DNA of 64,000 nucleotides from the sequence record CP089609.1; one strand, written 5' to 3'. This stretch comes from a plasmid. Below are positions 1-64,000 of the stretch, one piece after another. How positions within the stretch are numbered: the first letter of the stretch is position 1; every line of letters starts with the position of its first letter. The position numbers were made by a program, and so were the translations under genes. Below the pieces are notes generated by a model. That model was not told where the DNA came from. It did not search any database and saw only the letters and a program-made list of their open reading frames with translations.

Positions 1-1545
1 AGCTTCGGCACGAGCATGCTCACCGAGAAGGCCTATGCCCTTGCCGATTACAACCGCCTCATCGAAGGTGCCGATGACGAGGTTGAAATCCGCTTCACCC
101 CAATCTTCGCCGTCGGCGCCAAGACCCATGCCGCGGCGACCGCCGCAGTCAACGACCTAACCCGAGCCTGCAAGGCCAAGCGCATCACCTTGGAAGCCCC
201 GCTGGGAGCCCAGCGAGAACTGTGGATGTCGATGGTGCCCGGCTCGCACCACACCAGAGCGATCGATGCGTGCGTGCACATCAGCACCAGCGCCGACGTC
301 GCCGCCTTTGTCCCGTGCGTCTCTGCCCGCGTTGGCGACATGACCGGCCCGATCATCGGTGTCAACCTCACGTCCGGCTGCTTTGAACCGGTCCACCTCG
401 ACGTCGTAGGAAAAACCGCTCGTCAGGAGGCGGCAAGCCTGGCGACCGTCGGCCAGCCCGGCGGCGGCAAGACGTACTTCCTGCAGACCGTCCTGGGCCA
501 GGTCATCGACCAGGCCGGCCAGGTCCTGGCGGTCGACCGCACCGAACGCGGCGAGTACGCCGAGTGGGCACGCGGGCTGACCAATCCCACCGTCATCAAC
601 CTGTCGAAGCCGGATTACAGCATGGATCCACTGCGGGTCTTCGACCGCAATGAGGCCGCCGGCCGCACTCTCGATCTTCTGCTTCCTCTGATCAACCTGT
701 CGGCAACCGACAGCGCGGCAAACCTGTTGCAGCGCATGCTTGCCCCCGACTTCCGAGACACCCACGGCATCCTGAGTCTGCCCAATCTCGTGTCGTTCAT
801 CACCGGCCCAGATCTGCCCGCCGAGTTCCGCTGCGGCGAGATCACGGCACTGGGCAATCTATTGAACTTCTGGGTTTCTGACCCCAACGCCGCCGTTCTG
901 TTCGACCCGAATCTCGACCCGCTGCGGCTGGACTCAGCCGCCACCATCATCCGCACCCACCGCTTGCAGCTGCCCACTGTTGAAGAAATCCACTCCCCGC
1001 ACCTGTTCAAGCAGCTGACCCCGACAAAGCACATGGGTCGCGCCTTGTACGGGCTCACCGCGACCATCGCGCGCCGCACCTTCTTCGATCCCCGGAATCT
1101 CGACCGCCTCGGCGTCTATGCCTTGGACGAGGCACACCATCTCACCACCACACACGGTGGCCCTCAGGTAGTTACCGAATTCGCCAGGGACGGCCGCAAG
1201 CACAACGCCGCCATCGTGATGGGTTCGCAGGATCCCGACGACTACGCCGACCTCACCGACTTCTTCACCACCTTGGTCGTCTTCAAGCAGACCAAGGAAA
1301 ACCAGGCCCGCAAATCGTTGAAGTGGCTCGGTCTGGATCCCGACGCCAACCCTCAACTCGTCAAAGACCTTCGCTACCACACCTCCCCGGCCGGCAAGAA
1401 CGGTGAGCAGCCTCCCGTGCATCGCCGCGGGGAGTGCTACATCCGCGATGCCGCTCTCAACATCGCGCGGATGAAGACTCTCGGCCCAGCACTGCAGCGC
1501 CGCGCTGAGAGGATGAACACCAACGCTCCCGGAGCCCGGCGATGA
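1..1545 (+). CDS. Conjugative transfer ATPase, VirB4/TrsE-like (5' partial; frame continues from window start)
   Basis: ORF is in frame from nt 1 with no upstream stop. Walker A GQPGGGKTYF and a DEAH-like Walker B (YALDEAHHL) spaced as in T4SS VirB4/TraE-family ATPases. It sits in an operon with a membrane protein, a wall hydrolase and an FtsK-like ATPase. Confidence 0.6.
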   Translation, partial: SFGTSMLTEKAYALADYNRLIEGADDEVEIRFTPIFAVGAKTHAAATAAVNDLTRACKAKRITLEAPLGAQRELWMSMVPGSHHTRAIDACVHISTSADVAAFVPCVSARVGDMTGPIIGVNLTSGCFEPVHLDVVGKTARQEAASLATVGQPGGGKTYFLQTVLGQVIDQAGQVLAVDRTERGEYAEWARGLTNPTVINLSKPDYSMDPLRVFDRNEAAGRTLDLLLPLINLSATDSAANLLQRMLAPDFRDTHGILSLPNLVSFITGPDLPAEFRCGEITALGNLLNFWVSDPNAAVLFDPNLDPLRLDSAATIIRTHRLQLPTVEEIHSPHLFKQLTPTKHMGRALYGLTATIARRTFFDPRNLDRLGVYALDEAHHLTTTHGGPQVVTEFARDGRKHNAAIVMGSQDPDDYADLTDFFTTLVVFKQTKENQARKSLKWLGLDPDANPQLVKDLRYHTSPAGKNGEQPPVHRRGECYIRDAALNIARMKTLGPALQRRAERMNTNAPGARR

Positions 1546-3698
1546 CCATTCTGTCCCGTCCGCGGCCCCTGTCCTGGGACACCACATGCCCGCCGCACCT
1601 TGCTGTCGCCGGCCTCCTCTTGCGCTGGGTCCACTCCGGAAGCCGTTGGCGCGTACGCATCTTCTACGGACTGCTCATCTGGCAACTCGCCGGCATCTTC
1701 CTTCTGGTCATCGCCGGTCCGGCCCTCGCAGATCCCGCGGGGGCACAGCCCGGCGGCGAAAAACCAAACCCCGCCGACACCTCAATGTTCGGCTGGATTG
1801 ACGTCAAAGACTCCAGCGACATCCCGGTCAGCCAGTACTTCATCGCAGTCGACCAAGGCAACGCATTCTCCGTCATCCCCGGTGTCAACAACGACAAGAA
1901 AGCGAACATCGCCCTGGCCCCGATCCTTGAACTCGAATACGGCTTGATCAAGATCACCTGCCAGATCGCGTTGTGGATCATCGGCTACGGACTGTCGTTC
2001 AAGTGGATGAACTTCATCGCCAGACCATTCCAAAAGCTCGGTGAGGCCACCGAAAGTCTCACCAACAGCACAGCACTCCTGGTACTCGCGTTGACTCTGG
2101 CCGGCGGTGTCGCAGCCTTCTCGGTAGTGCGCGGCCGCCACTCCAAAGCCGCATATCAAGTCGGCTCGGCGCTGGTGATCACCGCCCTGATGGGCAGCAT
2201 CTTCGCTCAACCAGTCGCTCAACTGCTCGGCGAAAACGGCTACCTGTCCAAAGCCCGCGACGTAGGTATCAGCATCTCGTCAGGCATTACCGACGGCACC
2301 GGAGTCTCCCCAGCCGGGTCGGAAGCCAGTATCAACAAGCTCCAGACCAGCCTGGCCGACGGATTCCTCCGCACCCCCACCCAACTCCTCAATTTCAACG
2401 CCAACGTTGACAAGAACGGATGCAAGGGCGTGTGGAACACCGGAATCCGCAATGGCGATCGAGACAAGCTCAAGGACAACATCGAAAAGTGCGGCGCCTC
2501 AGGCAAGAAGATGAAATACGCCGCCGATCACCTCACCGGCGACCGACTCGCCAGCGCCGCCGCCATCGAATTCCTCGCCGGGATCTTGCTGCTGTTCGGC
2601 TGCTTCCTGATCGGCAAGATCGTGCTAACCACCGTCATCGCACTGACCAACGCCATCCTCCTACCTGTTGTTGGCACTCTCGGCGTGGTGGCCGGCGGGC
2701 TGCAAGGCATGGCCTTCAAATGCCTATGCAACATCGGTCTGGCTCTAATCAAACTGCCGCTGACCGTCGTCTACGCCGGCGCCTACGCATCACTGCTAGG
2801 CAGCATGCTCAAAGTCGATGGAAACCCGGTCCAGATTCTGCTCCTCGCAACAGTTCTCCTCGTCATCGCAATCGTCGCTTTCCGGCGTATCGACGCGGGC
2901 CTGAAGAACTCTCACGGCAACGTTCTGAGCTTCCTCAACCGCGGCGGCGGATCCCCCGAGCTCCCCAAGGCCACCACACCCACTCTGCTTAAACGCACAG
3001 GAGCGTTGGCGCTGCAGGCGGGAGGGGCAGCCTTGGGTGTGCCGCCATCGCTGACTGGGTTGGCAATCGGCGCCGGCCGCGGAGTACACAACAAACTCTC
3101 GTCGTCGAAGGCGCACAAACTGCCGGCCACCCAGTCAGCACAAGAGCAGGAACGGCAGCAGTGGTGGGCACAGCAACACCAGTGGTATGGCGCGCAGTAC
3201 CAATGGTGGGCCACGAACCAGGCCAGCGAAAATGCACCTACTCCGGTCGGCTCTGGCCCGTCCTCCCCGCTCCCCGCGCCGCCGGCCGATGGCCCGTCGT
3301 CGTCCGCGCCACGGGTCAACGAAATCCTTCGCGAAGCGCCTCCGATGCATCCTTACGTCGCCAGCGCTGTCGGCGCCATGCCTCAGCAGATTCAGCCCGT
3401 CATTTCTCTTCCGCCTGAGGACCACCCTCACCACACCGCTGGCGGCGGTTCAGTGCCGCCCGTTAACACGTCGTTCTGCGGTGCGCCGCTAGCCCGCGGC
3501 GGTCGATGCAGTAACCGCGCCGGTTCGTGCCCTCATCACTCTGCCGGTGGAGGAATTCTGCCGCCCACACGGGCTCCGCAGCCCACCCCGGTCTATTCGG
3601 CTCCCTCCCCGCCGATTCCGCCCGCACGATGTCCATGCCCTCCGAACCGACGCCCTCGTCCGAGGTGTCCCCGGCGCGGTCCCGAGTCGCCGACCTGA
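1542..3698 (+). CDS. Polytopic membrane protein with Pro/Gln/Trp-rich C-terminal tail (possibly VirB6/TrbL-like channel component)
   Basis: 718-aa ORF with at least 8 hydrophobic helices. Its ATGA start overlaps the upstream ATPase stop. The C-terminal 100 aa are compositionally odd and may be mistranslated. Confidence 0.5.
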   Translation: MTILSRPRPLSWDTTCPPHLAVAGLLLRWVHSGSRWRVRIFYGLLIWQLAGIFLLVIAGPALADPAGAQPGGEKPNPADTSMFGWIDVKDSSDIPVSQYFIAVDQGNAFSVIPGVNNDKKANIALAPILELEYGLIKITCQIALWIIGYGLSFKWMNFIARPFQKLGEATESLTNSTALLVLALTLAGGVAAFSVVRGRHSKAAYQVGSALVITALMGSIFAQPVAQLLGENGYLSKARDVGISISSGITDGTGVSPAGSEASINKLQTSLADGFLRTPTQLLNFNANVDKNGCKGVWNTGIRNGDRDKLKDNIEKCGASGKKMKYAADHLTGDRLASAAAIEFLAGILLLFGCFLIGKIVLTTVIALTNAILLPVVGTLGVVAGGLQGMAFKCLCNIGLALIKLPLTVVYAGAYASLLGSMLKVDGNPVQILLLATVLLVIAIVAFRRIDAGLKNSHGNVLSFLNRGGGSPELPKATTPTLLKRTGALALQAGGAALGVPPSLTGLAIGAGRGVHNKLSSSKAHKLPATQSAQEQERQQWWAQQHQWYGAQYQWWATNQASENAPTPVGSGPSSPLPAPPADGPSSSAPRVNEILREAPPMHPYVASAVGAMPQQIQPVISLPPEDHPHHTAGGGSVPPVNTSFCGAPLARGGRCSNRAGSCPHHSAGGGILPPTRAPQPTPVYSAPSPPIPPARCPCPPNRRPRPRCPRRGPESPT

Positions 3699-3725
3699 TT
3701 AATACGCCCCGGTAAGCGCAGCGCC

Positions 3726-4922
3726 ATGAATTTGAGTTCCAAGTCGCTCATCGCGGGGCTGATCACTCTGCTGATCAGTGCCATGGCCATCCCGATCGTG
3801 ATTATCGGGATGGTCATCGCGCCGTCGTCATCCGTCAACAGCCCTGACCAGCAGCTCAACGACTGCGACACCCAGATGCGCGCTGCCGGAGTCCTGGCCC
3901 AGAACGCCCCAGCCACCACTGTCACCGGACCCAACGCCGGATCCAACGCGGAAACCGTTGTCGCAGTCGGCGAGAAGATGGGCATCCCGCCCCAAGGCAT
4001 CATCGTCGCGCTGGCCACGGCCCTCACCGAATCGGGCTTGAAGAACTACGCCAACGACGGCTCCGATCCGCGCCTCAAACCTGACCAGAAGGGTGTCGAG
4101 GCGTCACTGCGGTTCCCGCACGACGCGGTCGGCCGTGACCACGGATCCATCGGCATCATGCAGCAACAGTGGCCCTGGTGGGGCACCATGCAAGAGCTCA
4201 TGACGCCGGCGATCGCCGCGCGCAAGTTCTACGAAGCACTACTCAAAGTCGCGAACTGGCAGAACCTTCCGGTAACCGTCGCCGCGCAGTCGGTGCAGGG
4301 CAGTGCGCTGCCCGATGCCTACGCCAAATGGGAACCTCGAGCACGAGCGCTCTACGCCGCCTACCGCGGCGCCGGCGGGCATACCAGCGACGAGGACGCC
4401 GCCATGGTCGGCGTCGCCGTCGCCGCAACAGGCCCCGCCGACAACCAGGAAGCCAACGCCGGCAACAGCGGCTCTCTGTGCGACATCCTCAAAGTCAGTG
4501 TCGCCCAACAAAAGGTCCAGGAAGCCAACCCAGCAATCCACTCCAGCGAAGCCGGAGTACGAGCTGTCCGAGCCGCCCAGTCGCAAATCGGCCAGCCGTA
4601 TGTATGGGGCGGCGGAGCACTCGACGGGCCATCCAAAGGCGGATTCGACTGCTCTGGCCTGACCCGCTACGCCGTCTACCAGGCCACCGGAAAAGAACTA
4701 CCACGCACCACATACGACCAAGTCAACGCCGGGGTCGCAGTCCCCGACCTCAGCCAAATGCTCCCCGGAGATCTCGTGCTGTCCAACTTCAGCGAGCGCG
4801 GCCCCGAACACGTCCAGCTCTACGCCGGCGGCGGCCAGGTCGTGGAAGCTCAAACCTTCGGCGTACCCGTGAAAATGAGTCCGTTCCCGAAGGACAAGGT
4901 GATCGTCCGCCGTGTCCTGTGA
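3726..4922 (+). CDS. Secreted peptidoglycan hydrolase: transglycosylase-like domain + C-terminal NlpC/P60 peptidase
   Basis: N-terminal TM/signal segment. The central domain has GSIGIMQQQWPWW...AARKFYEALL (lysozyme-like/transglycosylase fold). The C-terminus has GQPYVWGG..GFDCSGL...HVQLYAG, the NlpC/P60 Cys-His signature. Confidence 0.75.
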   Translation: MNLSSKSLIAGLITLLISAMAIPIVIIGMVIAPSSSVNSPDQQLNDCDTQMRAAGVLAQNAPATTVTGPNAGSNAETVVAVGEKMGIPPQGIIVALATALTESGLKNYANDGSDPRLKPDQKGVEASLRFPHDAVGRDHGSIGIMQQQWPWWGTMQELMTPAIAARKFYEALLKVANWQNLPVTVAAQSVQGSALPDAYAKWEPRARALYAAYRGAGGHTSDEDAAMVGVAVAATGPADNQEANAGNSGSLCDILKVSVAQQKVQEANPAIHSSEAGVRAVRAAQSQIGQPYVWGGGALDGPSKGGFDCSGLTRYAVYQATGKELPRTTYDQVNAGVAVPDLSQMLPGDLVLSNFSERGPEHVQLYAGGGQVVEAQTFGVPVKMSPFPKDKVIVRRVL

Positions 4923-5277
4923 GCACCAAAACTCCAGCCATGAACGACGTACACAACGCCTCAACGCACACGAACTTCGCTGCCACATTCTTCGTGTGCT
5001 GCAAGCAGCCGACGGTCCGCTGACCACGGCGCAGCTTCGCGATCGGATCAGCACATCGCTCGGTCGCACGGTGGTGATCGAAACTGTCTACCGGGCCTTG
5101 GCGATCCTGGCCGACCGCGGCGCGGTCCGCCGTACCGCGCGCTCCCAGGGCCGCCATACCCACTGGGTGGTGGCCGATGCCGCCTTAGTCGGCGGCCTTG
5201 GCCCAGATATTGCTGCCTCCGCCGTGACCGGATCGCCAGATCCACCGGCATATACCTCAGGCCATGAGCACCACTGA
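4912..5277 (+). CDS. Winged-helix DNA-binding protein (PadR/ArsR-like)
   Basis: 121-aa ORF; LRCHILRVLQAADGPLTTAQLRDRI...VYRALAILADRG matches a wHTH recognition pattern. Start is uncertain. Confidence 0.45.
   Translation: MSCEHQNSSHERRTQRLNAHELRCHILRVLQAADGPLTTAQLRDRISTSLGRTVVIETVYRALAILADRGAVRRTARSQGRHTHWVVADAALVGGLGPDIAASAVTGSPDPPAYTSGHEHH
5247..5266 (+). promoter_or_regulatory. Leaderless promoter/start motif GGCATATACCTCaGGcCATG (copy a)
   Basis: The motif ends in the ATG of 5264-6046. A TATACC hexamer sits at -13..-8 relative to the A of the ATG. Confidence 0.5.
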
Positions 5278-6046
5278 CCCCGTGCGCGATCCCGATGAGG
5301 CCGCAGATTGGCCCGACGACTGGGACTCTTTTGATGAGTCGGGCTACCTCGACAATGACGCGCCGGCAGCGGTCCCACGCGTGGAGTTGATTCCCTCGAT
5401 GTGGGCCTACTCTGACGGCGCAGAGCATCGCCCGCCGACCCATCGGCGCAAGATTGGTGTTGCCGTGGGGATCGTCGGTGTGGTTCTGGGCGCGCTGGTG
5501 TGGTGGTGGTCTGACCGATCCGACACGGCCAGCGCCGTGATCATCACCCCTGCCCCGGCCTCCGCACCGCCCAGCTCAGCTCAAGCGCCCGATGACTCGA
5601 CGTATGCCGCCGTGCCGACGATCGATGCTCCCCCGCCGACCGGCCAGCCAGCCACCGGCCCTGCCGACCAGGTAGCTGCCGGCTTCGCCGCCGACTACGG
5701 CAATCCCGGTACGGGCAAAGACGACTGGCTGGCCCGCATCAGTCGATGGACCTCTCCGCAGCTGTCCGACGGATACCGGTTGACAGACCCGAACCGGTTG
5801 CCAGAAGCAGTCTTTCAGCATCTTTCCCCGCCGCTCAACGATGACAGCGGCACGATCGTCTACAACGCGATCTACGACACCATGACGTTGGAAATCCGCC
5901 TAGGGTTCGTCGAGGACCGGTGGCAAGTCATCGCCGCGCTCGACACTCAATCCCACGTCGCTGACGTTTCTCCACCGGGCAGCACACCGGCACCGACTCC
6001 TCCGTTTCTTCCACCCGGGCTGACCCCAGTGCCCGCCGGAACGTGA
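5264..6046 (+). CDS. Pro/Ala-rich membrane-anchored hypothetical protein
   Basis: 260-aa ORF with a single TM helix (VAVGIVGVVLGALVWWW). The start codon sits directly after the conserved GGCATATACCTC..CATG motif. Confidence 0.55.
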   Translation: MSTTDPVRDPDEAADWPDDWDSFDESGYLDNDAPAAVPRVELIPSMWAYSDGAEHRPPTHRRKIGVAVGIVGVVLGALVWWWSDRSDTASAVIITPAPASAPPSSAQAPDDSTYAAVPTIDAPPPTGQPATGPADQVAAGFAADYGNPGTGKDDWLARISRWTSPQLSDGYRLTDPNRLPEAVFQHLSPPLNDDSGTIVYNAIYDTMTLEIRLGFVEDRWQVIAALDTQSHVADVSPPGSTPAPTPPFLPPGLTPVPAGT

Positions 6047-6176
6047 TCCTCAACTCCTCTCCTGGCCCTAATGGAGATCCCTCAGAACAGGACGCCCGCA
6101 TGCCCGAGCTGATCGTCCCCGCCGATCTCAACGACACCGCCGGATCGAACCCGGCGGCGCATCCCAGGCGGTCGTT

Positions 6177-8452
6177 ATGACGCGGCGCCGCGAATCTCAG
6201 CTTGTTTGGCGAGGCACCCAGGTGCCGTGGGTGGCCGCTACGCTGCTCGTCGGCTCGCTTGGCATCGCAGTCGCCGAGTGGTCACATTTGAGCGATCCTG
6301 AGCGAGTTCCCATGTTCGCAGCGGCCATCATGATGGCCGCGTCGCTGGCCGCCGCAGCGATCACCGCCATCTTCACCTACCAGGCCTCCAGACGGGCCAG
6401 CATCACAGCTGAGCTCGTCCAGGCGTTGCATCAAGTATTGGGGTGGTCCGAAGCAAGTCACGGAATTATCCGCGCCAGCTCCTGGAAATCATTGGATGCC
6501 AAGGCCAGTCGCCACGGAGTAGCACCGCAGAAGGTCCGGATGACCTACACGCCGGCAGCCTCCGCGGCGATCAAACAACAGACCGTCGCCGCCCGGGGAC
6601 GCAGCAGCGCCCCGACTCTTTCAGAACCCTCGACAGACGACGCCGCCGGGGCCAATCCCGACTGGCTTCGCGTCATCAAGGATCTGCTGGCAGAAACGCT
6701 CGGACAGCCCTACAAGCTGTCGGTAGACCGTCGACGCTGGCAGTTGACCGCCATCCCGCTATCCGACGCGGACGAACCAGAGGAAGAGCCAAAAGCGATA
6801 CAACGGCTCAGGGCGATCATGGCGACCCTGTTCGAGAACACCGCCACGGTCACCAGCTACGAGATGAACAGCAAGGGGCACATTACTGAGTTCGTGGTGA
6901 AGCACGACATATCGGCCAAACTTATTGGAACGCCACGCATTCACCGCATTGAGCGTGTCGTCACCACGGTGTTGCCCGGGCGCTGGCGCGGCGACTTCGA
7001 TTGGATGACTGACACAGTCACATTCCAGCTGCGGCCCACCCTGCCCAAGCTGGTGTGGCCCCGTGTCTACCCCGAGACTGCGGGTAATGCAGCTGCTCTG
7101 GCGGCCTACAGGAGCTGCAAGTTCGTCTACGCCTACGACGAAGATCGCAAGCCGATTTCCTGGGAGCCGCGAAAGGTACCGCACCGACTGATCATCGGTC
7201 CCACAGGCAGCGGCAAGACTAGTACGATCCACACCTTTATCACGCAGGCTTCGCGCGCCCACTGGGCGATCAGCATCGCTGACCGAAAGAACGTGGAGTA
7301 CAAGGGTTTCCGAGACTGGCCGAACGTTCAGATGGTGGCTACCAGGATCGAAGACCAGATCGCCCTGATCCACTACGCCTGGGTACTGATGAAACAGCGC
7401 TACGAAAGCGTCGAGACAGGTGCGGCGCGGATCGAAGACTTCCCACCGGTCTTGCTGGTGCTCGATGAATTCACTGAACTGGTCAAAGATATCGCAGCTT
7501 GGTATATCAAGCTGCGCGGCTCACGTAAGCCATCCGAAATCAAAGGGTGGCCCAAAGAACTACCGATCGAGGAGGAAGTTGGGTCGATTCTGCGTCTGGG
7601 CCGCACCGCCCGCATCCACATCATCATCGGCATGCAGCGTCCCGACGTGAAGTACGTCGAAGGCGAGAACCGTGACAATCTGACAGGTCGACAGTCCCTG
7701 GGCCGGCTTGGCCGCCAAGGCGCCGACATGCTGTGGGGCGACTACTACACCGGCACCACGATCCCGCCCGGGCTGCTCGGCCGGGGAATGGCCTATGACG
7801 ATCACGGTGACCCTGTCGAAGTACAGAACTTTTTCACTCCCGATCCGAACAAGCCCGACGACTTGGCCGATAGCAACGCCAACAAGGTTCTCAAGGCGCT
7901 GCGCCCGACCACCACCACCCACAAACGCATCGTGTTTGACACTCCGTTCGACCCGCACCAGGACGACGACTTTACATGGACTGACTACCTGGAGGCGCCC
8001 GTTTGGTATGCGACGGATCGTCCCGACTTGGACCCGATGAGCCCGAGTATCGGTTCAAGCCCAAGGCGTCGGCCACGGATCCGACGGCGGCCACCTCGGC
8101 TCTGGGACCCGGTCTTACCCCAAATGTCACCCCGCTGCGGCAGAGCACAACCAGTGGTGGCTCCAAGACGCGTCGCAGGGACGTTGAGGATGACAAGTGG
8201 GCTGGATACGGATCGCCGGCGCCGCGCGCCGTCGATGACCTCCTAATTGGCGACCTGGTGTGCGTGGATCCCGGCCATGGGGTGTGGGCAATCCTGGAGA
8301 AAGAGCCCGAACCCGACCCGATCGATCCTGATGCAGTGATGCTCAGCGTGCGCGGCGAAGGCGACCAGTTCGACCTACTAACTGTTCCCTCCGAGGGCAC
8401 GGTGGTCTCCCGCCCGCTACTTGACGACGACGAGGAATCCAGCGCCGCATGA
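6177..8452 (+). CDS. FtsK/SpoIIIE-family DNA translocase, TraB/TcpA-like conjugative coupling ATPase; apparent frameshift near 7985-8040
   Basis: Two N-terminal TM helices. Walker A LIIGPTGSGKTS, Walker B VLLVLDEFTEL and an arginine-finger region RLGRTARIHIIIGMQRP. After about nt 8030 the GC3 signal moves to a different frame (ORF 8003-8452, acidic C-tail) while the original frame turns Arg-rich. Confidence 0.7.
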
Positions 8453-8476
8453 CGCACGTGAAGAGGAGTTCAGGAC

Positions 8477-8779
8477 ATGACGCAACCCCAACAGTCCGGG
8501 GAACCGGACTGGGTCGAGACGTTCTTTCCGCTGATCATCGCCGGGATGATCGGGTTTGTGGTGTACATCCAGCGCGGCGCGATTCTCGGCTGGCTCGCCA
8601 CCGAACACATCCTTATCGCACCCGCAGCCCAGCCGCCGATAACGCTTTTCGAGGGCTACGGTATCGACGTTGCCCGCATCGCATTCCTACTCATTCCGGC
8701 CACAGTCGCGGTTATATCCGCGGTGGTTATCGGCTTGACTATCTGGCGCAATTGCACAGCTCCGCGGCGGCCTCGCTAG
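8477..8779 (+). CDS. Small membrane protein
   Basis: 100 aa with 3 hydrophobic helices and a GAAGAGGAG SD. The longer overlapping ORF 8449-9306 is Arg-rich junk in this part. Confidence 0.5.
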   Translation: MTQPQQSGEPDWVETFFPLIIAGMIGFVVYIQRGAILGWLATEHILIAPAAQPPITLFEGYGIDVARIAFLLIPATVAVISAVVIGLTIWRNCTAPRRPR

Positions 8780-8868
8780 CTAATTCGCCTGGGATTCCCT
8801 GTCTTCACCTGGGTACGATATGTCTCCATAGCAATCCGGTTCGTAGCACCGAGGAAGGGTCGCTCTGT

Positions 8869-9306
8869 ATGCCGAGAAGCACCAGCAAGAAGGCTCAGTA
8901 TCAAGCCGCGGCGGACAAAGCTATTCGAGATCAGCTGGCCCAACGTAAAGCATTGGTAGGTGCGATCGGCACCGCCGAGGAGAAGTACGAGCAGCAACAG
9001 AAGACGGTTGCCGACGCTCAGCAGCAACTCGAAGTGCTCGCCAATGAAGTCGCCGACGCCTACAACAACGCCATTGAGGGCGGTTGGACTGCGGCCGAAT
9101 TGAAGGGCCTCGGCATCAGCCGGCCGGATGCGAAACCCACCAAGGCCAAGAGCAGCAGCTCCAAAGCGGCCAACAGCGCTGACAATTCGGGGTCGTCGCA
9201 CAACCCACAGACCACCGATAACTCGGACAGTGAGGCGCCGGCTGACACCGAACCAGCGTCGGCCACCCCGGACCCACACCTCGACCCCATGCCTTCCTAC
9301 CAGTAG
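8869..9306 (+). CDS. Coiled-coil / low-complexity hypothetical protein
   Basis: ATG at 8869 preceded by a GAGGAAGGG SD. Gln/Ala-rich helical N-terminus and Ser/Asp-rich tail, with coding-like codon usage. Confidence 0.5.
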   Translation: MPRSTSKKAQYQAAADKAIRDQLAQRKALVGAIGTAEEKYEQQQKTVADAQQQLEVLANEVADAYNNAIEGGWTAAELKGLGISRPDAKPTKAKSSSSKAANSADNSGSSHNPQTTDNSDSEAPADTEPASATPDPHLDPMPSYQ

Positions 9307-9331
9307 CCAGTAGTCCCCGAGGAGTTCAGCG

Positions 9332-9604
9332 ATGCCAGCACAGTCCGGTGGCGACACCTACCCAATGACTGGAGATCCCGCGATCGACGAGGCGATCCGC
9401 CAGGTGTTCACCGATCTGGTCGACGTCCGTGACGCCCACGGCACGGGCCAAACTCCGGTGAGCGGCACCTATTTCACCGACGCGGCCAAAACGGCTTCGG
9501 CCATCCACACCGGGATCCAGGATGTCAGCCGGTCGGCCGGCACTCACTGGCACGGCGAGTCCGGCGATATCTACCAGGCAATCACCAAGCGCCTCGCAAC
9601 CTAG
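9332..9604 (+). CDS. Small hypothetical protein (90 aa)
   Basis: ATG preceded by a GAGGAG SD 8 nt upstream. Confidence 0.45.
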   Translation: MPAQSGGDTYPMTGDPAIDEAIRQVFTDLVDVRDAHGTGQTPVSGTYFTDAAKTASAIHTGIQDVSRSAGTHWHGESGDIYQAITKRLAT

Positions 9605-9639
9605 AACCCAGCGAAGAGTAACGACGAGGGGACTCAACA

Positions 9640-10976
9640 ATGAGTACCGACGGAGCGCAAGACACCCACACCGCGCCCGACCCGCGGGCCGCCACCCTGC
9701 CCAGTCCTCTGGCGGACCTTCTGAACTCCATCCCGAAACCGGCGGCCCCGGCCCCGGCACCGGCACCGGCCCCGGCACCTGCCTCCGGCGGCGGTGGTTC
9801 AGGCAACGGCGGCAAAGGCGGTGGCGGCAACCCCAAGGGCGGCGGCGGTAGCGGCGGACAAACCGGGTCGGGCGGCGGAGCCAACACAGCCTCTCAGACC
9901 GATCAGACCGCAGCCGGGGCCGTCGACGCGTCCGCCGCCAACTCTGCGGCTGGTTTCAACAACAGTCAGGGCAACCTCGACCAGCTGCGCGCCGAGATCG
10001 CACGCCTTGGACCGATCCTTGGCACTCCCGAAGGTGATCAGCAGTTGATGGAAGCGCTGCAGCGCTACCTCAATGCCGGCGGCGGACAGCTGCAGGCCAC
10101 CGATGGCGCTTCACAACAACAGGCTGGAAGCCTCCAGTCGCTGCTCGACCAGCTGCAAAGTGACAAGAAGTCGAAGTCCTCCAGCAAGGACGAAGACGAT
10201 GACAGCTCCGACCACAAGGACAAGGGCAAGGACGAATCGTTCAGTGCCAGCGACCTCAAAGACATGTTGTCGTCGCTGCCCCAGGCACTTCAAAGCCTCA
10301 ACCCCTTCGGGCAGCAGTCCCCGTTCGGTCAGCAATCCCCCTTTGGACAGCAATCTCCCTTTGGGCAGCAGTCCCCGCTCGGTCAGCAGTCCCCGTTCGG
10401 GCCGAACAGCAATTCGCCGACCAGCGGCGGTATCACCCCGGCGGCCAATCCGTTCGGATCACTTCCAGGCACAGGATCCAGCGGCAGTTCAGGCAGCAGC
10501 GGTGGAACGCCGGGTACCCCGGGTCTCCCTTCGACGCTCTCAAAACCGAGGCGGAGAAGGAGGGCGGCGACGGTGGCGACGGCAAGGACGACCCCAACAG
10601 CAAGAGCGTGACGTTGCCCAACGGGGAAACGATCGAGGCCGCTACCCCCGAGTTGGCCAAGGCCATGCGCGACAGCATCAACAACGACAACGCCGCAGCC
10701 GTGTACCAGGAGGCGGGCATCGACACCAGCCACGGCGAAAGTGTGGATCCCGACCAGGTACAGCCAGGCGATTGGGCCCGCTACGACGATGGCAGTATCC
10801 GGGTCGCGGCCGGACCCGGAAAAGTGCTCAACAACGGCCAGGTGGTCGACGTAACTTCGTCCTCAGGTGAAACCGACGGCTTCGAAGGCTGGTACTCACC
10901 ACCGGACAGCGGTGGCGATGCGAGCAGCAGCGGTGGCACGACGGACACCACCGTGACAGCAAGCAAGCATCAGTAG
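9640..10976 (+). CDS. Secreted/low-complexity repeat protein (PAPA run, Gly-rich GGxGG run, 5x FGQQSP), frame switches near 10505-10525
   Basis: ORF 9640-10611 and ORF 10608-10976 are both coding-like and meet at a CCCCGGG run. After GGTPGTPG the +1 frame reads SPFDALKTEAEKEGGDG..., while the original frame decays into RRRRRAATVATART. Confidence 0.55.
10305..10400 (+). repeat. Tandem 18-nt repeat x5 encoding FGQQSP
   Basis: ttcgggcagcagtccccg-like units repeated five times directly in the sequence. Confidence 0.85.
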
Positions 10977-10983
10977 GCCCCCG

Positions 10984-12636
10984 GTGACTGCATCGACGAC
11001 AGAATCGGCGATCGACTGGTACTTCCAGGGCGCTGGGGACGGCTTGGTCGATTCCGCAGTGGCTTCCCTCGGCCAACCGCCGCCACCGATGATGGCGGTC
11101 CTTGCCGAACCCGGCACCATTTCGGTTCTACCGAGCTTGGATGCGTCGTTTCCGCAGCCGCCGTCTCCGTGGGCACACGTTCCCGAAATCGACTCCTGGG
11201 CGTGTGACACCGCGGTGCTGCGCCCGGCTCACGCACCGACGCGATGGCCGGTATTGCTGCCGCTGGGCATCGCCCGAGGTGGGGTACTGCTCGTAAGCCT
11301 CGAGGAGGTCCGTCCACTGGCGGTCACCGGTGAAGCCTCGGATGTGGCGGCCGTCCTGAGGGCCTGGGTGATGAACCTTCTGTTGACCCCGCGTCGTGTC
11401 GTGGCCTCGACGGTGCCCGCAACCAGGCAGCTCGACGTGGTGGGCAGCGACCGCTTCATCAGCGCCTCGGACGCCGAAGCGTTACGCCGCCGATGCGCCG
11501 ATCAGGGGGTCACCCCTGACGTTGTCATCCTCGACGACGGCTCGGACGCCGAGATGTTTCCCTCCACGCCCTGCGTGACCACCACACTGCCCGCGGCTGG
11601 ATGGGATTTCAGGGTTACCGGCTCGATGGCCACCCTCACCAACGCCGGCCGCCAACTCTCGCTTCCCCTCGACGCTGTCACTGCGATCGACGACACCACG
11701 TGGCACGACATGGTCGAGTGTCTACAGGACGATGTCGTCCAGGCACGCTCTGCGCCGCCGGCCGCACCCGAGGCACCCGACGCATCAGAGCTGCCCGCAA
11801 CGCTCCCCGCTCCTGCCGCACCGCACTCTGAGCCCGTCGAGACCATTGCGCCAGATGACGCGGATGACCAGGCTTCAGCAGACGAAGAAGAGCCCCACAT
11901 CTGGGTTCGTGTGATGGGTAGGCCGATCATCACACCACCCGGCGGGCGCACCATCGACGCTCAGGGCCGCGTCAACACGTGGACCTCGATCATCGCTTAT
12001 CTGGCCACGATCGCACGCCGCGGCGCCACACGCGAGGACATCCGCCGCGCCTGCTGGCCATCCAGCGAAGACTTGCCGACGCCGGAAACGGTCCGCCAAA
12101 ACCTCAGTCGGATCCGGCTTTTCCTCGGGCAAGGCCCTGACGGCGAGGAATTGCTTCCCCCGCTCACCCGGGGTGGGCGACGCTCAGACTCCGAACCCGC
12201 CCAGAAGGAGCAGCTCCACAAGTCCGTCCTCAGCGACTGGGAACGCTGGCTTCAGCTTGTCGGCGACAACCCCGAGGAAGCCACCGACGTGGCGTTGGCC
12301 AAGGCGCTGGCGCTGGTCCGCGGTCCCGCATGGGATGTCAGCGCAGACATCGCCAACCGCTACGAATACGCAAAGCACCTCGCTGACACGATGACCGACG
12401 CAATCCCCGACGCAGCCCTCATCCTGGCCGGGCGATGCATCAAGGACGAAGACACCGCCGGCGCCGCCGCGGCCGCGGCCGCCGGACTCAAAGCCAACCC
12501 CCAGCGCCAAGATCTGTGGCGGATCCTTTTGTCGTCCACATCTGACGGCGTCCTACGCGCACAGCTGGTCGACCAATTCCGGCAGACCGTACCCCACGGA
12601 GAGATCGAGCCCGAAACCAGAAAGTTATTGACTTGA
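10984..12636 (+). CDS. Hypothetical protein with C-terminal SARP/AfsR-like winged-helix + BTAD domain
   Basis: C-terminal third: IWVRVMGRPIITPPGGRTID...IIAYLATIARRGATREDIRRACW...VRQNLSRIRLFLG (OmpR-type wHTH of the SARP family), followed by a helical WERWLQLVGDNPEEATDVALAKALALVRGPAW BTAD-like segment. The N-terminal 300 aa are of unknown function. Confidence 0.5.
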   Translation: MTASTTESAIDWYFQGAGDGLVDSAVASLGQPPPPMMAVLAEPGTISVLPSLDASFPQPPSPWAHVPEIDSWACDTAVLRPAHAPTRWPVLLPLGIARGGVLLVSLEEVRPLAVTGEASDVAAVLRAWVMNLLLTPRRVVASTVPATRQLDVVGSDRFISASDAEALRRRCADQGVTPDVVILDDGSDAEMFPSTPCVTTTLPAAGWDFRVTGSMATLTNAGRQLSLPLDAVTAIDDTTWHDMVECLQDDVVQARSAPPAAPEAPDASELPATLPAPAAPHSEPVETIAPDDADDQASADEEEPHIWVRVMGRPIITPPGGRTIDAQGRVNTWTSIIAYLATIARRGATREDIRRACWPSSEDLPTPETVRQNLSRIRLFLGQGPDGEELLPPLTRGGRRSDSEPAQKEQLHKSVLSDWERWLQLVGDNPEEATDVALAKALALVRGPAWDVSADIANRYEYAKHLADTMTDAIPDAALILAGRCIKDEDTAGAAAAAAAGLKANPQRQDLWRILLSSTSDGVLRAQLVDQFRQTVPHGEIEPETRKLLT

Positions 12637-12971
12637 GTAACAACGCTTTTGCCGTCGAAGAACCCACTGCCCACGATGAGCCTGAACTGTTCGTCGGATA
12701 CAACCGCGATCGATCGATCATCGTCACCTACAGCTACTACGGCTTCGTGGGGCTGCAGCTGACAGCTGATGCCTACCGGCTCACCGAATCATCGCTAGCG
12801 CGAGCAATTGTCGAAATCGCCCACCTCGCCCACCAACGCGCCATGGCCAGCATGCGCGAACTGGAGCTGAGCCTTGGAGTCGCCAAGATCAACCTCGATC
12901 GGCGAGGTCTACCCACCCGCGATCAGGTCGACGAATTACAGCACCGCATCCACGAATCACCCGATTTCTGA
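12633..12971 (+). CDS. Small hypothetical protein (possibly YbaB/EbfC-like fold)
   Basis: 112 aa with a TTG start. The pattern FVGLQLTADAYRLTESSLARAIVEIAHLAHQRAMASMRE loosely resembles YbaB-family proteins; weak. Confidence 0.4.
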   Translation: MSNNAFAVEEPTAHDEPELFVGYNRDRSIIVTYSYYGFVGLQLTADAYRLTESSLARAIVEIAHLAHQRAMASMRELELSLGVAKINLDRRGLPTRDQVDELQHRIHESPDF

Positions 12972-13066
12972 CCTCGTCCGGCCCCGACCGGTAGCAGCGC
13001 ACTTCCAGCGCCCATCCAGCCCGAATCGCCTGGGCAATACATCGGTGCGGGCGTATTGTCCGGCGC

Positions 13067-15157
13067 ATGGGCGATCCCGCCGACACCGGACCACCCCCGG
13101 AAACCCGGCAACCACCCCAGGATCTCAGCGCCGAACAATCCACGCTCGGCGGCATGTTACTGAGCAAAGACGCCATCGCCGACGTCATAGAACGACTCCA
13201 ATCCAACGACTTCTACCGGCCAGCCCACCAGACGATCTTCAATGCGATCCTCGACCTCTACGCCGAAGGCGAGCCAGCCGACGCAGTCACCGTCGCAGCA
13301 GAACTCGATCGCCGCGGACAACTTAGAAGGGCCGGCGGCGCACCCTATCTGCACACCCTGATCGCCGGCGTGCCCACGGCGGCCAATGCCGGCTTCTACG
13401 CCGCCATCGTCGCCGACAAAGCCCAACTGCGGCGCCTCGTTGAAGCCGGAACTCGCATCGTCCAGTACGGCTACGCCGGCGCGGACGGCGCCGATGTTCC
13501 CGACGTGGTCGCCCGGGCGCAGGCCGAGGTGTACGACGTCACTGCCGGCCGTCATGCCGAGGACTACTCCCCCTTGGAGGAACTGCTTCAGCCCACCATG
13601 GACGAGCTCGACGCCATCCAGAACCAAGGCGGATCAGCGCGTGGCGTACCAACTGGATTCACCGATCTTGACGCCGTCACCAACGGGCTGCACGGGGGCC
13701 AGATGATCATCATCGCCGCGCGCCCCGGTGTCGGAAAAGCGTTGGCCCTCAATACCGCACTTCCTACGCCGACCGGGTGGACCACCATGGGTGCTGTGAA
13801 TGTGGGCGACGAGCTGCTCGGCGCCGACGGCCGCCCAACTCAAGTCGTAGCCACCACCGAGGTCATGCATGACCGCCCGTGCTATACCGTCGAATTCGAC
13901 GACGGGACGACTCTTGTCGCTGACGCACAGCATCAATGGCCCACCCTCAGCGGCATCCGCACCACCATCGAATTGCAGCCCGGACAAGACCGCATCCCCA
14001 CCACCACCGCTCTCGCGGGCCAGGATTCACGAGGCGCTCTGCCGACGGACCCGTACGTCGCCGGCTGCTGGCTGGCCGACAGGCCCGCCACCCGCCACCT
14101 CCCGCTGTCGGTACCTGAACTGCGACCGTTGCTGCGCGCCACGGCCGAACACCGCCGCTCGGTGCTCGCGGGTCTCCTCGGATCGATCGCCGCCCAGCCC
14201 GCCGGCGGAGTCGTCACGATCCGCGCCAATCCGCGCCGCCCCGGACTGCTCGACTTTGTCGAGGAACTCCTCGCCGCAGAAGGCCTGGCCGCCAGACGCC
14301 TGGGCTGCGACCTGGGCATCCGTTATCGACCGACCGCGCCCCGGCAGCGCACCGTCACCGCAGTGCGCCAGGTCGCATCGGAGCCTGTGCGCTGCGTCGA
14401 GGTCGACAATGCCGATCATGTGTACTTGGCGGGCCGATCCATGGTGCCCACGCACAACTCCACGCTCGGCCTGGACTTCATGCGGTCATGTTCGGTCAGG
14501 CACGGGCTGGCCAGCGTGATCTTCTCGCTGGAGATGAGTAAGTCCGAGATCGTGATGCGCCTGTTGTCGGCGGAAACCGGCATCAAACTCGCCGATATGC
14601 GCTCTGGCCGGATGAGCGATAACGATTGGACCCGGCTTGCCCGAAGGATGGGGGAAATCAGCGAGGCTCCACTCTATATTGACGACTCCCCCAACATGAC
14701 GTTGATGGAAATTCGAGCCAAGGCTCGACGCCTTGCACAGAAACAGGACATTCGCCTCGTTGTCGTAGATTATCTGCAGCTGATGACAACCGGAAAGAAA
14801 TACGATTCGCGACAGCAAGAAGTCTCAGACATGTCACGAGGAATCAAATTACTCGCGAAAGAGCTAGATGTTCCCGTAGTGGCGATATCTCAGCTCAATC
14901 GTGGCCCTGAGCAGAGGCAAGACAAGAGGCCGGTCGTTTCCGACCTTCGCGAAAGCGGATCTTTGGAACAGGACTGCGATTTAGCTATTCTGCTTCATAG
15001 ACCGGATGCAATTGATCGCGATGACCCCCGCGGCGGAGAAGCTGACCTAATTCTAGGAAAACATAGAAACGGAGCAACTGCGGTAATTACAGTTGCCCAT
15101 CAGTTGCATTTAAGTCGCTTTTCGAATATGGCGCGTGGCGACTATACTCAGCTGTAG
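13067..15157 (+). CDS. dnaB: Replicative DNA helicase DnaB interrupted by an in-frame mini-intein
   Basis: N-terminal DnaB primase-interaction motif (LSAEQSTLGGMLLSKDAI). The Walker A RPGVGK is split from its continuation STLGLDFMRS...SLEMS by 240 inserted residues. C-terminal DnaB motifs are present: DYLQLM, SQLNRGPEQR and LRESGSLEQDCDL. Confidence 0.85.
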   Translation: MGDPADTGPPPETRQPPQDLSAEQSTLGGMLLSKDAIADVIERLQSNDFYRPAHQTIFNAILDLYAEGEPADAVTVAAELDRRGQLRRAGGAPYLHTLIAGVPTAANAGFYAAIVADKAQLRRLVEAGTRIVQYGYAGADGADVPDVVARAQAEVYDVTAGRHAEDYSPLEELLQPTMDELDAIQNQGGSARGVPTGFTDLDAVTNGLHGGQMIIIAARPGVGKALALNTALPTPTGWTTMGAVNVGDELLGADGRPTQVVATTEVMHDRPCYTVEFDDGTTLVADAQHQWPTLSGIRTTIELQPGQDRIPTTTALAGQDSRGALPTDPYVAGCWLADRPATRHLPLSVPELRPLLRATAEHRRSVLAGLLGSIAAQPAGGVVTIRANPRRPGLLDFVEELLAAEGLAARRLGCDLGIRYRPTAPRQRTVTAVRQVASEPVRCVEVDNADHVYLAGRSMVPTHNSTLGLDFMRSCSVRHGLASVIFSLEMSKSEIVMRLLSAETGIKLADMRSGRMSDNDWTRLARRMGEISEAPLYIDDSPNMTLMEIRAKARRLAQKQDIRLVVVDYLQLMTTGKKYDSRQQEVSDMSRGIKLLAKELDVPVVAISQLNRGPEQRQDKRPVVSDLRESGSLEQDCDLAILLHRPDAIDRDDPRGGEADLILGKHRNGATAVITVAHQLHLSRFSNMARGDYTQL
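13739..14458 (+). other. DnaB mini-intein (240 aa) in the P-loop; Ala1, block-F Cys, ends THN with +1 Ser (class-3-like)
   Basis: Insertion exactly after GVGK. First intein residue is Ala, not Cys/Ser. CVEVDNADHVYLAG is block F with Cys, VPTHN|S is block G, and there is an HQW in the block-B region. 240 aa leaves no room for a full homing endonuclease. Confidence 0.65.
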
Positions 15158-15394
15158 CGGTTTGGACGCCACTCAACATTTCATGCCTAGTGTTGGACTT
15201 TACTATATTCGCGCCGAAATTTCCTTGCGTGGGCGAGGTCGGCGAGTCCCGCCGCCATGTACCACGGCTGACCATCACAGCTCACTGGACGCGGCAGAAC
15301 GTGCGGGAGATTCCACCGGTGATGCCCGACAATGCCCGACAGTAATGGGAGCGGGCTTCAGGCCCTATCGGCCAGCTCCCCCTGCCAAATGCCC

Positions 15395-15613
15395 TCAGCT
15401 CGGCTGCGTTGTCTCGACGGCCGCCCACGGTTCATGCAGCGTCGCGGCTCTCACGATCCGGTGGTGCTCGACCGCGATGAACAAGGTGTTGCTCTGGCCG
15501 CGGGAATTCACGACCTCGACCACTCCCGCATCAGCGTCGACCAACGTCGGCTCCCCGGTGAGGGTGTAGCACCGACCTCGGTAGACCACCTGAGTTCCGA
15601 CGAAGCCGGTCAT
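15395..15613 (-). CDS. Hypothetical small protein (internal-Met start MTGFVGTQ...)
   Basis: Downstream partner of the 15613-15918 ORF. The longer annotated ORF 15395-15736 overlaps it in another frame. Confidence 0.35.
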   Translation of the reverse strand: MTGFVGTQVVYRGRCYTLTGEPTLVDADAGVVEVVNSRGQSNTLFIAVEHHRIVRAATLHEPWAAVETTQPS

Positions 15614-15918
15614 CACGGCCACTGCTCCGGGATCGCGTCGCGCACGAATTTCTCCCAGGCCAGCGACGTGGGCTCCCCGCGCCCCGGGGGACGCGGCTCG
15701 CCGAGCTCCACCCACAGGCAATGTTCGCGATCCCATTTCTCGGGCTCCTCCCAGTACTCGTCTTCGCGGTCGGGCATGAGATCGGCTTCCCTGAGGACCA
15801 GAGCGAACGTGTAGACGGGTCTACTGAGATCGCTCCATGCGAATGCGGCCTGGGCCAACTCACTGACCTTGCCGACGGTGTTGTGCGACATCGATCGGAT
15901 CCCTTCCGTTCTTCCCAC
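15613..15918 (-). CDS. Hypothetical small acidic protein
   Basis: 101-aa ORF. Its stop overlaps the start of the downstream ORF by 1 nt (TGATG), which suggests coupling. Confidence 0.4.
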   Translation of the reverse strand: MGRTEGIRSMSHNTVGKVSELAQAAFAWSDLSRPVYTFALVLREADLMPDREDEYWEEPEKWDREHCLWVELGEPRPPGRGEPTSLAWEKFVRDAIPEQWP

Positions 15919-16095
15919 TCAGCGCGATGGACCGAGTTCAGCAAACACTCTGCGTAGCTGGTCGAGCCGAGTCTCCCCACACCGATGTGAGCGCATAATG
16001 CTTGCGTTTAATGTAGTTACGCTTTCCAGCGATTGCCCACCGGGTGGTATGGGAGCCAGTTTTCTCCCCCGTTCAGCTACCGTCAATCGACGTCA

Positions 16096-16119
16096 CTGAT
16101 AAGCCCCCTTATCAGTGTG
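16096..16119. other. Perfect 10-bp inverted repeat hairpin (CACTGATAAG-N5-CTTATCAGTG) 3' of minus-strand gene 16131-16478
   Basis: Seen directly in the sequence. No U-tract follows, so at best an I-shaped terminator. Confidence 0.3.
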
Positions 16120-16130
16120 ACTGTGAGCCG

Positions 16131-16478
16131 TCAGCGACCGGCGGATAGGTCGGTGCTGAAGGATTCTGGGCCCAGCCACAGCTGCATGGTGATGGCGCTA
16201 TGCCCGTTTGCGCTGGCGGCATCCAGCAGTACCACTGCGAGGAATCCGCCGGCGCTGGTCCGTATCCAGGCCACCTGTCGGGCACTCATCCACGGCTCAA
16301 GCCGCAGCCCGAAGCCCCGCACCCACAGGGGGAGCGTGTCTTGGCGCATCCCGGCACCGATGTCGGGCAATGCCCGCGCGATCTCAACACGGACGGGCCT
16401 GTCGACCCGAAACAGCGTGGGGTACGCCGCGTCGTTCTCCCAGCGATCGAACATGGCGCCACCGCTCATGCGTTCCAC
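16131..16478 (-). CDS. Hypothetical protein
   Basis: 115-aa ORF with coding-like composition. Confidence 0.45.
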   Translation of the reverse strand: MERMSGGAMFDRWENDAAYPTLFRVDRPVRVEIARALPDIGAGMRQDTLPLWVRGFGLRLEPWMSARQVAWIRTSAGGFLAVVLLDAASANGHSAITMQLWLGPESFSTDLSAGR

Positions 16479-16529
16479 ACGCTGTATCGTACGTATGTTC
16501 GACTGTGCTGGGTTTCAGTCCGCCCAAGA

Positions 16530-17120
16530 TTAAGGTGTGCCGGCCGGCGGTGAGCTGTCAGCCAGCTCGTCCTGAGCGATCTGGACGTGAACGCCGTGGC
16601 CGATATGGATTAGTCGCACCAAGCCACCGCTGTACGGGTTTGTGCTCCTCGCCAAGATGGTGACGGGCTGCCCTTGGTCGGCTATGGCGGGGCGGTATGC
16701 CTGAGCGTGGTAGGTGCGCAGCCCGATCAGGGTCAGCAGCGGATTGCTGGTGAGCAGTATCGTCGTGCGGACTGCGAGGAATCCGAGGAGGAACAGGGCG
16801 GCCAGCGCCGCCCAGCGGGCCGCCGACGGAGAAACCAGTGCGATAGCACTGGGAACGACGTAGAGACTCAGAAGGCTGTCGGCGCTCGTGACGCTGCGCA
16901 CATCCTGGAGCTGCCACAGACCCGAATTGAGGTTGGGAACCGCGCGGCGGAAAAACAGTACGGTGATCGCAACACCGACGGCGGCGACAACGGCGATCGT
17001 GACGTTCACCCAGGTCTGCGGCCAGAGATGCCGTGTGGCCAACATCAGCAGCGATGGCGAGAGCGTGGAGACCGCCAGAGCCGTCGTGATGAACGGTGAC
17101 GGGCCGAATTCACGCATCAT
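16530..17120 (-). CDS. Polytopic membrane protein downstream of jetC
   Basis: 196 aa with about 5 TM helices. Lies directly 3' of the jetABC-like operon; it has no Toprim motif, so it is not JetD. Confidence 0.5.
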   Translation of the reverse strand: MMREFGPSPFITTALAVSTLSPSLLMLATRHLWPQTWVNVTIAVVAAVGVAITVLFFRRAVPNLNSGLWQLQDVRSVTSADSLLSLYVVPSAIALVSPSAARWAALAALFLLGFLAVRTTILLTSNPLLTLIGLRTYHAQAYRPAIADQGQPVTILARSTNPYSGGLVRLIHIGHGVHVQIAQDELADSSPPAGTP

Positions 17121-17252
17121 CGGGCTGCCCCCATCCCTGTTGCGCGCTTACGGCAGTGCGATCCGCAGTGCCGCGCTGATCTCTCTTGCACGGTTCGATG
17201 GCGAAACCACATGGCCCGTCAACCTTTCCGGGCAACCCAACGTGGTGAGACT

Positions 17253-20200
17253 TCACATCGAGCCTTTCGGTCTGCGGCTTCTGCCGGCGCGGCGAGACCG
17301 CGACGGGTCGGCCGACGGTGTCGGTTCGGGGCCAGTGAGCACGGTGATGCGTGATCGGTGATGGCTGTTCTTGGTGATGCACAGGATCCGGTCAACGTGG
17401 GGTTCGATGCTATTGACCTTGTCGTCAGGTGCCCCGATGATCAGTTGGAAGCCCAGACCTTTCCATGCGGCCACAGCGCGGCCGGCGAAGGCGGCATCGG
17501 ATTTGATGAAGCCTTCATCAAGGATGATCGGCGCGTACCGAGGCCAATGGGCGTCGCCGAGTTGGTAGCGCAGCGCGGCGCCGACGATGAAGGCGATCAG
17601 TTCCTGGGATTCGCCGCCGGATTTGCCGGCCAGGCTGGCGTAGACGTTGAGAGTATTCCCGTCGAGGTCGCGGCGTTCGGCTTCTATGTAGACATGGCGC
17701 CGCACGTCGAGGTAATAGTCACGATCAGAGCCGCCGGCGGATTGCCGGATTCGTTGAATGAATCGGGCCAGGGCCAGGAATCGTTTGTGGACCGCGGAAT
17801 CGTCGTCGCCGGGCGCGGTGGTCGCTCCGGCCAGGGCCTTGAGTTCTTTGCGGAAGGCTGCGATATCGGGGGTTTCGGTGTGGCGCAGCGTAATGTGCAG
17901 TCGGTCGCGGCCGGCACCGAAGGGCAGTGTGGTCAAGATGTCGTTGATAGGGTTGAGTCGCGATTCGATGTCGTCGATGGCTTCTTCGAAGGCGCCGTGT
18001 AGCCGCAGTAAGTCGATGCCGGTCCAGTCGTTGACGTCGCGGACGAAGGTGGCTCGGCGGCGGTGCAAACCTTCGGCGGTGAGATCCTCGAAAATGTCTC
18101 GGTAGCCGGGGTAGGACGACACTTCGGTGCCCAGATCGGGGCGGGGCCATTGACGTTGGAAGGTTTCGAAGGTGCTGGTCAGCATCTTGGCTGCCCGTGC
18201 GGCGGCGTTGCGGGCGGCATCGATCTTGGCGTTGAGGGTGGCGTGCAGCCGGGCCAGCGCGGACCCGAACGCGTCTGGGGTGAGGTCGGTGGTGCCCACG
18301 GCGGCCAACTCGTCATCGAGGCGGGCGACCAAGGCGTCGGCCAGGATCGGAGCGCCGGCGGGTTCGACGAGCTCGCCGCGCCTGCAGTCCAGCCGCCTCA
18401 GCTCGTCGATCAGCCGCTCGGTGTCCGCCTCGGCGAGGTGTCGGGCTCGGGCGGCGGATTCGCGGCGGGCGAGCAATTCTTCACGGCGCGCTCCGGTGTC
18501 GGTGTTCCCCTCGACCAGAGCGGTGCGGTGGGCGTGCAGCGCGTCGAGCTGGGCTGTCGCGGCGGCGACGTCGACGGCAGGCCAGGTGGTGTCGGCTACG
18601 TAGCGGTGGGCGTCGCGGCGGACGGTGAGCTCGTCGAGATCGGTGGCGAGACTGTCGAGTTCTGCGGCGGCTGCGGCCAGTTCGGTCTCGGCTGCGGCCA
18701 GTTCGGTCTGCAGCTGGGTGCGGCGTTCAGCATTGGATACGCCGATCACCGGAGGCCGGCTACCGCCGTGGGCTCCTCGGCGTCCGCTCTTCGTTTGTCC
18801 AGTGATCGTCAGGCCGCGGTCCACGTCGTTCAGTTGCGCGGGGTCATCGACGCAGCGGTAGTCGAAGCTGGTCAGGATGCGGGTCATGAGCCAGCCCGCG
18901 AATGGTGAGGTCTCATCGACTCTCAACCGTGCGGGCAGCATCGCAGTGTCGGCGCAGTCTGGGATGGGCTGGTCGACGGGCGCTCCTTCGAAGTTGACCC
19001 GGCGCGGCAGCTTCAAGGTGTTGATTCGGACCCGGGCTTGTTCGATGCGCCGGGTATCGATCAGCACGGTGACCGAAAGGCCCCCCAGCGCGCGATCAGC
19101 GGCCAACCTCCAGTCGTGGAACCCGTCGGCCATGTCGAGCAGTTCTCCGACGAACGGCACCTCGTGGGGATCGAGTTCGAGCGCTTCGGCGATCAAGCAC
19201 CGCGCGTTGTGCAGTTCGGCGGGGATTACGCCGGCACGGCCGGCCAGCGAGTGCAGTTCGTCGACAAGGGCGCCGCGGCGGGCCTGCAAGCCTTGGTGGC
19301 GACCGACGGCGCGGTCGCGTTGCTCGCGCAGTTCGCCGGCGACGTGGGCATAGTCGACGGACAGGAATTGTGCTGCGGCGGCTTGAGCCGCCGCGAACTG
19401 CTCCGCACTCGATGGTGGATCACCGAGCACCGTGGTGCGTTCCCGGTAGATTTTGAGGGCCTGTTCGGTGTCTTGCTGGGCTTGTGCGACCTGTTCCAGA
19501 GTGCGATCGAGTTCATCGAGCGCGACCGTGCCGGGCTCGGTGTCACGTAGGGCAGCCAGTTCGGTCTCGGTGGCCCGTTCCGCTACTCGGGCCTCAGCTG
19601 CCCGCGCCTCGGCTGTAGCACGGTCAGCGGTGAGCTGTCCGATGGTCGCGTCGATCAGCCGCCGTTCGGTCAGTGTTGCCCACACCTGTATCGGCGATGG
19701 CGAATGATCGTCTGCGGCACCGACCAGCATGCTCAGCGTGGCGAGGTCCTCGTGTGCGCTGCTCCAGTCGCCGTACCATTCGGTGATCGGGGTGAGCGTT
19801 TCGACTTGCAGTTCAGCGGTTTTCATGGCCTCGTAGGAGGCTTGCAAGTCGTCGAAATGGGTGATCGCGTCATCGGCGACCGCCAGGGTCTTGGGTCGTT
19901 CAAGGACCATGCTTTTGAACAGGCCGTCCACGGTGGTGACCGCCCGACCGGCCTGGATCCGTGCCAGCAGTCCCAGTGCGCGCTCCCCTTCGCCGGGCAG
20001 GCCGATGCCCAGCCGGGTGCACACTGCGGTGCAGAACGCTCGGTATGACCCGTGAAAGTCGATGCCCTCGAACCGGGTCCGCAGTTGGGCTGGATCGAAC
20101 TGGGAGGGGGCGGAACTGGCGACCTCTGACAGATCGAATCCTCCATCGATGGTGGCCATCCGTTTGGTGATGTCGTCGAAGCGGGTGGCCGACGGCTGTG

Positions 20201-20615
20201 CGTAGTAGAGCCGCATCGCGGTGAACCGCTGATCGGATTCGGTTCGCCAGGTTGCTGCGATCGCCGACCAGGTCGGGGTGGTGCGACCGCGCAGCACCTG
20301 GTCGGTTAGGGCAGATGATCCCTCGACTCGGTTGTCGTCAATCTTTCCGCGCATGTACCGCAGCACATTTCGCTGATCGCCGCCCCGGGCTCGACCGGAC
20401 ACATTGTCGTTGGATGCGCCGTTGAACGGGATCCGCGAGGGCATCAGCAGCGCGATGTAGGCGTCGAGAAGAGTGGACTTGCCGGTGCCGGTCGCCCCGC
20501 TGATCAGCGTCGACGTCGTCGAGACCTCGACTCGGTGGTGCCCCTCGAAACCGCCCCAGTTCACCAGCTGTATCGATTCCAACAGCCACTGGCCGTGCAT
20601 GGTGTCCTCGGTCAT
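17253..20615 (-). CDS. jetC: SMC/MukB-like ABC ATPase, JetC/MksB-like (wadjet/Mks condensin-like system)
   Basis: 1120 aa. N-terminal LESIQLVNWGGFEGHHRV...LISGATGTGKSTLLDA (Walker A), about 800 aa of coiled-coil-type sequence, and a C-terminal signature GKSGGESQ, Walker B PIILDEGF and a D-loop. An ATGA overlap links it to the upstream gene. Confidence 0.75.
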   Translation of the reverse strand: MTEDTMHGQWLLESIQLVNWGGFEGHHRVEVSTTSTLISGATGTGKSTLLDAYIALLMPSRIPFNGASNDNVSGRARGGDQRNVLRYMRGKIDDNRVEGSSALTDQVLRGRTTPTWSAIAATWRTESDQRFTAMRLYYAQPSATRFDDITKRMATIDGGFDLSEVASSAPSQFDPAQLRTRFEGIDFHGSYRAFCTAVCTRLGIGLPGEGERALGLLARIQAGRAVTTVDGLFKSMVLERPKTLAVADDAITHFDDLQASYEAMKTAELQVETLTPITEWYGDWSSAHEDLATLSMLVGAADDHSPSPIQVWATLTERRLIDATIGQLTADRATAEARAAEARVAERATETELAALRDTEPGTVALDELDRTLEQVAQAQQDTEQALKIYRERTTVLGDPPSSAEQFAAAQAAAAQFLSVDYAHVAGELREQRDRAVGRHQGLQARRGALVDELHSLAGRAGVIPAELHNARCLIAEALELDPHEVPFVGELLDMADGFHDWRLAADRALGGLSVTVLIDTRRIEQARVRINTLKLPRRVNFEGAPVDQPIPDCADTAMLPARLRVDETSPFAGWLMTRILTSFDYRCVDDPAQLNDVDRGLTITGQTKSGRRGAHGGSRPPVIGVSNAERRTQLQTELAAAETELAAAAAELDSLATDLDELTVRRDAHRYVADTTWPAVDVAAATAQLDALHAHRTALVEGNTDTGARREELLARRESAARARHLAEADTERLIDELRRLDCRRGELVEPAGAPILADALVARLDDELAAVGTTDLTPDAFGSALARLHATLNAKIDAARNAAARAAKMLTSTFETFQRQWPRPDLGTEVSSYPGYRDIFEDLTAEGLHRRRATFVRDVNDWTGIDLLRLHGAFEEAIDDIESRLNPINDILTTLPFGAGRDRLHITLRHTETPDIAAFRKELKALAGATTAPGDDDSAVHKRFLALARFIQRIRQSAGGSDRDYYLDVRRHVYIEAERRDLDGNTLNVYASLAGKSGGESQELIAFIVGAALRYQLGDAHWPRYAPIILDEGFIKSDAAFAGRAVAAWKGLGFQLIIGAPDDKVNSIEPHVDRILCITKNSHHRSRITVLTGPEPTPSADPSRSRRAGRSRRPKGSM

Positions 20616-21325
20616 GGCTGCACCGCCTCATCGACCGGTTCGGCCGCCAGTTCCTCTGCGCTGCCGCCATTGTGGGCGCGCAGCCAGGTGCCCAATTCTT
20701 TGAGCCGGTCCAGTGACATCAGCGCTTCCACGATCGGGGCGACCTGGTATCGCTCGCCGTCGCCGGTGTCGATCAACAGGTCCAAGCGCACCAGTGAATC
20801 GATAGCGGCTCGGACCGCTTTCTCGTCGCGAACGTGGTTGGTCGCATCAGCGGGCCGGTAGTTGGCGGCCTCGGCCACCAAATCTGAGCGGTCGACGAAT
20901 ACCGCGGGGTCATCGAGATGACGCCCACGCAGCAGCATGCGTAGGTGCACGAGCAGGATCGTTTCTTCCCTCGAATAGCTCTGATCGTGCAACACCGTCG
21001 GGAAGGGCTGACTGCCTCCATCCGGGCGGGCATGACGCTTGTAGGCCACCGCCCGATCGGTATCGACAACCAACTGAATAAACAAATCGTTGAGCCGCGA
21101 CTCCAACAGCGGCCGGTTCTGGATCAGAACCCGCCAGTCAACAGGGTTGCGGTCGGCGGAAATGTAGCGCTTCTTCAACAAGGAAACCAGGGTCCGCCGT
21201 ACATCTGCACCCAACTGCCCCTGATCACCGTCGAACAGCGGCCCCGGGCCGTCAAAGTCCTCCACAGCCTCCGGTGCAGCCCACTGAGGGCCGATCATGT
21301 CTTCGCCGTCACGCATGTCAGTCAT
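20612..21325 (-). CDS. jetB: JetB/MksE-like protein (DUF4194-like)
   Basis: 237 aa when started at ATG 21325 (MTDMRDGED...). The upstream part of the longer ORF is out-of-frame Arg/Trp junk. It overlaps the jetA stop by 8 nt and the jetC start by 4 nt (ATGA). Size and pattern (VSLLKKRYISADRNPVDWRVLIQNRPLLESRLNDLFIQLVVD...) match JetB. Confidence 0.65.
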   Translation of the reverse strand: MTDMRDGEDMIGPQWAAPEAVEDFDGPGPLFDGDQGQLGADVRRTLVSLLKKRYISADRNPVDWRVLIQNRPLLESRLNDLFIQLVVDTDRAVAYKRHARPDGGSQPFPTVLHDQSYSREETILLVHLRMLLRGRHLDDPAVFVDRSDLVAEAANYRPADATNHVRDEKAVRAAIDSLVRLDLLIDTGDGERYQVAPIVEALMSLDRLKELGTWLRAHNGGSAEELAAEPVDEAVQP

Positions 21326-22840
21326 CGTCACCCCCGACCGCCGCGAGCCCGTCGCGATGACGCTCACCGAATGCGATCGCCGGCAGCCGAAGTTGCCGGT
21401 ACGTGCCATCAGCTCGCACCGTTTCGGCCACCTCGCCCCCCTGCGGATCTGCTTCGTCGAGCTCACCCAGGACCGCGGCCAGTTGCATGAGGCCGAACAC
21501 TTCGACGGGTCGTCGCAGCTCCTCGGGCAATCCGTTGAAGATGCTGCCCGCGCTGGTCTCGTCAGCCCCGGCACCGTCGATCGCCGCGGCCACCGCCGCG
21601 CGCAAAGCACGGACACTGGGCCCTCCACGCCGGCGAAGATCTTCCAGGGACGGGGCATCGGCCATGTCACCGGCGGTGTCGGCCAGGGGCGGGGGCGGCG
21701 CGTGCTCAGCCGGATCGTAGAAACGTTCCCTGGTATTGCCGATCGCCAGTCCGGACAACCCCAACTCCAACGGCACCCTCGCACGCGGCCCACTGAGCGT
21801 CATCCACTGTGCCAGTTCTTTTTTCGCCTCACGCAAGGCCTCATCGAAATCGCGATCACGCAGCGCATCATGGCTTGTGATGTAGGCGCGCAACGTTGAG
21901 GACAACCGTCTGCGAGCCTCCAGCACGGTGGTGATGCCCCGCCTGATGGACGTCACCGTCGCACGGAACTCGGCGACCTCGGTGGGCGGCTGCTGACTCG
22001 TGAACGGATGCGCGGTGATGCTATCGAGATCTCGGCGCAGCTGATTCATCAACGTCTCGTCACGGAGCAGTTCGACTGCACCCATAAACGCTTTGCCTTC
22101 AAGAGATTCCGACATGAGTCGCGCAGAACGGTCCAGATAGGTGTCGAGGACCTCGCCGGTGCGTCGGCCTTCCTGCCGGAATTCTTCGACCACACTGCGG
22201 TGAATCGTCTTCACGTGCTCGGAGAGCCGCAGAAAGTCGGCCGGGAGTTGAGCTGTCATGTCACGAATGTTCAGGTACTGCTCTACTACCCGCGCCTCAG
22301 GCACCATCGGCACTGCGCCGGCGGCGAGTTGATCGCGTTCAGCGCGCAGCTCGGCGATCTGCTCGTCGATGCGCGCCAGCCGCGCGTCGAGGTCTGGATC
22401 TGCATCCATAGCGCAGCGTCGAGCTGCGGCGATGATGGTGCGGATCCTCGATTGGCCGAACACTGATCGATCCCCGGCCACGCGGTAGACGTAGTCGATG
22501 GCCTCGCGGGCGTGGGAGGTCAGCGAATATTCTTCTCCGCCTTCGTCGCTCGGGCCAGGACGAGCCATTGTTCGCCGACCCAGCGTCGGCACAGTCCGCG
22601 GGCTGGTTCGTCGATGGTGTCCGCGCCGGCGGCGCGCAGTTCCCCCAGGAGTGCCTCGACGAGGGTGTGGAAGCGGTCGGCGGGCACCACGCGGTGTTCT
22701 TGGCCGAAGATCGTGGTGAACACGGCGATGACTACCGCGGCATTTTTGCGGGACATGAGGCTCAAGGTGGGTTTGTCGAATGCCCGCTCGGCGCGCGCCA
22801 GATCGGCGGCAACTCCGCTCATCGACGCAACTATCGGCAT
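21318..22840 (-). pseudogene. jetA: JetA/MksF-like protein (DUF3375-like) with an apparent frameshift near 22555-22580
   Basis: The N-terminal 100 aa (ORF 22840-22520: ...RKNAAVVIAVF...ADRFHTLVEALLGELRAAGA...RRWVGEQWL) and the remaining 420 aa (ORF 22592-21318: ...PGPSDEGGEEYSLTSHAREAIDYV...) lie in different frames overlapping by 70 nt. Together they reproduce the JetA layout (W-x-E-x-GWL then YP-GSDEP-YDLT). Confidence 0.65.
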
Positions 22841-22904
22841 GTTCAGCGAGCCTAGGCGCGCTGGCGAGGATGGTCGAGGCGATTCATCGGTGCCTGTGAC
22901 CAGC

Positions 22905-22975
22905 GGCGACAGGCAGTAATGTTACGGATCGCCACCACGCCCTGAGCTTGTTATGGTGCCGTACCATTGGATGGG
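22905..22975 (+). repeat. Copy A of a 60-70-nt repeated regulatory-like element (ATGTTACGG..CGC.ACCA..GAGCTTGTTATGGT.C.GT.CCAT..ATGG)
   Basis: About 75% identical to 26545-26612, which forms the hipB promoter/start region. Contains short inverted repeats (GGTA..TACC, CCAT..ATGG). Confidence 0.6.
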
Positions 22976-23262
22976 TCGGCGGTTTCGCGCAGCGAACCCA
23001 CCAGAACGCTCATCGCCCAGACCAGCGTGGCAGTCGCCAATACCAAGATCGCCAAGACCACGACCCGCACCCACACGGCCACACTGTCCGCGCCGGTGGC
23101 CACCCAGAGCGCGCTGCACACTACGCCAGCCAAGTACAGCCCCACGACAAACATCAATCGAGTGGTTCGCGATCGGCCACGCGCCAGACGCTGGGCCCGC
23201 TGCATCACAACGGTACCGGTCAGGTAGAACCCCAGAACGATCCAGCCCAAGCTCAAGCTCAT
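22951..23262 (-). CDS. Small membrane protein (3 TM)
   Basis: 103 aa and strongly hydrophobic. The competing plus-strand ORFs here are Arg/Pro-rich artefacts. Confidence 0.5.
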   Translation of the reverse strand: MSLSLGWIVLGFYLTGTVVMQRAQRLARGRSRTTRLMFVVGLYLAGVVCSALWVATGADSVAVWVRVVVLAILVLATATLVWAMSVLVGSLRETADPSNGTAP

Positions 23263-23342
23263 GTCCGAAGACTAAGCCGGGCCCCCGACAAACCTCGGCA
23301 CCATTGCGCAGTCTCGGCCATGACCGGTTTCACGTCGGAGCG

Positions 23343-23362
23343 GGCATATACCTGGGGACATG
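23343..23362 (+). promoter_or_regulatory. Leaderless motif copy b (GGCATATACCTgGGGaCATG)
   Basis: Followed only by a 39-codon Arg-rich ORF; may drive a short or non-coding transcript upstream of palindrome copy 1. Confidence 0.4.
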
Positions 23363-23436
23363 AGACCTCCCCGGACTCCTTGGCCCCCCAGCGAGCGACA
23401 ACGGACTCACAGCAGAAGCGCCTCACACCGCGTTTA

Positions 23437-23458
23437 TATACACCGCTACCGGTGTATA
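23437..23458. promoter_or_regulatory. Operator-like palindrome TATACACC-gctacc-GGTGTATA (copy 1); right half carries a TATAGT -10-like hexamer
   Basis: Perfect 8-bp arms with a 6-nt spacer, 38 nt upstream of the 23496 start. Confidence 0.6.
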
Positions 23459-23495
23459 GTGTCGTCGTGAGCGTCGCTGACCGCCAGGAGCATTC

Positions 23496-24518
23496 ATGAG
23501 CACCACCATTGCGTTGGCCGATGTCTCAGCGATATCACAAGGCTTCGCGGAATTCACCATGACGGCCAGCTCCATCGTCGCCTTCTGGATCATGCTGGGC
23601 GGTGCGGCGAAGGCCATCGTCGACCTCGTCAAGGGTCGCGGACCGGTCGCCGCGATCCGCACCCTAGGTTTCAGTGCGGCGCTCTGCGCACCGCTGTGGC
23701 TGCTCCCCACAGTCTTCAAGACGCTGCTGCACGCGGACACCGCATCCACACCGACCAGCGACGCACCTACCTCCCCGAGCACCTCGGCGGCGCCCCCGAG
23801 CACACCGCCCGCGTCGCCAGCGCCGCAACCAGACGTAGACCCCACCTCATGGCTGGTCCCGATGGGTATCGCCGCAGCCGGGATCGCGGCGATCGCCGCC
23901 CTGATCGGGTCGAGCATCGTGATCGCGCGAATCATCGCCGGACGCCGGACTGCCCGTCGGCAGGCCACGCAGCGCCGGGCGGCGCAGCTGCAGCGTTGGG
24001 CCGCCGGCGAGAAGGCCCTCACCGCCACCTCTGCGGCATTGATGGAGTTCGAGTCAGATGTGGAGTCGGTGTATTTCACCCGGCCGCTGCTGGCTGATGT
24101 CACAGAGCCCCTGTCAGCTGCGTTCTACACCGCCTACAGCGACGCATTGTCCCTTCAGCTCGATACCGTGCCGACCGACGACGATCAGATCGCCGCCTTC
24201 GTCACCGCCGCGAACGCTGCACACCGCGCGTTCACCGCCGCCAACGACAGTGCGTTACACAAGGCACGGCGCGGCGTGGTTCACGGCGACCGCGAACTCA
24301 CTCCCGCAGAAGCACGCAAGCTCGGCCATGCCCGCAAGCTCTTCGCCCAAGCCCTCGATCCGGCCAACACCACGGAGGCAGCGGCCACGGCTCATTCCAA
24401 AGCCCAGGATCTGCTCGACGAGGTCGGCCTGATCGTCCCTGAACGTCTGGCCTCCACCGTGGTGCGCAGCATCGAGGCTCTACACCAGCCCGCCCTCACC
24501 ACCGGAGCCCAGCAATGA
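23496..24518 (+). CDS. Membrane hypothetical protein (Pro/Thr/Ser linker, 2+ TM)
   Basis: 340 aa. Start lies 38 nt downstream of a TATACACC-N6-GGTGTATA palindrome. Confidence 0.55.
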   Translation: MSTTIALADVSAISQGFAEFTMTASSIVAFWIMLGGAAKAIVDLVKGRGPVAAIRTLGFSAALCAPLWLLPTVFKTLLHADTASTPTSDAPTSPSTSAAPPSTPPASPAPQPDVDPTSWLVPMGIAAAGIAAIAALIGSSIVIARIIAGRRTARRQATQRRAAQLQRWAAGEKALTATSAALMEFESDVESVYFTRPLLADVTEPLSAAFYTAYSDALSLQLDTVPTDDDQIAAFVTAANAAHRAFTAANDSALHKARRGVVHGDRELTPAEARKLGHARKLFAQALDPANTTEAAATAHSKAQDLLDEVGLIVPERLASTVVRSIEALHQPALTTGAQQ

Positions 24519-24775
24519 GCACACCTATCCCGCCGGCCACTCCCGACCAGGAATGGACCTATGTCGATCTCCCCTACTGGACGGCAACGGCCCGGTGGCC
24601 GGCCTTGACCGCGATCAGCCTCTGGGTACATGCCCACGCCGGCTGGCCCCCTTACCAGATGACAGTCATCTCCATGGCGATCGTCGCCACGTTCACGTTC
24701 ATGGGTTGTGCAGATTGGCAAGACCGCCGCGCCACCCGCCGCCGCGACGCCCCGACCATCGAAGAACTCCGCTGA
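24515..24775 (+). CDS. Small membrane protein
   Basis: 86 aa. ATGA overlap with the upstream gene. Confidence 0.5.
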   Translation: MSTPIPPATPDQEWTYVDLPYWTATARWPALTAISLWVHAHAGWPPYQMTVISMAIVATFTFMGCADWQDRRATRRRDAPTIEELR

Positions 24776-24784
24776 AAGGCTCTT

Positions 24785-25255
24785 GTGAAGCTCAACAACG
24801 CCGCACTGATCACCGCGGACGCTGACGACCTCTCCTTCTGCATCAACACAATCCGCGAGAATCCGCACCTCGGGACGTGGTTGTCCATCGAATTCGACGG
24901 TGCGGGCAGCACCGCCGTCGTGCGCGTGACTTCAGCGGCCCTCATCAGCGATACCGACGACGACTACTGGGCGCTGGACTGCGAGATCACCGAGATCCAT
25001 TCGGCTCCCGGGATCGACGTCGGCTACCGCGTGCACGATCAGTGCACGCTGACCACCCCAGCCGATAGCCACTCTCACGAGGCACACCCTGACGGCTTTC
25101 TGTCCCTGCCCGACCCTCCTCGGGGATCGGGATTGCCGCACCAAACGCCAGAGCGCGATGTGCAAGAGCCCGACGAGCAGCAAAACGTGGCTCCCGGCTC
25201 CACTCGCCTGGCTCTTCAGCAAGACACCACCCATGCCAGCCGACATTCCGCCTGA
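24785..25255 (+). CDS. Hypothetical protein
   Basis: 156 aa with a GTG start. Confidence 0.4.
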   Translation: MKLNNAALITADADDLSFCINTIRENPHLGTWLSIEFDGAGSTAVVRVTSAALISDTDDDYWALDCEITEIHSAPGIDVGYRVHDQCTLTTPADSHSHEAHPDGFLSLPDPPRGSGLPHQTPERDVQEPDEQQNVAPGSTRLALQQDTTHASRHSA

Positions 25256-25282
25256 TGAATGACCGGATGTCGCCCACCGACC

Positions 25283-25302
25283 GGCATATACCTCCGGGCA
25301 TG
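25283..25302 (+). promoter_or_regulatory. Leaderless motif copy c (GGCATATACCTCcGGgCATG)
   Basis: Ends in the start codon of 25300-26487. Confidence 0.5.
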
Positions 25303-26487
25303 AGTGATCGCGAAGCCCTCAACCCGGGTCACCAGGACACCTCAAGCCTGCCGCAGCCCTCGGACGGCCAGTGGATGGAAGAGTGGGCCAACCCCGACGC
25401 CGACATCCCGCTGTCCAACGACGTCGACACCGGCATCCCCCACACCTACAGTGCGCGCGAGATCGTCGACGCGCTCGACGCATCCACCCCCAGCGGAATC
25501 CTCGACGACACCGCCCTTCCCGCCGACTTGATCGCCAAGCGCGCCGCCCGCGGCGACATTCCCTACTGCCCACCAGCGCCACGTAAGTCCCTGTCCCTGA
25601 CAGGCTTTCGCGTCGCGCTGCTGGCAGCGATCCCCATTTTGTGGGCCCTGGCCGTGGCCGGTGTCATCACCGGGTTCGTCACCGGCATCGTGGCGATTAT
25701 CGGCTGCCTCGCTGTGCCGACCGTCTTCACCGGCGGAATCTGGACATGGGCGCACAGGCCCACACTGCTGCACCGCGACCCCTACACACCCGAAGATCAC
25801 GCCGCACTACAGCGCGCCATGGCGGATTGGCCGGGCCGGGCTCATCTGGCCCTCTACAGCGACCGCGCAGCGCTGCAGGCGACGTGGGATGACCGCTGGC
25901 CTTGGGCCGGCGACAAGGGGGCCGCCGCCGCGGTCTGGCGCGAACCACACCTCGTCGGCGTTTCCCAGCTCATCGCCAACGACATCACATCCGGAACCGC
26001 ATGGCGTAGCGACCTTTTCGACACCCATCGAGTACGTATCGATGTGCCCGCAACACTGACCAACATCCGGATGCGCGCGTTCCGCATTTGGCGCATCCGC
26101 GCCGACACTCTCGCCCCGACCGAGGCCTCCGATCCAGACGGCGCCGCGGCACGCCGCTACACCGAAATCACCGATGCCCTCGCCGAGGCCGAAAAGCAGC
26201 TGATCGCCATCGTCTGGGAACTGTGGGACTACCGCTGCTCAATGGCCCCCATCAATTCCCTGGTCGACGAGATCTCGGCCCTCAACCTCAGCACCGAGAG
26301 GGTTTCTGACGACGCGGTACGCCAGCTGCGCATCGACGGTGCCGCCAGTGCATTGGAGCGCACACAGATCTCCGATGCGCACGACGAGCTGGCCGACCTG
26401 AAGGCGAATCTCACCGCACGTCTGGAGGTGCTGCATTCACAGCTTCATCTACCGGCCGCAGCCTTGCCCTTGGTTGCGAAGAGGTGA
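25300..26487 (+). CDS. Membrane hypothetical protein (start at conserved leaderless motif)
   Basis: ATG at 25300 directly follows GGCATATACCTCCGGGC. 2 TM helices followed by a helical C-terminal domain. Confidence 0.55.
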   Translation: MSDREALNPGHQDTSSLPQPSDGQWMEEWANPDADIPLSNDVDTGIPHTYSAREIVDALDASTPSGILDDTALPADLIAKRAARGDIPYCPPAPRKSLSLTGFRVALLAAIPILWALAVAGVITGFVTGIVAIIGCLAVPTVFTGGIWTWAHRPTLLHRDPYTPEDHAALQRAMADWPGRAHLALYSDRAALQATWDDRWPWAGDKGAAAAVWREPHLVGVSQLIANDITSGTAWRSDLFDTHRVRIDVPATLTNIRMRAFRIWRIRADTLAPTEASDPDGAAARRYTEITDALAEAEKQLIAIVWELWDYRCSMAPINSLVDEISALNLSTERVSDDAVRQLRIDGAASALERTQISDAHDELADLKANLTARLEVLHSQLHLPAAALPLVAKR

Positions 26488-26544
26488 CCGGCTGCACGGT
26501 GGTTGCACAGGTACCTTCGCCCTCGGGTAGGCGGCGCGGCGAGC

Positions 26545-26612
26545 ACCAGCCAACAGCAGATGTTACGGTACGCTACCATTATCGAGCTTGTTATGGTACG
26601 GTTCCATCATGG
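26545..26612 (+). repeat. Copy B of the repeated element; overlaps the hipB promoter and start codon
   Basis: See copy A. It ends in CCATCATGG, which contains the hipB ATG. Confidence 0.6.
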
Positions 26613-26896
26613 TGTCTGACGTGCGTGAACAGCTAGCCCAGCTCGGGTCGCAGCTCCGTCATGCCCGGCTGGCAGCGAAGCTGAGTCAAGACGAGCTCGG
26701 CCGGCGCGCGGGTATATCCCGCCAACTGATCAGCCGCATCGAATCCGGCCACCCCAACGGGGAGATTTCCGCTGTCGCCGCAGTCGCCGACGCCCTGGAC
26801 TATCGCCTCACCGCAGTGCCCCACAAGGAGCCCAACCGAAGCGAGCAAGCCGCCCTCGATCTGATCAACCGACTCCGCGACACACCCACCGTCTGA
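26609..26896 (+). CDS. hipB: XRE-family HTH antitoxin HipB-like
   Basis: LSQDELGRRAGISRQLISRIESG is a classic XRE HTH. The stop overlaps the hipA start (TGATG). Confidence 0.7.
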   Translation: MVSDVREQLAQLGSQLRHARLAAKLSQDELGRRAGISRQLISRIESGHPNGEISAVAAVADALDYRLTAVPHKEPNRSEQAALDLINRLRDTPTV

Positions 26897-28323
26897 TGCC
26901 CTCGGATCTGGTTGTCGTCCTCAACGGTGAAGTCGCCGGGGTGATCAGCCACGAATTCGGCCGCCCTCGCTTCGCCTACCTCGACAGCTACGCCTCGGTC
27001 GCCGGCCAAACCCCACTGTCCTTGTCGATGCCGCTACGCATCGGCCACCTCTACGGACACCGCACCACCGCACCCTGGCTCTCAGGACTTCTGCCCGACG
27101 ATGCCCGGGTCCGTGAACGGTGGGCACGGGAGTTCGACGTCTCCCCCGACAACCCGTCAGCACTACTGGAGCACCTCGGCCGCGACTGCGCCGGCGCCGT
27201 CCAAATCACCCCACCGGATTCTCTCCCCCAGCTCCTCACCCAGTCCGGCCACCTCGAACCAACCACCGAGTCCGCCATCGGCGCACGACTGCGCCAGCTG
27301 CACACCGAATCCGACCACTGGACTCGCGACAACGACCGCTGGAGCCTGGCCGGCGCACAGTCGAAGTTCACCGTTGCCTCCACTGACGACGGGTGGGCCT
27401 GGACCCATGGCACGGCAGCCAGCACCCACATCATCAAACCCGGCATCACCCGATTCCACGACCAGGCGCTCAACGAACACTTATGCCAGCGCGCATTCGC
27501 CCTCATCGGCATCCATGCCGCCCGCACGGCCTATCACGAATTCGACGGCACCCCAGCCATCGTCGTCACCCGCTATGACCGCGTCATCGACGGCGACGGA
27601 ACCGTCACCCGCATCCACCAGGAAGATATGTGCCAAGCGCTCGGAGTCTGGCCACACAAGAAGTACGCCTCCGACGGCGGGCCGTCGGCCGTCGCGATCG
27701 CCCAAATGCTCGGCCGCTCGGCCACACAGCACGACGTCGACCGCTTCACTGATGCTGTTGTCGCGCAATATCTTTGCGGAGCTCCCGACGCGCACGCGAA
27801 GAACTACAGTGTCATCCTGGCCGGTGACCACGCCGCCCTGGCACCGGTTTACGACGTCGCCAGCGTGTTGCCCTACCACCCCGACCCAAACTCCGGTCTG
27901 GCCCGCGTCGCAATGCCCATCGCCGGGCACAGCCGCTTCGGCGACGTCGATCTGCACTACGTCGAGAAGTTCGCTACCACCGCCGGAACTGACCCCGACC
28001 GCCTCGTCGCCCGCGCCCGCGAAATGGCCGCCGACCTCCCCGACGCCATCTCCACCGCAGCTGCAGACATCCCACCCGAAACCCTGGGATCCATCGCCGA
28101 CCAACTCAGCACCGGAATCTCCGAACACTGCGCCACACTCGACCGCCCGCCCACCAACACCCGGCGCCGACGTCTACCCCCGACCGACCCCGAACCCGAG
28201 CTGGTCCGAGACGCAGAACCCCTCGACGACACCATCCCGGTCGTCGGACACTCCCGCGGCGGCCACCCCATCACCGCCCACCGCCGCCACCGCCCGGGCC
28301 AATCGCTGAGCCGCCCCAGCTGA
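26896..28323 (+). CDS. hipA: HipA-family Ser/Thr kinase toxin with Pro-rich C-terminal extension
   Basis: HipA N-terminal couple domain; catalytic motifs WSLAGAQSKF and CGAPDAHAKNYSV (the D-x-H-x-K-N loop); DVASVLPY. Confidence 0.8.
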   Translation: MPSDLVVVLNGEVAGVISHEFGRPRFAYLDSYASVAGQTPLSLSMPLRIGHLYGHRTTAPWLSGLLPDDARVRERWAREFDVSPDNPSALLEHLGRDCAGAVQITPPDSLPQLLTQSGHLEPTTESAIGARLRQLHTESDHWTRDNDRWSLAGAQSKFTVASTDDGWAWTHGTAASTHIIKPGITRFHDQALNEHLCQRAFALIGIHAARTAYHEFDGTPAIVVTRYDRVIDGDGTVTRIHQEDMCQALGVWPHKKYASDGGPSAVAIAQMLGRSATQHDVDRFTDAVVAQYLCGAPDAHAKNYSVILAGDHAALAPVYDVASVLPYHPDPNSGLARVAMPIAGHSRFGDVDLHYVEKFATTAGTDPDRLVARAREMAADLPDAISTAAADIPPETLGSIADQLSTGISEHCATLDRPPTNTRRRRLPPTDPEPELVRDAEPLDDTIPVVGHSRGGHPITAHRRHRPGQSLSRPS

Positions 28324-28363
28324 CACACCTCACAGACCCGGGGGCCTCACCAAGCGCGAGGAC

Positions 28364-28750
28364 GTGCTTTCCATTGTCCGTGTCACTCTCGTGGTGCACC
28401 ATGCGCCTATGACTGCCCTCTACGTCGCAGCACTTCTGACCACCGTCTCGCTGCTGCTCAATATCGCTCACCGCCGGCGGTGGTGGCCGCCACTGTCCAC
28501 ACCCGCGTTCCTCACTGCCTTCATGTGGCTGGCCACCGCGCTGTCCTACATCGCCGCGGCGATCGAAGCCGCGGTGACCAACCCGGACCAGCCGGCGGCG
28601 TACGCCGGCCCGCTGGTCCTGCTGGCCATCCTTCCGCTGCTGCCGGCTCTTGCCATCGGCGGACCTGTCATTGTGCGCTCGCTCTACCAGGAGGCCCTCG
28701 CGCTCGAACGCGACGGCGCACGCACGACATCCCCCGACCCCGCGGGCTGA
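28364..28750 (+). CDS. Small membrane protein (3-4 TM)
   Basis: 128-aa hydrophobic ORF. Confidence 0.5.
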   Translation: MLSIVRVTLVVHHAPMTALYVAALLTTVSLLLNIAHRRRWWPPLSTPAFLTAFMWLATALSYIAAAIEAAVTNPDQPAAYAGPLVLLAILPLLPALAIGGPVIVRSLYQEALALERDGARTTSPDPAG

Positions 28751-28772
28751 CGCTTCCGTTGGCTCACCACAG

Positions 28773-28785
28773 CCCCCCCCCCCCC
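28773..28785. repeat. Poly-C homopolymer tract (13 C)
   Basis: Seen directly in the sequence; intergenic. Confidence 0.9.
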
Positions 28786-28897
28786 GCAACACCGCGGCGA
28801 CAGACTGCCCCAGAAAGAGCCGATACTTCGCCAACGCGGCTAAAACTGACCCGCGTACGCCACAGCCTCATCGCGCTGCGCGCGCATCTGGCTTACC

Positions 28898-28926
28898 GTA
28901 CTTCGAATGTACTTCGACATGTACTC
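28898..28926 (+). repeat. Iteron-like direct repeats GTACTTCGA x2 + GTACTC (11-12-nt period) upstream of the winged-helix gene
   Basis: ccGTACTTCGAatGTACTTCGAcatGTACTCag lies 9 nt before the ATG at 28935. Confidence 0.45.
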
Positions 28927-28934
28927 AGAAGGTT

Positions 28935-29802
28935 ATCTATAGGCATGTCTGCCGACGCATTTGGACATACCCCACCATGGTTGCCGATCAAAGTTGTAGC
29001 GGCCATGATGAGACGCGTGAATCGCACCATCTCGACTGAGCAAAAAGACACGATCGCGGACATGCTGGCAAAGTCCAAGCGACCGGGTCGACGGGTCCAG
29101 TTCCGTAATCGGTTCGTGCAGCGTGGCACCCAGAGCGCTCCCGAACCTGGCCCTCTAGCCAAGATCGTGCGGTCCCACGATGAACTCGCCCTCGACGCCT
29201 TCATGCTGCACCGCGCTCTGGCCAGCAAGGAGCCGTGGCAGAGCCGTGAACTGCACTCGCTGGTGTGGGCGCGCTCGCTCGGAGTGCACACCGACAGCGA
29301 CGGCGGCGCGGCAGCGGTGTCGCGGGTGTGGCGGCGCCTCGACCAAACTCATCACCTCATCGCGCGCGGGAAGAAAGGCCGCACGGGCGTTTATACGTCG
29401 CTGTGCGAGGACGGCGGCGGCGACCCGTACACCTCCCCGTCAGGCACCGGGGTCGACGGGCGCTACTTCCAGGTGCCGTTCGAGTACTGGGAGCAGGGCT
29501 GGCATCACAGCCTGTCACTGCCCGGCAAGGCGATGCTGCTGGTGGGCTCCACCCTCAAGCCTCCGTTTCTGCTTCCAGTGGACAAGGTCCCGGGCTGGTA
29601 CGGCCTGAGCACCGAGACCGCGCAGCGAGGATTGGCCGAGCTGCGCGATCTCGGAGTGCTCATTGAAAGCATCGAGCTGAAGTACACGCCATTGACCGCC
29701 ACGATGACCACCCGTGAGTACCGGTACACGCTGGCGGCCCCGTTCGGCCGCATTCAGCGGGCCCGCCATCTCACCGTCGTCCCTGATGCGGCGGGCGCAT
29801 GA
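28935..29802 (+). CDS. Winged-helix DNA-binding protein, possible plasmid Rep-like initiator
   Basis: 289 aa starting at ATG 28935; the upstream part of the longer ORF overlaps the previous gene and is junk. C-terminal LSTETAQRGLAELRDLGVLIE is wHTH-like. Iteron-like repeats lie immediately upstream. Confidence 0.45.
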
Positions 29803-29899
29803 CAACGACAAAGCCCCGGCGACATGGCAATCAGCGGTCGTCCGGGGCAATTCGGGAGCCAATCTATCACGCCTCGCGCGCCACTTGGAGGGACCACCG

Positions 29900-30625
29900 A
29901 TGAGCATGCCGATGAACCTAGCTGCGCTCGATGGCCCCTGGGTCGATCAATGGCTCACCCCGCCGCGGTTGGCGACCTATCTGCGCGCTGCCGGCGGATC
30001 CCGCGAGAAAGCTCTGCGCCTCTACGAGTGGAACCATGACGCCGCCAACGCCATCCATCGCGATCTCGGCCACTTCGAGGTTGGTTTACGCAACGCCTAC
30101 GACCACGCACTGCGTGCGCACTGGACGGGGCCGGCCGACTGGACTGACAGTGCCCCGCAACTGTTCCCACCCCGTATGGGTTCGCGCGGAAAGCCGAAAG
30201 TGTCTGTTGACCTCAACGCCACCACACGAGCATTGCTGGTGCGCGCACGCCAGGACGCTGGCGGTGTGGCCGCCCGCCCGGAGAAGGTCGTGGCCGAGCT
30301 GACGTTGGGGTTCTGGCGGTATCTATCCATCAAACGTCAGGAGTCCGCCCTGTGGATCCCTTACCTGCGTCACGCGTTCCCCGCGGGCACTGACCGCGCC
30401 CGCGATGTGGATGGTCCGGTCGGCCGAATTCATGACCTTCGAAACCGCGTTGCCCACCACGAGCCGCTGCTCAACGTCAATCTCGCACGCCGGCACAGCG
30501 ACATCATCGACCTGGCCGATCTGATCAGTCCTGATCTGGGCTCGTTCGTCGCGCGCACAAGCACGCTGCCCGAGGTCCTGGCCCGACGCCCCATCGCCGC
30601 GCTGCCACCGAAGTCGGGCCGATAG
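29900..30625 (+). CDS. Abi_2-family (AbiD/AbiF-like) abortive-infection-type protein
   Basis: ATG 29900 with a GGAGGGACC SD. Family hallmarks: HFEVGLRNAYDHAL...LGFWRYL...LRNRVAHHEPL. Confidence 0.65.
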   Translation: MSMPMNLAALDGPWVDQWLTPPRLATYLRAAGGSREKALRLYEWNHDAANAIHRDLGHFEVGLRNAYDHALRAHWTGPADWTDSAPQLFPPRMGSRGKPKVSVDLNATTRALLVRARQDAGGVAARPEKVVAELTLGFWRYLSIKRQESALWIPYLRHAFPAGTDRARDVDGPVGRIHDLRNRVAHHEPLLNVNLARRHSDIIDLADLISPDLGSFVARTSTLPEVLARRPIAALPPKSGR

Positions 30626-30698
30626 CGTGCCCAAGACGCACTCCTCGCGCCCGCGTTCTTGAGTGTTCTTCTCCTGCCCAATCGGCCTGACGCTCTCC

Positions 30699-30959
30699 TT
30701 ACATCGGGATGGTGGGGATGCCGTGCTCGTCGCAGTGCTGGCGCATGATCTCTCTGCCGGCATGAAGTTTGTCCACGGCGCCCGTTAGAAGCTGCTGCTG
30801 GATGTAAGGGTCACCATCGGCAGCCTGGCCGAGTATGCGCTCGCCGGCGCCGACCTCAGAGATCAAGGCGTGCACGGCGTCCCGCTTGTCAGCGGCCAGG
30901 TTCGGGAGTTCGGCTATCGTGTGCAGCACTTCGCGTGCCAGCCCAGCTTCAGCGGTCAC
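30699..30959 (-). CDS. Hypothetical small protein
   Basis: 86-aa ORF. Confidence 0.35.
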   Translation of the reverse strand: MTAEAGLAREVLHTIAELPNLAADKRDAVHALISEVGAGERILGQAADGDPYIQQQLLTGAVDKLHAGREIMRQHCDEHGIPTIPM

Positions 30960-31219
30960 AAGTCCACCGTCCGTTCATTCAATCGGTTCGTCGGATCGTT
31001 GAACGTCATTGTTTCGCATCGCAGTGGACCGCCGCGTCGATTATTGAGGGCAGTTCGGCGCTCCGTGTTCGGATGCCTGACACGTTGAGCGCTGGTTCAG
31101 CCGAGTTCTCCGTGACACTGGTTCGCCTTCTACGACACCCCTGGGATCAGACAGCGCGCACCGGTTTTCTGATCGATATTCGAATCCGAACCGGTCTAGG
31201 AAATGCTGAGGACGATTAG

Positions 31220-31567
31220 TTGTCGGTGGCTACTCATAAACTCTCCGACATGAAGAACATCGGGTTTATCGGCCGGTCTCGCGACGATCTTCGCGCCTTT
31301 CCGAAAGATATTCGACAGCTAGCCGGGTACCAGCTTTTCCTTATGCAGATGGGCGAGACCCCGAAAGGCTCCAAGCCGATGTCACGGGTGGGGAAGGGAT
31401 GCGTTGAGCTGATCATCAACGGTCACGGGGTCTGGTTTCGCGTCCTTGTGGCTCCCACCGTCGACGCGGACACGATCTGGGTTCTTCACTGCTTCCAGAA
31501 GAAAACGAACACCACACCGGTCAGTGACATTCGCCTGGGGCAAACCCGGTATCGGCAGATAGGCTAG
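31220..31567 (+). CDS. higB: Gp49/HigB-like RelE/ParE-superfamily toxin
   Basis: KPMSRVGKGCVELIINGHGVWFRVLV...IWVLHCFQKKTNTTP matches the DUF891/Gp49 signature (…FRVxY…IVLLHgFqKKTqKTP). Confidence 0.7.
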   Translation: MSVATHKLSDMKNIGFIGRSRDDLRAFPKDIRQLAGYQLFLMQMGETPKGSKPMSRVGKGCVELIINGHGVWFRVLVAPTVDADTIWVLHCFQKKTNTTPVSDIRLGQTRYRQIG

Positions 31568-31571
31568 GGGT

Positions 31572-31826
31572 ATGGCGACGTACAGCCGTGTCTGGGATGC
31601 GATCACTGATTCCGCCGCTGAGGCCGATGACCTCCAGGCGCGCGCGGAGTTGCTCTATGCGTTGCAGAAGCAGATCTCGTCGCGTGGGTGGACGGTGGAT
31701 GAGGCCGCGGACCGCTTGGGTCTCGCGACGGCCCGGGCCAGCCAGTTGATCGCCGGCGATATCGCCGAGTTTCCCCTCCCTGACCTGCAGCAGCTCACCA
31801 GCACCGCCGCCGGCTGCGCGCATTGA
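31572..31826 (+). CDS. higA: HigA-like XRE HTH antitoxin
   Basis: WTVDEAADRLGLATARASQLIAGD is an HTH. Lies immediately downstream of the toxin gene (toxin-first order typical of higBA). Confidence 0.65.
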   Translation: MATYSRVWDAITDSAAEADDLQARAELLYALQKQISSRGWTVDEAADRLGLATARASQLIAGDIAEFPLPDLQQLTSTAAGCAH

Positions 31827-31885
31827 CCCTCAGCTAGTGCGACGCCGTGTCTTGACGATGTACAGGATAGGGAGGCTTTGACCAG

Positions 31886-32026
31886 ATGAGCGAAGACCAG
31901 CCGGCGGGCACGTCGGGTGAAAATGATGTGGTCGAGGATGCCGCGTTGCTGAACGATCTTGCTGACCGGCTGATCCTCGGCGGCGCGTGGACGTGGGCTG
32001 ACGGCGGCCTGGGCGCCACCCGATAG
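31886..32026 (+). CDS. Small ORF (46 aa)
   Basis: A GGGAGG SD sits 11 nt before the ATG; otherwise unsupported. Confidence 0.25.
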   Translation: MSEDQPAGTSGENDVVEDAALLNDLADRLILGGAWTWADGGLGATR

Positions 32027-32491
32027 AAAGCGCTACCTGCGCGGTAGGTCTTTGTCGCATGGGCCAGTTCCGCGGCGGATCCGTCTCCGACAGGAAGCGC
32101 ACTTCGGGGTTGGCGGCGCTCCTATTCGCCGGCCCAGGGCTCGTGCGGGGCGTCCCTACGCCTGCGCGCGCATTACTGACTTCACTTGCTGATACCTATT
32201 TATCAATTCCGCGTAGGTCACCCTGGACTTTTCCGCGAGGAACTTCTTAGCTTAAACAGTAAGCATTCGGAATAAACTCTTTACTCTGAAACTGACAATT
32301 GGGGAACGGATATTTCCTCGCGTGGACCCACACAATGAAGTAGCGGCGGTGACACAATTGTTGACATCGCTGGCAACTGCGCTCGTCGGCTGTCATGATG
32401 GGTGACATGTTCGCTTCAACGGCACGTTGCGCAGCGATCGCCACGCGCATCCTTGGGCGGTGCCATTCCCTCCAGCCAGGACGGTGTGACG

Positions 32492-32860
32492 ATGCCCGCC
32501 GCTGACATCCCTTCGGCCGCCGACGGAAATGCTCTGCGCGCCGAAGTGGCACAGGCCCAGAAGCTCATCGCCGAGGGCGCTCAGATCGGCACGACGCCGG
32601 CAGCAGAATCCGCCGCTTCAGCAGCTCCCCCATGCCGCCCGACTGCAGCGGAGTCTCCGTTTGACACCGCGTTCCAAGCGGTCGTGACTGCACTGCCCCT
32701 GGGCGATTCGGGAGTGGCAACGACGTCCTCAGCTAGCTCCTCCGTACATGCCGGCGGATCGGAGGCTGCGGTGGCCACGGTCGTTACCGCCGACCTCGAC
32801 TCGGCCAACGAGATGTCCCAGGCCGGATCTGCCACCGCCGGAGCGCAGTTCACCATCTGA
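32492..32860 (+). CDS. Ala/Ser-rich hypothetical protein
   Basis: Internal Met of ORF 32402-32860; low complexity. Confidence 0.3.
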   Translation: MPAADIPSAADGNALRAEVAQAQKLIAEGAQIGTTPAAESAASAAPPCRPTAAESPFDTAFQAVVTALPLGDSGVATTSSASSSVHAGGSEAAVATVVTADLDSANEMSQAGSATAGAQFTI

Positions 32861-32904
32861 ACACTCCCCGGATCAGCCGGGCGCGGGTTACGGGTCTCGT
32901 CGGC

Positions 32905-33402
32905 TCAGCACCCGAAGCCCGGCGCAGCCAGGGTCAACCAATCAAGAATTTCGCGTTGCGGCAACGTCCATCCGTCGAGCGGGAGTTGTGCCACCACAAC
33001 GTGTTTATATGCCTGATATACCTCAGGCAGGACCGCGCAGCCGTCGTCGCATGCCGTGCAACACACGCGATATGACGGTGCAGCGCCCTGGGCCTGCCTC
33101 GACGTTGCGGTCTCCGCCGCGGTGAGCGGTTGCAACGTATCTCCATCCCAGCGGGCCCATACTTTTCCACTGCCCGAGCACACCGCGCATCGTGCGCGTG
33201 GGCCGAGCGCATGGATCAGCAATGAGCGGGCCAGGTCGGCCGGGCTGGATCCTTCGTAGCCCCAGCTAAGTCCCCCTGGGGCATGTTTGACGATGTGCGG
33301 TAGTGGCCCGACAACATGGTCATCGATCTCGATGACGACCAGCCGGGGTCCGGCGGGGTTGTCTGGACGGTATCCGCGATAGGTGACCGTACATCCGCTC
33401 AT
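32905..33402 (-). CDS. Hypothetical protein
   Basis: 165-aa ORF. Confidence 0.45.
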   Translation of the reverse strand: MSGCTVTYRGYRPDNPAGPRLVVIEIDDHVVGPLPHIVKHAPGGLSWGYEGSSPADLARSLLIHALGPRARCAVCSGSGKVWARWDGDTLQPLTAAETATSRQAQGAAPSYRVCCTACDDGCAVLPEVYQAYKHVVVAQLPLDGWTLPQREILDWLTLAAPGFGC

Positions 33403-33459
33403 CGGGGACTGTCCTTTCTCAACGGCCCCTATGCGAGACCAGGCCTTGCCTCCGACATT

Positions 33460-33481
33460 AATACACCCATATCGGTGTATT
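33460..33481. promoter_or_regulatory. Palindrome copy 2 (aATACACC-catatc-GGTGTATt)
   Basis: 7/8 arms; upstream of 33639. Confidence 0.5.
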
Positions 33482-33638
33482 CAATGGATCTCAGCGCGCG
33501 ACGCCGGCTCGATGACCCACATTTCCCGTGCGGAACCCGTACAGAAACACAAATCCTCGTTCTGGACCGCCATGAGAACGTCTGATCTGCAAATACCACT
33601 GTTTACCATCCCTGTGTCGCATTGATGGTATCTCCCGT

Positions 33639-36053
33639 ATGTGCTATTCATGGCTCATGGTGTTCAACACTCCCGAGTTTGGCCGTATCGCTCGATCAGC
33701 TCGCGGTGAGCTCAGCCAGGACGACATCACCACCCGCGGCGGACCACCCCGACAACGACAGTCACCGATCGAGCGCGGCGATCGCGTCGAGCTGTCTGAC
33801 ACGGTTCTGGCCCAGCTGGACATGGGCTATGCGTGGGCGCCGGACACCGCCCGCGCACTGCTGGTCCGGCCCTCACGGCCGGAAGGATTCAGTGAGCAGT
33901 TCAGCGCACTGTCGGCAAACGCTTTGGGACTGGATGAGGACGGTGCCGACGTCCCACTGCCCGATCTCCTCGTGACCCGCTGTGCTCGCGACCTTCTTCC
34001 CGTCATCACGCGGTGGCCGGGACCTGTGCTGATCGGCGTTGCCAACGACGCCATGGCCCGCCGGGACCCCGATTCGCTCGCGGCGCTGATCGAGAACTGG
34101 GATGCGTGGACCGACGATGCCGATGATCCGTACCGCCGGCGCGAGTTCCATCTGCGCGCCGGATTACACAGTCCGGCCGCAGCTTCGGCGATCGCTCTGG
34201 ATCCCATCGTTGCCGTTCGCTCCTTCCGTCAAGTGGTTGACCTGTTTCTTTCGCTCGCCAAAGTGCAGACCTCTGTAGAACATGAGACTCGCGAAACGCT
34301 TGAGAAGCAGGCGTTTACGCTCCTGTTCGTTGCCAGTGAGGCTCGCCGCCGCGGTCTCGGCGCCGGGCTGAACGCCTTGGACGATCTGGCTGGCTTCATT
34401 CGTCAGGAACCTTCCCACGGTCTCGGCTGGCGGACCCCGCGCGACGGCGGCTGGGATGTCCAGAGCGATTGGGAGACGTTTCGCAACCACACCGGGCTCA
34501 GTTCTCGTTTCGAGAAGCCTCATGCCGGCCTCATCGCGGTGCTCGACGGTCTCAACGCCATCCGTGATTTCCACGTCGACGCCGAACTTGTCGATCCCTA
34601 CCCCGATGGTCTGGTCAATCCCGACGATCAGTACGACCCTGATCGGGCCGTTCAGCCGACGACGCAGCCTGCCATGCGCGCGATCACCGATCTCGACGAG
34701 ACCATCTTGTTCTACAACGCATCGTTGTGCCCAGAACTGCCGGTGATCGTCGACTGGGCCTATCGCGGACGTCCGCACCCACCACTGGTTATCAGTGACT
34801 TCCACGATACGACAAGGGGTTTGAGTAGCTCCAAGTTCATCATGGTCGACAACAACGCCGAGCTCGACACCGAGATCGCGAAGGCGCCGTTGTGCTCGCG
34901 CCTGGTGCAAACCGACAGCTTCGGGCGGGCAATCTTCGTCCCGGCCCGTTCGGCTTCAGGGCCGTCGCAGCCGGCCAGACACGTCTGGTTGGCTCGAAAT
35001 GGACGCATCACCTCCAACCGGTATGACGGTGCATCCCGTCTCACCTCGGCAGCCGCAGCCACCGAGGTTCGCGATTTCTACGACGCCCACAAGGACTCGC
35101 TGGGCCCTGTCCTCTACGCCCATCACAACCGCTTCGCCAGCCGCAGTCCCCTGCTCACCCTGGTCGACAACACTGGGCATCAAATGCTGCTCTGGGGACC
35201 ACCGGACCTCAAAGAGCGTGAGCACGGTCCGGGGATCGCTCCGGTAATCACCCCGACGCGCATGGCAATCGCATCCATCCTCGAGGAGGCGGGGTTCGGC
35301 TCGGTCCAGGCGATGATCGACGAAACCCACACCGCCGACAGAAGGCTGTTTCGCTCGAACCCTGATCTCGTGCTGACGTTCGACGTAGACCACGGTGAGG
35401 CCCAGCGCCAACTCGTCACCGTCAACGCCACTGAATTCACCATTGGGCTCTGCCTTTCCGACGACGAAGGCGCCCGCGAGCTGATGATCGACGCGATCTG
35501 GCGGCTCTGCAACGAGCGACCCACCCATGAGATCCGGGTGCTCACACTCATCGGGGAAAACCTATCGACGGACAGCCCGTGGACCGACATCACCAGGCAG
35601 CCTCACCTGTTGGCACACTTCTCACCAGCCAAACCGGCCGACCTCGATACCGTCCTGGAGAAGTTCAACGCGACGCTGCAACACGAAATCGACGCTCGCG
35701 AGGCGGTCCCCCGCCAACCCGGGATCTCCGGAATGCCCGCCCGCCGACAGCCTTTGCCGCACCTTCTGGTCGCCATCGACGGCTTCGCCGACGCCGAACG
35801 ACTGCTGCGTTCACCGGCGTTCTGCTACGCAGTGCAACACGGTAAAACCCTCGGTATCCACGTGGTGCTCTGCGGTCCCGGCCAGGCACTGGATTCCTAC
35901 AACCACCTCGACTGCTACCACGTCCCCAGCGCCGGACCGATCGTCATCGACTCAGAGGGGAAGTACCGCCCAGGGATCCCGAAGGTGGAAGGCGTCAACA
36001 CGCTCCCGGGGTCAGGGTCACAAAACCTAGCCGCCAACCCTTTCCAGCGGTAG
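33639..36053 (+). CDS. Large hypothetical protein with C-terminal degenerate FtsK-like domain (Walker B only)
   Basis: 804 aa. The C-terminus has PHLLVAIDGFADAE and KTLGIHVVLCGP, which correspond to the Walker B and arginine-finger regions of the FtsK-like proteins at 6177 and 36840. No P-loop was found. Confidence 0.6.
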   Translation: MCYSWLMVFNTPEFGRIARSARGELSQDDITTRGGPPRQRQSPIERGDRVELSDTVLAQLDMGYAWAPDTARALLVRPSRPEGFSEQFSALSANALGLDEDGADVPLPDLLVTRCARDLLPVITRWPGPVLIGVANDAMARRDPDSLAALIENWDAWTDDADDPYRRREFHLRAGLHSPAAASAIALDPIVAVRSFRQVVDLFLSLAKVQTSVEHETRETLEKQAFTLLFVASEARRRGLGAGLNALDDLAGFIRQEPSHGLGWRTPRDGGWDVQSDWETFRNHTGLSSRFEKPHAGLIAVLDGLNAIRDFHVDAELVDPYPDGLVNPDDQYDPDRAVQPTTQPAMRAITDLDETILFYNASLCPELPVIVDWAYRGRPHPPLVISDFHDTTRGLSSSKFIMVDNNAELDTEIAKAPLCSRLVQTDSFGRAIFVPARSASGPSQPARHVWLARNGRITSNRYDGASRLTSAAAATEVRDFYDAHKDSLGPVLYAHHNRFASRSPLLTLVDNTGHQMLLWGPPDLKEREHGPGIAPVITPTRMAIASILEEAGFGSVQAMIDETHTADRRLFRSNPDLVLTFDVDHGEAQRQLVTVNATEFTIGLCLSDDEGARELMIDAIWRLCNERPTHEIRVLTLIGENLSTDSPWTDITRQPHLLAHFSPAKPADLDTVLEKFNATLQHEIDAREAVPRQPGISGMPARRQPLPHLLVAIDGFADAERLLRSPAFCYAVQHGKTLGIHVVLCGPGQALDSYNHLDCYHVPSAGPIVIDSEGKYRPGIPKVEGVNTLPGSGSQNLAANPFQR

Positions 36054-36102
36054 CCCTGTTCCCGAATCGCACCGCACTAACAACGAACTCACCCGTGCGT
36101 GG

Positions 36103-36714
36103 CTATCCGCAGATGCTCGACTCGTGTTGGCGGTAGAAGGTCCGCGCGGCCGGCACCTCATCGGCGTAGGGCCCCAAGAACGCCGCTCTTTGCACTGCTT
36201 GCGCGGCAACGGCTTCCGGCATGTGTTGCCAGCCCGCGATCTTCTGCAGCGCGTCGAAGAACCGATGGGCGGCCATGCTCGGCGTCATCCGCTCGACAAC
36301 CGAACCCCAGTCTGGGCCTTGCAGAAACAGTCCCACGGCCTGGCCGTTGTCGAGGGCCAGACCGTCATGGCGCATCGCGAGGGATTCCGGCACGCGTGGG
36401 TTCGCCACATTCCGCATTCCGGTTTCACGCTGTGCGGCGATCAGTCCGGCGACGATGCCTCGCTGGGGGATCCCCATGTGTCGTCCGGTCGAGATGATCG
36501 ACACACCGTAGTCGGCCGGGCCGCTCACCTCGTGAGAGCATGGCGCCGCCGCTGTCGTCTCGGGCGCGGCGATAATGTCCGGGCTGACTATTCGAAGGCC
36601 CGCCAGCACCGGCGCGGCCAGCGCAATAACCAGGGAGGCCGCGGCGCCCAGGACCAGCCGCCGGCCGCGGCGATCGCCGCCCGCGCCCAGCACGCGCTCT
36701 TCAGGTGTGCTCAT
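36103..36714 (-). CDS. Secreted transglycosylase-like protein (paralog of the central domain of 3726-4922)
   Basis: GQAVGLFLQGPDWGSVVERMTPSMAAHRFFDALQKIAGWQHMPEAVAAQAVQRAAF aligns with GSIGIMQQQWPWWGTMQELMTPAIAARKFYEALLKVANWQNLPVTVAAQSVQGSAL. N-terminal TM. Its start sits at a conserved leaderless motif. Confidence 0.65.
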   Translation of the reverse strand: MSTPEERVLGAGGDRRGRRLVLGAAASLVIALAAPVLAGLRIVSPDIIAAPETTAAAPCSHEVSGPADYGVSIISTGRHMGIPQRGIVAGLIAAQRETGMRNVANPRVPESLAMRHDGLALDNGQAVGLFLQGPDWGSVVERMTPSMAAHRFFDALQKIAGWQHMPEAVAAQAVQRAAFLGPYADEVPAARTFYRQHESSICG

Positions 36715-36731
36715 GTCCTGAGGTATATGCC
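36712..36731 (-). promoter_or_regulatory. Leaderless motif copy d (minus strand) for 36103-36714
   Basis: The reverse complement reads GGCATATACCTCAGGACATG. Confidence 0.5.
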
Positions 36732-36822
36732 GGCACGCTCGCTGATCCGGTCAACTGGCTGCGCCTCCGATCGAGCCGCCCGTCTCTGACGCCGGATGTG
36801 TGACCGGAATAATCGATGGACG

Positions 36823-36842
36823 GGCATATACCTCAGGGCATG
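36823..36842 (+). promoter_or_regulatory. Leaderless motif copy e for 36840-37610 (divergent from copy d, 110 nt apart)
   Basis: GGCATATACCTCAGGGCATG. Confidence 0.5.
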
Positions 36843-37610
36843 ACCGTCCATACGCAGTTCGTAGCGCATACGAAGTCACTCGCGCAGCCGCCGCTGCATC
36901 CCGAGGCGGTCGACGCTCACGCGGCGATCACGGACTATTCGCGGTTCACCGTCGCCCTGGCCGAAGACAATGCCGGCCGCATGCTCTGCTGGCGACCGGT
37001 GGACTGCCCGCACCTTGCTGTCGTCGGCGACTCTGGGTGCGGCCAGACCGTCACCGTCCAAAACGCTGTGGTCCAGTTCGCGCGTGCGCATTGGGCCGTG
37101 CACGTCGCGGCGCGGTTCGACTTCGAGTACGAACAGTTCCGCGCGTGGCCGAATGTGCGGTGCATCGCCACCGATCCGGATACGCAGATCGCGTTGATCG
37201 GCCATCTGAAGCAGATTCTCCGGCAGCGGCTCCTCGCGGGTCGCACCCGTGTCCCTGCGCCGATAGTCCTGCTGGTCGACAACCTCTACGAGCTCACCGG
37301 AAATTTCTCGTTCGCCCACGCCTATTCCGGGACGCCAACCTCGGATCCAGCCACCACTGATCTCCGCCTTCTGCTGCGGTACGGCCGCCGGGCGCGCATC
37401 CATGTGCTGACAGCGACAATGCCCCGGAGCCACGCCGCCCAGCTCGACGGCGAAACCCGTGAGCATTTTGTGGAACTGCCCCTCAGCCGCCGCCATCACG
37501 GGCCCGACTTATCGGCATATCTCGACGAGGACCGCGGATTCATCGCCCACCGCAATCTCGCCGTTCTTCGACCCACGCGCACCAGCTACGAGCCGCTGGA
37601 CCTGAACTGA
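36840..37610 (+). CDS. Stand-alone FtsK/SpoIIIE-like ATPase domain protein (Walker A + B)
   Basis: Walker A VVGDSGCGQT, Walker B IVLLVDNLYEL and an R-finger region RARIHVLTAT. Paralog of the C-terminal domain of 6177-8452. Starts at a leaderless motif, divergent from 36714. Confidence 0.7.
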   Translation: MTVHTQFVAHTKSLAQPPLHPEAVDAHAAITDYSRFTVALAEDNAGRMLCWRPVDCPHLAVVGDSGCGQTVTVQNAVVQFARAHWAVHVAARFDFEYEQFRAWPNVRCIATDPDTQIALIGHLKQILRQRLLAGRTRVPAPIVLLVDNLYELTGNFSFAHAYSGTPTSDPATTDLRLLLRYGRRARIHVLTATMPRSHAAQLDGETREHFVELPLSRRHHGPDLSAYLDEDRGFIAHRNLAVLRPTRTSYEPLDLN

Positions 37611-37662
37611 CCGGTGCTGACCTGTTGCAACCCTTTCAGCACCAACGAAACGGAGACCCACC

Positions 37663-38229
37663 GTGACCAATCATGCTGACTTCCCCACGCGTCCAACATG
37701 GTTGACCCGCACCGTGCGTGCGGGTACAGCCCTGGTCCTGAGTGTGGGGTGCTTCGGCGCGGGATGGTGGACCGGCGCGAGGACCACCAGCGACCCGGTA
37801 GCGCACCAGGTGGCCGCCGATATGCAAACGTGCGGCGCATTCCAGGCGATTGACCACCTGGCCGATGAATCGAAGGATCCACTGTCTGGCCCCCACGGGT
37901 CGACGCAGACACACGATTTCATCGCCCTGTCCTCGGCAATGAACAACGCCCGGGCAGCAGAGCTTTCCGACTCGCTCGATGCTGCGGTCACGACCTACGT
38001 GTACGCCCTGGCGAATCTGGGTGCGGTCGTCAACGCCCGGGAGCCGATCGACGACATCGAGTCGATGCGCCTGATCGTGAATCTGAGCGCGCACACCGTG
38101 GCCACGGTATGCCAACGACCAGCCACCGATCGAACCTCGGGGACCGCCGATCACGGTGCCGATGAGGCCGCCACCCAGACGCATCGTGACGTCCACGGCT
38201 CGCAGTCCACAGCCACCGACCACCCGTGA
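37663..38229 (+). CDS. Secreted hypothetical protein
   Basis: GTG start with a GGAG SD. Signal peptide/TM segment TALVLSVGCFGAGWW. Confidence 0.5.
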   Translation: MTNHADFPTRPTWLTRTVRAGTALVLSVGCFGAGWWTGARTTSDPVAHQVAADMQTCGAFQAIDHLADESKDPLSGPHGSTQTHDFIALSSAMNNARAAELSDSLDAAVTTYVYALANLGAVVNAREPIDDIESMRLIVNLSAHTVATVCQRPATDRTSGTADHGADEAATQTHRDVHGSQSTATDHP

Positions 38230-38283
38230 CCCTGCCCAACACCCAACCATCGCCGCCGCGGTGACAGGATTGGCATGCGCGCC

Positions 38284-38303
38284 GGCATATACCTGTGGTC
38301 ATG
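38284..38303 (+). promoter_or_regulatory. Leaderless motif copy f for 38301-38807
   Basis: GGCATATACCTGTGGTCATG. Confidence 0.5.
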
Positions 38304-38807
38304 ACCAACGAATTCGCTGACCGCACTAAGCCGACCGAGGTCGCCAACCTGGCGGCCTATGCCACCAAAACCGGATGGGCGGTGAGTGTTCTCACGCTCA
38401 AGGACTCCACACACCACGGTATCGACGACCCCCGTATCGACATTGCCTCCACCCCCGACGACCATGTGAAGCTCATCGCCCGCCTCTATGCGCAGATGCA
38501 GCAGCGGGCCGCGGCCGAGCCCTGCCAGGATCCACCGGTTCTCCTGGTCATCGACGAGTACGCCGATGTTTCTTCCGCCTTGGAGAGCTGGAGGCAAGAC
38601 CACCCCGACGCCCAGGCCGGTCGGCAGCTGCGGGAGCTTTTCCGGCTCGGCCGCCGACAGAAGATCACCGTCATCGCCCAGAGCCGGCGGCCCGCACCGG
38701 ACTTCTTCCCCGCTGAGCAGACAGCAGACCTCACCAACCGTCGGGTAGGGCCCGGCGCGCTCCCCTACGCCGTCATCCAGCAGTACTTCGGATCATCGCC
38801 GCAGTAA
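38301..38807 (+). CDS. Degenerate FtsK-like fragment (Walker B + R-finger region, no P-loop)
   Basis: PPVLLVIDEYADV and RLGRRQKITVIAQSRRP match the Walker B and arginine-finger region of 6177-8452 and 36840-37610. Starts at a leaderless motif. Confidence 0.5.
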   Translation: MTNEFADRTKPTEVANLAAYATKTGWAVSVLTLKDSTHHGIDDPRIDIASTPDDHVKLIARLYAQMQQRAAAEPCQDPPVLLVIDEYADVSSALESWRQDHPDAQAGRQLRELFRLGRRQKITVIAQSRRPAPDFFPAEQTADLTNRRVGPGALPYAVIQQYFGSSPQ

Positions 38808-38837
38808 TCGGCGCTGCCGATCACACCTGAGCGCGAT

Positions 38838-40835
38838 TCACGAGAGGCCAGGAGCCTCCGCGCCGGCCAGGACGGATCTCAGCAGCGCAGTGGCGGCGGC
38901 CACCTTGGCTGCGGTCTTGGCTGGCGCTGCCGCGGTGTACGTGACACCGGCCAACGTCGCCCTACAGGTGAACCCGTCTTCCTGAGTAGGCCCGGCCGGC
39001 GCGACATTGAACTCCACAGGGCCCAGCGACTGGCTGGCGGCAAAACCCGTCAGCCAGCCGACCGGATTGGCGAAAGCGTTCGTCCGCTTGACGTCGCTCA
39101 TGCTGGCGACTTTTCTGCGAGCCGTTTCCGGCAGGAGCATCTCCCCGACGTGCTCCGGTACAGTCGGCGCCGCCGGCGCCCCGGTCTGAGTCGTTGGCTG
39201 CAGGTTCGCTGGCACCGGGGCCGGCGGATCCGCCGGCCAGGAGACCGCCTCATCGACTGAGTCTGTGTGTCCGCACACCACGTCGAGCAGTTCCCACATC
39301 GCTTGTGTGGAGGCGGTTTTCTTCGATTCCCCGATCTGCCACCGGCCCACACCGTCCCCGAGCCGTGCGCGGGCGGCGAACAGCGGTTGATGGATTGGTC
39401 GGCTCGGATGGTTCTGTATGTCGATCTCGGCGCCCTGATCGGTGCCGAGGATCTGGGATCGACCGCTCAGTGCGCTGGGACCGAATTCGGGGTGCACCTC
39501 ACGAACTTTGGCGAAGAATCGTTTCCGGATGCCATCCCAGGCCGAGCTGGTGGTGGCCAAGCGGGCAATGTCGTTGGCTACCAGTAGATTTTCATCGAGC
39601 CGGCGGCACAGTTCGGCCTCGATTCCCGGCGCGGGTCCGGTGGCGGTCATCAGGTCGAACATCTTGCGCCACTGCTTTTGATCGAGCGCATCGTAGTTTC
39701 GGTCCAGGATGTGTCGCGCGCTGACTTTGCGGCTCATCTGCTTGAAATGGTCGGCGGTCTCGTTTCGTTTGGCGTCGTTGGATGCGTTGATTTCCGTGGC
39801 GATCGCCGCCAGTTCGTCGGAGCTGTAGACGGCCGGTCCTCCGGCAAGGTGATTCCACACAATCCGTTGAGTGATCAGGTCGGCATAGCGGCGCAGTGGG
39901 GAGGTCACATGGGCGTAGGCGGGCAACCGCAGACCGTGGTGCCCTCGCGGCCGCGGTTCATAACGGGCGCGTCCGAAGGTGCGGGTGACCCGCTGCGCGA
40001 GCTGCTCGAACAACCCTGGATCGTGCAGCGCCGCAGCGAGGTCGGCGGCGATTTCGCGGCCATCGCTGAGCAGGTTGGATTGGTGATTGCGGTAGAGGAC
40101 TTCCAGTCCCTCGTCGATGCACCAATCGGCCAGGGCGCTACTGGCTGCGACCATCAGTTCGGTGTTGATGAGATATCCCACGGTGCGTTGAGCCGGGGGA
40201 ATTTCGGTGAGTTGGCCGTCCTCGGTCACGGTGATTCCGTGGACGAGGTCGTACACGGTGGCCGCACCGGCGGCTGAGCGTCTGGCGAACAGCTGCTGGG
40301 CCAGCCGGTGCGCGGCGTCGAGCATCGGGTTCAGCTGATGCCCTTGCTCATGCAGCACCTTGGGGACGTCCTTGTAGGACAACCGTATGCACGTCCCGGC
40401 GGGCAGAAAGCTCTGGCGCACCGACACCTCGGTGCGTTGCCCGGTGGCATCGAACACCGCTGCGATGGTCAGTGCCGAGCGATCCAGACGGTCGGACAAT
40501 GTGACCTCACGCTCGACTTCGCCGAGCATCGGAATGGTTCTACGTGGCAGATATCGTGAGGCCACCCGGGCCCGGGCCAGCCGATCGTGCTCGCTGTCGC
40601 GCGCGATAACAGCCGCTGTGGCGGCGACGTGAACGGTCAGATTCCATCCTCCGTCAGCGATGGGCTCGACGGTCAGGGCATCGTCAAGGTCGATACTGCC
40701 CGCAGGATCGATCATCACTGCTGACCCGCGCCATTGTCGGCCGGACGCGTTGGGGCAGCTCGCGGTCGCAGTTGGACCGGGTGCTGGTGTCGAGTGGATT
40801 TCGGTCACGGTTTCGGCAGGTCGTTCGCAGCGCAC
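38838..40835 (-). CDS. RNase II/R-family (RNB domain) exoribonuclease with C-terminal dsRNA-binding domain
   Basis: RNB motifs IDLDDALTVE and HHGLRLPAYAHVTSPLRRYADLITQRIV. No N-terminal cold-shock/S1 domains. C-terminal ...FTCRATLAGVTYTAAAPAKTAAKVAAATALLRSVLA is a DSRM-like pattern. The true start may be the internal MIDPAG (about 40715). Confidence 0.7.
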   Translation of the reverse strand: MRCERPAETVTEIHSTPAPGPTATASCPNASGRQWRGSAVMIDPAGSIDLDDALTVEPIADGGWNLTVHVAATAAVIARDSEHDRLARARVASRYLPRRTIPMLGEVEREVTLSDRLDRSALTIAAVFDATGQRTEVSVRQSFLPAGTCIRLSYKDVPKVLHEQGHQLNPMLDAAHRLAQQLFARRSAAGAATVYDLVHGITVTEDGQLTEIPPAQRTVGYLINTELMVAASSALADWCIDEGLEVLYRNHQSNLLSDGREIAADLAAALHDPGLFEQLAQRVTRTFGRARYEPRPRGHHGLRLPAYAHVTSPLRRYADLITQRIVWNHLAGGPAVYSSDELAAIATEINASNDAKRNETADHFKQMSRKVSARHILDRNYDALDQKQWRKMFDLMTATGPAPGIEAELCRRLDENLLVANDIARLATTSSAWDGIRKRFFAKVREVHPEFGPSALSGRSQILGTDQGAEIDIQNHPSRPIHQPLFAARARLGDGVGRWQIGESKKTASTQAMWELLDVVCGHTDSVDEAVSWPADPPAPVPANLQPTTQTGAPAAPTVPEHVGEMLLPETARRKVASMSDVKRTNAFANPVGWLTGFAASQSLGPVEFNVAPAGPTQEDGFTCRATLAGVTYTAAAPAKTAAKVAAATALLRSVLAGAEAPGLS

Positions 40836-41216
40836 GCATTGGTGACGGGAAGCGTCGCGATCATCGTGTCGAATCGCCTTCTTTGATCTCGACGTGACGC
40901 GTCATAGCTGGTGACTCTCCTTCACATCCCCTGTGGTTGTACCGGCCAGGGTGACCCAATTCTGGTCATCGTCTCATTGGCGATTGTTTCCGCGACAGCC
41001 GATTCGTCGGCTGGACAGCAACACCCGCCACTACCAGCGGATTCACCCACGGCGGATACACCGCATTCGGTCTATATTTGCCACCACCCCTGTCCGCCCT
41101 CCTCGATGGCGGCGCGAGAGGGGCGATCGCACAGACCCCGTCCGCCCGTGCTCTTGAAAGACCCCATGCCACCCGAAAACCGGCAGCCCTGGACTGACCG
41201 GATCAGCCAACCCTGT

Positions 41217-41236
41217 GGCATATACCTCAGGTCGTG
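41217..41236 (+). promoter_or_regulatory. Leaderless motif copy g (GTG variant)
   Basis: GGCATATACCTCAGGTCGTG, upstream of the family-A gene 41398. Confidence 0.45.
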
Positions 41237-41371
41237 ACCACCACTCCCACGCTCCCTGCCGACTGGGCCATCCGGATCCGTCCCATGCCGCGGCGTGAAT
41301 CGCTCGCACGCACCGCGCACGCACTGCGCCGCCTCAACAAGGCACCCGCACGCGGCCAAGACAACTGACCC
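41234..41371 (+). CDS. Small leaderless ORF (45 aa) defined by the conserved promoter/start motif
   Basis: The GTG is aligned exactly as the ATG in the other motif copies; no other support. Confidence 0.25.
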
Positions 41372-41397
41372 CGACACCCTTCAGGAGAAACCACCGC

Positions 41398-42315
41398 ATG
41401 GCCTACGAACGCTGGACACCCATCGCCGCGCAGAGCAACAACTGCTCCCCGCACACCTGGATCCTCTCCTGGGACCGCGACGTCGAATCTCTGCGGGCGG
41501 CGGCGCTGGCCGCCGCCTGGCAGTGGCACCTCGCCCTCGACACCACCCGGAACCACCAGCTCGTCATCGACCTCCATCAGCTCGCGGCCACCCGCTACGC
41601 CGACTACCGCGACGCCTCGACACACGACCGAAACCGCTACCTCAGCACCGTCGAGCACGTGATTCTCGCCGTAGGCCCAGGCTTCGACTGCACCAACCGC
41701 CACCTCCGGTGGATCGCCCGACTCGGCCGCACGACAGGCATTCATCTCGCCGTCGACTCCCGCCACCGCGACGACCCACTGGTAGCCGACGAGTTCATCG
41801 ACAACATCAACGGCTACTGGACGCCCATCCCCAGTGAAACCTCATATCCCAGCAGCTATAGCTATGTCAGCACCGGAGCATTACAGATCCTCACCGACAC
41901 CACCCGAGCTCATGCCGCCACGATTGACGCTCGCGCCTCGGCACTTGACACCATGTTCGCCGGCGCCGCACGCAGTGCACAGCACCTCGTCGACGCGAAC
42001 CCGCTTTCCCCCGACGATCCCCGCATCCAAGCGGTCATTGCCGCGGCCAAAAACCAGCGGTGGCGGGTCACACCGTACAACGCCGGTCGCTGCGATTTCA
42101 TCCATGACGCCAGTGACACCGCGGTGGTGGTGCGCTGGGGCACCGAGCAGCATCCGGTGCGCTACGCGGCCACCGGCCCTGTAGATGCTGAGCGCGGAGC
42201 CGACCGTCGCACCCTGGTCTCGGCCGGCAGCCCGGCCGACGGTGACCCCATCGCCGCGCTGGTGCGGTTCTTCACGCAAGCGCCCCGGCCTGACACGAAC
42301 ACGTTGAGCGAATAG
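41398..42315 (+). CDS. Hypothetical protein, paralog family A (short form)
   Basis: N-terminal HTWILSWDRDVESLRAAALAAAW...YLSTVEHVILAVGPGF...RHLRWIARLGRTTGIHLAVDSRHRDDPL is clearly homologous to 47556-48902, and the C-terminal RWGTEQHPVRYA region as well. CAGGAG SD. Confidence 0.55.
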   Translation: MAYERWTPIAAQSNNCSPHTWILSWDRDVESLRAAALAAAWQWHLALDTTRNHQLVIDLHQLAATRYADYRDASTHDRNRYLSTVEHVILAVGPGFDCTNRHLRWIARLGRTTGIHLAVDSRHRDDPLVADEFIDNINGYWTPIPSETSYPSSYSYVSTGALQILTDTTRAHAATIDARASALDTMFAGAARSAQHLVDANPLSPDDPRIQAVIAAAKNQRWRVTPYNAGRCDFIHDASDTAVVVRWGTEQHPVRYAATGPVDAERGADRRTLVSAGSPADGDPIAALVRFFTQAPRPDTNTLSE

Positions 42316-42376
42316 TCACGAAGTGCCCAAACCATCGCAGCTGGAGGACAGGACACTGGACCAACAACGATAGTTG

Positions 42377-42398
42377 TATACACCCTTTTAGGTGTATT
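42377..42398. promoter_or_regulatory. Palindrome copy 3 (TATACACC-ctttta-GGTGTATt, TATTGT -10-like)
   Basis: Between 41398-42315 and 42515-42805. Confidence 0.55.
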
Positions 42399-42514
42399 GT
42401 TTGATCGGTTGCCACCCCATCTCATCTGCGCAGCCGCACGAGGCCTTCGCGGGCGCGAACCATGTTGCCAGGCAAGCCGGATTCGCCCGCCACGACGACA
42501 GGAGCACTCTTTTG

Positions 42515-42805
42515 ATGGCTACCCGGCGCGAACTGAAGGTCACTCACCGTTTGATCGGTCAGGACAAGGTCGACGAATTCACCGCGCTGTGTTTCGTCCT
42601 GAAATTGCGTCCTCACCAGTTGCTGAGTCAGCTGGTCACAGAGGGAGTCGCTCGGTACCGCGAGGACCCCGATCTCGACGAGGACATTCGCCAGCTCTGC
42701 CAACTACGCCAGCAGCACCTCGACCACATCAGCCACAGAGATGACGACGGTAGGAATTCCTCAGCACACCTTCCGGGTCACTTTGCCGCAGACCGAACTA
42801 CCTGA
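42515..42805 (+). CDS. Small hypothetical protein (candidate DNA-binding/regulator)
   Basis: 96 aa from ATG 42515 with a GGAGC SD. Lies 117 nt downstream of a palindrome copy. Confidence 0.4.
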   Translation: MATRRELKVTHRLIGQDKVDEFTALCFVLKLRPHQLLSQLVTEGVARYREDPDLDEDIRQLCQLRQQHLDHISHRDDDGRNSSAHLPGHFAADRTT

Positions 42806-42825
42806 CCACCAAGGAGATACGTCCG

Positions 42826-43329
42826 ATGACAACGACCACCGCCCCTAGTGCGCAGGTCGCCGGCGCCGAGCCCGGCCCCACTCGGCCCACCAAGCACACC
42901 GCACCGGCACTGCTGGAGACCACCCCTGACGCCAACACCGCGATCTGGACCAGCCACGGCCACGGCGACTACAACGGCCACGACATCACCGCATCCATCG
43001 CCAGCGACGACACCCGGCGCCTCTGGGTCAGCATTGCCGAGGCTGACCCGTTGACCCCCAGCGACGTACGCCAGCTGATCGCGCATCTGCAGTACGCCCT
43101 GACCACGCTGGAGGGCGCCCCGCTCAACGTCGACACCTACCGCGCCCACGCCACCTCTCCACAGAGAGACGGGATCATCGAGGCCGTCGTCGACGAAACC
43201 ACCGACATCGACACCATCACGTCGTTCTGCAGCGACCACCGTGACCGCGGGCGCACTGTGAGCGTCGAAACCAGACACTGGCAGACCCTCACCGAGGCCT
43301 CCGGCTGGCACCGGAATCACGATCTGTAA
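42826..43329 (+). CDS. Hypothetical protein
   Basis: AAGGAGA SD; 167 aa. Confidence 0.5.
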   Translation: MTTTTAPSAQVAGAEPGPTRPTKHTAPALLETTPDANTAIWTSHGHGDYNGHDITASIASDDTRRLWVSIAEADPLTPSDVRQLIAHLQYALTTLEGAPLNVDTYRAHATSPQRDGIIEAVVDETTDIDTITSFCSDHRDRGRTVSVETRHWQTLTEASGWHRNHDL

Positions 43330-43379
43330 CTGGTCATCAGTCCTCACTCGATAGTCGAATCACTGCAAGGGAATCGGTC

Positions 43380-43778
43380 ATGATCTACGGTGCGAGCAAC
43401 CCCGACGAGTATCTGCTCAACCTGACGAAGTCCACCGGATCGCTGATGCTGATCCGCGTCTACCGCACCCCGGCGGGAACGCTTCAGGCGCACTGGGCCA
43501 CTGGCGAGCAGGACACGACCGAAATCGACCCTCTCGACGTCGTCAAGATCGCCCACTCAACCACGGGATGCAGACCCGGCCGTCGGATAGATCCCACCCC
43601 AGGCGATGACGAGCAGCTCGCCACAGCGTGGGAGGCCGGCTATCAGGCCGCACAGAAGTACCAGCGGGAACGTGAGGAAGACCGCCGCGTATTCGAACGC
43701 CACAACCTACCGTGGGGTGGCCTCATCCCGGATCGACCCACCAATCCGTACCGCTCAACACCGGAGTGGGACTTCTAG
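43380..43778 (+). CDS. Hypothetical protein
   Basis: 132-aa ORF. Confidence 0.45.
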   Translation: MIYGASNPDEYLLNLTKSTGSLMLIRVYRTPAGTLQAHWATGEQDTTEIDPLDVVKIAHSTTGCRPGRRIDPTPGDDEQLATAWEAGYQAAQKYQREREEDRRVFERHNLPWGGLIPDRPTNPYRSTPEWDF

Positions 43779-43838
43779 CTGCGCTGTTCCATGACATTCG
43801 TTACAGGAAAAACGAGCGGGGTAAGGAGCGAAAACCCA

Positions 43839-44516
43839 ATGGACGTAACAACAGTCACGAGTCCTGACGCACTGGAAATGCTCACCGACGACAAGGAGAG
43901 TCGCCATGCGGATCTTACGTTGATCGGCGGCCCCGCCAGGGTGGGGAAGACAACTTTGGCCCGGCGCTGGACCGCAACTAGGCCAGCGGAGCTTGTACAC
44001 CTTGATCACCTTCTTCACGCCGTAGCTGCGGTCGCCACGGGGGATGAACTCAGTGCGCTGCGACAAGCGCCGAGCATCACCACTCACAGCCCAGAGCAGT
44101 GGTTAGCCGGACTGCGTGAACGTGACGAAGTGCTCTGGAAGGCGGCGGGAGCTTATTCCACGGCCGCGAAGAGTGGCTTGGTCTTGGAAGGCGGACTCTG
44201 GCCCGACTGGGTAGCCAACATCAGCCGGCCTCATGCGGCGATCTTCATCGTAGACACTGGTGACAGTGCCGATCGCCTGGTCGACATCACGCGCGCTGAC
44301 CCGCATAGCTGGATGGCTCAACGCCGATGGCCGGAGGAAAAGATCCGGAAGTGGGCGTGCTACAACATGTTCCGCAGCACGGTCATCGCCGAACTTGCAG
44401 ATCGTCATGGCTATCCCGTCTTCGATATCGCCGACGGCATAGCTGCAGCCCAGGACAAAGCACTCGCGTACCTCGCGACCATCACAAGTGCAGGGATGAC
44501 TGTTCATGAGCATTGA
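43839..44516 (+). CDS. P-loop NTPase, nucleotide/polynucleotide-kinase-like
   Basis: ATG 43839 with an AAGGAGCG SD. Walker A LIGGPARVGKTTLARRW plus Walker B-like AIFIVDTGD. A locally lower-GC leader. Confidence 0.6.
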   Translation: MDVTTVTSPDALEMLTDDKESRHADLTLIGGPARVGKTTLARRWTATRPAELVHLDHLLHAVAAVATGDELSALRQAPSITTHSPEQWLAGLRERDEVLWKAAGAYSTAAKSGLVLEGGLWPDWVANISRPHAAIFIVDTGDSADRLVDITRADPHSWMAQRRWPEEKIRKWACYNMFRSTVIAELADRHGYPVFDIADGIAAAQDKALAYLATITSAGMTVHEH

Positions 44517-44937
44517 CGCACTCATCACCGCTCGAGAAGCTTCTTACCGCGGCGAAGGGGACTGGAGAACACCGGCCATTTACAACACCGTGGACGAGTT
44601 GCTTTTCCTGCGGGAATCCCGGTACTTGATCGGACCTGACGCTAGAACCGTTGCGGCGCAGAAGTTCACCGCACACAAAGACAACCCCCACTACAGCCAC
44701 GCCCCACCGGGCCAAGGCACTGCTCGCCACTGGACCGCCGAGGAAATCGAGAGCATCAGGCGCTGCTACTGGCGCGAGGAGCATGTTGCCCGTATCCGCC
44801 AGGCGTTTCCCGTTGAAACCGCCGCGTTTGACCGCGAGAAGTGGAATCTTCAGGTGTTTAACGATCCGGAGTTGTGCGACATCTGGGACGAACCTGGTGA
44901 TATCGGCCGGAGCCAGGCCCAAGGCGAGCACCGGTGA
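44506..44937 (+). CDS. Hypothetical protein (overlaps both neighbours; operon member)
   Basis: 143 aa. Start and stop overlap the flanking genes. Confidence 0.45.
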   Translation: MSIDALITAREASYRGEGDWRTPAIYNTVDELLFLRESRYLIGPDARTVAAQKFTAHKDNPHYSHAPPGQGTARHWTAEEIESIRRCYWREEHVARIRQAFPVETAAFDREKWNLQVFNDPELCDIWDEPGDIGRSQAQGEHR

Positions 44938-45830
44938 TCCCCGTGGCGCCAAACGTCTCAAATGGCTGGCACTCCACGCCGGCAACCACGTTGATTGCCG
45001 TTGATCTCGACCGGACCCTGATCTATTCGCGCCGGTGGTTCTCCGACACCGACCGTGACACCGCGTGGTGCGTGGAACGTCGCGATGGCCGAGAAGTTTC
45101 GTTCATGACCCCCGCCGCGATGGCCGCTCTTGAACAGCTGGCAGCGGGCCCGGGCCAGATCGTTGTCCCTGCCACGACCCGCGCCCTGGCCCACTACCAG
45201 CGCATCGCGTTGCCCGGCGGGCCCTACCGCTATGCGGTAACCAGCAACGGAGGCACCATCCTCGTCGACGGGCAGCCCGATCCCACGTGGACCGCGACCG
45301 TGGCGGCCACACTGCGTGCCGAAAGCGTCCCACTCGAAGTGTTGAGGACAGCTCTGCACACCGCGATCAGTGCCGCCGACTGGGTGCACCGTGTCGTTGT
45401 CGTCGACGGACTGTTCTGCTATGTCGCCATTGACGAATCAGCGCTGCCCCAAGACTTCATCGAGTTGTGGAAAGACTGGTGCGAACCGCGCGGCTGGAAA
45501 GTGGTACGCCAGGACCGCAAGATCTACACCCTTCCCCGATCACTGTGTAAATCCCACGCCGTCGAAGAGGTCAGGAAGCGACTTACTACCCGGGGCGAGT
45601 TGATCGCCGACGCGCCGGTGCTTGCTGCTGGCGACGGTGCGCTCGATACGGCACTTCTGGCCGCAGCCAACGCCGCTATACGCCCATCTCACGGCGAGCT
45701 GCACAACACGGGATGGCGCACCGCCAAGACAGTCGTCGCAACGGCATTCGGCGCGAAAGCGGCCGAACAGATTCTGACATGGTGCCGTCTGCGGGCCGAA
45801 GCTGGCCGCGCCGAAGGTACCTCTGTGTAA
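44934..45830 (+). CDS. HAD-superfamily phosphatase (HAD-IIB/Cof-like)
   Basis: Motif I IAVDLDRTLI (DxDxT), motif II VPATTR, motif IV AAGDGALD. Confidence 0.7.
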   Translation: MIPVAPNVSNGWHSTPATTLIAVDLDRTLIYSRRWFSDTDRDTAWCVERRDGREVSFMTPAAMAALEQLAAGPGQIVVPATTRALAHYQRIALPGGPYRYAVTSNGGTILVDGQPDPTWTATVAATLRAESVPLEVLRTALHTAISAADWVHRVVVVDGLFCYVAIDESALPQDFIELWKDWCEPRGWKVVRQDRKIYTLPRSLCKSHAVEEVRKRLTTRGELIADAPVLAAGDGALDTALLAAANAAIRPSHGELHNTGWRTAKTVVATAFGAKAAEQILTWCRLRAEAGRAEGTSV

Positions 45831-45904
45831 CCGACAGGTGGAACACCAACATGTCAGTGGCGGATGCCACACTGACCAACATCTATCCGAGGAGAAGGAC
45901 AGCG

Positions 45905-46150
45905 ATGAACACCGACGGCGCGGAGTGGACCATGTTCACGATCCCTCGCGCGGTCAGGCTGGTGAAATGGCTGATCTACGCGGCTGGCAACGCACTGGCG
46001 GCATATTCGGCGATCACCGCTGCGGGATGGCTGGCCGTCCCCCTGGTCATCGTGTTCGCCGCGTTCGCCATCGCATGCCTGGGCTCAGGCTGGGCAGAGT
46101 GGACCGAACAACGGCCCGAGCTCGGGCCGACGATCGAAAGCCTCCCGTAG
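45905..46150 (+). CDS. Small membrane protein
   Basis: A GAGGAGAAGGA SD 8 nt upstream of ATG 45905; 2 TM helices. Confidence 0.4.
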   Translation: MNTDGAEWTMFTIPRAVRLVKWLIYAAGNALAAYSAITAAGWLAVPLVIVFAAFAIACLGSGWAEWTEQRPELGPTIESLP

Positions 46151-46594
46151 CTACCGGCGAAAGCTGTCCACGGTGTACCGGTCGGGATCTCTGGCGATCA
46201 ACGCCCGTTGGTGCTGATAGTGCACGTCCGAGCCCCACCACGGCGGCGCCAGCCATCCGGCGCTTCGCCCGAAGTGAAGGACTCGCTGCAGTTCGGCGAC
46301 GTGTTTGAGGCGACAGGTAACCTCGTCGGCGCTGATCACCCCATGCTTCTCCAATGCGTATATCGCCCACATGTTGTACACACTCAACGCCGGGCCGTGA
46401 CGGGTCCACTCTCCCAGATCGCTGTCCGGATCGTTGGCATGCAGTTCGATGGCCAACAGGGACAGATTGTGCGCCTCAATGAGTTCTGGACTGTCCAACG
46501 CGCACAGCGCATCTCGATACCGATAGCCGTTGTCCGCCCCAAGGCCAGGGGAGGGAACCCAGATGCGGGAGGACGCATCCGGCGAGCTAGGCAT
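46151..46594 (-). CDS. Hypothetical protein
   Basis: 147-aa ORF. Confidence 0.4.
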   Translation of the reverse strand: MPSSPDASSRIWVPSPGLGADNGYRYRDALCALDSPELIEAHNLSLLAIELHANDPDSDLGEWTRHGPALSVYNMWAIYALEKHGVISADEVTCRLKHVAELQRVLHFGRSAGWLAPPWWGSDVHYQHQRALIARDPDRYTVDSFRR

Positions 46595-47162
46595 CCAAGT
46601 GCTGCGCGCCGCTGAGCGCTGCTTGACGATCGGTCTGCGGCCAGAGGACGCGTGATGCCGCGACGGCCAGTGACATGACCGTGGCCAAGCGCTGCTGTAG
46701 TGCTGCGCCGTCGGCTGGGCGCCAGCCGTTGTCGCGCCACCGTTCGGCCGCGGCCAACAGCCCCACCGAATCGTCGATGCTGTTGGTGACCTCGTGCAGT
46801 GCTGTCACGGCCGCAATGAGATGGTCGGCGTCGCCGCGGCCTTCGCAGGACGGGCAGGGTTCCTCGGCCGGTGTGCCGGCGCCGGGACTGTGCGCGTCGA
46901 GCTCGGCGTAGTCGGCACTGGCGGCCCAGCGCTCCTCAGGATGGACGGTCTTCCACGCCCGTTCAGCATCATCATGGCGCTTCCACCACAGCGCCCCCAG
47001 CGGATTCTCGACAGTGCCGCTGCCGCCGCAGTCCAGGCACTGATTCACAGCTGCTTGTTGGTTGCATGGTTCAGGTGTCCTTTGCGAGCTCGCGCTTCTG
47101 CCGTGGTCAGTGTAGGTCTGGTCACCTCCTGGATCGAGCCATGTCACCAGGACCCAGTCCAT
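46587..47162 (-). CDS. Zinc-ribbon hypothetical protein
   Basis: Started at internal Met MDWVLV (47162); the upstream ORF part is junk. CLDCGGSG...CPSCEGRG is a Cys4 pattern. Confidence 0.45.
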   Translation of the reverse strand: MDWVLVTWLDPGGDQTYTDHGRSASSQRTPEPCNQQAAVNQCLDCGGSGTVENPLGALWWKRHDDAERAWKTVHPEERWAASADYAELDAHSPGAGTPAEEPCPSCEGRGDADHLIAAVTALHEVTNSIDDSVGLLAAAERWRDNGWRPADGAALQQRLATVMSLAVAASRVLWPQTDRQAALSGAQHLDA

Positions 47163-47224
47163 GGGAGCTGGGAGGCCTTCGGCCCGCCTACCGCGCCCGA
47201 TAGCCTGGTCCACGGACCGACTTT

Positions 47225-47246
47225 TATACACCCTCGCCGGTTCATA
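47225..47246. promoter_or_regulatory. Palindrome copy 4, degenerate right arm (TATACACC-ctcgcc-GGTtcATA), between divergent genes 47162(-) and 47556(+)
   Basis: The left arm is perfect; the right arm has 6/8. Confidence 0.4.
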
Positions 47247-47537
47247 GTGTGATGTAGGGGCACCGCCCTCGATCCGCATTTCATGTTGGAGCACCAAGGG
47301 ATATGACGCTCGCCGATGCGGCACTATTCGGTTACGCCAGCACCGACAACGCTCGGCCACCGGCAGTGGTGATGAGCTACGGCATGGGCCTGGATTCATC
47401 GTCATTGTTGCCGACCGCAGCTGTACTGCAGGGAATGTGACTGAGCACCTCACACACGCGGTGTGGGCGACACACACCCCGTGTGGGTCGCCTGGCTAGA
47501 GATGCGTACTGATCGTTGACCGGATCTCCGAAACCCC

Positions 47538-47558
47538 GGGCATATACCTGTGGGCATG
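47538..47558 (+). promoter_or_regulatory. Leaderless motif copy h for 47556-48902
   Basis: GGGCATATACCTGTGGGCATG. Confidence 0.5.
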
Positions 47559-48902
47559 AGCAACATGTCGACTCAGGCGACGACACTGGATGCCTTCAAC
47601 GACGCCCCGCACACCTGGATCGAATGCTGGGATGAGGAGGTCGAGCCGCTGCGAGCCGCGGCGCTGGCCGCCGGCTGGACGTGGCATTGCGTTGATACCT
47701 CCGAGGATCTCCCGGCCCTGCTCTGGGCCCTTGAGCTCGCCAGTTCCCGCCACCAGAACCTCATGCCGGCAGAGCGCCGGCGCTATCTGGCGGCGGTCGG
47801 CCACGTCGTGATCGCCGTCGGCCCCGGCTACCAGGGCAGCTACCGCTATCTGAGGTGGATTGCACGGGCGGGAGCGCGCACCGGAATTCACCTGGCTGTC
47901 GCTGCCAGCCACCGTCGAAACCCCCTGGCCCCTCAGGATCTCAAGGACGGCATCACCGATCCACCGAGTGCGTACGTGGGCCCGGTGTCCGGCTGCGCAG
48001 CCGCCGCGCGGTCCAGCGAGCACCCGTGGCTGCCCACGTCGCCCGATGGGCACGGGCCCGACGACTACAGCGCACCGGCGGCCGGTCTCCTGGGTGCCTT
48101 CCGGCATCGCCTGCGCCGGCGTCGTAACGCCGATCGTCGAGTCCGTCCAGAGCAGCGGGTGTGTTCGGAATCGGATCTGGCTTGGCTCGATGACGATCCT
48201 CGGGTTCAGCTGATCGTCGCTACGGCCACGCGCGAGGGATGGCGCCGTGAACCTGGCGCCCAGACGGCTGTGTGGCGGTTCGTGCACGACATCGGGACAA
48301 CCCTCACGGTGCACTGGGGGACTCCGGAGATGCCGCTACTTCACGCCGCAGCGACCGCGACGGCGACGGTACGTTGGGGCGCCGTCACCTTGCCCGTCCT
48401 GGTAGCTGCCGGCGACACCGCCAGCAGCCCGGCCGACAACATCGTCTTGGCTTGCGACGCCGACGCCCAGTGGATCGAATCGCAGATCGATCGGGTTCAG
48501 AACTTTCTCCGTAGCCATCCCGCCGAATATCGCGTCATGTCCCAGATCTCGGCCGACCCGCGCGCGCGTTCGGTGATCAATACCGCTGAGCAACACGGCT
48601 GGGAAATTCACCCGCACGACGTGGACAGGTGCACCTTCGCCCGAGGTGGAACCGAGATCTGGCTTCGCTGGGGCATCATCGATTGCCCATGGCCATTCCT
48701 CTATGCGCACACCGCCCCGCACGGCGATGGGCCCTCCGTCTACCTCTCTCATGGGGATGATCCTCCCGAGGAGCAGCTCGTGGCCATGCTGCGATTCCTC
48801 GCGGCCCCAGACACCGGCCCAACAGGCGCTTCCTCCAATGCAATCGAGCCGAAAGGCCACAGCTTCGAGTTAGGAGACACATCACTCAATACACCTAAAT
48901 AG
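47556..48902 (+). CDS. Hypothetical protein, paralog family A (long form)
   Basis: Homolog of 41398-42315 (see above). ATG 47556 sits at a leaderless motif. The stop overlaps a palindrome copy. Confidence 0.55.
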   Translation: MSNMSTQATTLDAFNDAPHTWIECWDEEVEPLRAAALAAGWTWHCVDTSEDLPALLWALELASSRHQNLMPAERRRYLAAVGHVVIAVGPGYQGSYRYLRWIARAGARTGIHLAVAASHRRNPLAPQDLKDGITDPPSAYVGPVSGCAAAARSSEHPWLPTSPDGHGPDDYSAPAAGLLGAFRHRLRRRRNADRRVRPEQRVCSESDLAWLDDDPRVQLIVATATREGWRREPGAQTAVWRFVHDIGTTLTVHWGTPEMPLLHAAATATATVRWGAVTLPVLVAAGDTASSPADNIVLACDADAQWIESQIDRVQNFLRSHPAEYRVMSQISADPRARSVINTAEQHGWEIHPHDVDRCTFARGGTEIWLRWGIIDCPWPFLYAHTAPHGDGPSVYLSHGDDPPEEQLVAMLRFLAAPDTGPTGASSNAIEPKGHSFELGDTSLNTPK

Positions 48903-48909
48903 GTGTATT
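48888..48909. promoter_or_regulatory. Palindrome copy 5 (aATACACC-taaata-GGTGTATt), overlaps stop of 47556-48902 and lies 73 nt upstream of the Rnl1-like gene
   Basis: Seen directly. Confidence 0.55.
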
Positions 48910-48981
48910 GTTCGCATCGGGTCACCACCTGACGCAGGCCTCATCAGATCACCGAATGTACCGAGGAACGAGAACCTACCC

Positions 48982-50076
48982 ATGACCGCCGTCACTGATG
49001 TGTTCAGCGAAGACGAACTCGAGGCCGCCATCGGCAGCGGGTTCATCGAGTCTTTCCGGCATCCTCAGCTGCCACTGACCATCTACAACTACACCGAACG
49101 CGCCCAGTTTGAGACCGCCTGGAACGCCGCCACCCGCGCGTGCCGGGGCCTCATCGTCAACGACGATCGCCGGATCGTCGCCCGCCCCTGGGCGAAGTTC
49201 TTCGAGTACAAGCCGGTAGGCGGACAACACGGCCCCGTGGACCTCGACGCAGCTGTCGAGGCCACCGATAAGGTCGACGGATCTCTGGGCATCCTTTACC
49301 CCGCCGGCCACACGTGGGCGATCGCCACCCGTGGATCCTTCACCGGCAACCAGGCCGCTCACGCCACCACCCTCTATCAGCAGCGCTACGCCGGCGCCTG
49401 GTCCCCTGATCCCGAACTGACCTACTTGTTCGAGATCGTCTATCCGGACAACCGGGTCGTCCTGAACTACGGCGACACAGACGATCTCGTCCTTCTCGGC
49501 GCTTGCCGCATCGCTGACGGTGCATCCGTTACAGCAAGTTCGATCGGCGACTGGCCGGGGCCGCGTGCACAGACTCTGCCGGTCACAACCCTTCGCGATG
49601 CGTTGGCCTTCCCAGACCGGGCCAACGCCGAGGGCCTCGTGGTGACCGTGGTGGAATCCGGCCTCAAACTCAAACTCAAACAACGCGATTACGTACTCCG
49701 GCATCGCATGGTCACCGGGATGTCGGCGCTGGCGGTATGGGAGTACTTGGCCACGGGTGCGGGGATTTCAGGTCTGATATCGGATGGGCACCTTCCCGAC
49801 GAGCTCCACGACTGGGCCCGCGCCGTTGTCGCCGAGCTGCAAGGCCAGCATCTCGCGCTCAAAGATGCCGCCGAACAGGCACATGCAGAGATCATCGCGC
49901 GCCTCGAACCCGGGCACACCCGAAAGGACTATGCCGCCGAGGCTGTCAAACACGCTGACCTGAAAGGCTTCCTGTTCGCGCTCGCGGACGGGCGCCTGGA
50001 CAAGTTCGAGGCTGCGTTGTGGAAGTCCGTTCGACCTGATGCCAACGAACTGCGCTCCGAAGGGGCTTCCCGATGA
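48982..50076 (+). CDS. T4 Rnl1-family ATP-dependent RNA ligase
   Basis: Motif I TDKVDGSLGILY (compare T4 Rnl1 LTKEDGSLVSTY). N-terminal LTIYNYTERAQF...RACRGLIVN...RIVARPWAKFFEY parallels T4 Rnl1 RIFSYNYASYSDW..ALECRGIMFE..VRIASRPMEKFFNL. Later EGLVV..SGLKLKLKQRDY parallels [20 protein letters not shown]. About 364 aa, the same size class as gp63. Confidence 0.8.
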   Translation: MTAVTDVFSEDELEAAIGSGFIESFRHPQLPLTIYNYTERAQFETAWNAATRACRGLIVNDDRRIVARPWAKFFEYKPVGGQHGPVDLDAAVEATDKVDGSLGILYPAGHTWAIATRGSFTGNQAAHATTLYQQRYAGAWSPDPELTYLFEIVYPDNRVVLNYGDTDDLVLLGACRIADGASVTASSIGDWPGPRAQTLPVTTLRDALAFPDRANAEGLVVTVVESGLKLKLKQRDYVLRHRMVTGMSALAVWEYLATGAGISGLISDGHLPDELHDWARAVVAELQGQHLALKDAAEQAHAEIIARLEPGHTRKDYAAEAVKHADLKGFLFALADGRLDKFEAALWKSVRPDANELRSEGASR

Positions 50077-51097
50077 ATCACCAGCCGCCCCGCCCCGCCT
50101 CGACCAATCACGCACCCGCCGAGCGTGGCCTCGCCCCTATACTCGGAACTTTCCCGTCTGTCAGAATCGCACTGTTCGGGCCCCGAGTCTTGTTCGCCTA
50201 CCTGGGCGCGATGAACACGCTCTACCTCATCGGCTACATGTTGGCGGCCATCTTTCCCCGGCCCCCTGCCACCATTTTGGAGTACGACACCGCGGGCGCC
50301 ATGCTGTCGGTTTTCGGCGAGGTTTTCTCCGGAATTCGAGATTTTGCCGCGCAATGGGCATTCTTCGGCGCCACGCCTTCTCCCCTCGTCGCCGGCGGCC
50401 TCGTCGTCTTTTCCCTGATGTGTGGTCACGCACTGGCGACCATGTCCCGGCCCGCCCGCCGACGGCCCGAACTTGTCGAACGCTTGATTCAGCTCCCAGA
50501 CGTGGCTGCCGATAACGGCGACCAGCTCGGCGCCGTGGACGCCAAGGATCGGGCCCAACGGACACGCGGGACAAGATCGCCGACGTACATGCCGCCCTGT
50601 CCCAGCTGGATGCGGAGTGGCTTGCTTACACCATGGACGTGACCGCCTACTACCTCACCAAACCTGTTCTGCGGGACGCCGATACACCGCAGACTGCGGC
50701 ATACCAGGCCGCGCTCTACGAGTTGCGTGAGCGCTCAGAAGGCCTCGGCGACCATTCCAGCGACAGTCAGATCCAAGCCGCCGAGAAGGCCGCGGACTCA
50801 GCGTTGCAAGCGTGGGCGACAGCCAACGACCATGCTCTGACGGTCGGTGTCAGTGATCGCAGCCCGACCGAACGGGCCGCGCTGCGCCGTCTCCACGCTC
50901 TGATCGGCCAGTTGAGCGACCCAGCAACACCGAAGCCGATGCGCGACACCATCGTCGAGGCGATGGCCCGCGAAATGGACAAGCTGACCACGGTTCCCGC
51001 TTCACGGGAACACCTGGCGGCTTTGCCGGCATTGGCGGGACGCAACTTCGACGCAATCGCGTCCGGCCGGTCGAAGCAGCCGACTGTTGAGAGATGA
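50073..51097 (+). CDS. Membrane protein; either two genes (50073-50642, 50633-51097) or one gene with a frameshift near 50555-50575
   Basis: The GC3 signal moves from frame 0 to frame 2 around 50560, and frame 2 reads protein-like (RDKIADVHAALSQLDAEWLAYT) upstream of the annotated ATG 50633. Confidence 0.4.
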
Positions 51098-51122
51098 CTG
51101 TCCAGCCAGCCAGAAATGTCTT

Positions 51123-51144
51123 CATACACCGCTTCGGGTGTATA
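51123..51144. promoter_or_regulatory. Palindrome copy 6 (cATACACC-gcttcg-GGTGTATA, TATAGT)
   Basis: 43 nt upstream of the 51187 TTG start. Confidence 0.55.
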
Positions 51145-51186
51145 GTATGAGAATGTCGACTCGCTCTAGCCTGAGGAGGGAAAACC

Positions 51187-51522
51187 TTGACAACCACCGC
51201 TGAGCAGTTGGCCGCCTACAAGGCGCAGATCGACGCAAAGTATGCACGTGGCTACGTCCCGGCGAAATCTGCTGCCGCGCAGCGCCACCAACGGATCGCC
51301 GAGGACCGCGCTCAGCCCGGCTGGCTACTCCTCGATCCGAACGGTGTCGTTGACGGCTTCCACACCTACTCGCGTGATCTCGGCTGGGACACCACTGAAA
51401 ACGTGTGGGAGAAGTTCGAGAAGCGCAAGCGCGACCGCGAACGGCTGCAGTCAGAGGGATGGACGGTCATCCGCGACGACGGCCGAGTCCGCAACACAAC
51501 CCCGACAGCCAACGAACCGTGA
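51187..51522 (+). CDS. Hypothetical protein (TTG start, GAGGAGGG SD)
   Basis: 111 aa. The start is 43 nt after a palindrome copy. Confidence 0.5.
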   Translation: MTTTAEQLAAYKAQIDAKYARGYVPAKSAAAQRHQRIAEDRAQPGWLLLDPNGVVDGFHTYSRDLGWDTTENVWEKFEKRKRDRERLQSEGWTVIRDDGRVRNTTPTANEP

Positions 51523-51532
51523 GAGAAACGCA

Positions 51533-51703
51533 GTGGCAACCAAGTACAGCAACACATTCGTCGAATTCAACGCCCTAGAGGCAGCGCTCTCTGATGACAC
51601 CGAAGGCATGCGCCAGGTGCTGGCATCGATGTTTCCCACAGAGCGCCAAGCACTCAAACGAGCAATGCTCGATGTGGTCGACGCGATAGACGATCTGGAC
51701 TGA
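51533..51703 (+). CDS. Small hypothetical protein (56 aa, GTG start)
   Basis: Coding-like tail of ORF 51242-51703. Confidence 0.3.
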   Translation: MATKYSNTFVEFNALEAALSDDTEGMRQVLASMFPTERQALKRAMLDVVDAIDDLD

Positions 51704-51708
51704 CTGAC

Positions 51709-52179
51709 ATGTCCACACAGCCCAGGACGAGGCCGCTGACCGACAACCAGCTCGAAGTGCTGCGTCAGTTCGGTTCCGAGACCGGCTGGCTGCGGCCACT
51801 GGACCTCGGCGGGAGTAACCGCTCCAACCACAGCGCGGTCCTGGCGCAGCTGCAACGCCGCGGCCTCGTCGACTCGAAGGTCCGCTCACACGGCGTACGA
51901 GGCTCCAAGCTCTACAGGATCACTCCCGCCGGCCGCCACGCACTCCTGACTCGCACCACAGCGGTGAACACGCCAGGAGGCGTGGAACACGGCGGGTCTG
52001 AATCCACACCCCAACATCGCCCTACCACCGCCGCCCGGTGCCGCGCACTCGCCGACCAGCTGGACACAGCGGACCCGACCAAAGCATCGAACTACCGCCA
52101 GTTCGCCGACGCGCTCGACCACAAAGACATGGGCGCAATCTGCGCCGTCAGTGCATCCATCAACCACACCGTCGGCTGA
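51709..52179 (+). CDS. Winged-helix (MarR/PadR-like) DNA-binding protein
   Basis: LTDNQLEVLRQFGSETGWLRPLDL...NHSAVLAQLQRRGLVDS...KLYRITPAGRHAL. Confidence 0.5.
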   Translation: MSTQPRTRPLTDNQLEVLRQFGSETGWLRPLDLGGSNRSNHSAVLAQLQRRGLVDSKVRSHGVRGSKLYRITPAGRHALLTRTTAVNTPGGVEHGGSESTPQHRPTTAARCRALADQLDTADPTKASNYRQFADALDHKDMGAICAVSASINHTVG

Positions 52180-52193
52180 ACCACGGAGGCGAC

Positions 52194-52643
52194 ATGGACC
52201 CGATCGATCACGTTGTTCGTACATCATTGCCTTGGCGCAGTGAATCTTTGACCGAATGTGGGCGAGGACTCAACGATGTCGGCTCAGCGATCACTCAGCA
52301 AAAGCTCCACGAGCGCGTCAAGGAGTACGGCGCGCAGCGTACCGCGTTCACCGTGTGCATGACGTGCTGGACGACGGCCTCAGCACACCGGGAAACCTGG
52401 GAATCTGACCCCATCGCAGTGCTCTACCGAGAGGCGCAGCGCGCTGGAGGCGCACTGGTGAGCCCGCGCTCCGACAGACCGGAACGAGTACTACTGACAG
52501 CGGAACTGCGGGCCATTGCAGCACTGATCGAGGCGCATCGCGACGAGTTCGATCATTACATCGCCAGCCTGGCCGAAACGGCAAGCCTCGACGCCGTGCG
52601 GAACGCACGTAGATCGAGTCAACTACGCCGCGCCCCTCGCTAG
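52194..52643 (+). CDS. Hypothetical protein
   Basis: ATG with a GGAGGCGAC SD; 149 aa. Confidence 0.45.
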   Translation: MDPIDHVVRTSLPWRSESLTECGRGLNDVGSAITQQKLHERVKEYGAQRTAFTVCMTCWTTASAHRETWESDPIAVLYREAQRAGGALVSPRSDRPERVLLTAELRAIAALIEAHRDEFDHYIASLAETASLDAVRNARRSSQLRRAPR

Positions 52644-52680
52644 ACCGGCCCGAACCCCGTACGAGGAAAGAGATTCCGCG

Positions 52681-53603
52681 ATGTCCACCCGCTGGTTGAG
52701 CCCCTTGCGGTACCCCGGCGGAAAAGGGCGCATGGCCGACGCGTTAGCCGACGTGTTCCAACAGCAGTTCGGTCTGCTCGACGTCGAAGTATGGGCCGAG
52801 CCATTCGCCGGCGGCGCGGGGGCCGGACTGCATCTGCTCGATCGCGGCGTCGTCGACGAGGTCTGGCTGACCGAGAGAAACCCGGCCCTGGCCGCGTTCT
52901 GGCGCACCACCACCACCAACAGCGACGAACTGGCCGCGCGGGTCCGCACATGCCAACCCGACATGTCCACCTGGCACGCCGCGCGCGAGATCGTCGCGGA
53001 GGCGCGGACTGGCGCCGAGATCGCCGATCTCGACCTCGCATTCGCCGCCCTTCTCATCAACCGGTGCTCACGTTCAGGCATGGTCAACCCCAGTGTCGGC
53101 CCGATCGGCGGCAAGAACCAGAACGGCCGCTGGCACCTTCGCTCCCGATGGAACCCCGAGGGCCTGTCCGAACGCATCGATTCGATCGGACGGCTCGGCA
53201 ACCGGATCCGCGTCAGCGAAGGAGATGCGATCACACACATCGCGGAGTTGAACGGATCGGTGGGCATTGAGCACGAGCTCCTGCTGTTCGTCGACCCGCC
53301 CTATCTGGTCCAGGGCAACAAGCTTTATCACGACGGTATGACCTTCGACGACCACAAGAACCTCGCCGAGGCACTACCAACTGCGCAGCTCGCTGGCTGC
53401 TCACCTACGACAGCGACGAACGCATCCTCGGCCTCTATCCGGGCCATCGCATCCTGGCCTACGAGATCGCCCACACCGCTAACCAGGCCCGCATCGAAGA
53501 GGAATACGCGGTCCTATCCGACAATCTCGCGGTCCGCGACGACCAAAACCTACTCACCACGGGCGCATCCCGATGGGTCCAGCACGAGCCCACGCACAAC
53601 TAG
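52681..53603 (+). pseudogene. Dam-family N6-adenine DNA methyltransferase with apparent +1 frameshift near 53380-53390
   Basis: Motif I YPGGKGR, FAGGAG and motif IV FVDPPY are all present. After ...FDDHKNLAEAL the annotated frame turns to Pro/Ser/Thr junk, while the adjacent frame reads ARWLLTYDSDERILGLYPGHRILAYEI..., the canonical Dam C-terminus, ending at TAG 53601-53603. Confidence 0.7.
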
Positions 53604-53629
53604 TCCACCCCGCGAGGAAGGAAACCCGC

Positions 53630-53860
53630 ATGTCAACACCCACCGGCGACCACGAATGGACTAGCGAAGCTGTCGACGGCGCATCTCTAGTCCACCTGGC
53701 CCGCCTCGCAACGGCCGGCGACCAGACCGACATCGTCATGTACGTCCGCAGGCAGGCACACCGGCTCCGCACCCGGGCCCCACAAACGTCACAAGCGCTC
53801 ACCGCACTGATCGACGGAGCTGCCCCGCCTCCCAGCCCGCTACGTGGTGCAGCAACATGA
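53630..53860 (+). CDS. Small hypothetical protein
   Basis: ATG 53630 with a GAGGAAGGAAAC SD. Confidence 0.4.
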   Translation: MSTPTGDHEWTSEAVDGASLVHLARLATAGDQTDIVMYVRRQAHRLRTRAPQTSQALTALIDGAAPPPSPLRGAAT

Positions 53861-54177
53861 GCTCGCCGCTAACCAGGTCAGGATGGGCACTCGGCGGCCT
53901 CTCGACAGCGCTCATCTTGGCGACCTTGTCAGCGCCGATCGCCGCAGCAGCCAAGGTGGAGCCGACCCCGCCCGAGCCCTCACATTGTCGGGTACCGCTA
54001 CAGCTGATCGGCGATACGGCTGTCATGCCTCCGGATCCGCGGTTCGACTGGAGAAAGTGGCTCGACACAGCCCCAGACGATGCGGATCTCCCATGTGATC
54101 CAGACGCGGTATTCGGCGGCACCCTGCCGGCACACATGATCCCGTCATGGGTTCTCGATGAACTGCTGCGGAGATAA
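53857..54177 (+). CDS. Secreted small protein (signal peptide)
   Basis: ATGA overlap with the upstream gene; N-terminal LGGLSTALILATLSAPIAAAA. Confidence 0.45.
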   Translation: MSSPLTRSGWALGGLSTALILATLSAPIAAAAKVEPTPPEPSHCRVPLQLIGDTAVMPPDPRFDWRKWLDTAPDDADLPCDPDAVFGGTLPAHMIPSWVLDELLRR

Positions 54178-54219
54178 AACACCCAGTGCGCGAACACAGT
54201 TGAAAGAAAGGGACTGAAC

Positions 54220-54732
54220 ATGACGATATGGCTCATGTCTGTCGCGCTGACCACCCAGGCAGTGCGGGACCGCCAGAAAACACAAACCCGCAGAGCCGGT
54301 TGGCGGCACCTCAAAGAAGGTGATCAGCTGGCCCTGTGTCCGAAAGTTCGCGGCGTCCGCCGCGACAATCGCGAGCTGATCACCATCGTCGATGTCGTTT
54401 CAGTGCGCCGGGAGCTGCTGCGGGCGATCACAGCAGAAGACGTTGTTGCCGAAGGCTTCCCGAATCTCACCACAGCTGACTTCATCACGTTCTTCTGCGA
54501 CAGCCACCGCGGTGTCCGACCGGAATCGGAAATCACGCGCATCGAATGGGCCTATCCCCGCCTGTGTCGACAGTGCCGCTGCACGGAGTACGCCGCATGC
54601 ACAACAATCACTGGACCGTGCAGCTGGCGAACAACATATGACGACAACACCGGCATCTGCACCGCATGCACCGCTGCCGCGACCACAAGGCAACTCGATT
54701 TGTCGGAACGTCGAGGGAGGATGGGAGTATGA
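54220..54732 (+). CDS. ASCH/PUA-like domain protein with Cys-rich C-terminus
   Basis: N-terminal MSVALTTQAVRDRQKTQTRRAGWRHLKEGDQLAL resembles the ASCH pattern (G-K-T-x-R...GD-L); weak. The C-terminus has 7 Cys. Confidence 0.4.
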   Translation: MTIWLMSVALTTQAVRDRQKTQTRRAGWRHLKEGDQLALCPKVRGVRRDNRELITIVDVVSVRRELLRAITAEDVVAEGFPNLTTADFITFFCDSHRGVRPESEITRIEWAYPRLCRQCRCTEYAACTTITGPCSWRTTYDDNTGICTACTAAATTRQLDLSERRGRMGV

Positions 54733-55190
54733 CGAAGGAATTTGACGAGTTGCCGCCCGTTTCGGCGGCGCCGTTGTCACGAATCCGTCGCGGGTTCATC
54801 GTCGCGGAAGGGTGCGTGATTGGCCTTTTGGCGGGGACTGCGGCGGCAGTCCTCGCGCTATCAGTGGCACCGTGGGTGGTGAGGTTGATCGCGTCTGTAT
54901 CGGCGGGGGCGATCGGCGATCGACCGGCAGAGGCGGCGTCATTCAGCGGGGGCCCACCCTGGTTTATGTGGCTGACCGGAGTGGTCGTTGGCCTGTTCGG
55001 AGCCGGGATCGTTGGATTTGAGGCGATCGAGAAACGTATCGCTGAAGCCAAGCTGCGTGTGCATGTCGCCATGTACCGCAACGTCATTGAAGAACACATG
55101 CGCAGCGAAGCTGCGCTGAGAAAACCCCACGACGACTACGCCCCGAGCCAGGATGATCGCCGTCGCCCCGACGCGGTTGGCGGCGACTGA
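54729..55190 (+). CDS. Membrane protein
   Basis: ATG 54729; 3 TM helices. Confidence 0.45.
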   Translation: MTKEFDELPPVSAAPLSRIRRGFIVAEGCVIGLLAGTAAAVLALSVAPWVVRLIASVSAGAIGDRPAEAASFSGGPPWFMWLTGVVVGLFGAGIVGFEAIEKRIAEAKLRVHVAMYRNVIEEHMRSEAALRKPHDDYAPSQDDRRRPDAVGGD

Positions 55191-55277
55191 CGATTCGAGC
55201 ATAGGCAACACCTACGCCCATGACCGCCCAGCTGAACGACCACGAAATGTCAGACCTGTCCAGGAGAATTCAGACCC

Positions 55278-55775
55278 ATGAAGATTTCCAATGGCGAACC
55301 GCGGAGTGAACGGCTAATTCGAGCCCTGGCCGCTGTCGGTGGGTGCGCGATCCTCGTCGCATCTGTGCTAACGACGATCAAGCTGATCGCTTGGCTACAG
55401 GCCTCGGCTTCGGCGTTTAGCACTCTGGATGCGGCAATCGCAGCATTTGCATTGTGCGGACTGGTCACCGCCGGCTTGATCGCTCTGTACATTTTCCAAC
55501 GAGGATCAGTTGGGGCACGCCGTATCGGTGCGTTACTCACCGATACGGCACCGGGACAGGTCCTTGGCGGACTGATCGGACTTGTCCTCGCCATCGCCTC
55601 AATCTCTACCGCGGCCGCCGCCGCGCAAGGGTGGGGATCATGGTTGATATCGGTCTTGTCAGCCGTGTTCTGGGGCGCTGTGGGACTGCGCGAGCTGCGC
55701 AACGGGTGGCGCCAATGGGCATCGCGCCGCGACGACTTGCGTAATGGCCCTGCGATCGAGCGTATTCCGGAATAG
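55278..55775 (+). CDS. Membrane protein (4 TM)
   Basis: SD CAGGAGAA; hydrophobic. Confidence 0.5.
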   Translation: MKISNGEPRSERLIRALAAVGGCAILVASVLTTIKLIAWLQASASAFSTLDAAIAAFALCGLVTAGLIALYIFQRGSVGARRIGALLTDTAPGQVLGGLIGLVLAIASISTAAAAAQGWGSWLISVLSAVFWGAVGLRELRNGWRQWASRRDDLRNGPAIERIPE

Positions 55776-55824
55776 ATGGCCAAGACCACCCCGACCGCAC
55801 ACCAGCACTGGCGTTGAGAGGGAG

Positions 55825-56166
55825 ATGATCGCTATGGACGTGAACATGTTTCCCGTCATTGACAACCGCGGGCAACTAGAGGAACTCACCGGCCGCCAGG
55901 CCACGACGTCCGTCTGGACCGCAGTCGTTGTCGACCGACAAGGCGACGTGTTTGGGACGTACTTGGGCAATGGAACATGGACCGAACTGGGCTCGGCCGT
56001 CCCCTTCTGTCTGAGCGGACGGATAGCTCTGCCCGCACGCTTGGTGGCAGGCCAGGCATCCGAGCGCCCTCAGACCGCCCGCGTAACCAACGTGGCGGAA
56101 CACAAGGTCGGTCTGCCCAAGCAGCTTTCGTCGCCACAGACCGCTGACGTGTCTTTGCTCGACTGA
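55825..56166 (+). CDS. Hypothetical protein
   Basis: GAGGGAGATG SD region; 113 aa. Confidence 0.4.
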   Translation: MIAMDVNMFPVIDNRGQLEELTGRQATTSVWTAVVVDRQGDVFGTYLGNGTWTELGSAVPFCLSGRIALPARLVAGQASERPQTARVTNVAEHKVGLPKQLSSPQTADVSLLD

Positions 56167-56297
56167 GTGGATTTCAGATCCACCCACAGTCACCACCTCG
56201 ATTCCCACGATCCGAACGGCTTGCAACGCCCCTGGACAGCGGCCGCAAACATGGTGTGCACACTTGTGCGGCACAACTGTGCGTAAAATCTGGGCAC

Positions 56298-57209
56298 ATG
56301 CCTGACAACTACGTCCGCGGCTTCGATCAACGAGCGGACTACCTGACCGCCACCGCCCAGCTCTACCTGAGCACTCAACAGGTCGCCGACCGTCTCGGCA
56401 TCACCCGTGACGTGCTACAGCACCAAATCCGCGACGGCGACTTCATCGCACCCGACGTCGTCGTCGGCGAACGCGGGATCCAAGGCTGGTCACCCGCTCG
56501 CATCGATGAGGTCCGCCTAGAGAGAATGGGCAACTCGGTAGACATCGACCCTGACAAGGTGTTCGCCGAACTCAACCACCTACGCGCCGCGGCCGAAACA
56601 CTTCGCGCCTACATCCGTGATGACGATCGAGCCGAGCCCATCCACCGGCTCCCATACGATCTGCACAGGCTGTGCGCGGCAATCGAAAACTCCGTCCGGG
56701 ACATGATGACCGTCCACGAGGAGTTCCTCACACAGATCGAACCTGAACGGGCTACGGGCCAACCCCGGCGCATGCCAGTCGCGTGCCAATCCCCCGACCT
56801 GATCATTCCCGACCCATCGACCAATGACCGCCTCCGGATCCATCAACTCAGCACCGCGGTAAAGGTTCTGGAGTCGGTGATTCAACAGATTCCCACGATA
56901 TTCGCGTCGAAACCTGGCCGTGAAGCCTTGCGCAAACTGCAGAACTACCGGTCCGAGATCGCCACCTATATCGACAAACTTAAGGCCCGCCCGGGCCAGC
57001 ACGACGTCGTGCGGCTACTGCAACCGTTGCCCGAGCACAGCATCGCCGCTGGCACCGAAGGCACCGTGGAGACGGTTCACGACCACAGCTACCAGAGGAA
57101 ACCACCAGCCTACGAAGTGAAATTCTCCGACTCCGACGGCGCGACACTGGCAACGGCGATCCTTGGGCCTGAAGACGTCGAAGTCACCTGGCGATGGACC
57201 GCCGTCTGA
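56298..57209 (+). CDS. HTH (MerR/excisionase-like) protein with C-terminal DUF4926-like domain
   Basis: ATG 56298 sits 7 nt after a TAAAAT -10-like hexamer, so the transcript may be leaderless. LSTQQVADRLGITRDVLQHQIRDGDF is an HTH. Confidence 0.5.
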   Translation: MPDNYVRGFDQRADYLTATAQLYLSTQQVADRLGITRDVLQHQIRDGDFIAPDVVVGERGIQGWSPARIDEVRLERMGNSVDIDPDKVFAELNHLRAAAETLRAYIRDDDRAEPIHRLPYDLHRLCAAIENSVRDMMTVHEEFLTQIEPERATGQPRRMPVACQSPDLIIPDPSTNDRLRIHQLSTAVKVLESVIQQIPTIFASKPGREALRKLQNYRSEIATYIDKLKARPGQHDVVRLLQPLPEHSIAAGTEGTVETVHDHSYQRKPPAYEVKFSDSDGATLATAILGPEDVEVTWRWTAV

Positions 57210-57282
57210 CCGACAAGTCCCCTTTCTCACCCCGACACTGACAATTGGATCGCCCACTGCTGACCGGATCGCCGGACCAGCC

Positions 57283-57302
57283 GGCATATACCTCCGGGCA
57301 TG
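57283..57302 (+). promoter_or_regulatory. Leaderless motif copy i for 57300-57713
   Basis: GGCATATACCTCCGGGCATG. Confidence 0.5.
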
Positions 57303-57713
57303 TCCACACATACACATACAGAAATAACGCCGACCGACAGCGATAGGCATCGCCACGAATTCCCGGTGGTAGAGACGGTATTGACCCTCGCAGTGACGCT
57401 GACTCCACTGGTGTGGGCTATGACGTCGGCGCCGACGCGCGGCATCTCGACCACGGGATCGTTTGTTGATGCGGTGTTCCCCTTCCCCGCCGGCACCTAT
57501 ACCGCATTCCTCGTCTTCGGGATCAGCCTCGTCCTCGGCGTCAGAATCGCTGTCAGAGCCGCGCGCACCTCGACAAGACTGCTGACCGTCACGGCGACCG
57601 TGCTCCTGGTCACCGCCGTTTCCCTCACAGTGAATGGCTTGTTCGGCATCGCGAGTGATACAGGCGGCATCTGTGTGGGATGTCCAGTGCACCCTTACCC
57701 TACGGCTCACTGA
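57300..57713 (+). CDS. Small membrane protein with C-terminal CxGC motif
   Basis: Starts at a leaderless motif; 3 TM helices. The C-terminal GICVGCPV is paralogous to the TICVCTG of 57948-58220. Confidence 0.5.
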   Translation: MSTHTHTEITPTDSDRHRHEFPVVETVLTLAVTLTPLVWAMTSAPTRGISTTGSFVDAVFPFPAGTYTAFLVFGISLVLGVRIAVRAARTSTRLLTVTATVLLVTAVSLTVNGLFGIASDTGGICVGCPVHPYPTAH

Positions 57714-57816
57714 AAGTCAGGCACCGGGCCGCCTGCCACACTGAAACGCACGGCATTGCCCCCGGCCCGCCGTTGCCGATGTTCACCTCGCCGGTGACCG
57801 GATCACCGAATCGGCC

Positions 57817-57836
57817 GGCATATACCTCAGGTCATG
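57817..57836 (+). promoter_or_regulatory. Leaderless motif copy j (tiny ORF, then 57948-58220)
   Basis: GGCATATACCTCAGGTCATG. Confidence 0.45.
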
Positions 57837-57944
57837 GACACCAACCATGCCTGGGAAACCTTCGACAGATTCCTTCGCGAGAACGTCAGAACAATCGTGT
57901 CGGCCATGACACGCCCGCCCCTTAGCCCCAACTACCCCAGGTGA
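57834..57944 (+). CDS. Tiny leaderless ORF (36 aa)
   Basis: Defined only by the conserved motif. Confidence 0.2.
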   Translation: MDTNHAWETFDRFLRENVRTIVSAMTRPPLSPNYPR

Positions 57945-57947
57945 GAC

Positions 57948-58220
57948 ATGGCACCTCTTGAACTTCTGACCAACGCCTACGATCGGTTCTTCCCGTTCAC
58001 CAGCGGGACCTTCGCCGTATTCGCCCTCGCCGGCATGGCCATCGTGATCACCATCCGGATCGTGCGCCCGATCCCACTCACCGGCAAGCTGCGCACGGCC
58101 ACGGCCGCATTGCTCCTGACCATCGCATGCATGCTCACCGTCATCGGGATGGTGGGACTGTCGTTGCGACTGCCTGACGACACGATCTGCGTGTGCACCG
58201 GTACCGGCTACCTCCGCTGA
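57948..58220 (+). CDS. Small membrane protein (paralog of 57300-57713)
   Basis: 90 aa with 2 TM helices and a CVCTGTG tail. Confidence 0.45.
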   Translation: MAPLELLTNAYDRFFPFTSGTFAVFALAGMAIVITIRIVRPIPLTGKLRTATAALLLTIACMLTVIGMVGLSLRLPDDTICVCTGTGYLR

Positions 58221-58239
58221 GAGACAGGTCCTTATCCCC

Positions 58240-58587
58240 ATGCTCACGGACCGCGCGGAACGTCACGCCTGGTGCATTCGAGACGACGAGGACGACAGCG
58301 TTGTGCATGCCTGCATCAAGGAGTACAGCGACACCGCCTTCACCGATATCGTCGTCGACTACGACGACACTGAGTACGCGCGCTATTTGAAGAACCTCGA
58401 CGAGGACCGGGACGACGCTTTCACACCGCGAGGGGAGAAACACTTCAAGATGCATCGCGTCCCTGAGACGGATATCCCACCGCATGTCGAGATCGTCGGC
58501 TGCCACTGGCCACGCAGACTCAAACTCGACCCCGAGAGTCCCGACTGGGACACCACGCCGCTGGCCGCGACCCACCCGAACACATAG
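58240..58587 (+). CDS. Acidic hypothetical protein
   Basis: 115-aa ORF. Confidence 0.4.
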   Translation: MLTDRAERHAWCIRDDEDDSVVHACIKEYSDTAFTDIVVDYDDTEYARYLKNLDEDRDDAFTPRGEKHFKMHRVPETDIPPHVEIVGCHWPRRLKLDPESPDWDTTPLAATHPNT

Positions 58588-58653
58588 CGGTCACTAGACA
58601 CGCAAGCAACCGAGACATTTGCCCAACCGAGAGCATGATCGGAGTCCCCCATC

Positions 58654-59547
58654 ATGAACAGCAGCATCGACATGCACGGCACGCCAAAGCAAGCCGACTA
58701 CGCCCGCCGAGCCCTAGCCCGCTATACCGAACGTTCCGTACCAAGGCCCGCAGTTCAAAATCCGGGCGAAGACGAGTACGTGACATTCAACGGCGGATGG
58801 CTGCACGCTATCGCCATCGACGAGGACGTGTTCGCACCCGAGTTTGTCACCGAGCTGCGCGACAAAGTGATCGGCGACCTGATCCACCTCACAGAGGAGC
58901 AACTCTCCGAAATCGCTCCCTCAGCCGAGCTGGATCCCGCTGTGGCCGGCCCTGAATTCCTCCACGAAGAGCTCGTGGAAGCGGACTGGGGCGTGGATGA
59001 CGAAGGCGTATTGATCTACATCGAAATCAAAGACGTCTACTTCAAGATCGACAGCGAAGGCCGCATCACGGGCTGCTCAGACGTCGCCAGCGTCGATACC
59101 TTCATCACCGACGCGGGCGCCAACTGCGTCATTCGTGCCATTCACCACCCGGCTGACGTCTTCGGCGCAACAGGAACCCCACTGCGGACCGCTTTCGACC
59201 TTCTCGAAGATCTCGATTCTGACCTCGACGCCATCAACGCCGCCCGACAAAATCTCCTGGCGGACAAGGGCATTGAATTCGGAGATCCCCGCTCGCTTCA
59301 TCAGCGCAGCGGCACGTACACATGTCGGGTGAACGCTGCAGAGAAGGCGCTCACTTCAGCTGGACGAAACGCACGCTTTCCCAGGTCATGCTGCCACGGA
59401 GACGAGTACCTCGCGATCGCCGCACGCGACCTGATCGGCAGTGCTCCGGACTGGACCTGGGACGCCTACGAACTCATCGCCCGCCCGTACGCGGAAGCCA
59501 CAGGCCGCAAGCTTCACCCCGCCGACCCCGATTGGCTAAGGGTGTGA
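58654..59547 (+). CDS. Hypothetical protein
   Basis: 297-aa ORF with coding-like composition. Confidence 0.45.
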   Translation: MNSSIDMHGTPKQADYARRALARYTERSVPRPAVQNPGEDEYVTFNGGWLHAIAIDEDVFAPEFVTELRDKVIGDLIHLTEEQLSEIAPSAELDPAVAGPEFLHEELVEADWGVDDEGVLIYIEIKDVYFKIDSEGRITGCSDVASVDTFITDAGANCVIRAIHHPADVFGATGTPLRTAFDLLEDLDSDLDAINAARQNLLADKGIEFGDPRSLHQRSGTYTCRVNAAEKALTSAGRNARFPRSCCHGDEYLAIAARDLIGSAPDWTWDAYELIARPYAEATGRKLHPADPDWLRV

Positions 59548-59666
59548 CCGGCGACCAAGTGCACCAGCACGTGTGCCTGTCGAGCCCGGGCTGCCAACGC
59601 TTCGCACTGCAATGGCGCGTGGCCAGCACATAACCCACCCGGACCAGGAAGCGAGCCCCACTGTTG

Positions 59667-60700
59667 TCAGGCGGTGGGAATAGTGCGGAGCGCGTTCATA
59701 ATTGCCGCGTTCTCCCGCGCAAAGTTGAACACAGTCGGCGGTGCCAACCATCGGCCATCATCTGGCACGTCAAGTGCGGCTGACGCGGGGCGCATCACGA
59801 GAACATGGTGAGACCCAGCCGCTCGCCCCAGCCCCACCCGGTAGCCGACATTGCCGATCAACTGACGCATATCCTCTTCGCAACGGTCACTGTCGCGAGG
59901 GTTCAACCAGGACAGGACGTGTATGCCCAGACTCGCGCGCGCCTCGGCCGAACCTATCCGCTCCAGGGGAAACATGGAGCTCGCGACGCCGCGGCCGACC
60001 GGTGCATCGATGATCGCCACCAAATCTGGCAACACCGGCGCGTCCGGGGCAGGTCGGCTTGCCTGTACGCGCCGATGCTGTCCACGCAATATGCGGCCAG
60101 AATGTCTTGGCGCCGTTGATACTCGCACCGGAGCACCTCACCGAGCTCATCGACAATCGGCGATACTCCCGCTCCAAACGGATCGTCGGCGCTCGGGGTG
60201 CGCATCCAATGCTGCAGAACGTGAGGCAGTCCCGTCGGCAGGTCCGCAAAAGTGCCCTGTCCAAACGCGTCTAGATCCGCCAGCAGTAGATTGACCCGCT
60301 TCGGGAGTACTGCAAGCAGAGCGCCGCCGCGGCGGCGGCGAGGAGAGTGCTTTTGCCGAGACCCCCACAACCTCCAGCAACGAGGCCGAAGATCAAGCCA
60401 GGTACCCCGACGGTGACCACGGCCCCGTCTTCGTCGTAGCCCACCGGGATCTGCAACTCTGAGTCGTGCTCATGGGTCCGCCAGACACCGGCGGGGTCGA
60501 AACCTCTGGTAGTGATACCGAGAGCTTCAGCGAAGCTGGGCACGATGGACGTCCGAGTGACAGCTCGGGCTGCATCGCGATATTCGCCGCCATACTTGGC
60601 TTGGTGGGCACGCGCGGCTTCTTTGCGGGCATTGTTTCGCTGGCGGGGATGATTGGTCACGAGAGGCCTCCATTGCTTACCTTCGGGCGCACCCCACACA
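59667..60700 (-). pseudogene. ParA/MinD/CpaE-like ATPase remnant spread over three frames (two apparent frameshifts)
   Basis: Minus-strand ORFs 60798-60271 (..VTVGVPGLIFGLVAGGCGGLGKSTLLAAAAAAL), 60370-59954 (..RVNLLLADLDAFGQGTFADLP..) and 60128-59667 (..LVAIIDAPVG...VLVMRPASAALD...) together read as a ParA-like protein. Confidence 0.45.
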
Positions 60701-61094
60701 TGCAGTCCCAGATGACAACGGGGCGTTGTACCGCGTCGCCCGAAGGGCGGGGCCCCAACACAACAATGCCTGGTCGGGATTGCCGGTGCGGGCGGCACAG
60801 ACCGGACGAAGCTGGGGGTACGCCGCGCGGTGCGACGATGCGCTCCAGCCTATCGACGCGGCCACCGATTTCAACCCATGTCTGATCGCGCGCCTGACCG
60901 TTCGCTGGGTGACGCGGATCGTGAGGAACCAAGTTCCATGTGGTCTACACCGCGATCACTGCGACCTATATCGTCGAGCTCTACCAGGTCGAGCACGCCG
61001 AAGGCGGCCACACACCATCAGGGCGCCGGCCGGGTGGCAGATCGGACGGAAGCTCAGACCTGTTGGCTGGCTGTGGGATGCTCACCACTCGCAC

Positions 61095-61116
61095 TATACA
61101 CCGCCTCAGGTGTATA
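61095..61116. promoter_or_regulatory. Palindrome copy 7 (TATACACC-gcctca-GGTGTATA)
   Basis: About 100 nt upstream of the deaminase-fusion gene. Confidence 0.55.
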
Positions 61117-61213
61117 CAGCGGATTGGTTGGACACCTCCGTTCTCGCGCACATTTTCCAGGTCATGCGCCCATCCTGCGAACTTGATCACCTCCGGACAG
61201 TTACGCTGCGCGG

Positions 61214-62628
61214 GTGGTTACCAAGGGCCCGGAACTGGTCATCGGTCTCGTCGCACCGCTGGGCACGAGCACCACCGAACTCGCCACCGAAGTCAAAGGC
61301 GCACTGGCGGCGTACGGCTACAAGCCGGTCATCATCAAGATGTCTGACCTGATACCCGGATCCGGCCCGCTCGGTGAAGCAGAAGATGACCGGATCCGCC
61401 GGCTTATCGCTGCCGGCAATGCCTTCTGCAAAGCAAACGACGATGACCCGGCCGCCCTGGCCCGGCTCGCTATCAACAGAATCCGCGCCAGCCGCATCGA
61501 CCTGCTACGCCAAACCGGCGATACCCGTCCCACCGAGGACCTGGTCATCGGTGGCCGGCCACGCACCGCCTACATCATCCAGTCACTCAAGCGGCTCGAC
61601 GAAGTCCAGCTTCTGCGCGAGGTCTACGGCAGCCAGTTCATCCTCCTGGGCAGCCAGGGCACCCTCGAACAGCGCACCGCCAGCCTGATGCGGTTGAGCC
61701 TGTCCTCGCTGCCCGAATCCAGCCGCCGTGATCTGGTCAAACTCCTGATTCAGGTCGACGCCAAAGACGACGACCCGCTCGGACAGAACGTCAACGCCAC
61801 CTACCCGCAAGCCGACTTCTTCATCCGCAACAACGCCCGCAGTGAGATCGACAGGGCGATCGGGCTGCTGTTCGGAGCTTCCATCGCACCCGAGATCGGT
61901 GAATTCGCGATGTATGTGGCCCGGGCCAGCCGCGCCCGTTCCCTGGCCGCCAGCCGCAAGGTCGGCGCAGCGATCGTCGTCGGCGACGCAGTCGTTGCCA
62001 CCGGCTACAACGACGTCCCCACGGCCAGGAGGCCGACATTCTCGAAGGCGTCGACACCAGTGAACAGTTCAAACGCGACAACCTCTCAGACACTCTCCGA
62101 CGTCTCAAGTCCGCCGGCATGCTCAACGACGCCGTGACCATCGACGAGGCCGCCGTCTCCGCGGCCGCGGCCGCTCTCAAAGGTGGAGACCTGCTGAGCG
62201 TGATCGAATACCAGCGCGCCGTCCACGCCGAGGCCAGAGCCATCGACGACGCCACCATCCGCGGCGTCTCCACCGTCGACGGCATCCTCTACGTCACCAC
62301 CTTCCCGTGCCATCTCTGCTACAAGCACGCCCTGTCGGCACGGATCAAACGCGTCGAATACATCGACCCCTATCCCAAGAGCCGAGCCGTCCAGATGTAC
62401 CCCGTGGATGTCGAAGAACGACTCATCCCGTTCACCGGCGTCGCACCACGCCGCTACTTGGAGATTTTCGACGACCGCCCCGCACCCCAATCGGACGAAT
62501 CAGGGAGATTCCCCACACACGACCCGAGCGTCGCACAGCCACTTGTCGGACCCGTGAGCGAAGATGACAGCCGAGCCGACAAAGAACGCCGCGCGATCCA
62601 CCGGTTGAAGGAGCAGTACCGAACATGA
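61214..62628 (+). CDS. Two-domain protein: N-terminal kinase-like domain (degenerate P-loop) + C-terminal CMP/dCMP-type zinc deaminase; apparent -1 frameshift at CCCC run near 62018-62022
   Basis: The deaminase motifs RKVGAAIVVGDAVVATGYNDVP, HAEARAI (the zinc-binding HAE motif) and PCHLCYKH (PCxxC) are split between ORF 61214-62137 and ORF 62119-62628. The N-terminus has VIGLVAPLGTSTTEL, a P-loop-like GxxxxGT/S motif without the Lys. Confidence 0.6.
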
Positions 62629-62798
62629 CGCCACTACCAGGCCTGACCCCTCAGGACCGCGACTACCTGGCCAGATCAGCTGCCGACTTCAGCGACATCG
62701 ACGCCCGGACCCTCGCAAGAATCGACGCGGGTTTCGAGCGCGCGCACCAAACCGCACGAGGGATCGCCAACGGATTCCTCGACCCACTGACGCACTGA
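62625..62798 (+). CDS. Small ORF (57 aa) coupled by ATGA overlap to the deaminase gene
   Basis: Overlap only. Confidence 0.3.
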   Translation: MTPLPGLTPQDRDYLARSAADFSDIDARTLARIDAGFERAHQTARGIANGFLDPLTH

Positions 62799-62820
62799 CG
62801 AGTCACGGGGCGCTCACTGC

Positions 62821-63258
62821 ATGTCGAACGTGATCGACCGAAGAAAGAGCTTGCTGGCCCGATTCACAATGGACGACGGATGGCACGCACCGGAGATCAT
62901 CCTCGACGAAGACGCTTGCACAACGGCGGGACGCGCGCAGTATCGATCGAAATGCTCATGTGGCGTCGTGTCGCCCGCCACCGACAGCGCCATGGACGCC
63001 CTTGTGGCTCATACCGCGCACGTTGACACCCGCCTCGGACCTTCACACCTCGGCGCACGGATCGCACTGCTGATGTCGGTAATGCTGATGATCTGCGTCG
63101 GCTGCTACATGATCGGTGAGCTCCTCACCCACTCCTACAGCCTCGCCGGCACAACGGCCGCGATCGTGCGCGCCGGATCGTGCATCGTCGGCTTCGCAAT
63201 GGCCTTCAGCCTGATGCTGGCCGTCCGCCGGTTCATCGGGCCCACTCGCCACGCGTAG
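62821..63258 (+). CDS. Membrane protein with Cys-rich N-terminal region
   Basis: 145 aa with 2 TM helices. Confidence 0.45.
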   Translation: MSNVIDRRKSLLARFTMDDGWHAPEIILDEDACTTAGRAQYRSKCSCGVVSPATDSAMDALVAHTAHVDTRLGPSHLGARIALLMSVMLMICVGCYMIGELLTHSYSLAGTTAAIVRAGSCIVGFAMAFSLMLAVRRFIGPTRHA

Positions 63259-63291
63259 TCGATAAACGTAACGGAAAGGGCACCACGGGAA

Positions 63292-63645
63292 ATGACAGAC
63301 ATCAGCAACAGCGTTCAAGCTCCGCGCGGATGGGCAGTCCTGGACCATCACTACAACGACCGCGACTTACCCGAACCGTTCAGATCACTGGGATTCGACT
63401 CCAACAACCTCGGCGCTTCCGTGTGGCTGAACCTGGGAACCGGCGCGATGGTCGGCGCCATCCCGACCGGCCTCTGGAAACAACGCGCTAAATACGCCTT
63501 CTACCACGTCGCACCGAACGCTGGCCAAGCAATCCCGATGCCAGCATGGACCTACGAGCAGCCACAGTGGGATGGGTCCAACGTCAACGAATGTGTTCGG
63601 TTGCACGACGCCGCTATCGAGTACTTCAATAAGCTCAATGATTGA
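63292..63645 (+). CDS. Hypothetical protein
   Basis: GGAAAGGG SD; 117 aa. Confidence 0.45.
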   Translation: MTDISNSVQAPRGWAVLDHHYNDRDLPEPFRSLGFDSNNLGASVWLNLGTGAMVGAIPTGLWKQRAKYAFYHVAPNAGQAIPMPAWTYEQPQWDGSNVNECVRLHDAAIEYFNKLND

Positions 63646-63973
63646 CAACAGCAGTGATGGCTCGTCGCGAACCGGGATAATCGCCGATGGCTATCGCTAC
63701 GGCACTGATTGAGCAGTAGTCTCACGACGGTTCTCGACACACATCGATTCCCGATTACGCTGCCGCTCGCCTCGACGGCGTATACGACCTACCCGCGGTC
63801 GCCGAGCACGCAGTGGACCAGCTGGAAGCCAAGTCTCCGTTCGCATTCGAGCTGGGCCTTCTAGTCGAAGCATTCTTCGGAAACGACGAAGAAGTTGCGG
63901 TCGGGGTATCTGAAATGTTCCCCGACGAGAGACGCACCGCATCAAGTGGTCGAGTGGTTCCAACCCTACACCG

Positions 63974-63995
63974 TATACACCTGCTGCGGTGTATA
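63974..63995. promoter_or_regulatory. Palindrome copy 8 (TATACACC-tgctgc-GGTGTATA, TATAGT) at window end
   Basis: Perfect arms; an extra TACACC half-site lies just upstream (63966-63971). Confidence 0.55.
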
Positions 63996-64000
63996 GTTTG

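What the first reader, a model, noticed from the sequence alone, without database searches (positions are those of the whole stretch)
5247..57836. Ten-plus copies of a conserved block GGCATATACCTCNGGNCATG that ends in the start codon: probable leaderless promoters of one regulon
The 17 nt immediately preceding the ATG/GTG of at least ten genes are nearly identical. These include the Pro-rich protein at 5264, the membrane protein at 25300, the transglycosylase paralog and FtsK-like ATPase (divergent pair at 36714/36840), the FtsK fragment at 38301, the family-A paralogs at 41234/47556 and the small CxC membrane proteins at 57300/57834. There is no Shine-Dalgarno; CCTCC is actually the same sense as the anti-SD. 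A TATACC hexamer lies at -13 to -8 relative to the A of the start codon, the spacing expected if transcription starts at the start codon (leaderless mRNAs are common in mycobacteria). Conservation beyond the -10 (CTCNGGNC, and codon 2 starting AG/AC) suggests a dedicated sigma factor, a regulator site or a translational signal.
Basis: partly seen in the sequence, partly recalled or inferred. Interest (0 to 1): 0.7.

Follow-up and report, generated by a model that had tools for sequence, protein, structure and literature searches.

The report
Repeated leaderless promoter of conjugative element
A 42-base two-part signal that ends exactly in a start codon is repeated ten times in this mycobacterial conjugative element and recurs in related elements of other mycobacteria. 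It is most likely one shared, non-standard promoter that switches a set of the element's genes on together as messages with no untranslated leader.

Summary
Ten copies of GGCATATACCTSNGGNC-ATG/GTG occur, against 0.07 expected by chance. Spacer and flanks are unrelated, so these are not duplication edges.

The bipartite element recurs in at least ten other mycobacterial assemblies and metagenome contigs, always with ATG/GTG 7 or 8 nt after ...ATACC. At an orthologous intergenic site, only the two boxes are conserved. The start-codon context (C at -1, A/G at +1), weak Shine-Dalgarno pairing and long ORFs from 7 of 10 start codons fit transcription starting on the start codon. The other three open 36-44-codon ORFs ahead of genes with their own Shine-Dalgarno sequence.

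The core contains no ANNNT in any register, so it is not a canonical SigA -10. The window is a T4SS-type conjugative element. The first motif-led operon encodes a 550-aa protein whose C-terminal half has the SARP fold (AfsR, EmbR). The upstream box sits where AfsR's upstream repeat sits.

Best reading: an activator-dependent, element-specific leaderless promoter regulon. The identity of the trans-factor is inferred, and no TSS data exist.

The parts
5225..5266 (+). Promoter copy 1 (TGACCGGAT-N13-GGCATATACCTCAGGCC-ATG). It heads a Pro-rich membrane protein (5264-6046) and a roughly 10-kb operon: FtsK-like ATPase, small proteins, the SARP-like protein and DnaB.
   Evidence: The orthologous site is conserved in L018, L008, L009, L024 and L026-L031.
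23321..23362 (+). Promoter copy 2. Its ATG opens a 36-codon ORF (23360-23470), followed by an SD-led gene at 23496-24518.
25260..25302 (+). Promoter copy 3, the only copy in the window with a 14-nt spacer. It heads a 395-aa protein (25300-26487).
36712..36753 (-). Promoter copy 4, one half of a back-to-back divergent pair. It heads a 203-aa paralogue of the N-terminal part of the NlpC/P60 protein (36103-36714).
   Evidence: Metagenome contig L033 has a similar divergent pair of motif copies.
36801..36842 (+). Promoter copy 5, the other half of the divergent pair. It heads a 256-aa FtsK-like ATPase paralogue (36840-37610).
38262..38303 (+). Promoter copy 6 (upstream box TGACAGGAT). It heads a 168-aa paralogue of an FtsK-like fragment (38301-38807).
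41195..41236 (+). Promoter copy 7, with a GTG start. It opens a 44-codon ORF (41234-41368), followed by the SD-led 'family A' gene at 41398-42315.
   Evidence: (the paralogue alignment is in register from residue 15).
47517..47558 (+). Promoter copy 8. It heads the 448-aa 'family A' protein (47556-48902). The following co-directional genes include an RNA ligase and a Dam-type methyltransferase.
57261..57302 (+). Promoter copy 9. It heads a 137-aa membrane protein (57300-57713).
57795..57836 (+). Promoter copy 10. It opens a 36-codon ORF (57834-57944) ending in TGA, then an SD-led paralogue of the 57300 gene at 57948-58220.
10984..12636 (+). Candidate trans-activator: a 550-aa protein with an N-terminal FtsK/EccC-like P-loop fold (the Walker A position reads GEASDV by eye) and a C-terminal SARP fold (OmpR-type winged helix plus BTAD). 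It is encoded inside the operon led by copy 1.
   Evidence: Trans_reg_C, E=0.0025, below cut-off; homologues named 'AfsR/SARP family' and 'bacterial transcriptional activator domain'; Foldseek: AfsR SARP domain 8k60_I E=2.6e-5; EmbR 2fez E=1.5e-4.
4996..5277 (+). Second, weaker candidate regulator: a small winged-helix-like protein encoded immediately upstream of copy 1. It is present only in a subset of related elements.
   Evidence: weak Replic_Relax, FUR and TrmB hits. Homologous sequence in L018, L008 and L009 and a 113-aa gene at the same position in L031. No gene is called at this position in L024, L026 or L028.
33010..33027 (+). Probable decayed copy of the core (TGATATACCTCAGGCAGG), with no upstream box and no start codon.

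Best explanation
The motif is an element-specific, bipartite promoter of a mycobacterial T4SS-type conjugative element.

Proposed mechanism, with coordinates relative to the A of the start codon:
- An upstream box TGACCGGAT(C/T) lies at -39..-30. An invariant AT-cored box GGCATATACCT lies at -17..-7. Together they position RNA polymerase so that transcription starts on the A/G of the ATG/GTG, with C at -1.
- The mRNA therefore has no 5' UTR. It is translated by the leaderless route, which in mycobacteria needs only a 5'-terminal ATG/GTG.
- The core lacks the ANNNT that SigA needs and the upstream box lies too far out for a normal -35. The promoter is therefore probably silent unless a dedicated factor binds.
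- The most likely factor is the element's own SARP-fold protein (10984-12636). It would bind the upstream box and recruit host RNA polymerase in the AfsR/PafBC 'sigma adaptation' manner.
- Because that protein is encoded in the first motif-led operon, the circuit would be self-reinforcing.
- The ten copies would switch on together. They cover the DNA-translocation/replication operon and modules encoding paralogues of the coupling ATPase and wall hydrolase, membrane proteins and nucleic-acid-repair/modification enzymes.

Shown: the anatomy, its conservation and its context. Inferred: the start site, dependence on an activator and the activator's identity.
For: Non-random and bipartite:
- 10 copies against 0.07 expected.
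- The upstream box is present at all 10 copies. Only two other exact TGACCGGAT copies occur in the window.

Independent recurrence:
- A genome scan specifying only the two boxes gave 15 mycobacterial hits, all with ATG exactly 7 nt after ATACC. None of 8 chance hits in other phyla had this.
- A metagenome scan specifying only the downstream half gave 5 sites, all with the upstream box at the same distance.

Unselected positions across 28 unique sites:
- T-7 in 28/28, C-1 in 27/28, A/G+1 in 28/28 and A+4 in 26/28.
- The spacer and flanks are at background.

Footprint: at the orthologous NlpC/P60 to Pro-rich-gene intergenic region of four elements, with neighbouring proteins about 39-78% identical, only the two boxes and the first codons are conserved. 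The spacer differs and indels occur.

Start-site context:
- C-1 and purine +1 match mycobacterial TSS preferences (PMC6448022, PMC4633059).

Translation signals:
- Anti-SD pairing is -2.3 kcal/mol on average for motif starts, against -5.4 for other genes. The genes after the three short ORFs show -6.6 to -7.4.
- 21 of 28 motif start codons open ORFs of at least 100 codons. My composition-based estimate for chance is about 7%. GC3 is 0.70-0.80 for the seven long window ORFs.

Not canonical SigA: there is no ANNNT in any register, and the sigma-70-type scan does not call the sites.

Activator candidate:
- SARP fold, names given by NCBI and UniRef to homologues and a sub-threshold Trans_reg_C hit.
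- The gene is present in every related conjugation module that I retrieved through its homologues.
- The upstream box at -39..-30 coincides with AfsR's upstream repeat at -40..-30 (PMC10936776).
- In the M. abscessus element, whose SARP-like protein is the most diverged (42-44% identity), both sites carry CCGAAAC instead of CCGGAT(C/T), while GGCATATACCT is unchanged.
Against: - There are no transcription start or expression data of any kind.
- SARP targets normally have two direct repeats 11 or 22 bp apart. Here only one box is conserved. Self-similarity at an 11-bp offset is below background, and a weak signal at +8 bp is not convincing.
- The recognition-helix sequence does not track the TGACGAGAT/TGACGGGAT variants.
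- The SARP assignment rests on fold and naming. Pfam, NCBIfam and PDB sequence searches give nothing above threshold.
- The strict invariance of an 11-nt core is more than a SigA -10 would require. It fits a dedicated sigma factor or a second DNA-binding protein at least as well.
- Only 64 kb of the element is visible, so a sigma factor encoded elsewhere cannot be excluded.
- A pRAW-like plasmid with a distant homologue of the SARP-like domain has no such motif in the 40 kb examined.
Confidence: 0.55

Rival explanations
1. Both boxes are the -35 and -10 elements of a dedicated alternative sigma factor. It could be a host sigma conserved across mycobacteria or one encoded on a part of the element outside the window. 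No separate activator would be needed.
For: - The geometry is bipartite with a fixed 12-13-nt non-conserved spacer.
- The 11-nt core is invariant in about 40 sites from elements whose SARP-like proteins are as little as 42% identical to the window's.
- ANNNT is absent.
- The core is unchanged in Mycobacteroides abscessus, which would fit a conserved host factor.
Against: - Pfam scans covered nearly all of the about 70 predicted proteins in the window. The only sigma-family signal was a sub-threshold Sigma70_r4 hit (E 0.003) inside the HipB-like HTH protein.
- From my own recollection of published consensus sequences, the motif resembles no known mycobacterial sigma consensus (SigC-M, SigF).
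- Taking nTGACC and TATACC as hexamers gives a 21-bp spacer, which is unusual for group 1-3 sigmas.
- The upstream box varies between element lineages while the core does not. That is easier to explain with two different readers.
Confidence: 0.25
2. The conserved core is mainly an operator. A repressor, for example the small winged-helix protein at 4996-5277 or one of the XRE/PadR-like proteins, binds the near-palindromic GGCATATACC. It would keep all backbone promoters silent until transfer is induced, as in plasmid kor regulons. This can coexist with the promoter reading.
For: - GGCATATACC matches its own reverse complement at 8 of 10 positions.
- The conservation is stronger than a -10 alone needs.
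- A winged-helix-like gene sits directly upstream of copy 1 in several elements.
- From my own knowledge, global repression of many promoters by one operator is established for conjugative plasmids such as RK2 KorA/KorB and pIJ101 KorA/KorB.
Against: - The two non-palindromic positions (C-15 and A-10) did not vary in the 28 sites tabulated, and the orientation relative to the gene is always the same. The sites were selected allowing at most one mismatch in this block, which inflates this invariance.
- 10 bp is short for a dimeric HTH operator.
- No small winged-helix gene is called at this position in the M. kansasii, M. abscessus and L028 elements, which still carry the core.
Confidence: 0.12
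3. The block acts at the RNA level. It would be part of a 5' UTR that serves as an unusual ribosome-loading or processing signal, with an endonuclease creating a leaderless 5' end. Transcription would start further upstream.
For: - There is no Shine-Dalgarno sequence.
- Conservation runs up to and slightly beyond the start codon (A+4, A+7), which general mycobacterial leaderless genes do not show (PMC4633059).
Against: - The second box lies 22 nt upstream across a length-constrained but sequence-free spacer. That is a DNA-geometry signature.
- RNAalifold finds no consensus structure or covariation in 28 sites.
- Two copies sit back to back and face outwards with only 92 bp between the two core blocks (125 bp between the start codons). 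That leaves little room for separate upstream promoters.
- C-1 and purine +1 fit a start site.
Confidence: 0.04
4. The copies are passive relics of recent duplication or of a small mobile 'promoter cassette' and have no shared regulation.
For: - Several motif-led genes are paralogues of one another: 41398 and 47556; 57300 and 57948; 36840, 38301 and 6231.
- One decayed copy exists at 33010.
Against: - The paralogues are only 26-39% identical in protein, yet their motifs are nearly identical.
- Flanks and spacers are unrelated.
- The motif is kept at orthologous sites in elements whose neighbouring proteins are about 39-78% identical.
- All of this indicates purifying selection on the motif itself.
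Confidence: 0.03

Closest known systems
SARP-dependent promoters of actinomycetes (AfsR at afsS; ActII-ORF4, DnrI, RedD targets)
   Same: - The activator has an OmpR-type winged helix plus a BTAD domain.
- The binding site overlaps or replaces the -35. The AfsR upstream repeat lies at -40..-30; here the box lies at -39..-30.
- The core promoter is poor or non-canonical and needs the activator.
- The host is an actinobacterium and the RNA polymerase is the host's (PMC10936776).
   Different: - Only one conserved box is present instead of two direct repeats 11 or 22 bp apart.
- The SARP fold is C-terminal and fused to an FtsK/EccC-like domain, not N-terminal.
- The targets are conjugative-element genes, not antibiotic clusters.
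- The core is an invariant 11-mer and the transcripts are leaderless.
- Binding has not been tested.
Canonical mycobacterial leaderless SigA promoters
   Same: - ATG/GTG lies at the presumed +1, with C at -1.
- There is no Shine-Dalgarno sequence.
- Short leaderless ORFs sometimes precede SD-led genes (PMC4633059, PMC6448022).
   Different: - Those promoters have (T)ANNNT at -13..-6 and no conserved -35.
- This motif has no ANNNT, has a strongly conserved upstream box, and is conserved through the discriminator to +4.
Global regulons of conjugative plasmids (RK2/IncP KorA/KorB operators; Streptomyces pIJ101 kil-kor), from my own knowledge
   Same: One short DNA signal is repeated at many promoters across a conjugative element. 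It coordinates transfer, maintenance and accessory genes.
   Different: - Those signals are palindromic operators for repressors laid over otherwise ordinary promoters.
- Here the repeated unit is the whole asymmetric promoter, including the start codon.
Start-associated sequences (SAS) of Cluster K mycobacteriophages, from my own knowledge (Pope et al. 2011)
   Same: A conserved short sequence sits immediately upstream of many start codons in a mycobacterial mobile element.
   Different: - As I recall it, SAS (GGGATAGGAGCCC) contains a Shine-Dalgarno-like core and lies a few bases from the start at variable distance. It is thought to be translational.
- This motif has no SD, has a fixed distance and has a second box 22 nt upstream.
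pRAW-like mycobacterial and Rhodococcus conjugative plasmids (T4SS-like locus with VirB4, an FtsK/VirD4-like ATPase and a BTAD-domain protein)
   Same: - The same kind of conjugation module is present. VirB4-like protein identity is about 36-40%.
- A BTAD/SARP-like protein is encoded at the distal end of the locus (PMC4173767).
   Different: - 40 kb of the M. vanbaalenii pRAW-like plasmid contains no CATATACC motif and no comparable repeated AT-rich word.
- No ESX-P1 locus is seen in the window.

Membership tests
Mycobacterial leaderless promoter (TSS = first base of ATG/GTG) | ATG or GTG at a fixed short distance downstream of the promoter's -10 region | tested here: met
   ATG/GTG lies 7 nt after ...ATACC in 36 of 40 sites and 8 nt after in the other 4. 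It was not part of the search pattern.
Mycobacterial leaderless promoter (TSS = first base of ATG/GTG) | No Shine-Dalgarno sequence; preferred C at -1 and purine at +1 | tested here: met
   Mean anti-SD duplex energy is -2.3 kcal/mol, against -5.4 for other genes. C-1 occurs in 27/28 sites and A/G+1 in 28/28.
Mycobacterial leaderless promoter (TSS = first base of ATG/GTG) | Experimentally mapped primary 5' end at the start codon | not testable with these tools
   No transcriptome data exist for any strain carrying the element.
Canonical SigA (sigma-70 type) promoter | (T)ANNNT -10 element between -13 and -6 | tested here: not met
   CATATACCTC contains no ANNNT in any register (criterion from PMC6448022). 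The sigma-70-type scan does not report any of the sites.
Canonical SigA (sigma-70 type) promoter | 16-18 bp spacer between the -35 and -10 hexamers | tested here: not met
   nTGACC ends at -35 and TATACC begins at -13, giving 21 bp. Hexamers at 17-18 bp would be GGCATA or GCATAT, which lack A-11 (and direct reading).
SARP family regulator (for protein 10984-12636) | OmpR-type winged-helix DNA-binding domain followed by a bacterial transcriptional activation (BTA) domain | tested here: met
   The AlphaFold2 model has pLDDT 78. Foldseek hits are the AfsR SARP domain 8k60_I (E=2.6e-5, TM 0.57 on the target) and EmbR 2fez (E=1.5e-4). This holds at fold level only. Sequence profiles are sub-threshold (Trans_reg_C E=0.0025) and a PDB profile search found nothing.
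SARP-dependent promoter | Two or more direct repeats spaced 11 or 22 bp, overlapping the -35 region | tested here: not met
   Only one conserved box is present. Identity of the box to the sequence 11 bp downstream is 1.57/8, against a background of about 2.1/8.
SARP-dependent promoter | Binding site positioned around -40..-19, ending about 8 bp from the -10 element | tested here: inconclusive
   The upstream box at -39..-30 matches the AfsR upstream repeat at -40..-30 (PMC10936776). The downstream repeat position is not conserved and the TSS is only inferred.
SARP-dependent promoter | Demonstrated binding and activation by the SARP | not testable with these tools
   This needs EMSA or footprinting, in vitro transcription or genetics.
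T4SS-type (MPF-FA/FATA-like) actinobacterial conjugative element (for the window as a whole) | VirB4-like AAA_10 ATPase, polytopic VirB6/ConG-like protein, cell-wall hydrolase and FtsK-like coupling ATPase in one cluster | tested here: met
   AAA_10 (16-1545, E=1e-31), NlpC/P60 (3726-4922) and FtsK_SpoIIIE (6177-8246). A weak CD3337/EF1877 mobilome membrane protein hit for 1542-3698. Synteny across. No relaxase was identified in the window.

The most novel reading that the evidence does not exclude
These mycobacterial conjugative elements may carry a self-contained transcription system that works independently of ordinary host promoters. In it, an FtsK-like/SARP fusion protein reads a single upstream box. 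An invariant 11-bp core that is invisible to ordinary SigA holoenzyme fixes initiation on the start codon. Dozens of element genes would then be expressed as leaderless mRNAs only when the activator is on. The FtsK/EccC-like domain might couple that switch to the state of the DNA-translocation machinery.
Probability: 0.3. Interest if true: 0.65.

Novelty: new variant of a known kind. Interest (0 to 1): 0.5.

Why it matters
Almost nothing is known about how mycobacterial conjugative plasmids or ICEs control their genes. This motif gives a precise, testable handle on that control. It is a 42-nt cassette with an apparent on/off dependence on an element-encoded factor, and it comes with a defined list of co-regulated genes.

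Three things would follow if it is confirmed:
- It would extend SARP-type activation from antibiotic clusters to horizontal gene transfer.
- It would show a promoter class in mycobacteria that lacks the ANNNT -10.
- It could supply a compact, tight, leaderless expression cassette for mycobacterial genetics.

The element family also occurs in clinically relevant species (M. kansasii, M. abscessus).

Tried and rejected
- Megablast of 9 kb of the window against the plasmid and phage collections found no match.
- An exact look-up of a window protein found nothing on record.
- A full-text search for the motif words returned only unrelated primer hits. The supplements of the M. smegmatis TSS paper do not contain the core.
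- A scan of viral contigs with the bipartite pattern gave 0 hits.
- Blastn of a 49-nt site against plasmids gave only chance-level hits.
- A PDB sequence search with the SARP-like protein or its family profile gave nothing. NCBIfam also gave nothing.
- I looked for a single-subunit or YonO-like RNA polymerase. The 798-aa protein (33657-36053) has no Pfam hit and no DxDxD motif, and its C-terminus looks FtsK-like by eye. I rejected this idea.
- Sigma-54 was rejected from my own knowledge. GG and GC are not at -24/-12 spacing, and actinobacteria lack sigma-54.
- A hairpin or ssDNA-promoter idea was rejected because RNAalifold finds no consensus pairs.
- A second direct repeat in the spacer was not supported.
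- Covariation between the recognition helix and the upstream-box variants was inconclusive.
- The idea that the ORFs at 57834 and 57948 form one gene broken by a stop codon was considered. The upstream ORF shows no similarity to the paralogue's N-terminus, and an SD precedes 57948.

Full report
**1. The observation**

The pattern GGCATATACCTCNGGNCATG, allowing up to 3 mismatches, matches ten times in the window. None has more than one mismatch. The sites are 5247, 23343, 25283, 36731 (minus strand), 36823, 38284, 41217, 47539, 57283 and 57817. Dinucleotide-preserving shuffles give a mean of 0.07 matches.

Printing 80 nt on either side shows that the flanks are unrelated. Every copy carries TGACCGGAT (at most one mismatch) 13 nt upstream of the block, or 14 nt at 25283. 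Only two other exact copies of that 9-mer exist in the window. The repeated unit is therefore bipartite and about 42 nt long.

All coordinates below count from the A of the start codon as +1. On that scale the upstream box lies at -39..-30 and the core GGCATATACCT at -17..-7.

**2. What the start codons open**

Seven of the ten start codons open long ORFs of 137-448 codons with GC3 of 0.70-0.80. Three open ORFs of only 36, 44 and 36 codons, at 23360, 41234 and 57834.

- The gene after 41234 starts at 41398. It aligns with its paralogue at 47556 in register from residue 15, so 41398 is the real start.
- The genes after the three short ORFs have Shine-Dalgarno-like sequences, with anti-SD duplex energies of -6.6 to -7.4 kcal/mol.
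- The ten motif start codons average -2.3 kcal/mol, against -5.4 for the other predicted genes.

Leaderless ORFs of 5-50 codons ahead of annotated genes are common in mycobacteria. [quoted passage not shown]

**3. Context**

The window has about 64% GC. It is part of a T4SS-type conjugative element (Pfam). Its genes include:

- Conjugation module: a VirB4-like AAA_10 ATPase (16-1545), a polytopic membrane protein, an NlpC/P60 hydrolase and an FtsK-like ATPase.
- Replication: a DnaB helicase.
- Minus-strand cargo: the Wadjet genes JetA, JetB and JetC.
- Other cargo: HipBA, an RNB nuclease, an RNA ligase, a Dam-type methyltransferase and a deaminase.

No sigma factor or RNA polymerase was found in the window. 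The only sigma-family signal was a sub-threshold Sigma70_r4 hit inside the HipB-like HTH protein. The VirB4-like protein is about 36-43% identical to those of large actinobacterial plasmids, including pRAW-like mycobacterial plasmids.

The motif heads co-directional gene blocks. Wadjet, HipBA and RNB do not carry it.

**4. Recurrence elsewhere**

- *Genome scan.* A scan of one genome per species with TGACCGGAT-N13-14-GGCATATACC gave 23 loci. Fifteen are from Mycobacterium or Mycolicibacterium: M. hubeiense, M. sphagni, a MAG and strain NPDC049093. Eight are scattered chance hits, about the number expected. All fifteen mycobacterial hits have ATG exactly 7 nt after ...ATACC, although the ATG was not in the pattern. 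None of the eight chance hits does.
- *Relaxed scan of those loci.* This raised the set to 28 unique sites. Positions that played no part in selecting the sites are strongly conserved: T-7 in 28/28, C-1 in 27/28, A/G+1 in 28/28, T+2 and G+3 in 28/28, A+4 in 26/28 and A+7 in 21/28. The spacer (-29..-18) and everything outside -39..+7 are at background.
- *Metagenome scan.* A scan with only the downstream half (GGCATATACCTCNGGNCATGA) returned five sites. All have the upstream box at the same distance, and one contig has a divergent pair of motif copies like the one at 36731/36823 in the window.

**5. Footprint**

The conjugation module is syntenic in M. hubeiense, M. sphagni and the MAG, at roughly 39-78% protein identity over the region aligned. 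I aligned the intergenic region between the NlpC/P60 gene and the Pro-rich gene from the four elements. Only GTGACCGGAT and GGCATATACCTCNGGNCATGAGCAC stand out as conserved islands. The 13-nt spacer differs and indels occur upstream.

More distant elements were fetched through homologues of the 550-aa protein (M. kansasii, M. abscessus and four others). They keep CATATACCT at the same position. The upstream box varies among them: TGACCGGAT, CGACCGGTT, TGACGAGAT, TGACGGGAT, and CCGAAAC in both M. abscessus sites. The ATG lies 7 or 8 nt after ...ATACC.

**6. What kind of promoter**

In M. smegmatis, 79% of promoters have ANNNT between -13 and -6. No -35 consensus exists, C is favoured at -1 and A/G at +1 (PMC6448022). 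Here C-1 and A/G+1 fit a start site on the start codon, but CATATACCTC has no ANNNT in any register.

TATACC at -13..-8 has the A at position 2 but lacks the final T. The invariant T-7 is one base too far. Reading nTGACC as a -35 gives a 21-bp spacer to TATACC. A simple sigma-70-type scanner does not report any of the sites.

RNAalifold on 28 sites finds no consensus structure. That result, the length-constrained but sequence-free spacer, and the back-to-back pair (only 92 bp between the two core blocks) all argue against an RNA-level signal.

**7. Candidate trans-factor**

The protein at 10984-12636 lies inside the operon led by copy 1.

- *Sequence.* By eye its C-terminal half reads like an OmpR-type winged helix followed by a BTAD. 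Pfam gives only a sub-threshold Trans_reg_C hit (E=0.0025).
- *Homologues.* Seventeen homologues exist (42-99% identity). One is named 'AfsR/SARP family transcriptional regulator' by NCBI (M. kansasii). Another is named 'Bacterial transcriptional activator dom...' by UniRef (M. abscessus).
- *Structure.* An AlphaFold2 model built on their alignment has mean pLDDT 78. Its top Foldseek hits in the PDB are the AfsR SARP domain in the S. coelicolor transcription initiation complex (8k60_I, E=2.6e-5, TM 0.57 on the target) and M. tuberculosis EmbR (2fez, E=1.5e-4).
- *N-terminal half.* It matches FtsK, EccC and TcpA motor domains. By eye, the Walker A position reads GEASDV, which suggests it is degenerate.

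In the AfsR complex, two SARP protomers bind two 11-bp direct repeats at -40..-19, and the upstream repeat lies at -40..-30. Sigma region 4 sits on the activator, an arrangement called sigma adaptation. The target -10 and -35 elements are poor (PMC10936776).

The upstream box here occupies the same position. A second repeat is not detectable, however. Identity at an 11-bp offset is 1.57/8, against a background of about 2.1/8. The recognition helix does not clearly covary with the box variants.

The same C-terminal domain, with other N-terminal fusions, is found in the conjugation loci of Rhodococcus and pRAW-like plasmids. The one pRAW-like plasmid examined lacks the motif.

A small winged-helix-like protein (4996-5277) just upstream of copy 1 is a weaker candidate. 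No gene is called at its position in several motif-bearing elements.

**8. Interpretation**

I am fairly confident (about 0.8) that this is a family of DNA-level promoters that start transcription on the start codon, and that they form a regulon of the element.

I am less confident (about 0.35-0.4) that the SARP-fold protein is the factor reading the upstream box.

The main rival is a dedicated sigma factor. It could be a host sigma, which the invariant core across distant hosts would favour, or one encoded outside the visible 64 kb. An operator role for the near-palindromic core may be superimposed on either reading.

Conservation of A+4 and A+7 is not a general property of mycobacterial leaderless genes (PMC4633059). 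It therefore more likely belongs to promoter or initial-transcription recognition than to translation.

**9. Novelty**

I found no description of this motif, or of regulation of this element family, in the held literature. All the ingredients are known:

- leaderless mycobacterial promoters;
- SARP activation;
- plasmid-wide regulons.

The combination is a new variant: a promoter without ANNNT, a single upstream box, an invariant 11-mer core, a fixed start codon and a candidate FtsK-like/SARP fusion activator in a conjugative element. It is not a new category.

Noticed in passing
window 10984-12636: The 550-aa protein fuses an FtsK/EccC/TcpA-like P-loop fold to a C-terminal SARP fold. By eye, the Walker A position reads GEASDV, which suggests a degenerate site. 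I have not seen this domain order described. The SARP-like half recurs in the conjugation loci of Rhodococcus and pRAW-like plasmids, where it is annotated as 'LysM' or 'BTAD' proteins.
   Followed up: partly
window 9332-9604: This 90-aa protein is conserved in the conjugation module. It has a W-x-G motif (HWHGES) and is about WXG100 size. It sits next to EccC/FtsK-like ATPases, which hints at a T7SS-like substrate inside a T4SS-type locus.
   Followed up: no
window 9640-10976; 21318-22822; versus L037: The close relative L037 is 99.3% identical with 8 gap openings. It has one 442-aa gene where the window has two ORFs in different frames (9640-10611 and 10614-10976). JetA also appears split in the window (21318-22568 and 22520-22822). 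These are either real pseudogenes or indel errors in the window sequence.
   Followed up: partly
window 17253-22822 (minus strand): JetC, JetB and JetA of a Wadjet (anti-plasmid) system are carried on what is itself a conjugative element. Relatives carry it at the same place (L028, L029, L037).
   Followed up: no
window 33010-33027: TGATATACCTCAGGCAGG shares 12 consecutive bases with the motif core but has no upstream box and no start codon. It is probably a decayed promoter copy, lying in an 800-nt gene-poor stretch.
   Followed up: partly
upstream boxes of the motif; window 52732-53664: In 17 of 28 sites the upstream box reads TGACCGGATC and so contains GATC. The element encodes a D12-class N6-adenine methyltransferase in a motif-led operon. 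Methylation-sensitive promoter control is conceivable but untested.
   Followed up: no
window 43839-44516 and 48982-50076: An AAA_33 kinase-like protein and a T4-type RNA ligase both lie in motif-led gene blocks. They suggest an RNA-repair (anti-anticodon-nuclease) counter-defence module.
   Followed up: no
window 41234-41368 versus L018 7756-7836: The 44-codon leaderless ORF shows weak similarity (48% over 27 aa) to an internal part of the VirB4-like gene of M. hubeiense. It may be a gene remnant or a chance match.
   Followed up: partly
L037 12928-14001: An IS481-family transposase is inserted in the close relative L037 but is absent from the window at the corresponding place.
   Followed up: no

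Follow-up and report, generated by a model that had tools for sequence, protein, structure and literature searches.

The dnaB gene described here lies on the plus strand of a 64,000-nucleotide stretch of plasmid DNA (sequence record CP089609.1, hereafter the window), where an open reading frame at positions 13067-15157, stop codon included, encodes a 696-aa precursor. Pfam recognises the DnaB N-terminal domain (5e-33) and a DnaB_C domain (5e-91) that is broken in two by an insert, and with the NCBIfam DnaB model TIGR00665 the score of 497 bits exceeds the cut-off of 385; the protein combines the N-terminal domain and the RecA-like C-terminal domain, with Walker A and Walker B, of a replicative DNA helicase. 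The exact protein is deposited as UHJ58733.1, 'replicative DNA helicase (plasmid)', from Mycolicibacterium fortuitum, and an identical DnaB is present on at least 14-16 contigs. The genes flanking dnaB are conjugation-like, and megablast searches of stretches of the window against PLSDB returned essentially no matches, the source plasmid being absent from that database.

The insert occupies positions 13739-14458, exactly 720 nucleotides or 240 codons, and is predicted to be a class 3 intein at the DnaB P-loop site (site b of Kelley et al. 2018). The N-extein (residues 1-224, positions 13067-13738) ends within Walker A, in the P-loop sequence ARPGVGK, and the C-extein (residues 465-696, positions 14459-15154) starts with the +1 Ser (14459-14461); the helicase predicted after splicing is 456 aa in length. 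At the upstream junction the codons GGT GTC GGA AAA (GVGK) are followed by GCG (13739-13741), encoding Ala1, and at the downstream junction the Asn240 codon AAC (14456-14458) precedes TCC, a Ser codon, after which the protein reads TLGLDF. The intein-less plasmid DnaB of pMYCSM03 is colinear with the precursor up to K224, at 77% identity, and resumes at S465, with 75% identity from its own S222 onwards. The boundaries given in the preliminary description are thus correct to the base, by codons as well as by this alignment. The +1 Ser doubles as the P-loop Ser of GKS, a residue with a role in Mg2+ coordination (PMC6195587), and the insert, lying between the Lys and Ser of that motif and sharing block homology with its relatives, belongs to the DnaB P-loop (site b) allele of M. 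smegmatis DnaBi1, the M. leprae DnaB intein and M. chimaera DnaB1, for which the insertion site has been described (PMC6195587). It is the single intein in the plasmid dnaB. An earlier characterisation of the gene as a 'plasmid-type helicase' holds for its location, as attested by the label of UHJ58733.1 and the conjugation-like neighbours, but the sequence forms no type of its own: against mycobacterial dnaB on large genome contigs the N-extein shows 74-80% identity, and against plasmid dnaB 71-79%. A distinct clade of plasmid DnaB sequences was accordingly rejected.

Class 3, or WCT, inteins were defined by Tori et al. 2010 (PMC2807308), and every sequence-level feature of the class is found in the insert when it is aligned to the M. 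smegmatis DnaBi1 and M. chimaera DnaB1 inteins. Position 1 is Ala rather than a Cys, Ser or Thr nucleophile, and the WCT triplet is represented by W67 (B:12), C219 (F:4) and T238 (G:5), accompanied by His65, His239, Asn240 and Ser+1. Blocks A and B lie in the N-terminal splicing region (residues 1-95, positions 13739-14023), with the key codons for Ala1 at 13739-13741, Cys48 at 13880-13882, Asp62 at 13922-13924, His65 at 13931-13933 and Trp67 at 13937-13939. Blocks F and G lie in the C-terminal splicing region (residues 206-240, positions 14354-14458), with Cys219 at 14393-14395, Thr238 at 14450-14452, His239 at 14453-14455 and Asn240 at 14456-14458; block F also supplies His227 (F:13). The features noted at the outset, namely an initial Ala, the CVEVD motif that includes Cys219, the THN end and the +1 Ser, are all present in the sequence, and the block B Trp is found two residues past His65. 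Residues 1-95 align to 6RIX (M. chimaera), and residues 1-90 to 6BS8 (M. smegmatis DnaBi1), in each case ungapped; the C-terminal region corresponds to residues 111-145 of 6RIX and 104-139 of 6BS8. The phmmer match of both insert ends to 6RIX has E 4.7e-49 and that to 6BS8 has E 1e-44, values that are not due to chance. C48, D62, H65 and W67 are numbered identically in the solved class 3 inteins, and C219, T238, H239 and N240 correspond to C118, T137, H138 and N139 of the M. smegmatis intein; the roles of these residues are documented for tested homologues (PMC6195587, PMC2807308, PMC7664689). The signature set of eleven residues (Ala1, Cys48, Asp62, His65, Trp67, Cys219, His227, Thr238, His239, Asn240 and Ser+1) is complete in the window intein and invariant in all 46 tabulated relatives, and the signature stretches of another ~30 loci agree with the class 3 set. 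The signature alone is insufficient as proof of mechanism: Tori et al. described WCT inteins with Ser1 or Cys1 whose class they left undecided (PMC2807308).

Structural modelling points in the same direction. The AlphaFold model has pLDDT values of 88-96 over residues 1-90 and 81-94 over residues 206-240, as also supports the extents assigned to the two splicing regions; by segment the values are >90 for residues 1-89 and 201-220, and 81-85 for residues 221-240. Among the Foldseek matches, 6RIX, 6RIY and 6BS8 rank highest (target-normalised TM scores 0.92-0.94), and all 32 PDB matches at E <= 1e-3 are inteins, intein-like (BIL) or hedgehog domains. Together, the N- and C-terminal splicing regions are predicted to form the horseshoe-like beta fold of HINT (Hedgehog/intein) domains. 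Pfam found no intein or LAGLIDADG domain in the 240-aa insert at E values up to 0.1; Pfam is insensitive to class 3 divergence, and recognition rests on the PDB homologues.

Between the two splicing regions, residues ~96-205 (positions 14024-14353) have no counterpart in the solved mini-inteins 6RIX and 6BS8, and are homologous to the endonuclease part of relatives of 400-417 aa (hhalign probability 96.4%, E 1.4e-9). The first LAGLIDADG motif (residues 106-115, positions 14054-14083) reads YVAGCWLADR in place of YTLGAWLGDG in full-length relatives, such that the Asp is retained while both flanking Gly residues are gone, and in the AlphaFold model its helix is absent with pLDDT <50. In the case of the second motif, the hhalign-aligned region (residues 131-187, positions 14129-14299) spans the motif and the next strand-helix unit, and reads ...RRSVLAGLLGSIAAQ... 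as opposed to ...RRALLAGLLDTDGT... in a full-length relative, with both Asp residues gone; the motif itself, LLGSIAA, is without Asp or Glu. For comparison, residues 283-343 of a 417-aa relative (L062) match Pfam LAGLIDADG_3 at 31.6 bits (cut-off 22.5), and also Hom_end. Compared with the 417-aa forms, the endonuclease has lost the greater part of its first half and the tail of its second. In LAGLIDADG folds, the segments missing here, from the interval separating the motifs and from beyond the motif 2 unit, include the DNA-binding sheets. The AlphaFold model of the relic has pLDDT values of 31-71 with three predicted helices. Nonsynonymous divergence is 2-3 times higher in the relic (pN 0.35-0.57) than elsewhere in dnaB (0.17-0.25), a qualitative comparison confined to pN by region, as synonymous sites are saturated (Nei-Gojobori dN/dS; pS 0.5-0.8), and the relic is apparently evolving under relaxed constraint. 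The catalytic acidic residue at the end of each LAGLIDADG helix and the complete alpha-beta-beta-alpha-beta-beta-alpha core in each half, expected of an active double-motif endonuclease, are thus not both retained, and Pfam gives no match to the relic. An initial statement that the insert lacks a full homing endonuclease is correct but incomplete, in that the middle ~105 aa represent a decayed LAGLIDADG relic by alignment and by hhalign. Similarly, the term 'mini-intein' is appropriate in the sense of an intein without a working endonuclease, but at 240 aa the insert is about 100 aa longer than the true minis of the family (130-147 aa), having kept an endonuclease relic where a mini-intein, with a total of ~130-160 aa, has a short linker between blocks B and F.

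From sequence and modelling, the locus very probably represents a plasmid DnaB whose Walker A loop is interrupted by a class 3 intein, with an endonuclease relic inside and no longer mobile. The relic has suffered deletions, motif 2 is without its catalytic Asp and constraint is relaxed; the intein would therefore no longer be mobile by homing, and would now be inherited along with dnaB. In the class 3 mechanism the block F Cys is absolutely required, two branched intermediates are formed, and N-terminal cleavage proceeds without nucleophiles at position 1 or +1 (PMC2807308). Because of homology to tested class 3 DnaB inteins, we infer that the window intein splices by the following steps, with Cys219 as the likely obligate nucleophile. 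With the intein in the P-loop, the precursor would be unable to bind or hydrolyse ATP before excision. Cys219 (F:4), helped by His65, Trp67 and Thr238, would attack the Lys(-1)-Ala1 peptide bond to give a thioester branched intermediate, the N-extein would be handed on to Ser+1, and cyclisation of Asn240 would release the intein. An O-to-N acyl shift would then rejoin GVGK to STLGLDF in the 456-aa helicase.

It might be supposed that the true ends of the intein lie at a nearby Cys, Ser or Thr, and that splicing follows the standard class 1 route, but such an arrangement has nothing in its favour except that inteins mostly begin with Cys or Ser, and we regard it as vanishingly improbable. A Cys, Ser or Thr start was looked for near the N-terminus by alignment to the intein-less DnaB, and none is nearby; that protein runs from GHGK straight into STL, the 224 residues upstream of Ala1 and those from Ser465 onwards are colinear extein, and no Cys occurs in the insert before residue 48. 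None of the 46 tabulated relatives departs from Ala1, and the intact loci listed in addition all begin with ALAL or ALRV. A class 1 intein with a shifted N-terminus was rejected on the intein-less alignment. The intein could instead be splicing-dead and dnaB a non-functional plasmid passenger, as in the Arth_1007 pseudogene of Arthrobacter FB24, and the decayed, low-confidence 105-aa insert would fit such a scenario. In-frame stops interrupt the intein at three related genome loci (L041, L061 and L090), so dead copies of the allele may exist, and 1-nucleotide deletions truncate other genes in the window. We nevertheless consider a dead intein quite unlikely, given that the catalytic and signature residues are all intact, that 696 codons remain open in a GC-rich genome, that replacement changes in the exteins are far fewer than silent ones relative to other plasmid dnaB genes (pN about 0.17-0.21 versus pS 0.59-0.80), and that the identical protein is kept across many independent assemblies. 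Arth_1007 itself is different, with WDT in place of WCT and an extein of just 66 residues (PMC3196547). The dnaB gene of the window looks functional, to judge by its intact ORF, low extein pN and identical protein on many contigs.

As for the central part, residues 96-205 might constitute a kept functional domain, for instance a DNA-binding or regulatory one, or a minimal endonuclease that is still active; this would account for the ~110-aa architecture common to three plasmids. A relic of like length and layout is found in the window, in the M. aubagnense plasmid and in M. avium pP3-3a; the window and M. aubagnense sequences are 50% identical over the relic, with pN (0.35) below pS (0.56), and three helices are predicted there. 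Yet motif 2 has lost its Asp residues and motif 1 the Gly residues on either side of its Asp, deletions have removed segments from between the motifs and from past the motif 2 unit, and pLDDT does not exceed 71 over the relic. Over the same region the window and pP3-3a sequences are just 28% identical, with pN close to pS, closely related plasmid and chromosomal minis are wholly without residues 96-205, and other lineages carry different, independent deletions. A functional middle domain is on this evidence very unlikely, and the reading of a decaying endonuclease is preferred, under which the 240-aa form is a stage between the endonuclease-bearing forms of 400-417 aa and the minis of 130-147 aa. 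A poorly folding relic of ~105 aa in place of the short linker of tested relatives could result in slower or impaired folding and splicing.

In M. smegmatis DnaBi1, H2O2 (through a disulfide with the catalytic Cys) and zinc each block splicing in a reversible manner (PMC6195587, PMC7360933), and the catalytic Cys219 as well as Cys48 is conserved in the window intein. It is conceivable, if rather unlikely, that the intein serves the plasmid as a post-translational switch, acting on plasmid replication or on host load; oxidative or metal stress would then hold up splicing, and replication of the plasmid would be coupled to the redox state of the cell. In a weaker variant, the retained endonuclease relic may tune the stress response. 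A conditional-splicing allele is also found in plasmid helicases of non-tuberculous mycobacteria, which would be of some interest if control of splicing affects plasmid replication. The deposited record names UHJ58733.1 just as a replicative DNA helicase, and its annotation could now include the intein together with the intein class and the dead endonuclease. Otherwise the intein is an ordinary member of the well-studied mycobacterial class 3 DnaB family, and leaves the understanding of class 3 inteins unchanged. Within the DnaBi1/DnaB1 subgroup it represents intermediate endonuclease decay, and supports an earlier suggestion that the linker of DnaBi1/DnaB1 mini-inteins is the remnant of a lost homing endonuclease.

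The class 3 P-loop allele occurs in about 80 actinomycete dnaB genes and on several mycobacterial plasmids, with lengths of 130 to 501 aa, the true minis being 130-159 aa. The P-loop reads A-x-G-K rather than G-x-G-K in 37 of the 80 loci, and the class 3 signature is the same there. Length statistics are drawn from the genome loci; a list of homologous proteins (139-420 aa), many of them visibly truncated, served for the endonuclease comparison and not for lengths. In an exploratory neighbour-joining tree (104 columns, without bootstrap, and hence indicative), short forms arise repeatedly within the allele family, suggesting recurrent loss of the endonuclease.

The closest characterised systems are mycobacterial. 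M. smegmatis DnaBi1 (6BS8; Kelley et al. 2018, PMC6195587) and the M. leprae DnaB intein share the host protein, P-loop site b and Ser+1 with the window intein, and DnaBi1 has the same class 3 signature, the same numbering through W67, the same HQWPT block B and about 74% identity over a 104-residue core. Cys48, which is needed for DnaBi1 splicing as judged by substitution (PMC6195587), is likewise conserved. However, DnaBi1, at 139 aa, has a short disordered linker in the place of the LAGLIDADG relic of the 240-aa window intein, and the M. smegmatis dnaB is chromosomal with a second intein, DnaBi2, whereas the window dnaB is plasmid-borne with one. M. chimaera DnaB1 (6RIX/6RIY; PMC7664689) is the best match by sequence and by fold (target-normalised TM 0.94), and shares the Cys-His-Thr triad and the Trp, with similarity up to residue 95 and again from residue 206; at 145 aa it is without a counterpart of residues ~96-205. 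More distant, and compared by description, is the class 3 prototype, the mycobacteriophage Bethlehem DnaB intein (MP-Be; PMC2807308), which likewise sits in a DnaB-family host protein and shares a non-nucleophilic residue 1, WCT and a hydroxyl +1 residue, but is 341 aa long with Thr+1. Phage matches to the window intein reach at most 46% identity and are mostly partial. At the other extreme, P-loop inteins of 400-417 aa (some ~500 aa) in Rhodococcus, Nocardia, Mycobacterium, Nonomuraea and others represent the same allele and site, with 74-77% identity to the window intein in the splicing core. These long LAGLIDADG forms retain both motifs intact (…WLGDG… and …LLDTDG…), a Cys-rich insertion and Pfam matches to LAGLIDADG_3 and Hom_end, and their block B reads HQWLT or HQWRT instead of HQWPT. 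Four other plasmid dnaB genes carry the same intein and are annotated just as 'replicative DNA helicase', with the intein unmentioned. Those of M. aubagnense (NZ_CP122996, 240 aa) and M. avium pP3-3a (NZ_CP085281, 235 aa) have the relic architecture of the window intein, while those of the M. chimaera AH16 plasmid and M. alvei pJCM12272 are true minis of 145 and 130 aa; over the parts that can be aligned, whole-protein identity is no more than 64-68% where the intein is long and 74-76% where it is a mini.

The dnaB ORF (13067..15157, plus strand, 696 codons) encodes a Pfam DnaB N-terminal domain and a DnaB_C domain in two separated stretches, and scores 497 bits against the NCBIfam DnaB equivalog model TIGR00665 (cut-off 385). 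At the 5' junction, the DNA and its translation read GGT GTC GGA AAA (GVGK) up to 13738 and GCG (Ala) at 13739-41; at the 3' junction, ACG CAC AAC (Thr-His-Asn) runs up to 14458 and is followed by TCC (Ser) and then TLGLDF, giving an insert of exactly 240 codons (13739-14458) that breaks the Walker A loop between Lys and Ser. These boundaries are exact, because the intein-less plasmid DnaB of pMYCSM03 (Mycobacterium sp. JS623), which reads uninterrupted ...GHGK-STLAMDF... across the insertion point, is colinear with the window protein up to K224 and again from S465. The preliminary description had given the same coordinates and end residues, with which junction DNA, translation and alignment all agree. 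The case it named against itself, a true start at a nearby Cys or Ser, is absent: the insert offers no alternative Cys, Ser or Thr N-terminus, its first Cys being residue 48.

When the 240 residues were searched by sequence against all PDB chains, three entries matched strongly, two of the M. chimaera intein Mch DnaB1 (6RIX, E 4.7e-49; 6RIY, 2.5e-48) and one of the M. smegmatis class 3 intein Msm DnaBi1 (6BS8, E 1e-44). Each match falls into two pieces, an ungapped one over residues 1-95 (or 1-90) and a second from residue 205/206 to 240. Since the N-terminal alignment is ungapped, published functional residue numbers transfer directly, and correspond to Cys48, Asp62, His65 (a DxxH variant of block B) and Trp67. 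In the C-terminal piece, Cys219, Thr238, His239 and Asn240 are equivalent to Msm Cys118, Thr137, His138 and Asn139, and His227 is the block F:13 His. The class 3 signature is a non-nucleophilic residue 1 co-varying with Trp B:12, Cys F:4 and Thr G:5, with Ser or Thr at +1 (Tori et al., PMC2807308). The proposed class 3, or WCT (Trp/Cys/Thr), reading is borne out by alignment to the solved class 3 inteins, with Ala1, Trp67 (the block B Trp whose loss was to count against it), Cys219, Thr238, the His-Asn end and Ser+1 all present. An AlphaFold model based on 83 aligned sequences, with pLDDT of 88-96 across residues 1-90 and 81-94 across 201-240, predicts a HINT fold for the splicing domain; in a Foldseek search of the PDB, 6RIX, 6RIY and 6BS8 come first (target-normalised TM 0.92-0.94), ahead of further inteins, hedgehog domains and an intein-like (BIL) domain. 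Every feature of sequence and fold by which the DnaB P-loop class 3 allele is recognised is found in the insert, which on alignment and predicted fold is a member of that allele.

None of the class 3 catalytic residues is missing, and the dnaB ORF and its exteins look maintained. By homology to tested inteins (PMC2807308, PMC6195587, PMC7664689), Cys219 would attack the Lys(-1)-Ala1 bond to form a thioester branch, the N-extein would be handed to Ser+1, cyclisation of Asn240 would release the intein, and an acyl shift would leave a DnaB of 456 aa whose GVGKST P-loop is intact. Splicing of DnaBi1 is reversibly inhibited by oxidants and zinc (PMC6195587, PMC7360933); because Cys48 and the catalytic Cys are conserved, such control may, speculatively, apply to the plasmid helicase too.

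Residues ~96-205 are without counterpart in solved mini-inteins. Searched alone against the retrieved homologues, they match the endonuclease portion of longer DnaB inteins, several of which have precomputed LAGLIDADG_3 or Hom_end domains, and the correspondence is displayed in pairwise alignments. When the intein is aligned with several genomic relatives of 254 to 417 aa, LAGLIDADG motif 1 reads PPYTLGAWLGDGT in full-length relatives and DPYVAGCWLADRP in the window, and motif 2 reads QRRALLAGLLDTDGTVTAGG and HRRSVLAGLLGSIAAQPAGG, respectively; the inter-motif segments (including a Cys-rich insertion) and the segment after the motif 2 unit are deleted in the window. When a profile of the three long relics from plasmids (the window, an M. 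aubagnense plasmid and M. avium pP3-3a) was compared with one of 30 full-length endonuclease regions, intein residues 131-187 matched at 96.4% probability (E 1.4e-9). The Pfam models LAGLIDADG_3 and Hom_end give no score for the window's insert, and the equivalent stretch of a 417-aa relative is above threshold for both. In the AlphaFold model the region has only three helices, at pLDDT 31-71. Replacement changes accumulate 2-3x faster there than in the splicing regions or exteins (pN 0.35-0.57 versus 0.17-0.25 elsewhere), and between the window and pP3-3a pN approximates pS, both comparisons being qualitative as synonymous sites are saturated. We therefore conclude that this Pfam-silent but homologous, poorly predicted and fast-changing segment is a dead, shrinking homing endonuclease. 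The absence of a full homing endonuclease, as originally proposed, is upheld by the deletions and by the lack of a Pfam score. The term mini-intein holds functionally but not structurally, a LAGLIDADG relic being kept between the splicing regions; the intein is neither a true mini-intein nor the bearer of an intact LAGLIDADG endonuclease.

In the case of three full-length relatives (loci L048, L062 and L064), a Cys-rich segment, CVVCG…C…C…CxxCG…CQxCRN, lies between the two LAGLIDADG motifs, roughly at residues 190-265 in the 417-aa inteins, and is missing from the window's relic. Its sequence suggests a zinc-ribbon-type module added to the endonuclease.

A single scan of species-representative genomes yielded relatives at 80 loci across Actinomycetes, in genera including Rhodococcus, Nocardia, Mycobacterium/Mycolicibacterium, Nonomuraea, Kribbella, Kibdelosporangium and Streptosporangium. 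Intact inteins extracted from these loci are 130-501 aa long, and all are inserted after …GK and before STLG…. A1, C48, D62, H65, W67, C(F:4), H(F:13), T-H-N and S+1 are invariant in 46/46 tabulated inteins, and the signature stretches of about 30 further loci are the same. Three loci carry in-frame stops within the intein reading frame (L041, an uncultured Actinomycetota MAG; L061, Nonomuraea fastidiosa; L090, Nonomuraea salmonea), and may represent either dnaB pseudogenes or faulty assembly. In an exploratory neighbour-joining tree (104 core columns, no bootstrap), the window falls into one group with four plasmid forms, two of them long and two mini, and with the minis of Msm and Mch; all members of this group have HQWPT at block B, and they stand apart from the endonuclease-bearing HQWLT/HQWRT forms. 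In the same tree, a 254-aa Rhodococcus form nests among 417-aa forms and the Nocardia 146-aa forms cluster separately, an indication that short forms arose several times independently. The pattern agrees with the usual intein cycle, which leads from invasion through decay of the endonuclease to a mini-intein.

The identical 696-aa protein is GenBank UHJ58733.1, 'replicative DNA helicase (plasmid) [Mycolicibacterium fortuitum]', whose longest carrying contig is 220 kb; it also occurs in a set of 16 assembled contigs, the largest of 97 kb, and its 90% identity cluster holds another 696-aa member, annotated in M. conceptionense. By tblastn, other mycobacterial plasmids have intein-containing dnaB, and many plasmid dnaB genes are without intein. 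The helicase had been called plasmid-type, and plasmid-borne it is by the label of UHJ58733.1, but it is not a separate sequence type: a distinct plasmid extein is ruled out by overlapping N-extein identities, 74-80% to mycobacterial dnaB on large genome contigs and 71-79% to plasmid copies.

The gene neighbours are consistent with a conjugative plasmid. Upstream of dnaB, on the plus strand, lies a conjugation-like run with a VirB4-like AAA_10 ATPase (16..1545), an NlpC/P60 hydrolase (3726..4922), an FtsK/EccC-like ATPase (6177..8246) and, within 16..8246, a 718-aa protein weakly matching the CD3337/EF1877 mobilome membrane family. The window ORFs scanned included no identifiable relaxase. Close downstream, on the minus strand, is a Wadjet/MksBEF-like condensin cluster (17253..22592) of JetC (SbcC-like, 1120 aa, 17253..20615), JetB (DUF4194) and JetA (DUF3375). 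A JetD/Toprim nuclease was not recognised there, and the ORF of 196 aa adjoining JetC (16530..17120) has no Pfam match. Wadjet-type systems are generally described as anti-plasmid, which makes such a cluster on a source-labelled plasmid curious. Further downstream, family matches identify a HipA-family toxin kinase (26896..28323), an RNB-domain (RNase II/R-like) protein (38838..40835, minus strand), a T4 RnlA-family RNA ligase (48982..50076) and a D12-class N6-adenine DNA methyltransferase (52681..53664), accessory genes of the kind that large mycobacterial plasmids typically carry. For most of the remaining long ORFs scanned there was no family match. GC content across the 64-kb window is 61-67%, and the window contains no tRNA genes.

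On the M. aubagnense plasmid (locus L001, 8245..13449) and an M. alvei plasmid (L004, 4872..7707), a Tn7-like transposition module annotated as TnsA-like, Mu transposase C-terminal domain, ATP-binding and TniQ immediately follows the intein-containing dnaB. This suggests that dnaB may be an attachment-site neighbourhood for Tn7-like transposons; nothing comparable lies directly downstream of the window dnaB.

A public contig that is 99.96% identical to the window (L006, Logan SRR30933975) has four single bases that are missing from the window, at 3606, 8041, 10516 and 22551. These deletions most likely account for four ORF size differences between the window and the contig's gene calls (718 versus 724 aa; 689 versus 758 aa for the FtsK-like ATPase; 323 versus 445 aa; and 424 versus 507 aa for JetA/DUF3375), and may be assembly or homopolymer errors or mark real pseudogenes. 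dnaB is unaffected.

The observation and reading of the preliminary description were correct, and the intein is an ordinary member of a known allele. New, in a minor way, are a plasmid-borne copy of the class 3 DnaB intein without prior annotation (a non-exhaustive literature search found no papers discussing such copies) and a recognisable endonuclease relic in a subgroup where the solved inteins have just a linker. That this linker is the remnant of a lost endonuclease had been suggested before by Kelley et al., who also placed DnaBi1 at the P-loop 'insertion site b', where the +1 Ser doubles as the Mg2+-coordinating P-loop serine (PMC6195587). The window junction is identical to that of Msm DnaBi1, at site b and with the +1 Ser as P-loop serine.

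Follow-up and report, generated by a model that had tools for sequence, protein, structure and literature searches.

The 64-kb window, that is, the whole stretch of DNA analysed, carries a complete operon of jetA, jetB, and jetC that descends from type I Wadjet and lacks JetD, and this lack is a trait of an entire clade of mycobacterial plasmids rather than a local deletion. The three genes are maintained by purifying selection without JetD or the sirtuin found in some sister lineages. We tentatively propose, as a possibility short of an even chance, that their products form a nuclease-free SMC complex that serves the plasmid and acts like an MksBEF-type condensin.

The operon lies on the minus strand in the order jetA-jetB-jetC, and the ORF list confirmed the three coupled genes described in a first-pass annotation, with an 8-nt overlap between jetA and jetB and a 4-nt overlap between jetB and jetC:

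21318-22840, minus strand: jetA, kleisin, DUF3375; split here into ORFs at 22520-22840 (106 aa) and 21318-22592
20612-21325, minus strand: jetB, 237-aa KITE subunit, DUF4194
17253-20615, minus strand: jetC, 1120-aa SMC-like ATPase

The family assignments proposed for these genes were upheld by Pfam and PADLOC profile searches. The two jetA pieces match DUF3375 positions 2-79 (E = 2e-15) and 82-474 (E = 5e-82), JetB matches DUF4194 (E = 2e-35, 122 bits), and JetC matches AAA_29 and SbcC_Walker_B, both SMC-head domains. The best PADLOC models are those of type I, namely JetA1 (E = 1e-121), JetB1 (E = 4e-74), and JetC1 (PDLC00517; 1170 bits over model positions 14-1115 of 1119), and the JetB profile matches the PDB JetB chains 8dk1_E and 8as8_C. 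JetC contains a Walker A motif (GATGTGKST), an SGGE signature, and a Walker B motif (ILDE), with no variation in the ATPase motif residues across the clade alignment, and JetB carries an N-terminal tail motif, GPLFDGDQG, that is kept across homologues. The locus thus shares its core families, gene order, and coupling with type I Wadjet systems such as E. coli GF4-3 JET, P. aeruginosa PA14, C. glutamicum MksBEFG, and M. smegmatis EptABCD. The earlier description of a three-gene MksBEF-type locus stands as regards the three genes and the missing JetD, but by sequence this is a type I Wadjet JetABC. Membership of the Pseudomonas MksBEF family was rejected, as JetB scores only 17 bits against MksE, under that model's cut-off, versus 122 bits against DUF4194, and the nearest outside relatives are JetD-positive.

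The split of jetA that had been pointed out exists in this sequence, where a base-by-base comparison with five independent assemblies (L001-L005) located one C missing from a CCCC run:

22552-22554, minus strand: frameshift site, CCC here versus CCCC in the five assemblies

In those assemblies jetA is one intact 507-aa gene. Within a GenBank cluster of 11, a 416-aa JetA is annotated for this record only, the only long-contig member with a shortened JetA, while the eight other full-length members have 501-507 aa. As the frameshift is private to this record, a second homopolymer deletion (1 nt in a G-run) lies 12 kb away, and the window differs from L001 by only three substitutions over the same 19.4 kb, the frameshift is probably a homopolymer sequencing or assembly error. 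If it were real, this particular copy would be broken.

The earlier statement that no Toprim/JetD-like ORF accompanies the operon was borne out in three ways. A Nocardia JetD used as tblastn query had no match in the 64-kb window. Nor did an HMM trained on 118 JetD proteins find any at E ≤ 10 when the six frames of the window were searched with --max, the same model scoring 448-623 bits on nine JetD-positive loci as a positive control. Pfam scans of the larger ORFs in the window returned neither DUF3322 nor JetD_C. These searches, which could have refuted the claim, thus found no JetD-type Toprim ORF in the 64 kb. A profile search of the clade loci extended this to all mycobacterial plasmid relatives at 49-100% JetC identity, which are JetD-less, while in the nearest outside relatives, at 33-48% JetC identity, the operon is of the canonical four-gene type, with JetD directly downstream of jetC. 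In Nocardia the JetD gene overlaps the jetC stop codon, and in the other eight outside loci (L023-25, L028-30, L035, and L037) JetD lies ~15-310 nt past jetC. Among complete sampled non-mycobacterial actinobacterial loci, jetABC triads without JetD account for 5 of 12.

JetABC might instead work with a JetD made elsewhere, either by borrowing the JetD/EptD of the host against competing small plasmids or as a decoy, the nuclease-free complex then titrating the JetD of the host and thereby weakening its Wadjet immunity to incoming plasmids. The JetB motif GP[LY]FDGDxG is invariant between the JetD-positive Nocardia and the JetD-less clade and can be aligned to the N-terminal tail of JetB from P. 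aeruginosa, and type I JetB proteins bind the aCAP domain of JetD through their IFDR motif. JetD recruitment is moreover transient and sub-stoichiometric, wild-type JetD can lose out to a dead variant in competition, and M. smegmatis EptABCD is reported to restrict M. fortuitum plasmids (Panas 2014, as cited). However, no Mycobacterium-named JetD occurs among the best 120 relatives of the nearest outside JetD, JetCs with an identified JetD partner are at most ~48% identical to this one, making cross-recognition uncertain, and the motif is equated with IFDR through a weak alignment. Reported Wadjet targets are no larger than ~100 kb, so that a 220-kb plasmid should also need no protection, and we regard a borrowed or titrated JetD as quite improbable.

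The operon sits in the conserved backbone of a ~220-kb conjugative plasmid, flanked by the gene for the DnaB helicase and by a divergent operon ending in hipBA, in agreement with the mobile-element location assigned to it before. JetC is 100% identical to UHJ58737, annotated on a 220,108-bp Mycolicibacterium fortuitum plasmid, and Pfam scans identified conjugation-type genes at 16-8246 and the DnaB gene within the window. The arrangement of jetABC followed by a DnaB gene recurs in 11 of the 15 retrieved mycobacterial-clade loci that retain the downstream flank. Of the neighbours named by the first-pass annotation, hipBA is present, but Abi_2 and higBA were not found among the subset of window ORFs that was scanned. 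The upstream side of the operon includes the following genes:

22951-23262, minus strand: ORF for a small membrane protein of 103 aa, upstream of and co-directional with jetA
26609-26896, plus strand: hipB, Xre-type HTH protein (Pfam HTH_31/HTH_3)
26896-28323, plus strand: hipA, kinase toxin (Pfam HipA_C and Couple_hipA)

The 103-aa ORF has a homologue in the same position in L009 (66% amino acid identity, dN/dS 0.41) and further homologues, also in the same position, in L015/L033 (34%, E = 2e-6).

The gene after jetC is, as previously noted, that of a membrane protein:

16530-17120, minus strand: 196-aa KwaA-like membrane protein with ~4 hydrophobic helices, separated from the upstream jetC by 132 nt

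Its protein gives weak matches to six PADLOC KwaA models (best E = 4e-6), and a structure model was of too poor quality to judge a KwaA fold. Among 5.8 billion proteins a single homologue was found, which does not lie with jet genes and itself has a weak Pfam KwaA flag, and the two loci have only the 196-aa gene in common (542 nt at 85% identity). The ~4 transmembrane helices and KwaA matches recall the membrane sensor of Kiwa (KwaA plus KwaB), but no KwaB-like gene is present in the window or beside the homologue. The slot after jetC is variable: L009/L012/L015 have a 154/155-aa gene there and M. abscessus has a 630-aa protein, with a recombination breakpoint within the last ~19 codons of jetC. 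The 196-aa protein was rejected as a Jet subunit, given that its sole homologue stands in a non-jet context and that relatives carry the 154/155-aa gene in its place; it is an independent KwaA-like single-gene cassette and no part of the Jet complex.

A second variable element lies inside the operon of sister plasmids. A canonical sirtuin gene of the PF02146 type, absent from this window, is found in four sister lineages. In L012/L036, L016-L019, and L020/21 it stands between jetB and jetC with translational coupling, and in L022 it is half-deleted to a ~40-aa stump. The operon sirtuin and the variable gene after jetC together look like effector swapping in defence and, like the position of the locus among toxin-antitoxin and defence-like genes, count against a condensin-like role. 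They would fit an immune system with a non-JetD effector, in which JetABC would detect foreign or small circular DNA and pass the signal to a further protein, the sirtuin in sister plasmids and here the KwaA-like protein or something unrecognised, with abortive infection or plasmid exclusion as the outcome. The SMC-like Lamassu family offers a conceptual precedent, as its LmuB sensor works with swappable LmuA effectors that include SIR2 (PMC10586767). JetC, however, has no more than marginal matches to LmuB models (E = 3e-4, in the P-loop region), and the present locus encodes a kleisin, a KITE protein, and a full-length SMC. The candidate effectors also fit poorly: the sirtuin matches none of the PADLOC defence SIR2 models and was lost at least twice without relaxed selection on jetABC, the 155-aa gene is close to neutral evolution (dN/dS 0.64), and the KwaA-like gene has the solitary homologue and missing KwaB described above. 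We therefore consider effector-swap immunity unlikely.

Between the two lineages that have neither JetD nor the sirtuin, dN/dS is 0.12 for jetA, 0.12 for jetB, and 0.18 for jetC at a dS of ~0.5. As these values are low and no higher than those of a sirtuin-bearing pair (0.13-0.21), the core is constrained without any effector. At least 10 independent assemblies and eight diverged lineages have jetA, jetB, and jetC as intact ORFs. These results argue against a decaying remnant, in which a Wadjet system lost its nuclease, then its sirtuin, and now its jetA by frameshift; such a course would account for the frameshift in the given sequence, the want of a recognisable effector, and the sirtuin deletion in progress in L022, but the missing base belongs to a pattern typical of assembly error, and we judge decay highly improbable.

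The region upstream of jetA points to a regulatory connection with hipBA. Positions 22900-22967 and 26546-26607 share 75% identity (51/68), with an alignment score of 45 versus a maximum of 22 among ~2000 random windows, and the alignment confirmed the reported hipB-promoter-like element 5' of jetA in opposite gene-relative orientation. A core octamer, CCRTAACA, occurs four times in the 64 kb, always within these two modules and in pairs 28-29 bp apart:

22920-22967, minus strand: two-box module upstream of jetA, boxes at 22920-22938 and 22949-22967, each roughly ATGGT-N6-CCRTAACA; homologous to the hipB promoter/operator
26561-26607, minus strand: paralogous two-box module, directly adjoining the start codon of hipB (ATG at 26609)
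22849-22885, minus strand: candidate jetA core promoter, GAATCGCCTCGACC, 17-nt spacer, TAGGCT, ending 9 nt before the ATG

The repeat is real but not the orphan it had been called, as the jetA module is kept in five lineages (L009, L012, L015, L018, and L020). The final codons of the 103-aa ORF overlap box A of the module. The candidate promoter was read from the sequence and was not called by a consensus promoter scan; it is kept in the upstream regions of L009, L012, L015, L016, and L018 and would yield a nearly leaderless mRNA. HipB is the probable source of the regulator predicted to bind the module, and expression of jetABC is probably tied to this HipB-type repressor of the plasmid through the two-box module common to both promoters.

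The locus departs from type I Wadjet systems in this upstream module, in its plasmid, which exceeds the reported target size, and in lacking JetD, both in the 64 kb and in all clade members. Plasmid restriction in tested Wadjet systems is reported to require all four subunits (Doron 2018, as cited), which leaves any activity of a nuclease-free complex by itself hypothetical for the Wadjet family and counts against a condensin-like role. The JetB tail motif, strictly kept without JetD at a position corresponding to the JetD-docking IFDR motif in a weak alignment, hints at some partner and does not favour the condensin-like reading. In pairing an SMC-like ATPase with a kleisin and a KITE protein and no nuclease, the locus resembles MksBEF of P. 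aeruginosa and the chromosomal mksB operon of M. smegmatis, which has putative mksEF partner genes and whose MksB tracks replication forks (PMC11329512). MksBEF complexes have roles in chromosome organisation and replisome positioning, while this locus is plasmid-borne and encodes a DUF4194-type JetB. Under the condensin-like reading, the JetA kleisin and a JetB KITE dimer would close JetC dimers, which would load on DNA and, by analogy with canonical JetABC cores, use ATP to translocate or extrude loops. With no nuclease to recruit, the complex would hold or compact DNA instead of cleaving it, and may thereby help a large low-copy replicon to fold, to segregate, or to be organised in connection with replication.

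The first-pass annotation described three translationally coupled genes on the minus strand, and both the open reading frames (ORFs) and their overlaps, of 8 nt between jetA and jetB and 4 nt between jetB and jetC, bear this out:

22520-22840 and 21318-22592, minus strand: jetA, lying in two frames in the window
20612-21325, minus strand: jetB, a 237-aa ORF starting MTDMRDG
17253-20615, minus strand: jetC, a 1120-aa ORF

The families proposed for the three products were likewise recovered by profile searches. The two pieces of jetA, the kleisin gene, match Pfam DUF3375 at model positions 2-79 and 82-474 of 474, with type I JetA1 as the best PADLOC model (E 1e-121), while jetB, which encodes the KITE subunit, matches DUF4194 (E 2e-35, 122 bits) and PADLOC JetB1 (E 4e-74). 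JetC, a MukB-like SMC ATPase, matches Pfam AAA_29 and SbcC_Walker_B as well as PADLOC JetC1, the latter with 1170 bits over its full length (model positions 14-1115 of 1119). Its Walker A, Walker B and signature motifs are intact, and their residues are invariant across the clade described below. A JetB profile reached JetB chains in the PDB, unlike phmmer with the single JetB sequence, which found nothing there. By sequence, the operon is a Wadjet-type JetABC of type I ancestry and does not belong to the Pseudomonas MksBEF family. The label of an MksBEF-type condensin given to it earlier holds in architecture, as SMC-like, kleisin and KITE subunits are encoded together without a Toprim subunit, but not in family membership, as JetB scores only 17.1 bits against Pfam MksE (PF21980), under the cut-off of 27. 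Compared with type I Wadjet, the window encodes JetA, JetB and JetC but no JetD. Three-gene Mks/Jet systems are already recognised in the literature, and M. smegmatis, apart from its defensive EptABCD, has an mksB operon on the chromosome together with putative mksEF partners (PMC11329512).

The split of jetA over two frames is present in the window, where one C is absent from a CCCC run at 22552-22554, but it is private to this record: in all five independent assemblies from short reads (L001-L005), whose identity with the window is 99.90-99.98%, jetA is uninterrupted and encodes 507 aa. The window differs from L001 by only 3 substitutions over 19.4 kb, and the same 19.4 kb contain a second 1-nt deletion near 10516 (GGGG in place of the GGGGG of L001 and L003), which splits a gene of 445 aa in those assemblies into ORFs 9640-10611 and 10073-10870. 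This second deletion adds support for homopolymer errors in the record, and two homopolymer deletions among about five differences are the signature of long-read assembly error. Within an 11-member JetA cluster, the GenBank record is the only long-contig member with a truncated JetA (416 aa); the eight other full-length members have 501-507 aa, and a Logan member of 195 aa derives from a contig fragment of 1.7 kb. Programmed frameshifting was rejected because every other copy of jetA has a single uninterrupted frame. The frameshift is probably an artefact and, artefact or otherwise, is not a property of the element; it should not be taken as biology.

Wadjet systems are understood to consist of an SMC sensor that arms a Toprim nuclease against small plasmids. 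As the first-pass annotation had proposed, no ORF for this nuclease, JetD, was found in the window. A tblastn search with JetD of the nearest canonical relative returned nothing, and Pfam searches of the larger window ORFs detected neither DUF3322 nor JetD_C. A JetD HMM built from 118 JetD proteins was run unfiltered on every six-frame segment, both in the window and in all fetched loci. In the window it gave no match at E<=10, with scores of 448-623 bits on nine JetD-positive loci as positive controls. By these searches JetD is truly missing, within the limits of the 64 kb. The two places in which a cryptic JetD had been suspected did not yield one. The 115/107-aa ORF at 16131-16478 lacks a Pfam, PADLOC or JetD HMM match and is a conserved backbone gene also found in L010, a locus of the closest relative lineage. 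The 196-aa protein encoded next after jetC (16530-17120, minus strand) has about four transmembrane helices and no JetD HMM match, and behaves as a mobile single-gene cassette.

In JetD-positive relatives outside the mycobacterial clade (Nocardia, Micromonospora, Trebonia and others, with 33-48% JetC identity), JetD lies directly downstream of jetC, overlapping the jetC stop in Nocardia and starting about 15-310 nt away in eight others. A contig search with the single JetC protein returned nothing, and a second search with a clade alignment returned 17 loci. The JetD HMM was negative on every clade locus tabulated here, and by sequence the absence of JetD is clade-wide and no local accident.

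Lineages of the mycobacterial plasmid clade (JetC identity to the window; JetD; sirtuin between jetB and jetC; following gene). L numbers denote fetched loci and P numbers relative lineages.
Window lineage, M. fortuitum plasmid: 100%; no JetD; no sirtuin; 196-aa membrane protein
P0002 lineage (L009-11): 86%; no JetD; no sirtuin; 154 aa
M. sphagni (L012/L036): 68%; no JetD; sirtuin; 155 aa
Metagenome-assembled genome L022: 68%; no JetD; sirtuin stump of about 40 aa only; 155 aa
P0005 (L018/19): 67%; no JetD; sirtuin; next gene not 154/155 aa
M. hubeiense (L015/L033): 67%; no JetD; no sirtuin; 155 aa
P0007 (L016/17): 65%; no JetD; sirtuin; next gene not 154/155 aa
P0009 (L020/21): 64%; no JetD; sirtuin and an extra 208-aa gene; next gene not 154/155 aa
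M. abscessus group (L013): 49%; no JetD; no sirtuin; 630 aa

A neighbour-joining tree recovers these JetD-positive systems outside the clade as sister to the mycobacterial clade. Among the 15 fetched clade loci with downstream flank, 11, the window lineage included, have the plasmid DnaB gene after the operon. The 630-aa protein encoded after jetC in the M. abscessus relatives (L013 11504-13396) belongs to no Pfam family; HD-domain, hipBA, Gp49/HTH_37 and GmrSD_C genes lie in its vicinity. JetD is also absent from 5 of 12 complete non-mycobacterial actinobacterial loci, and JetD-less triads are not rare among actinobacterial relatives. Such triads were seen in Microbacteriaceae and Nocardioides (L026, L027, L031, L034 and L038; 36-41% JetC identity), and in L038 the jet operon is followed by the housekeeping genes yebC-ruvC-ruvA-ruvB.

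Four sister lineages carry a canonical sirtuin of about 228 aa, translationally coupled between jetB and jetC, and L022 has kept a stump of it:

L012 7318-8004: sirtuin
L016/L017 and L018/L019 5321-6004: sirtuin
L020/L021 4672-5385: sirtuin, followed in L020 by the extra 208-aa gene
L022 2213-2317: sirtuin stump, about 40 codons left

The protein matches PF02146 (E 1e-34), is without the Zn-binding Cys motif, and matched none of the PADLOC defence SIR2 models. Judged by tree topology, the sirtuin was probably ancestral to the group with 64-100% JetC identity; M. hubeiense, L022 and the window/P0002 lineage would then have lost it. A search for a sirtuin remnant at the jetB/jetC junction of the window found none; the two genes overlap there by their 4 nt, and tblastn gave only chance matches in other parts of the window. 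The window itself carries the plain version with three genes.

The window lineage and the P0002 lineage have neither JetD nor the sirtuin, and between them dN/dS is 0.12 for jetA and for jetB and 0.18 for jetC (dS about 0.5); in a sirtuin-bearing pair it is 0.13-0.21. Together with the invariant ATPase motifs, these low ratios show that selection keeps jetABC for something that needs neither JetD nor the sirtuin. A decaying remnant, to which the missing nuclease and the broken jetA of the record might point, is therefore highly improbable. The N-terminal motif GP[LY]FDGDxG of JetB is invariant in JetD-positive Nocardia and in every JetD-less clade member, and a profile alignment places it in the N-terminal tail of JetB from P. 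aeruginosa. In type I systems the "IFDR" motif of this tail binds the aCAP domain of JetD, and by position GP[LY]FDGDxG may, on weak grounds, be its equivalent. If so, a docking motif has been retained without its ligand, and models based on a partner are kept alive. One of these, a defence system with an effector other than JetD, we consider unlikely. The other, use or titration of a host's JetD, is decidedly unlikely.

JetC has the same sequence (100% identity) as UHJ58737, which is annotated as "AAA family ATPase (plasmid)" and encoded on a 220,108-bp contig of M. fortuitum; a near-identical copy is present in M. conceptionense. The following genes accompany the operon in the window:

16-8246: VirB4-like AAA_10 ATPase, NlpC/P60 hydrolase and FtsK-like protein
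13067-15157, plus strand: DnaB helicase, 696 aa, with the DnaB_C match in two separate stretches
26609-28323: hipB (HTH_31/HTH_3) and hipA (HipA_C and Couple_hipA)

The split match suggests an inserted element such as an intein in DnaB. The replicon is a large conjugative plasmid, and the earlier reading of a mobile element is therefore right. The hipBA pair reported beside the operon was found as well and has the make-up of a HipBA toxin-antitoxin system, with an Xre-type HTH antitoxin followed by a HipA kinase and two boxes abutting the hipB ATG; the Abi_2 and higBA genes reported with it were absent among the scanned ORFs, which covered small ORFs in part. Megablast of window 15500-23500 against PLSDB plasmids and INPHARED phages gave no match, and the only matches in a tblastn search of PLSDB with JetC were on two Rhodococcus megaplasmids (38-42%), so annotated plasmid records gave no context. 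A four-gene divergent operon on the plus strand (23496-26487; 340, 86, 156 and 410 aa) runs into hipBA and shows synteny with the jet locus in L009-L011 and in L015; the 340-aa and 410-aa products, the only two scanned, belong to no Pfam family. Further genes in the window encode an RNB-family ribonuclease (38838-40835, minus strand), a T4-type RNA ligase domain protein (48982-50076, plus strand) and a D12 N6-adenine methyltransferase (52681-53664, plus strand).

The slot after jetC is variable. The 196-aa protein has about four hydrophobic helices and matches six KwaA models weakly (best E 4e-6); KwaB is absent from the window, which sets the locus apart from Kiwa. An AlphaFold2 model made without an alignment (mean pLDDT 55, pTM 0.25) was too poor for a fold search. 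Among 5.8 billion proteins a single homologue was found, with 76% identity; its locus has no jet genes, it lies between two unrelated unknown genes, and the gene alone is shared (542 nt at 85%). In that locus (L039 4631-7786) the flanking 525-aa and 318-aa proteins are of unknown family and a PIN toxin pair lies beside them, a cluster that may be an uncharacterised membrane-associated module; the 318-aa neighbour has no match in the window. In the relatives with 86% JetC identity the slot holds a 154-aa gene, and homology to the window ends within the final ~19 codons of jetC, to pick up again at the 107-aa backbone gene. This alanine-rich gene of 154/155 aa, absent from the window, evolves fast (dN/dS 0.64), overlaps the jetC stop in L012 and L015, and follows jetC at:

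L009 11398-11862
L012 11372-11839
L015 10321-10788
L022 5805-6269

From these comparisons, the 196-aa protein is a cassette in a variable slot and neither a fourth Jet subunit nor a cryptic JetD.

An operator-like repeat homologous to the hipB promoter had been noted 5' of the operon and called an orphan. The homology and the opposite orientation relative to jetA stand (22900-22967 versus 26546-26607, 75% identity; score 45 versus at most 22 for random windows), but the module is no orphan, as it is conserved 5' of jetA in five lineages: L009, where no hipBA is nearby, L012, L015, L018 and L020. At each locus it consists of two ATGGT-N6-CCRTAACA boxes 28-29 bp apart, and CCRTAACA is confined to these boxes, with just four copies in the 64 kb, each on the minus strand. 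The hipB-side module abuts the hipB start codon and so overlaps the hipB promoter; the jetA-side module lies 80-127 nt upstream of jetA and overlaps the stop of a 103-aa membrane ORF, itself conserved. The module also stands 5' of hipB in L012 and L015, and the three copies on the M. hubeiense plasmid L015 (1094-1130, 4122-4159 and 4639-4676, before hipB, a small membrane ORF and jetA) are a hint of a small regulon on the plasmid. The candidate jetA promoter (TCGACC, 17 nt, TAGGCT), which is conserved, ends 9 nt before the ATG; scans for consensus promoters and terminators around jetA and after jetC gave nothing useful. We infer from the shared boxes that one regulator, most simply HipB, would act on both modules.

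The sequence shows an intact SMC, kleisin and KITE set of type I Wadjet ancestry that is under selection, has no nuclease and lies in a plasmid backbone. Published JetABC cores load on DNA and extrude loops in an ATP-driven manner, and cleavage requires JetD. By analogy, JetABC here would load on DNA and extrude loops with ATP, and the nuclease-free complex would work for the plasmid in an MksBEF-like manner. Its expression would be under HipB-type control, with the jet-side module either repressing jetA or firing in the other direction, toward the divergent operon whose last genes are hipBA. We tentatively favour this reading of a nuclease-free, MksBEF-like complex serving the plasmid under HipB-type control, and put its chances a little short of even. 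A bolder version, which we think unlikely, takes the clade as an undescribed Wadjet offshoot turned to the plasmid's advantage, which discarded the nuclease, has a sirtuin instead in the sisters and nothing in the window, and kept the JetD-docking JetB tail; the HipBA-co-regulated JetABC would then be an anti-Wadjet decoy titrating host JetD/EptD or the plasmid's own loop-extruding maintenance machine.

We found no description of a Wadjet-sirtuin combination or a JetD-less plasmid JetABC in open-access papers or bioRxiv, nor, in the open-access literature, of a plasmid-backbone clade of type I ancestry without JetD, of a sirtuin inside the jet operon of several members, or of an operator module common to jetA and hipBA. 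Automated defence finders will skip the locus as an incomplete Wadjet. Taken together, a whole clade of large conjugative plasmids keeps the SMC sensor under selection without its nuclease, with a sirtuin in the operon of some members. If the complexes are active, JetABC may have a nuclease-independent use, such as plasmid folding, segregation or interference, or may alternatively have been rewired to other partners, as in Lamassu. Either outcome would bear on the interconversion of SMC immunity and SMC chromosome organisation, and mycobacteria, in which the Ept/Wadjet phenotype of efficient plasmid transformation was first observed, allow a direct test.
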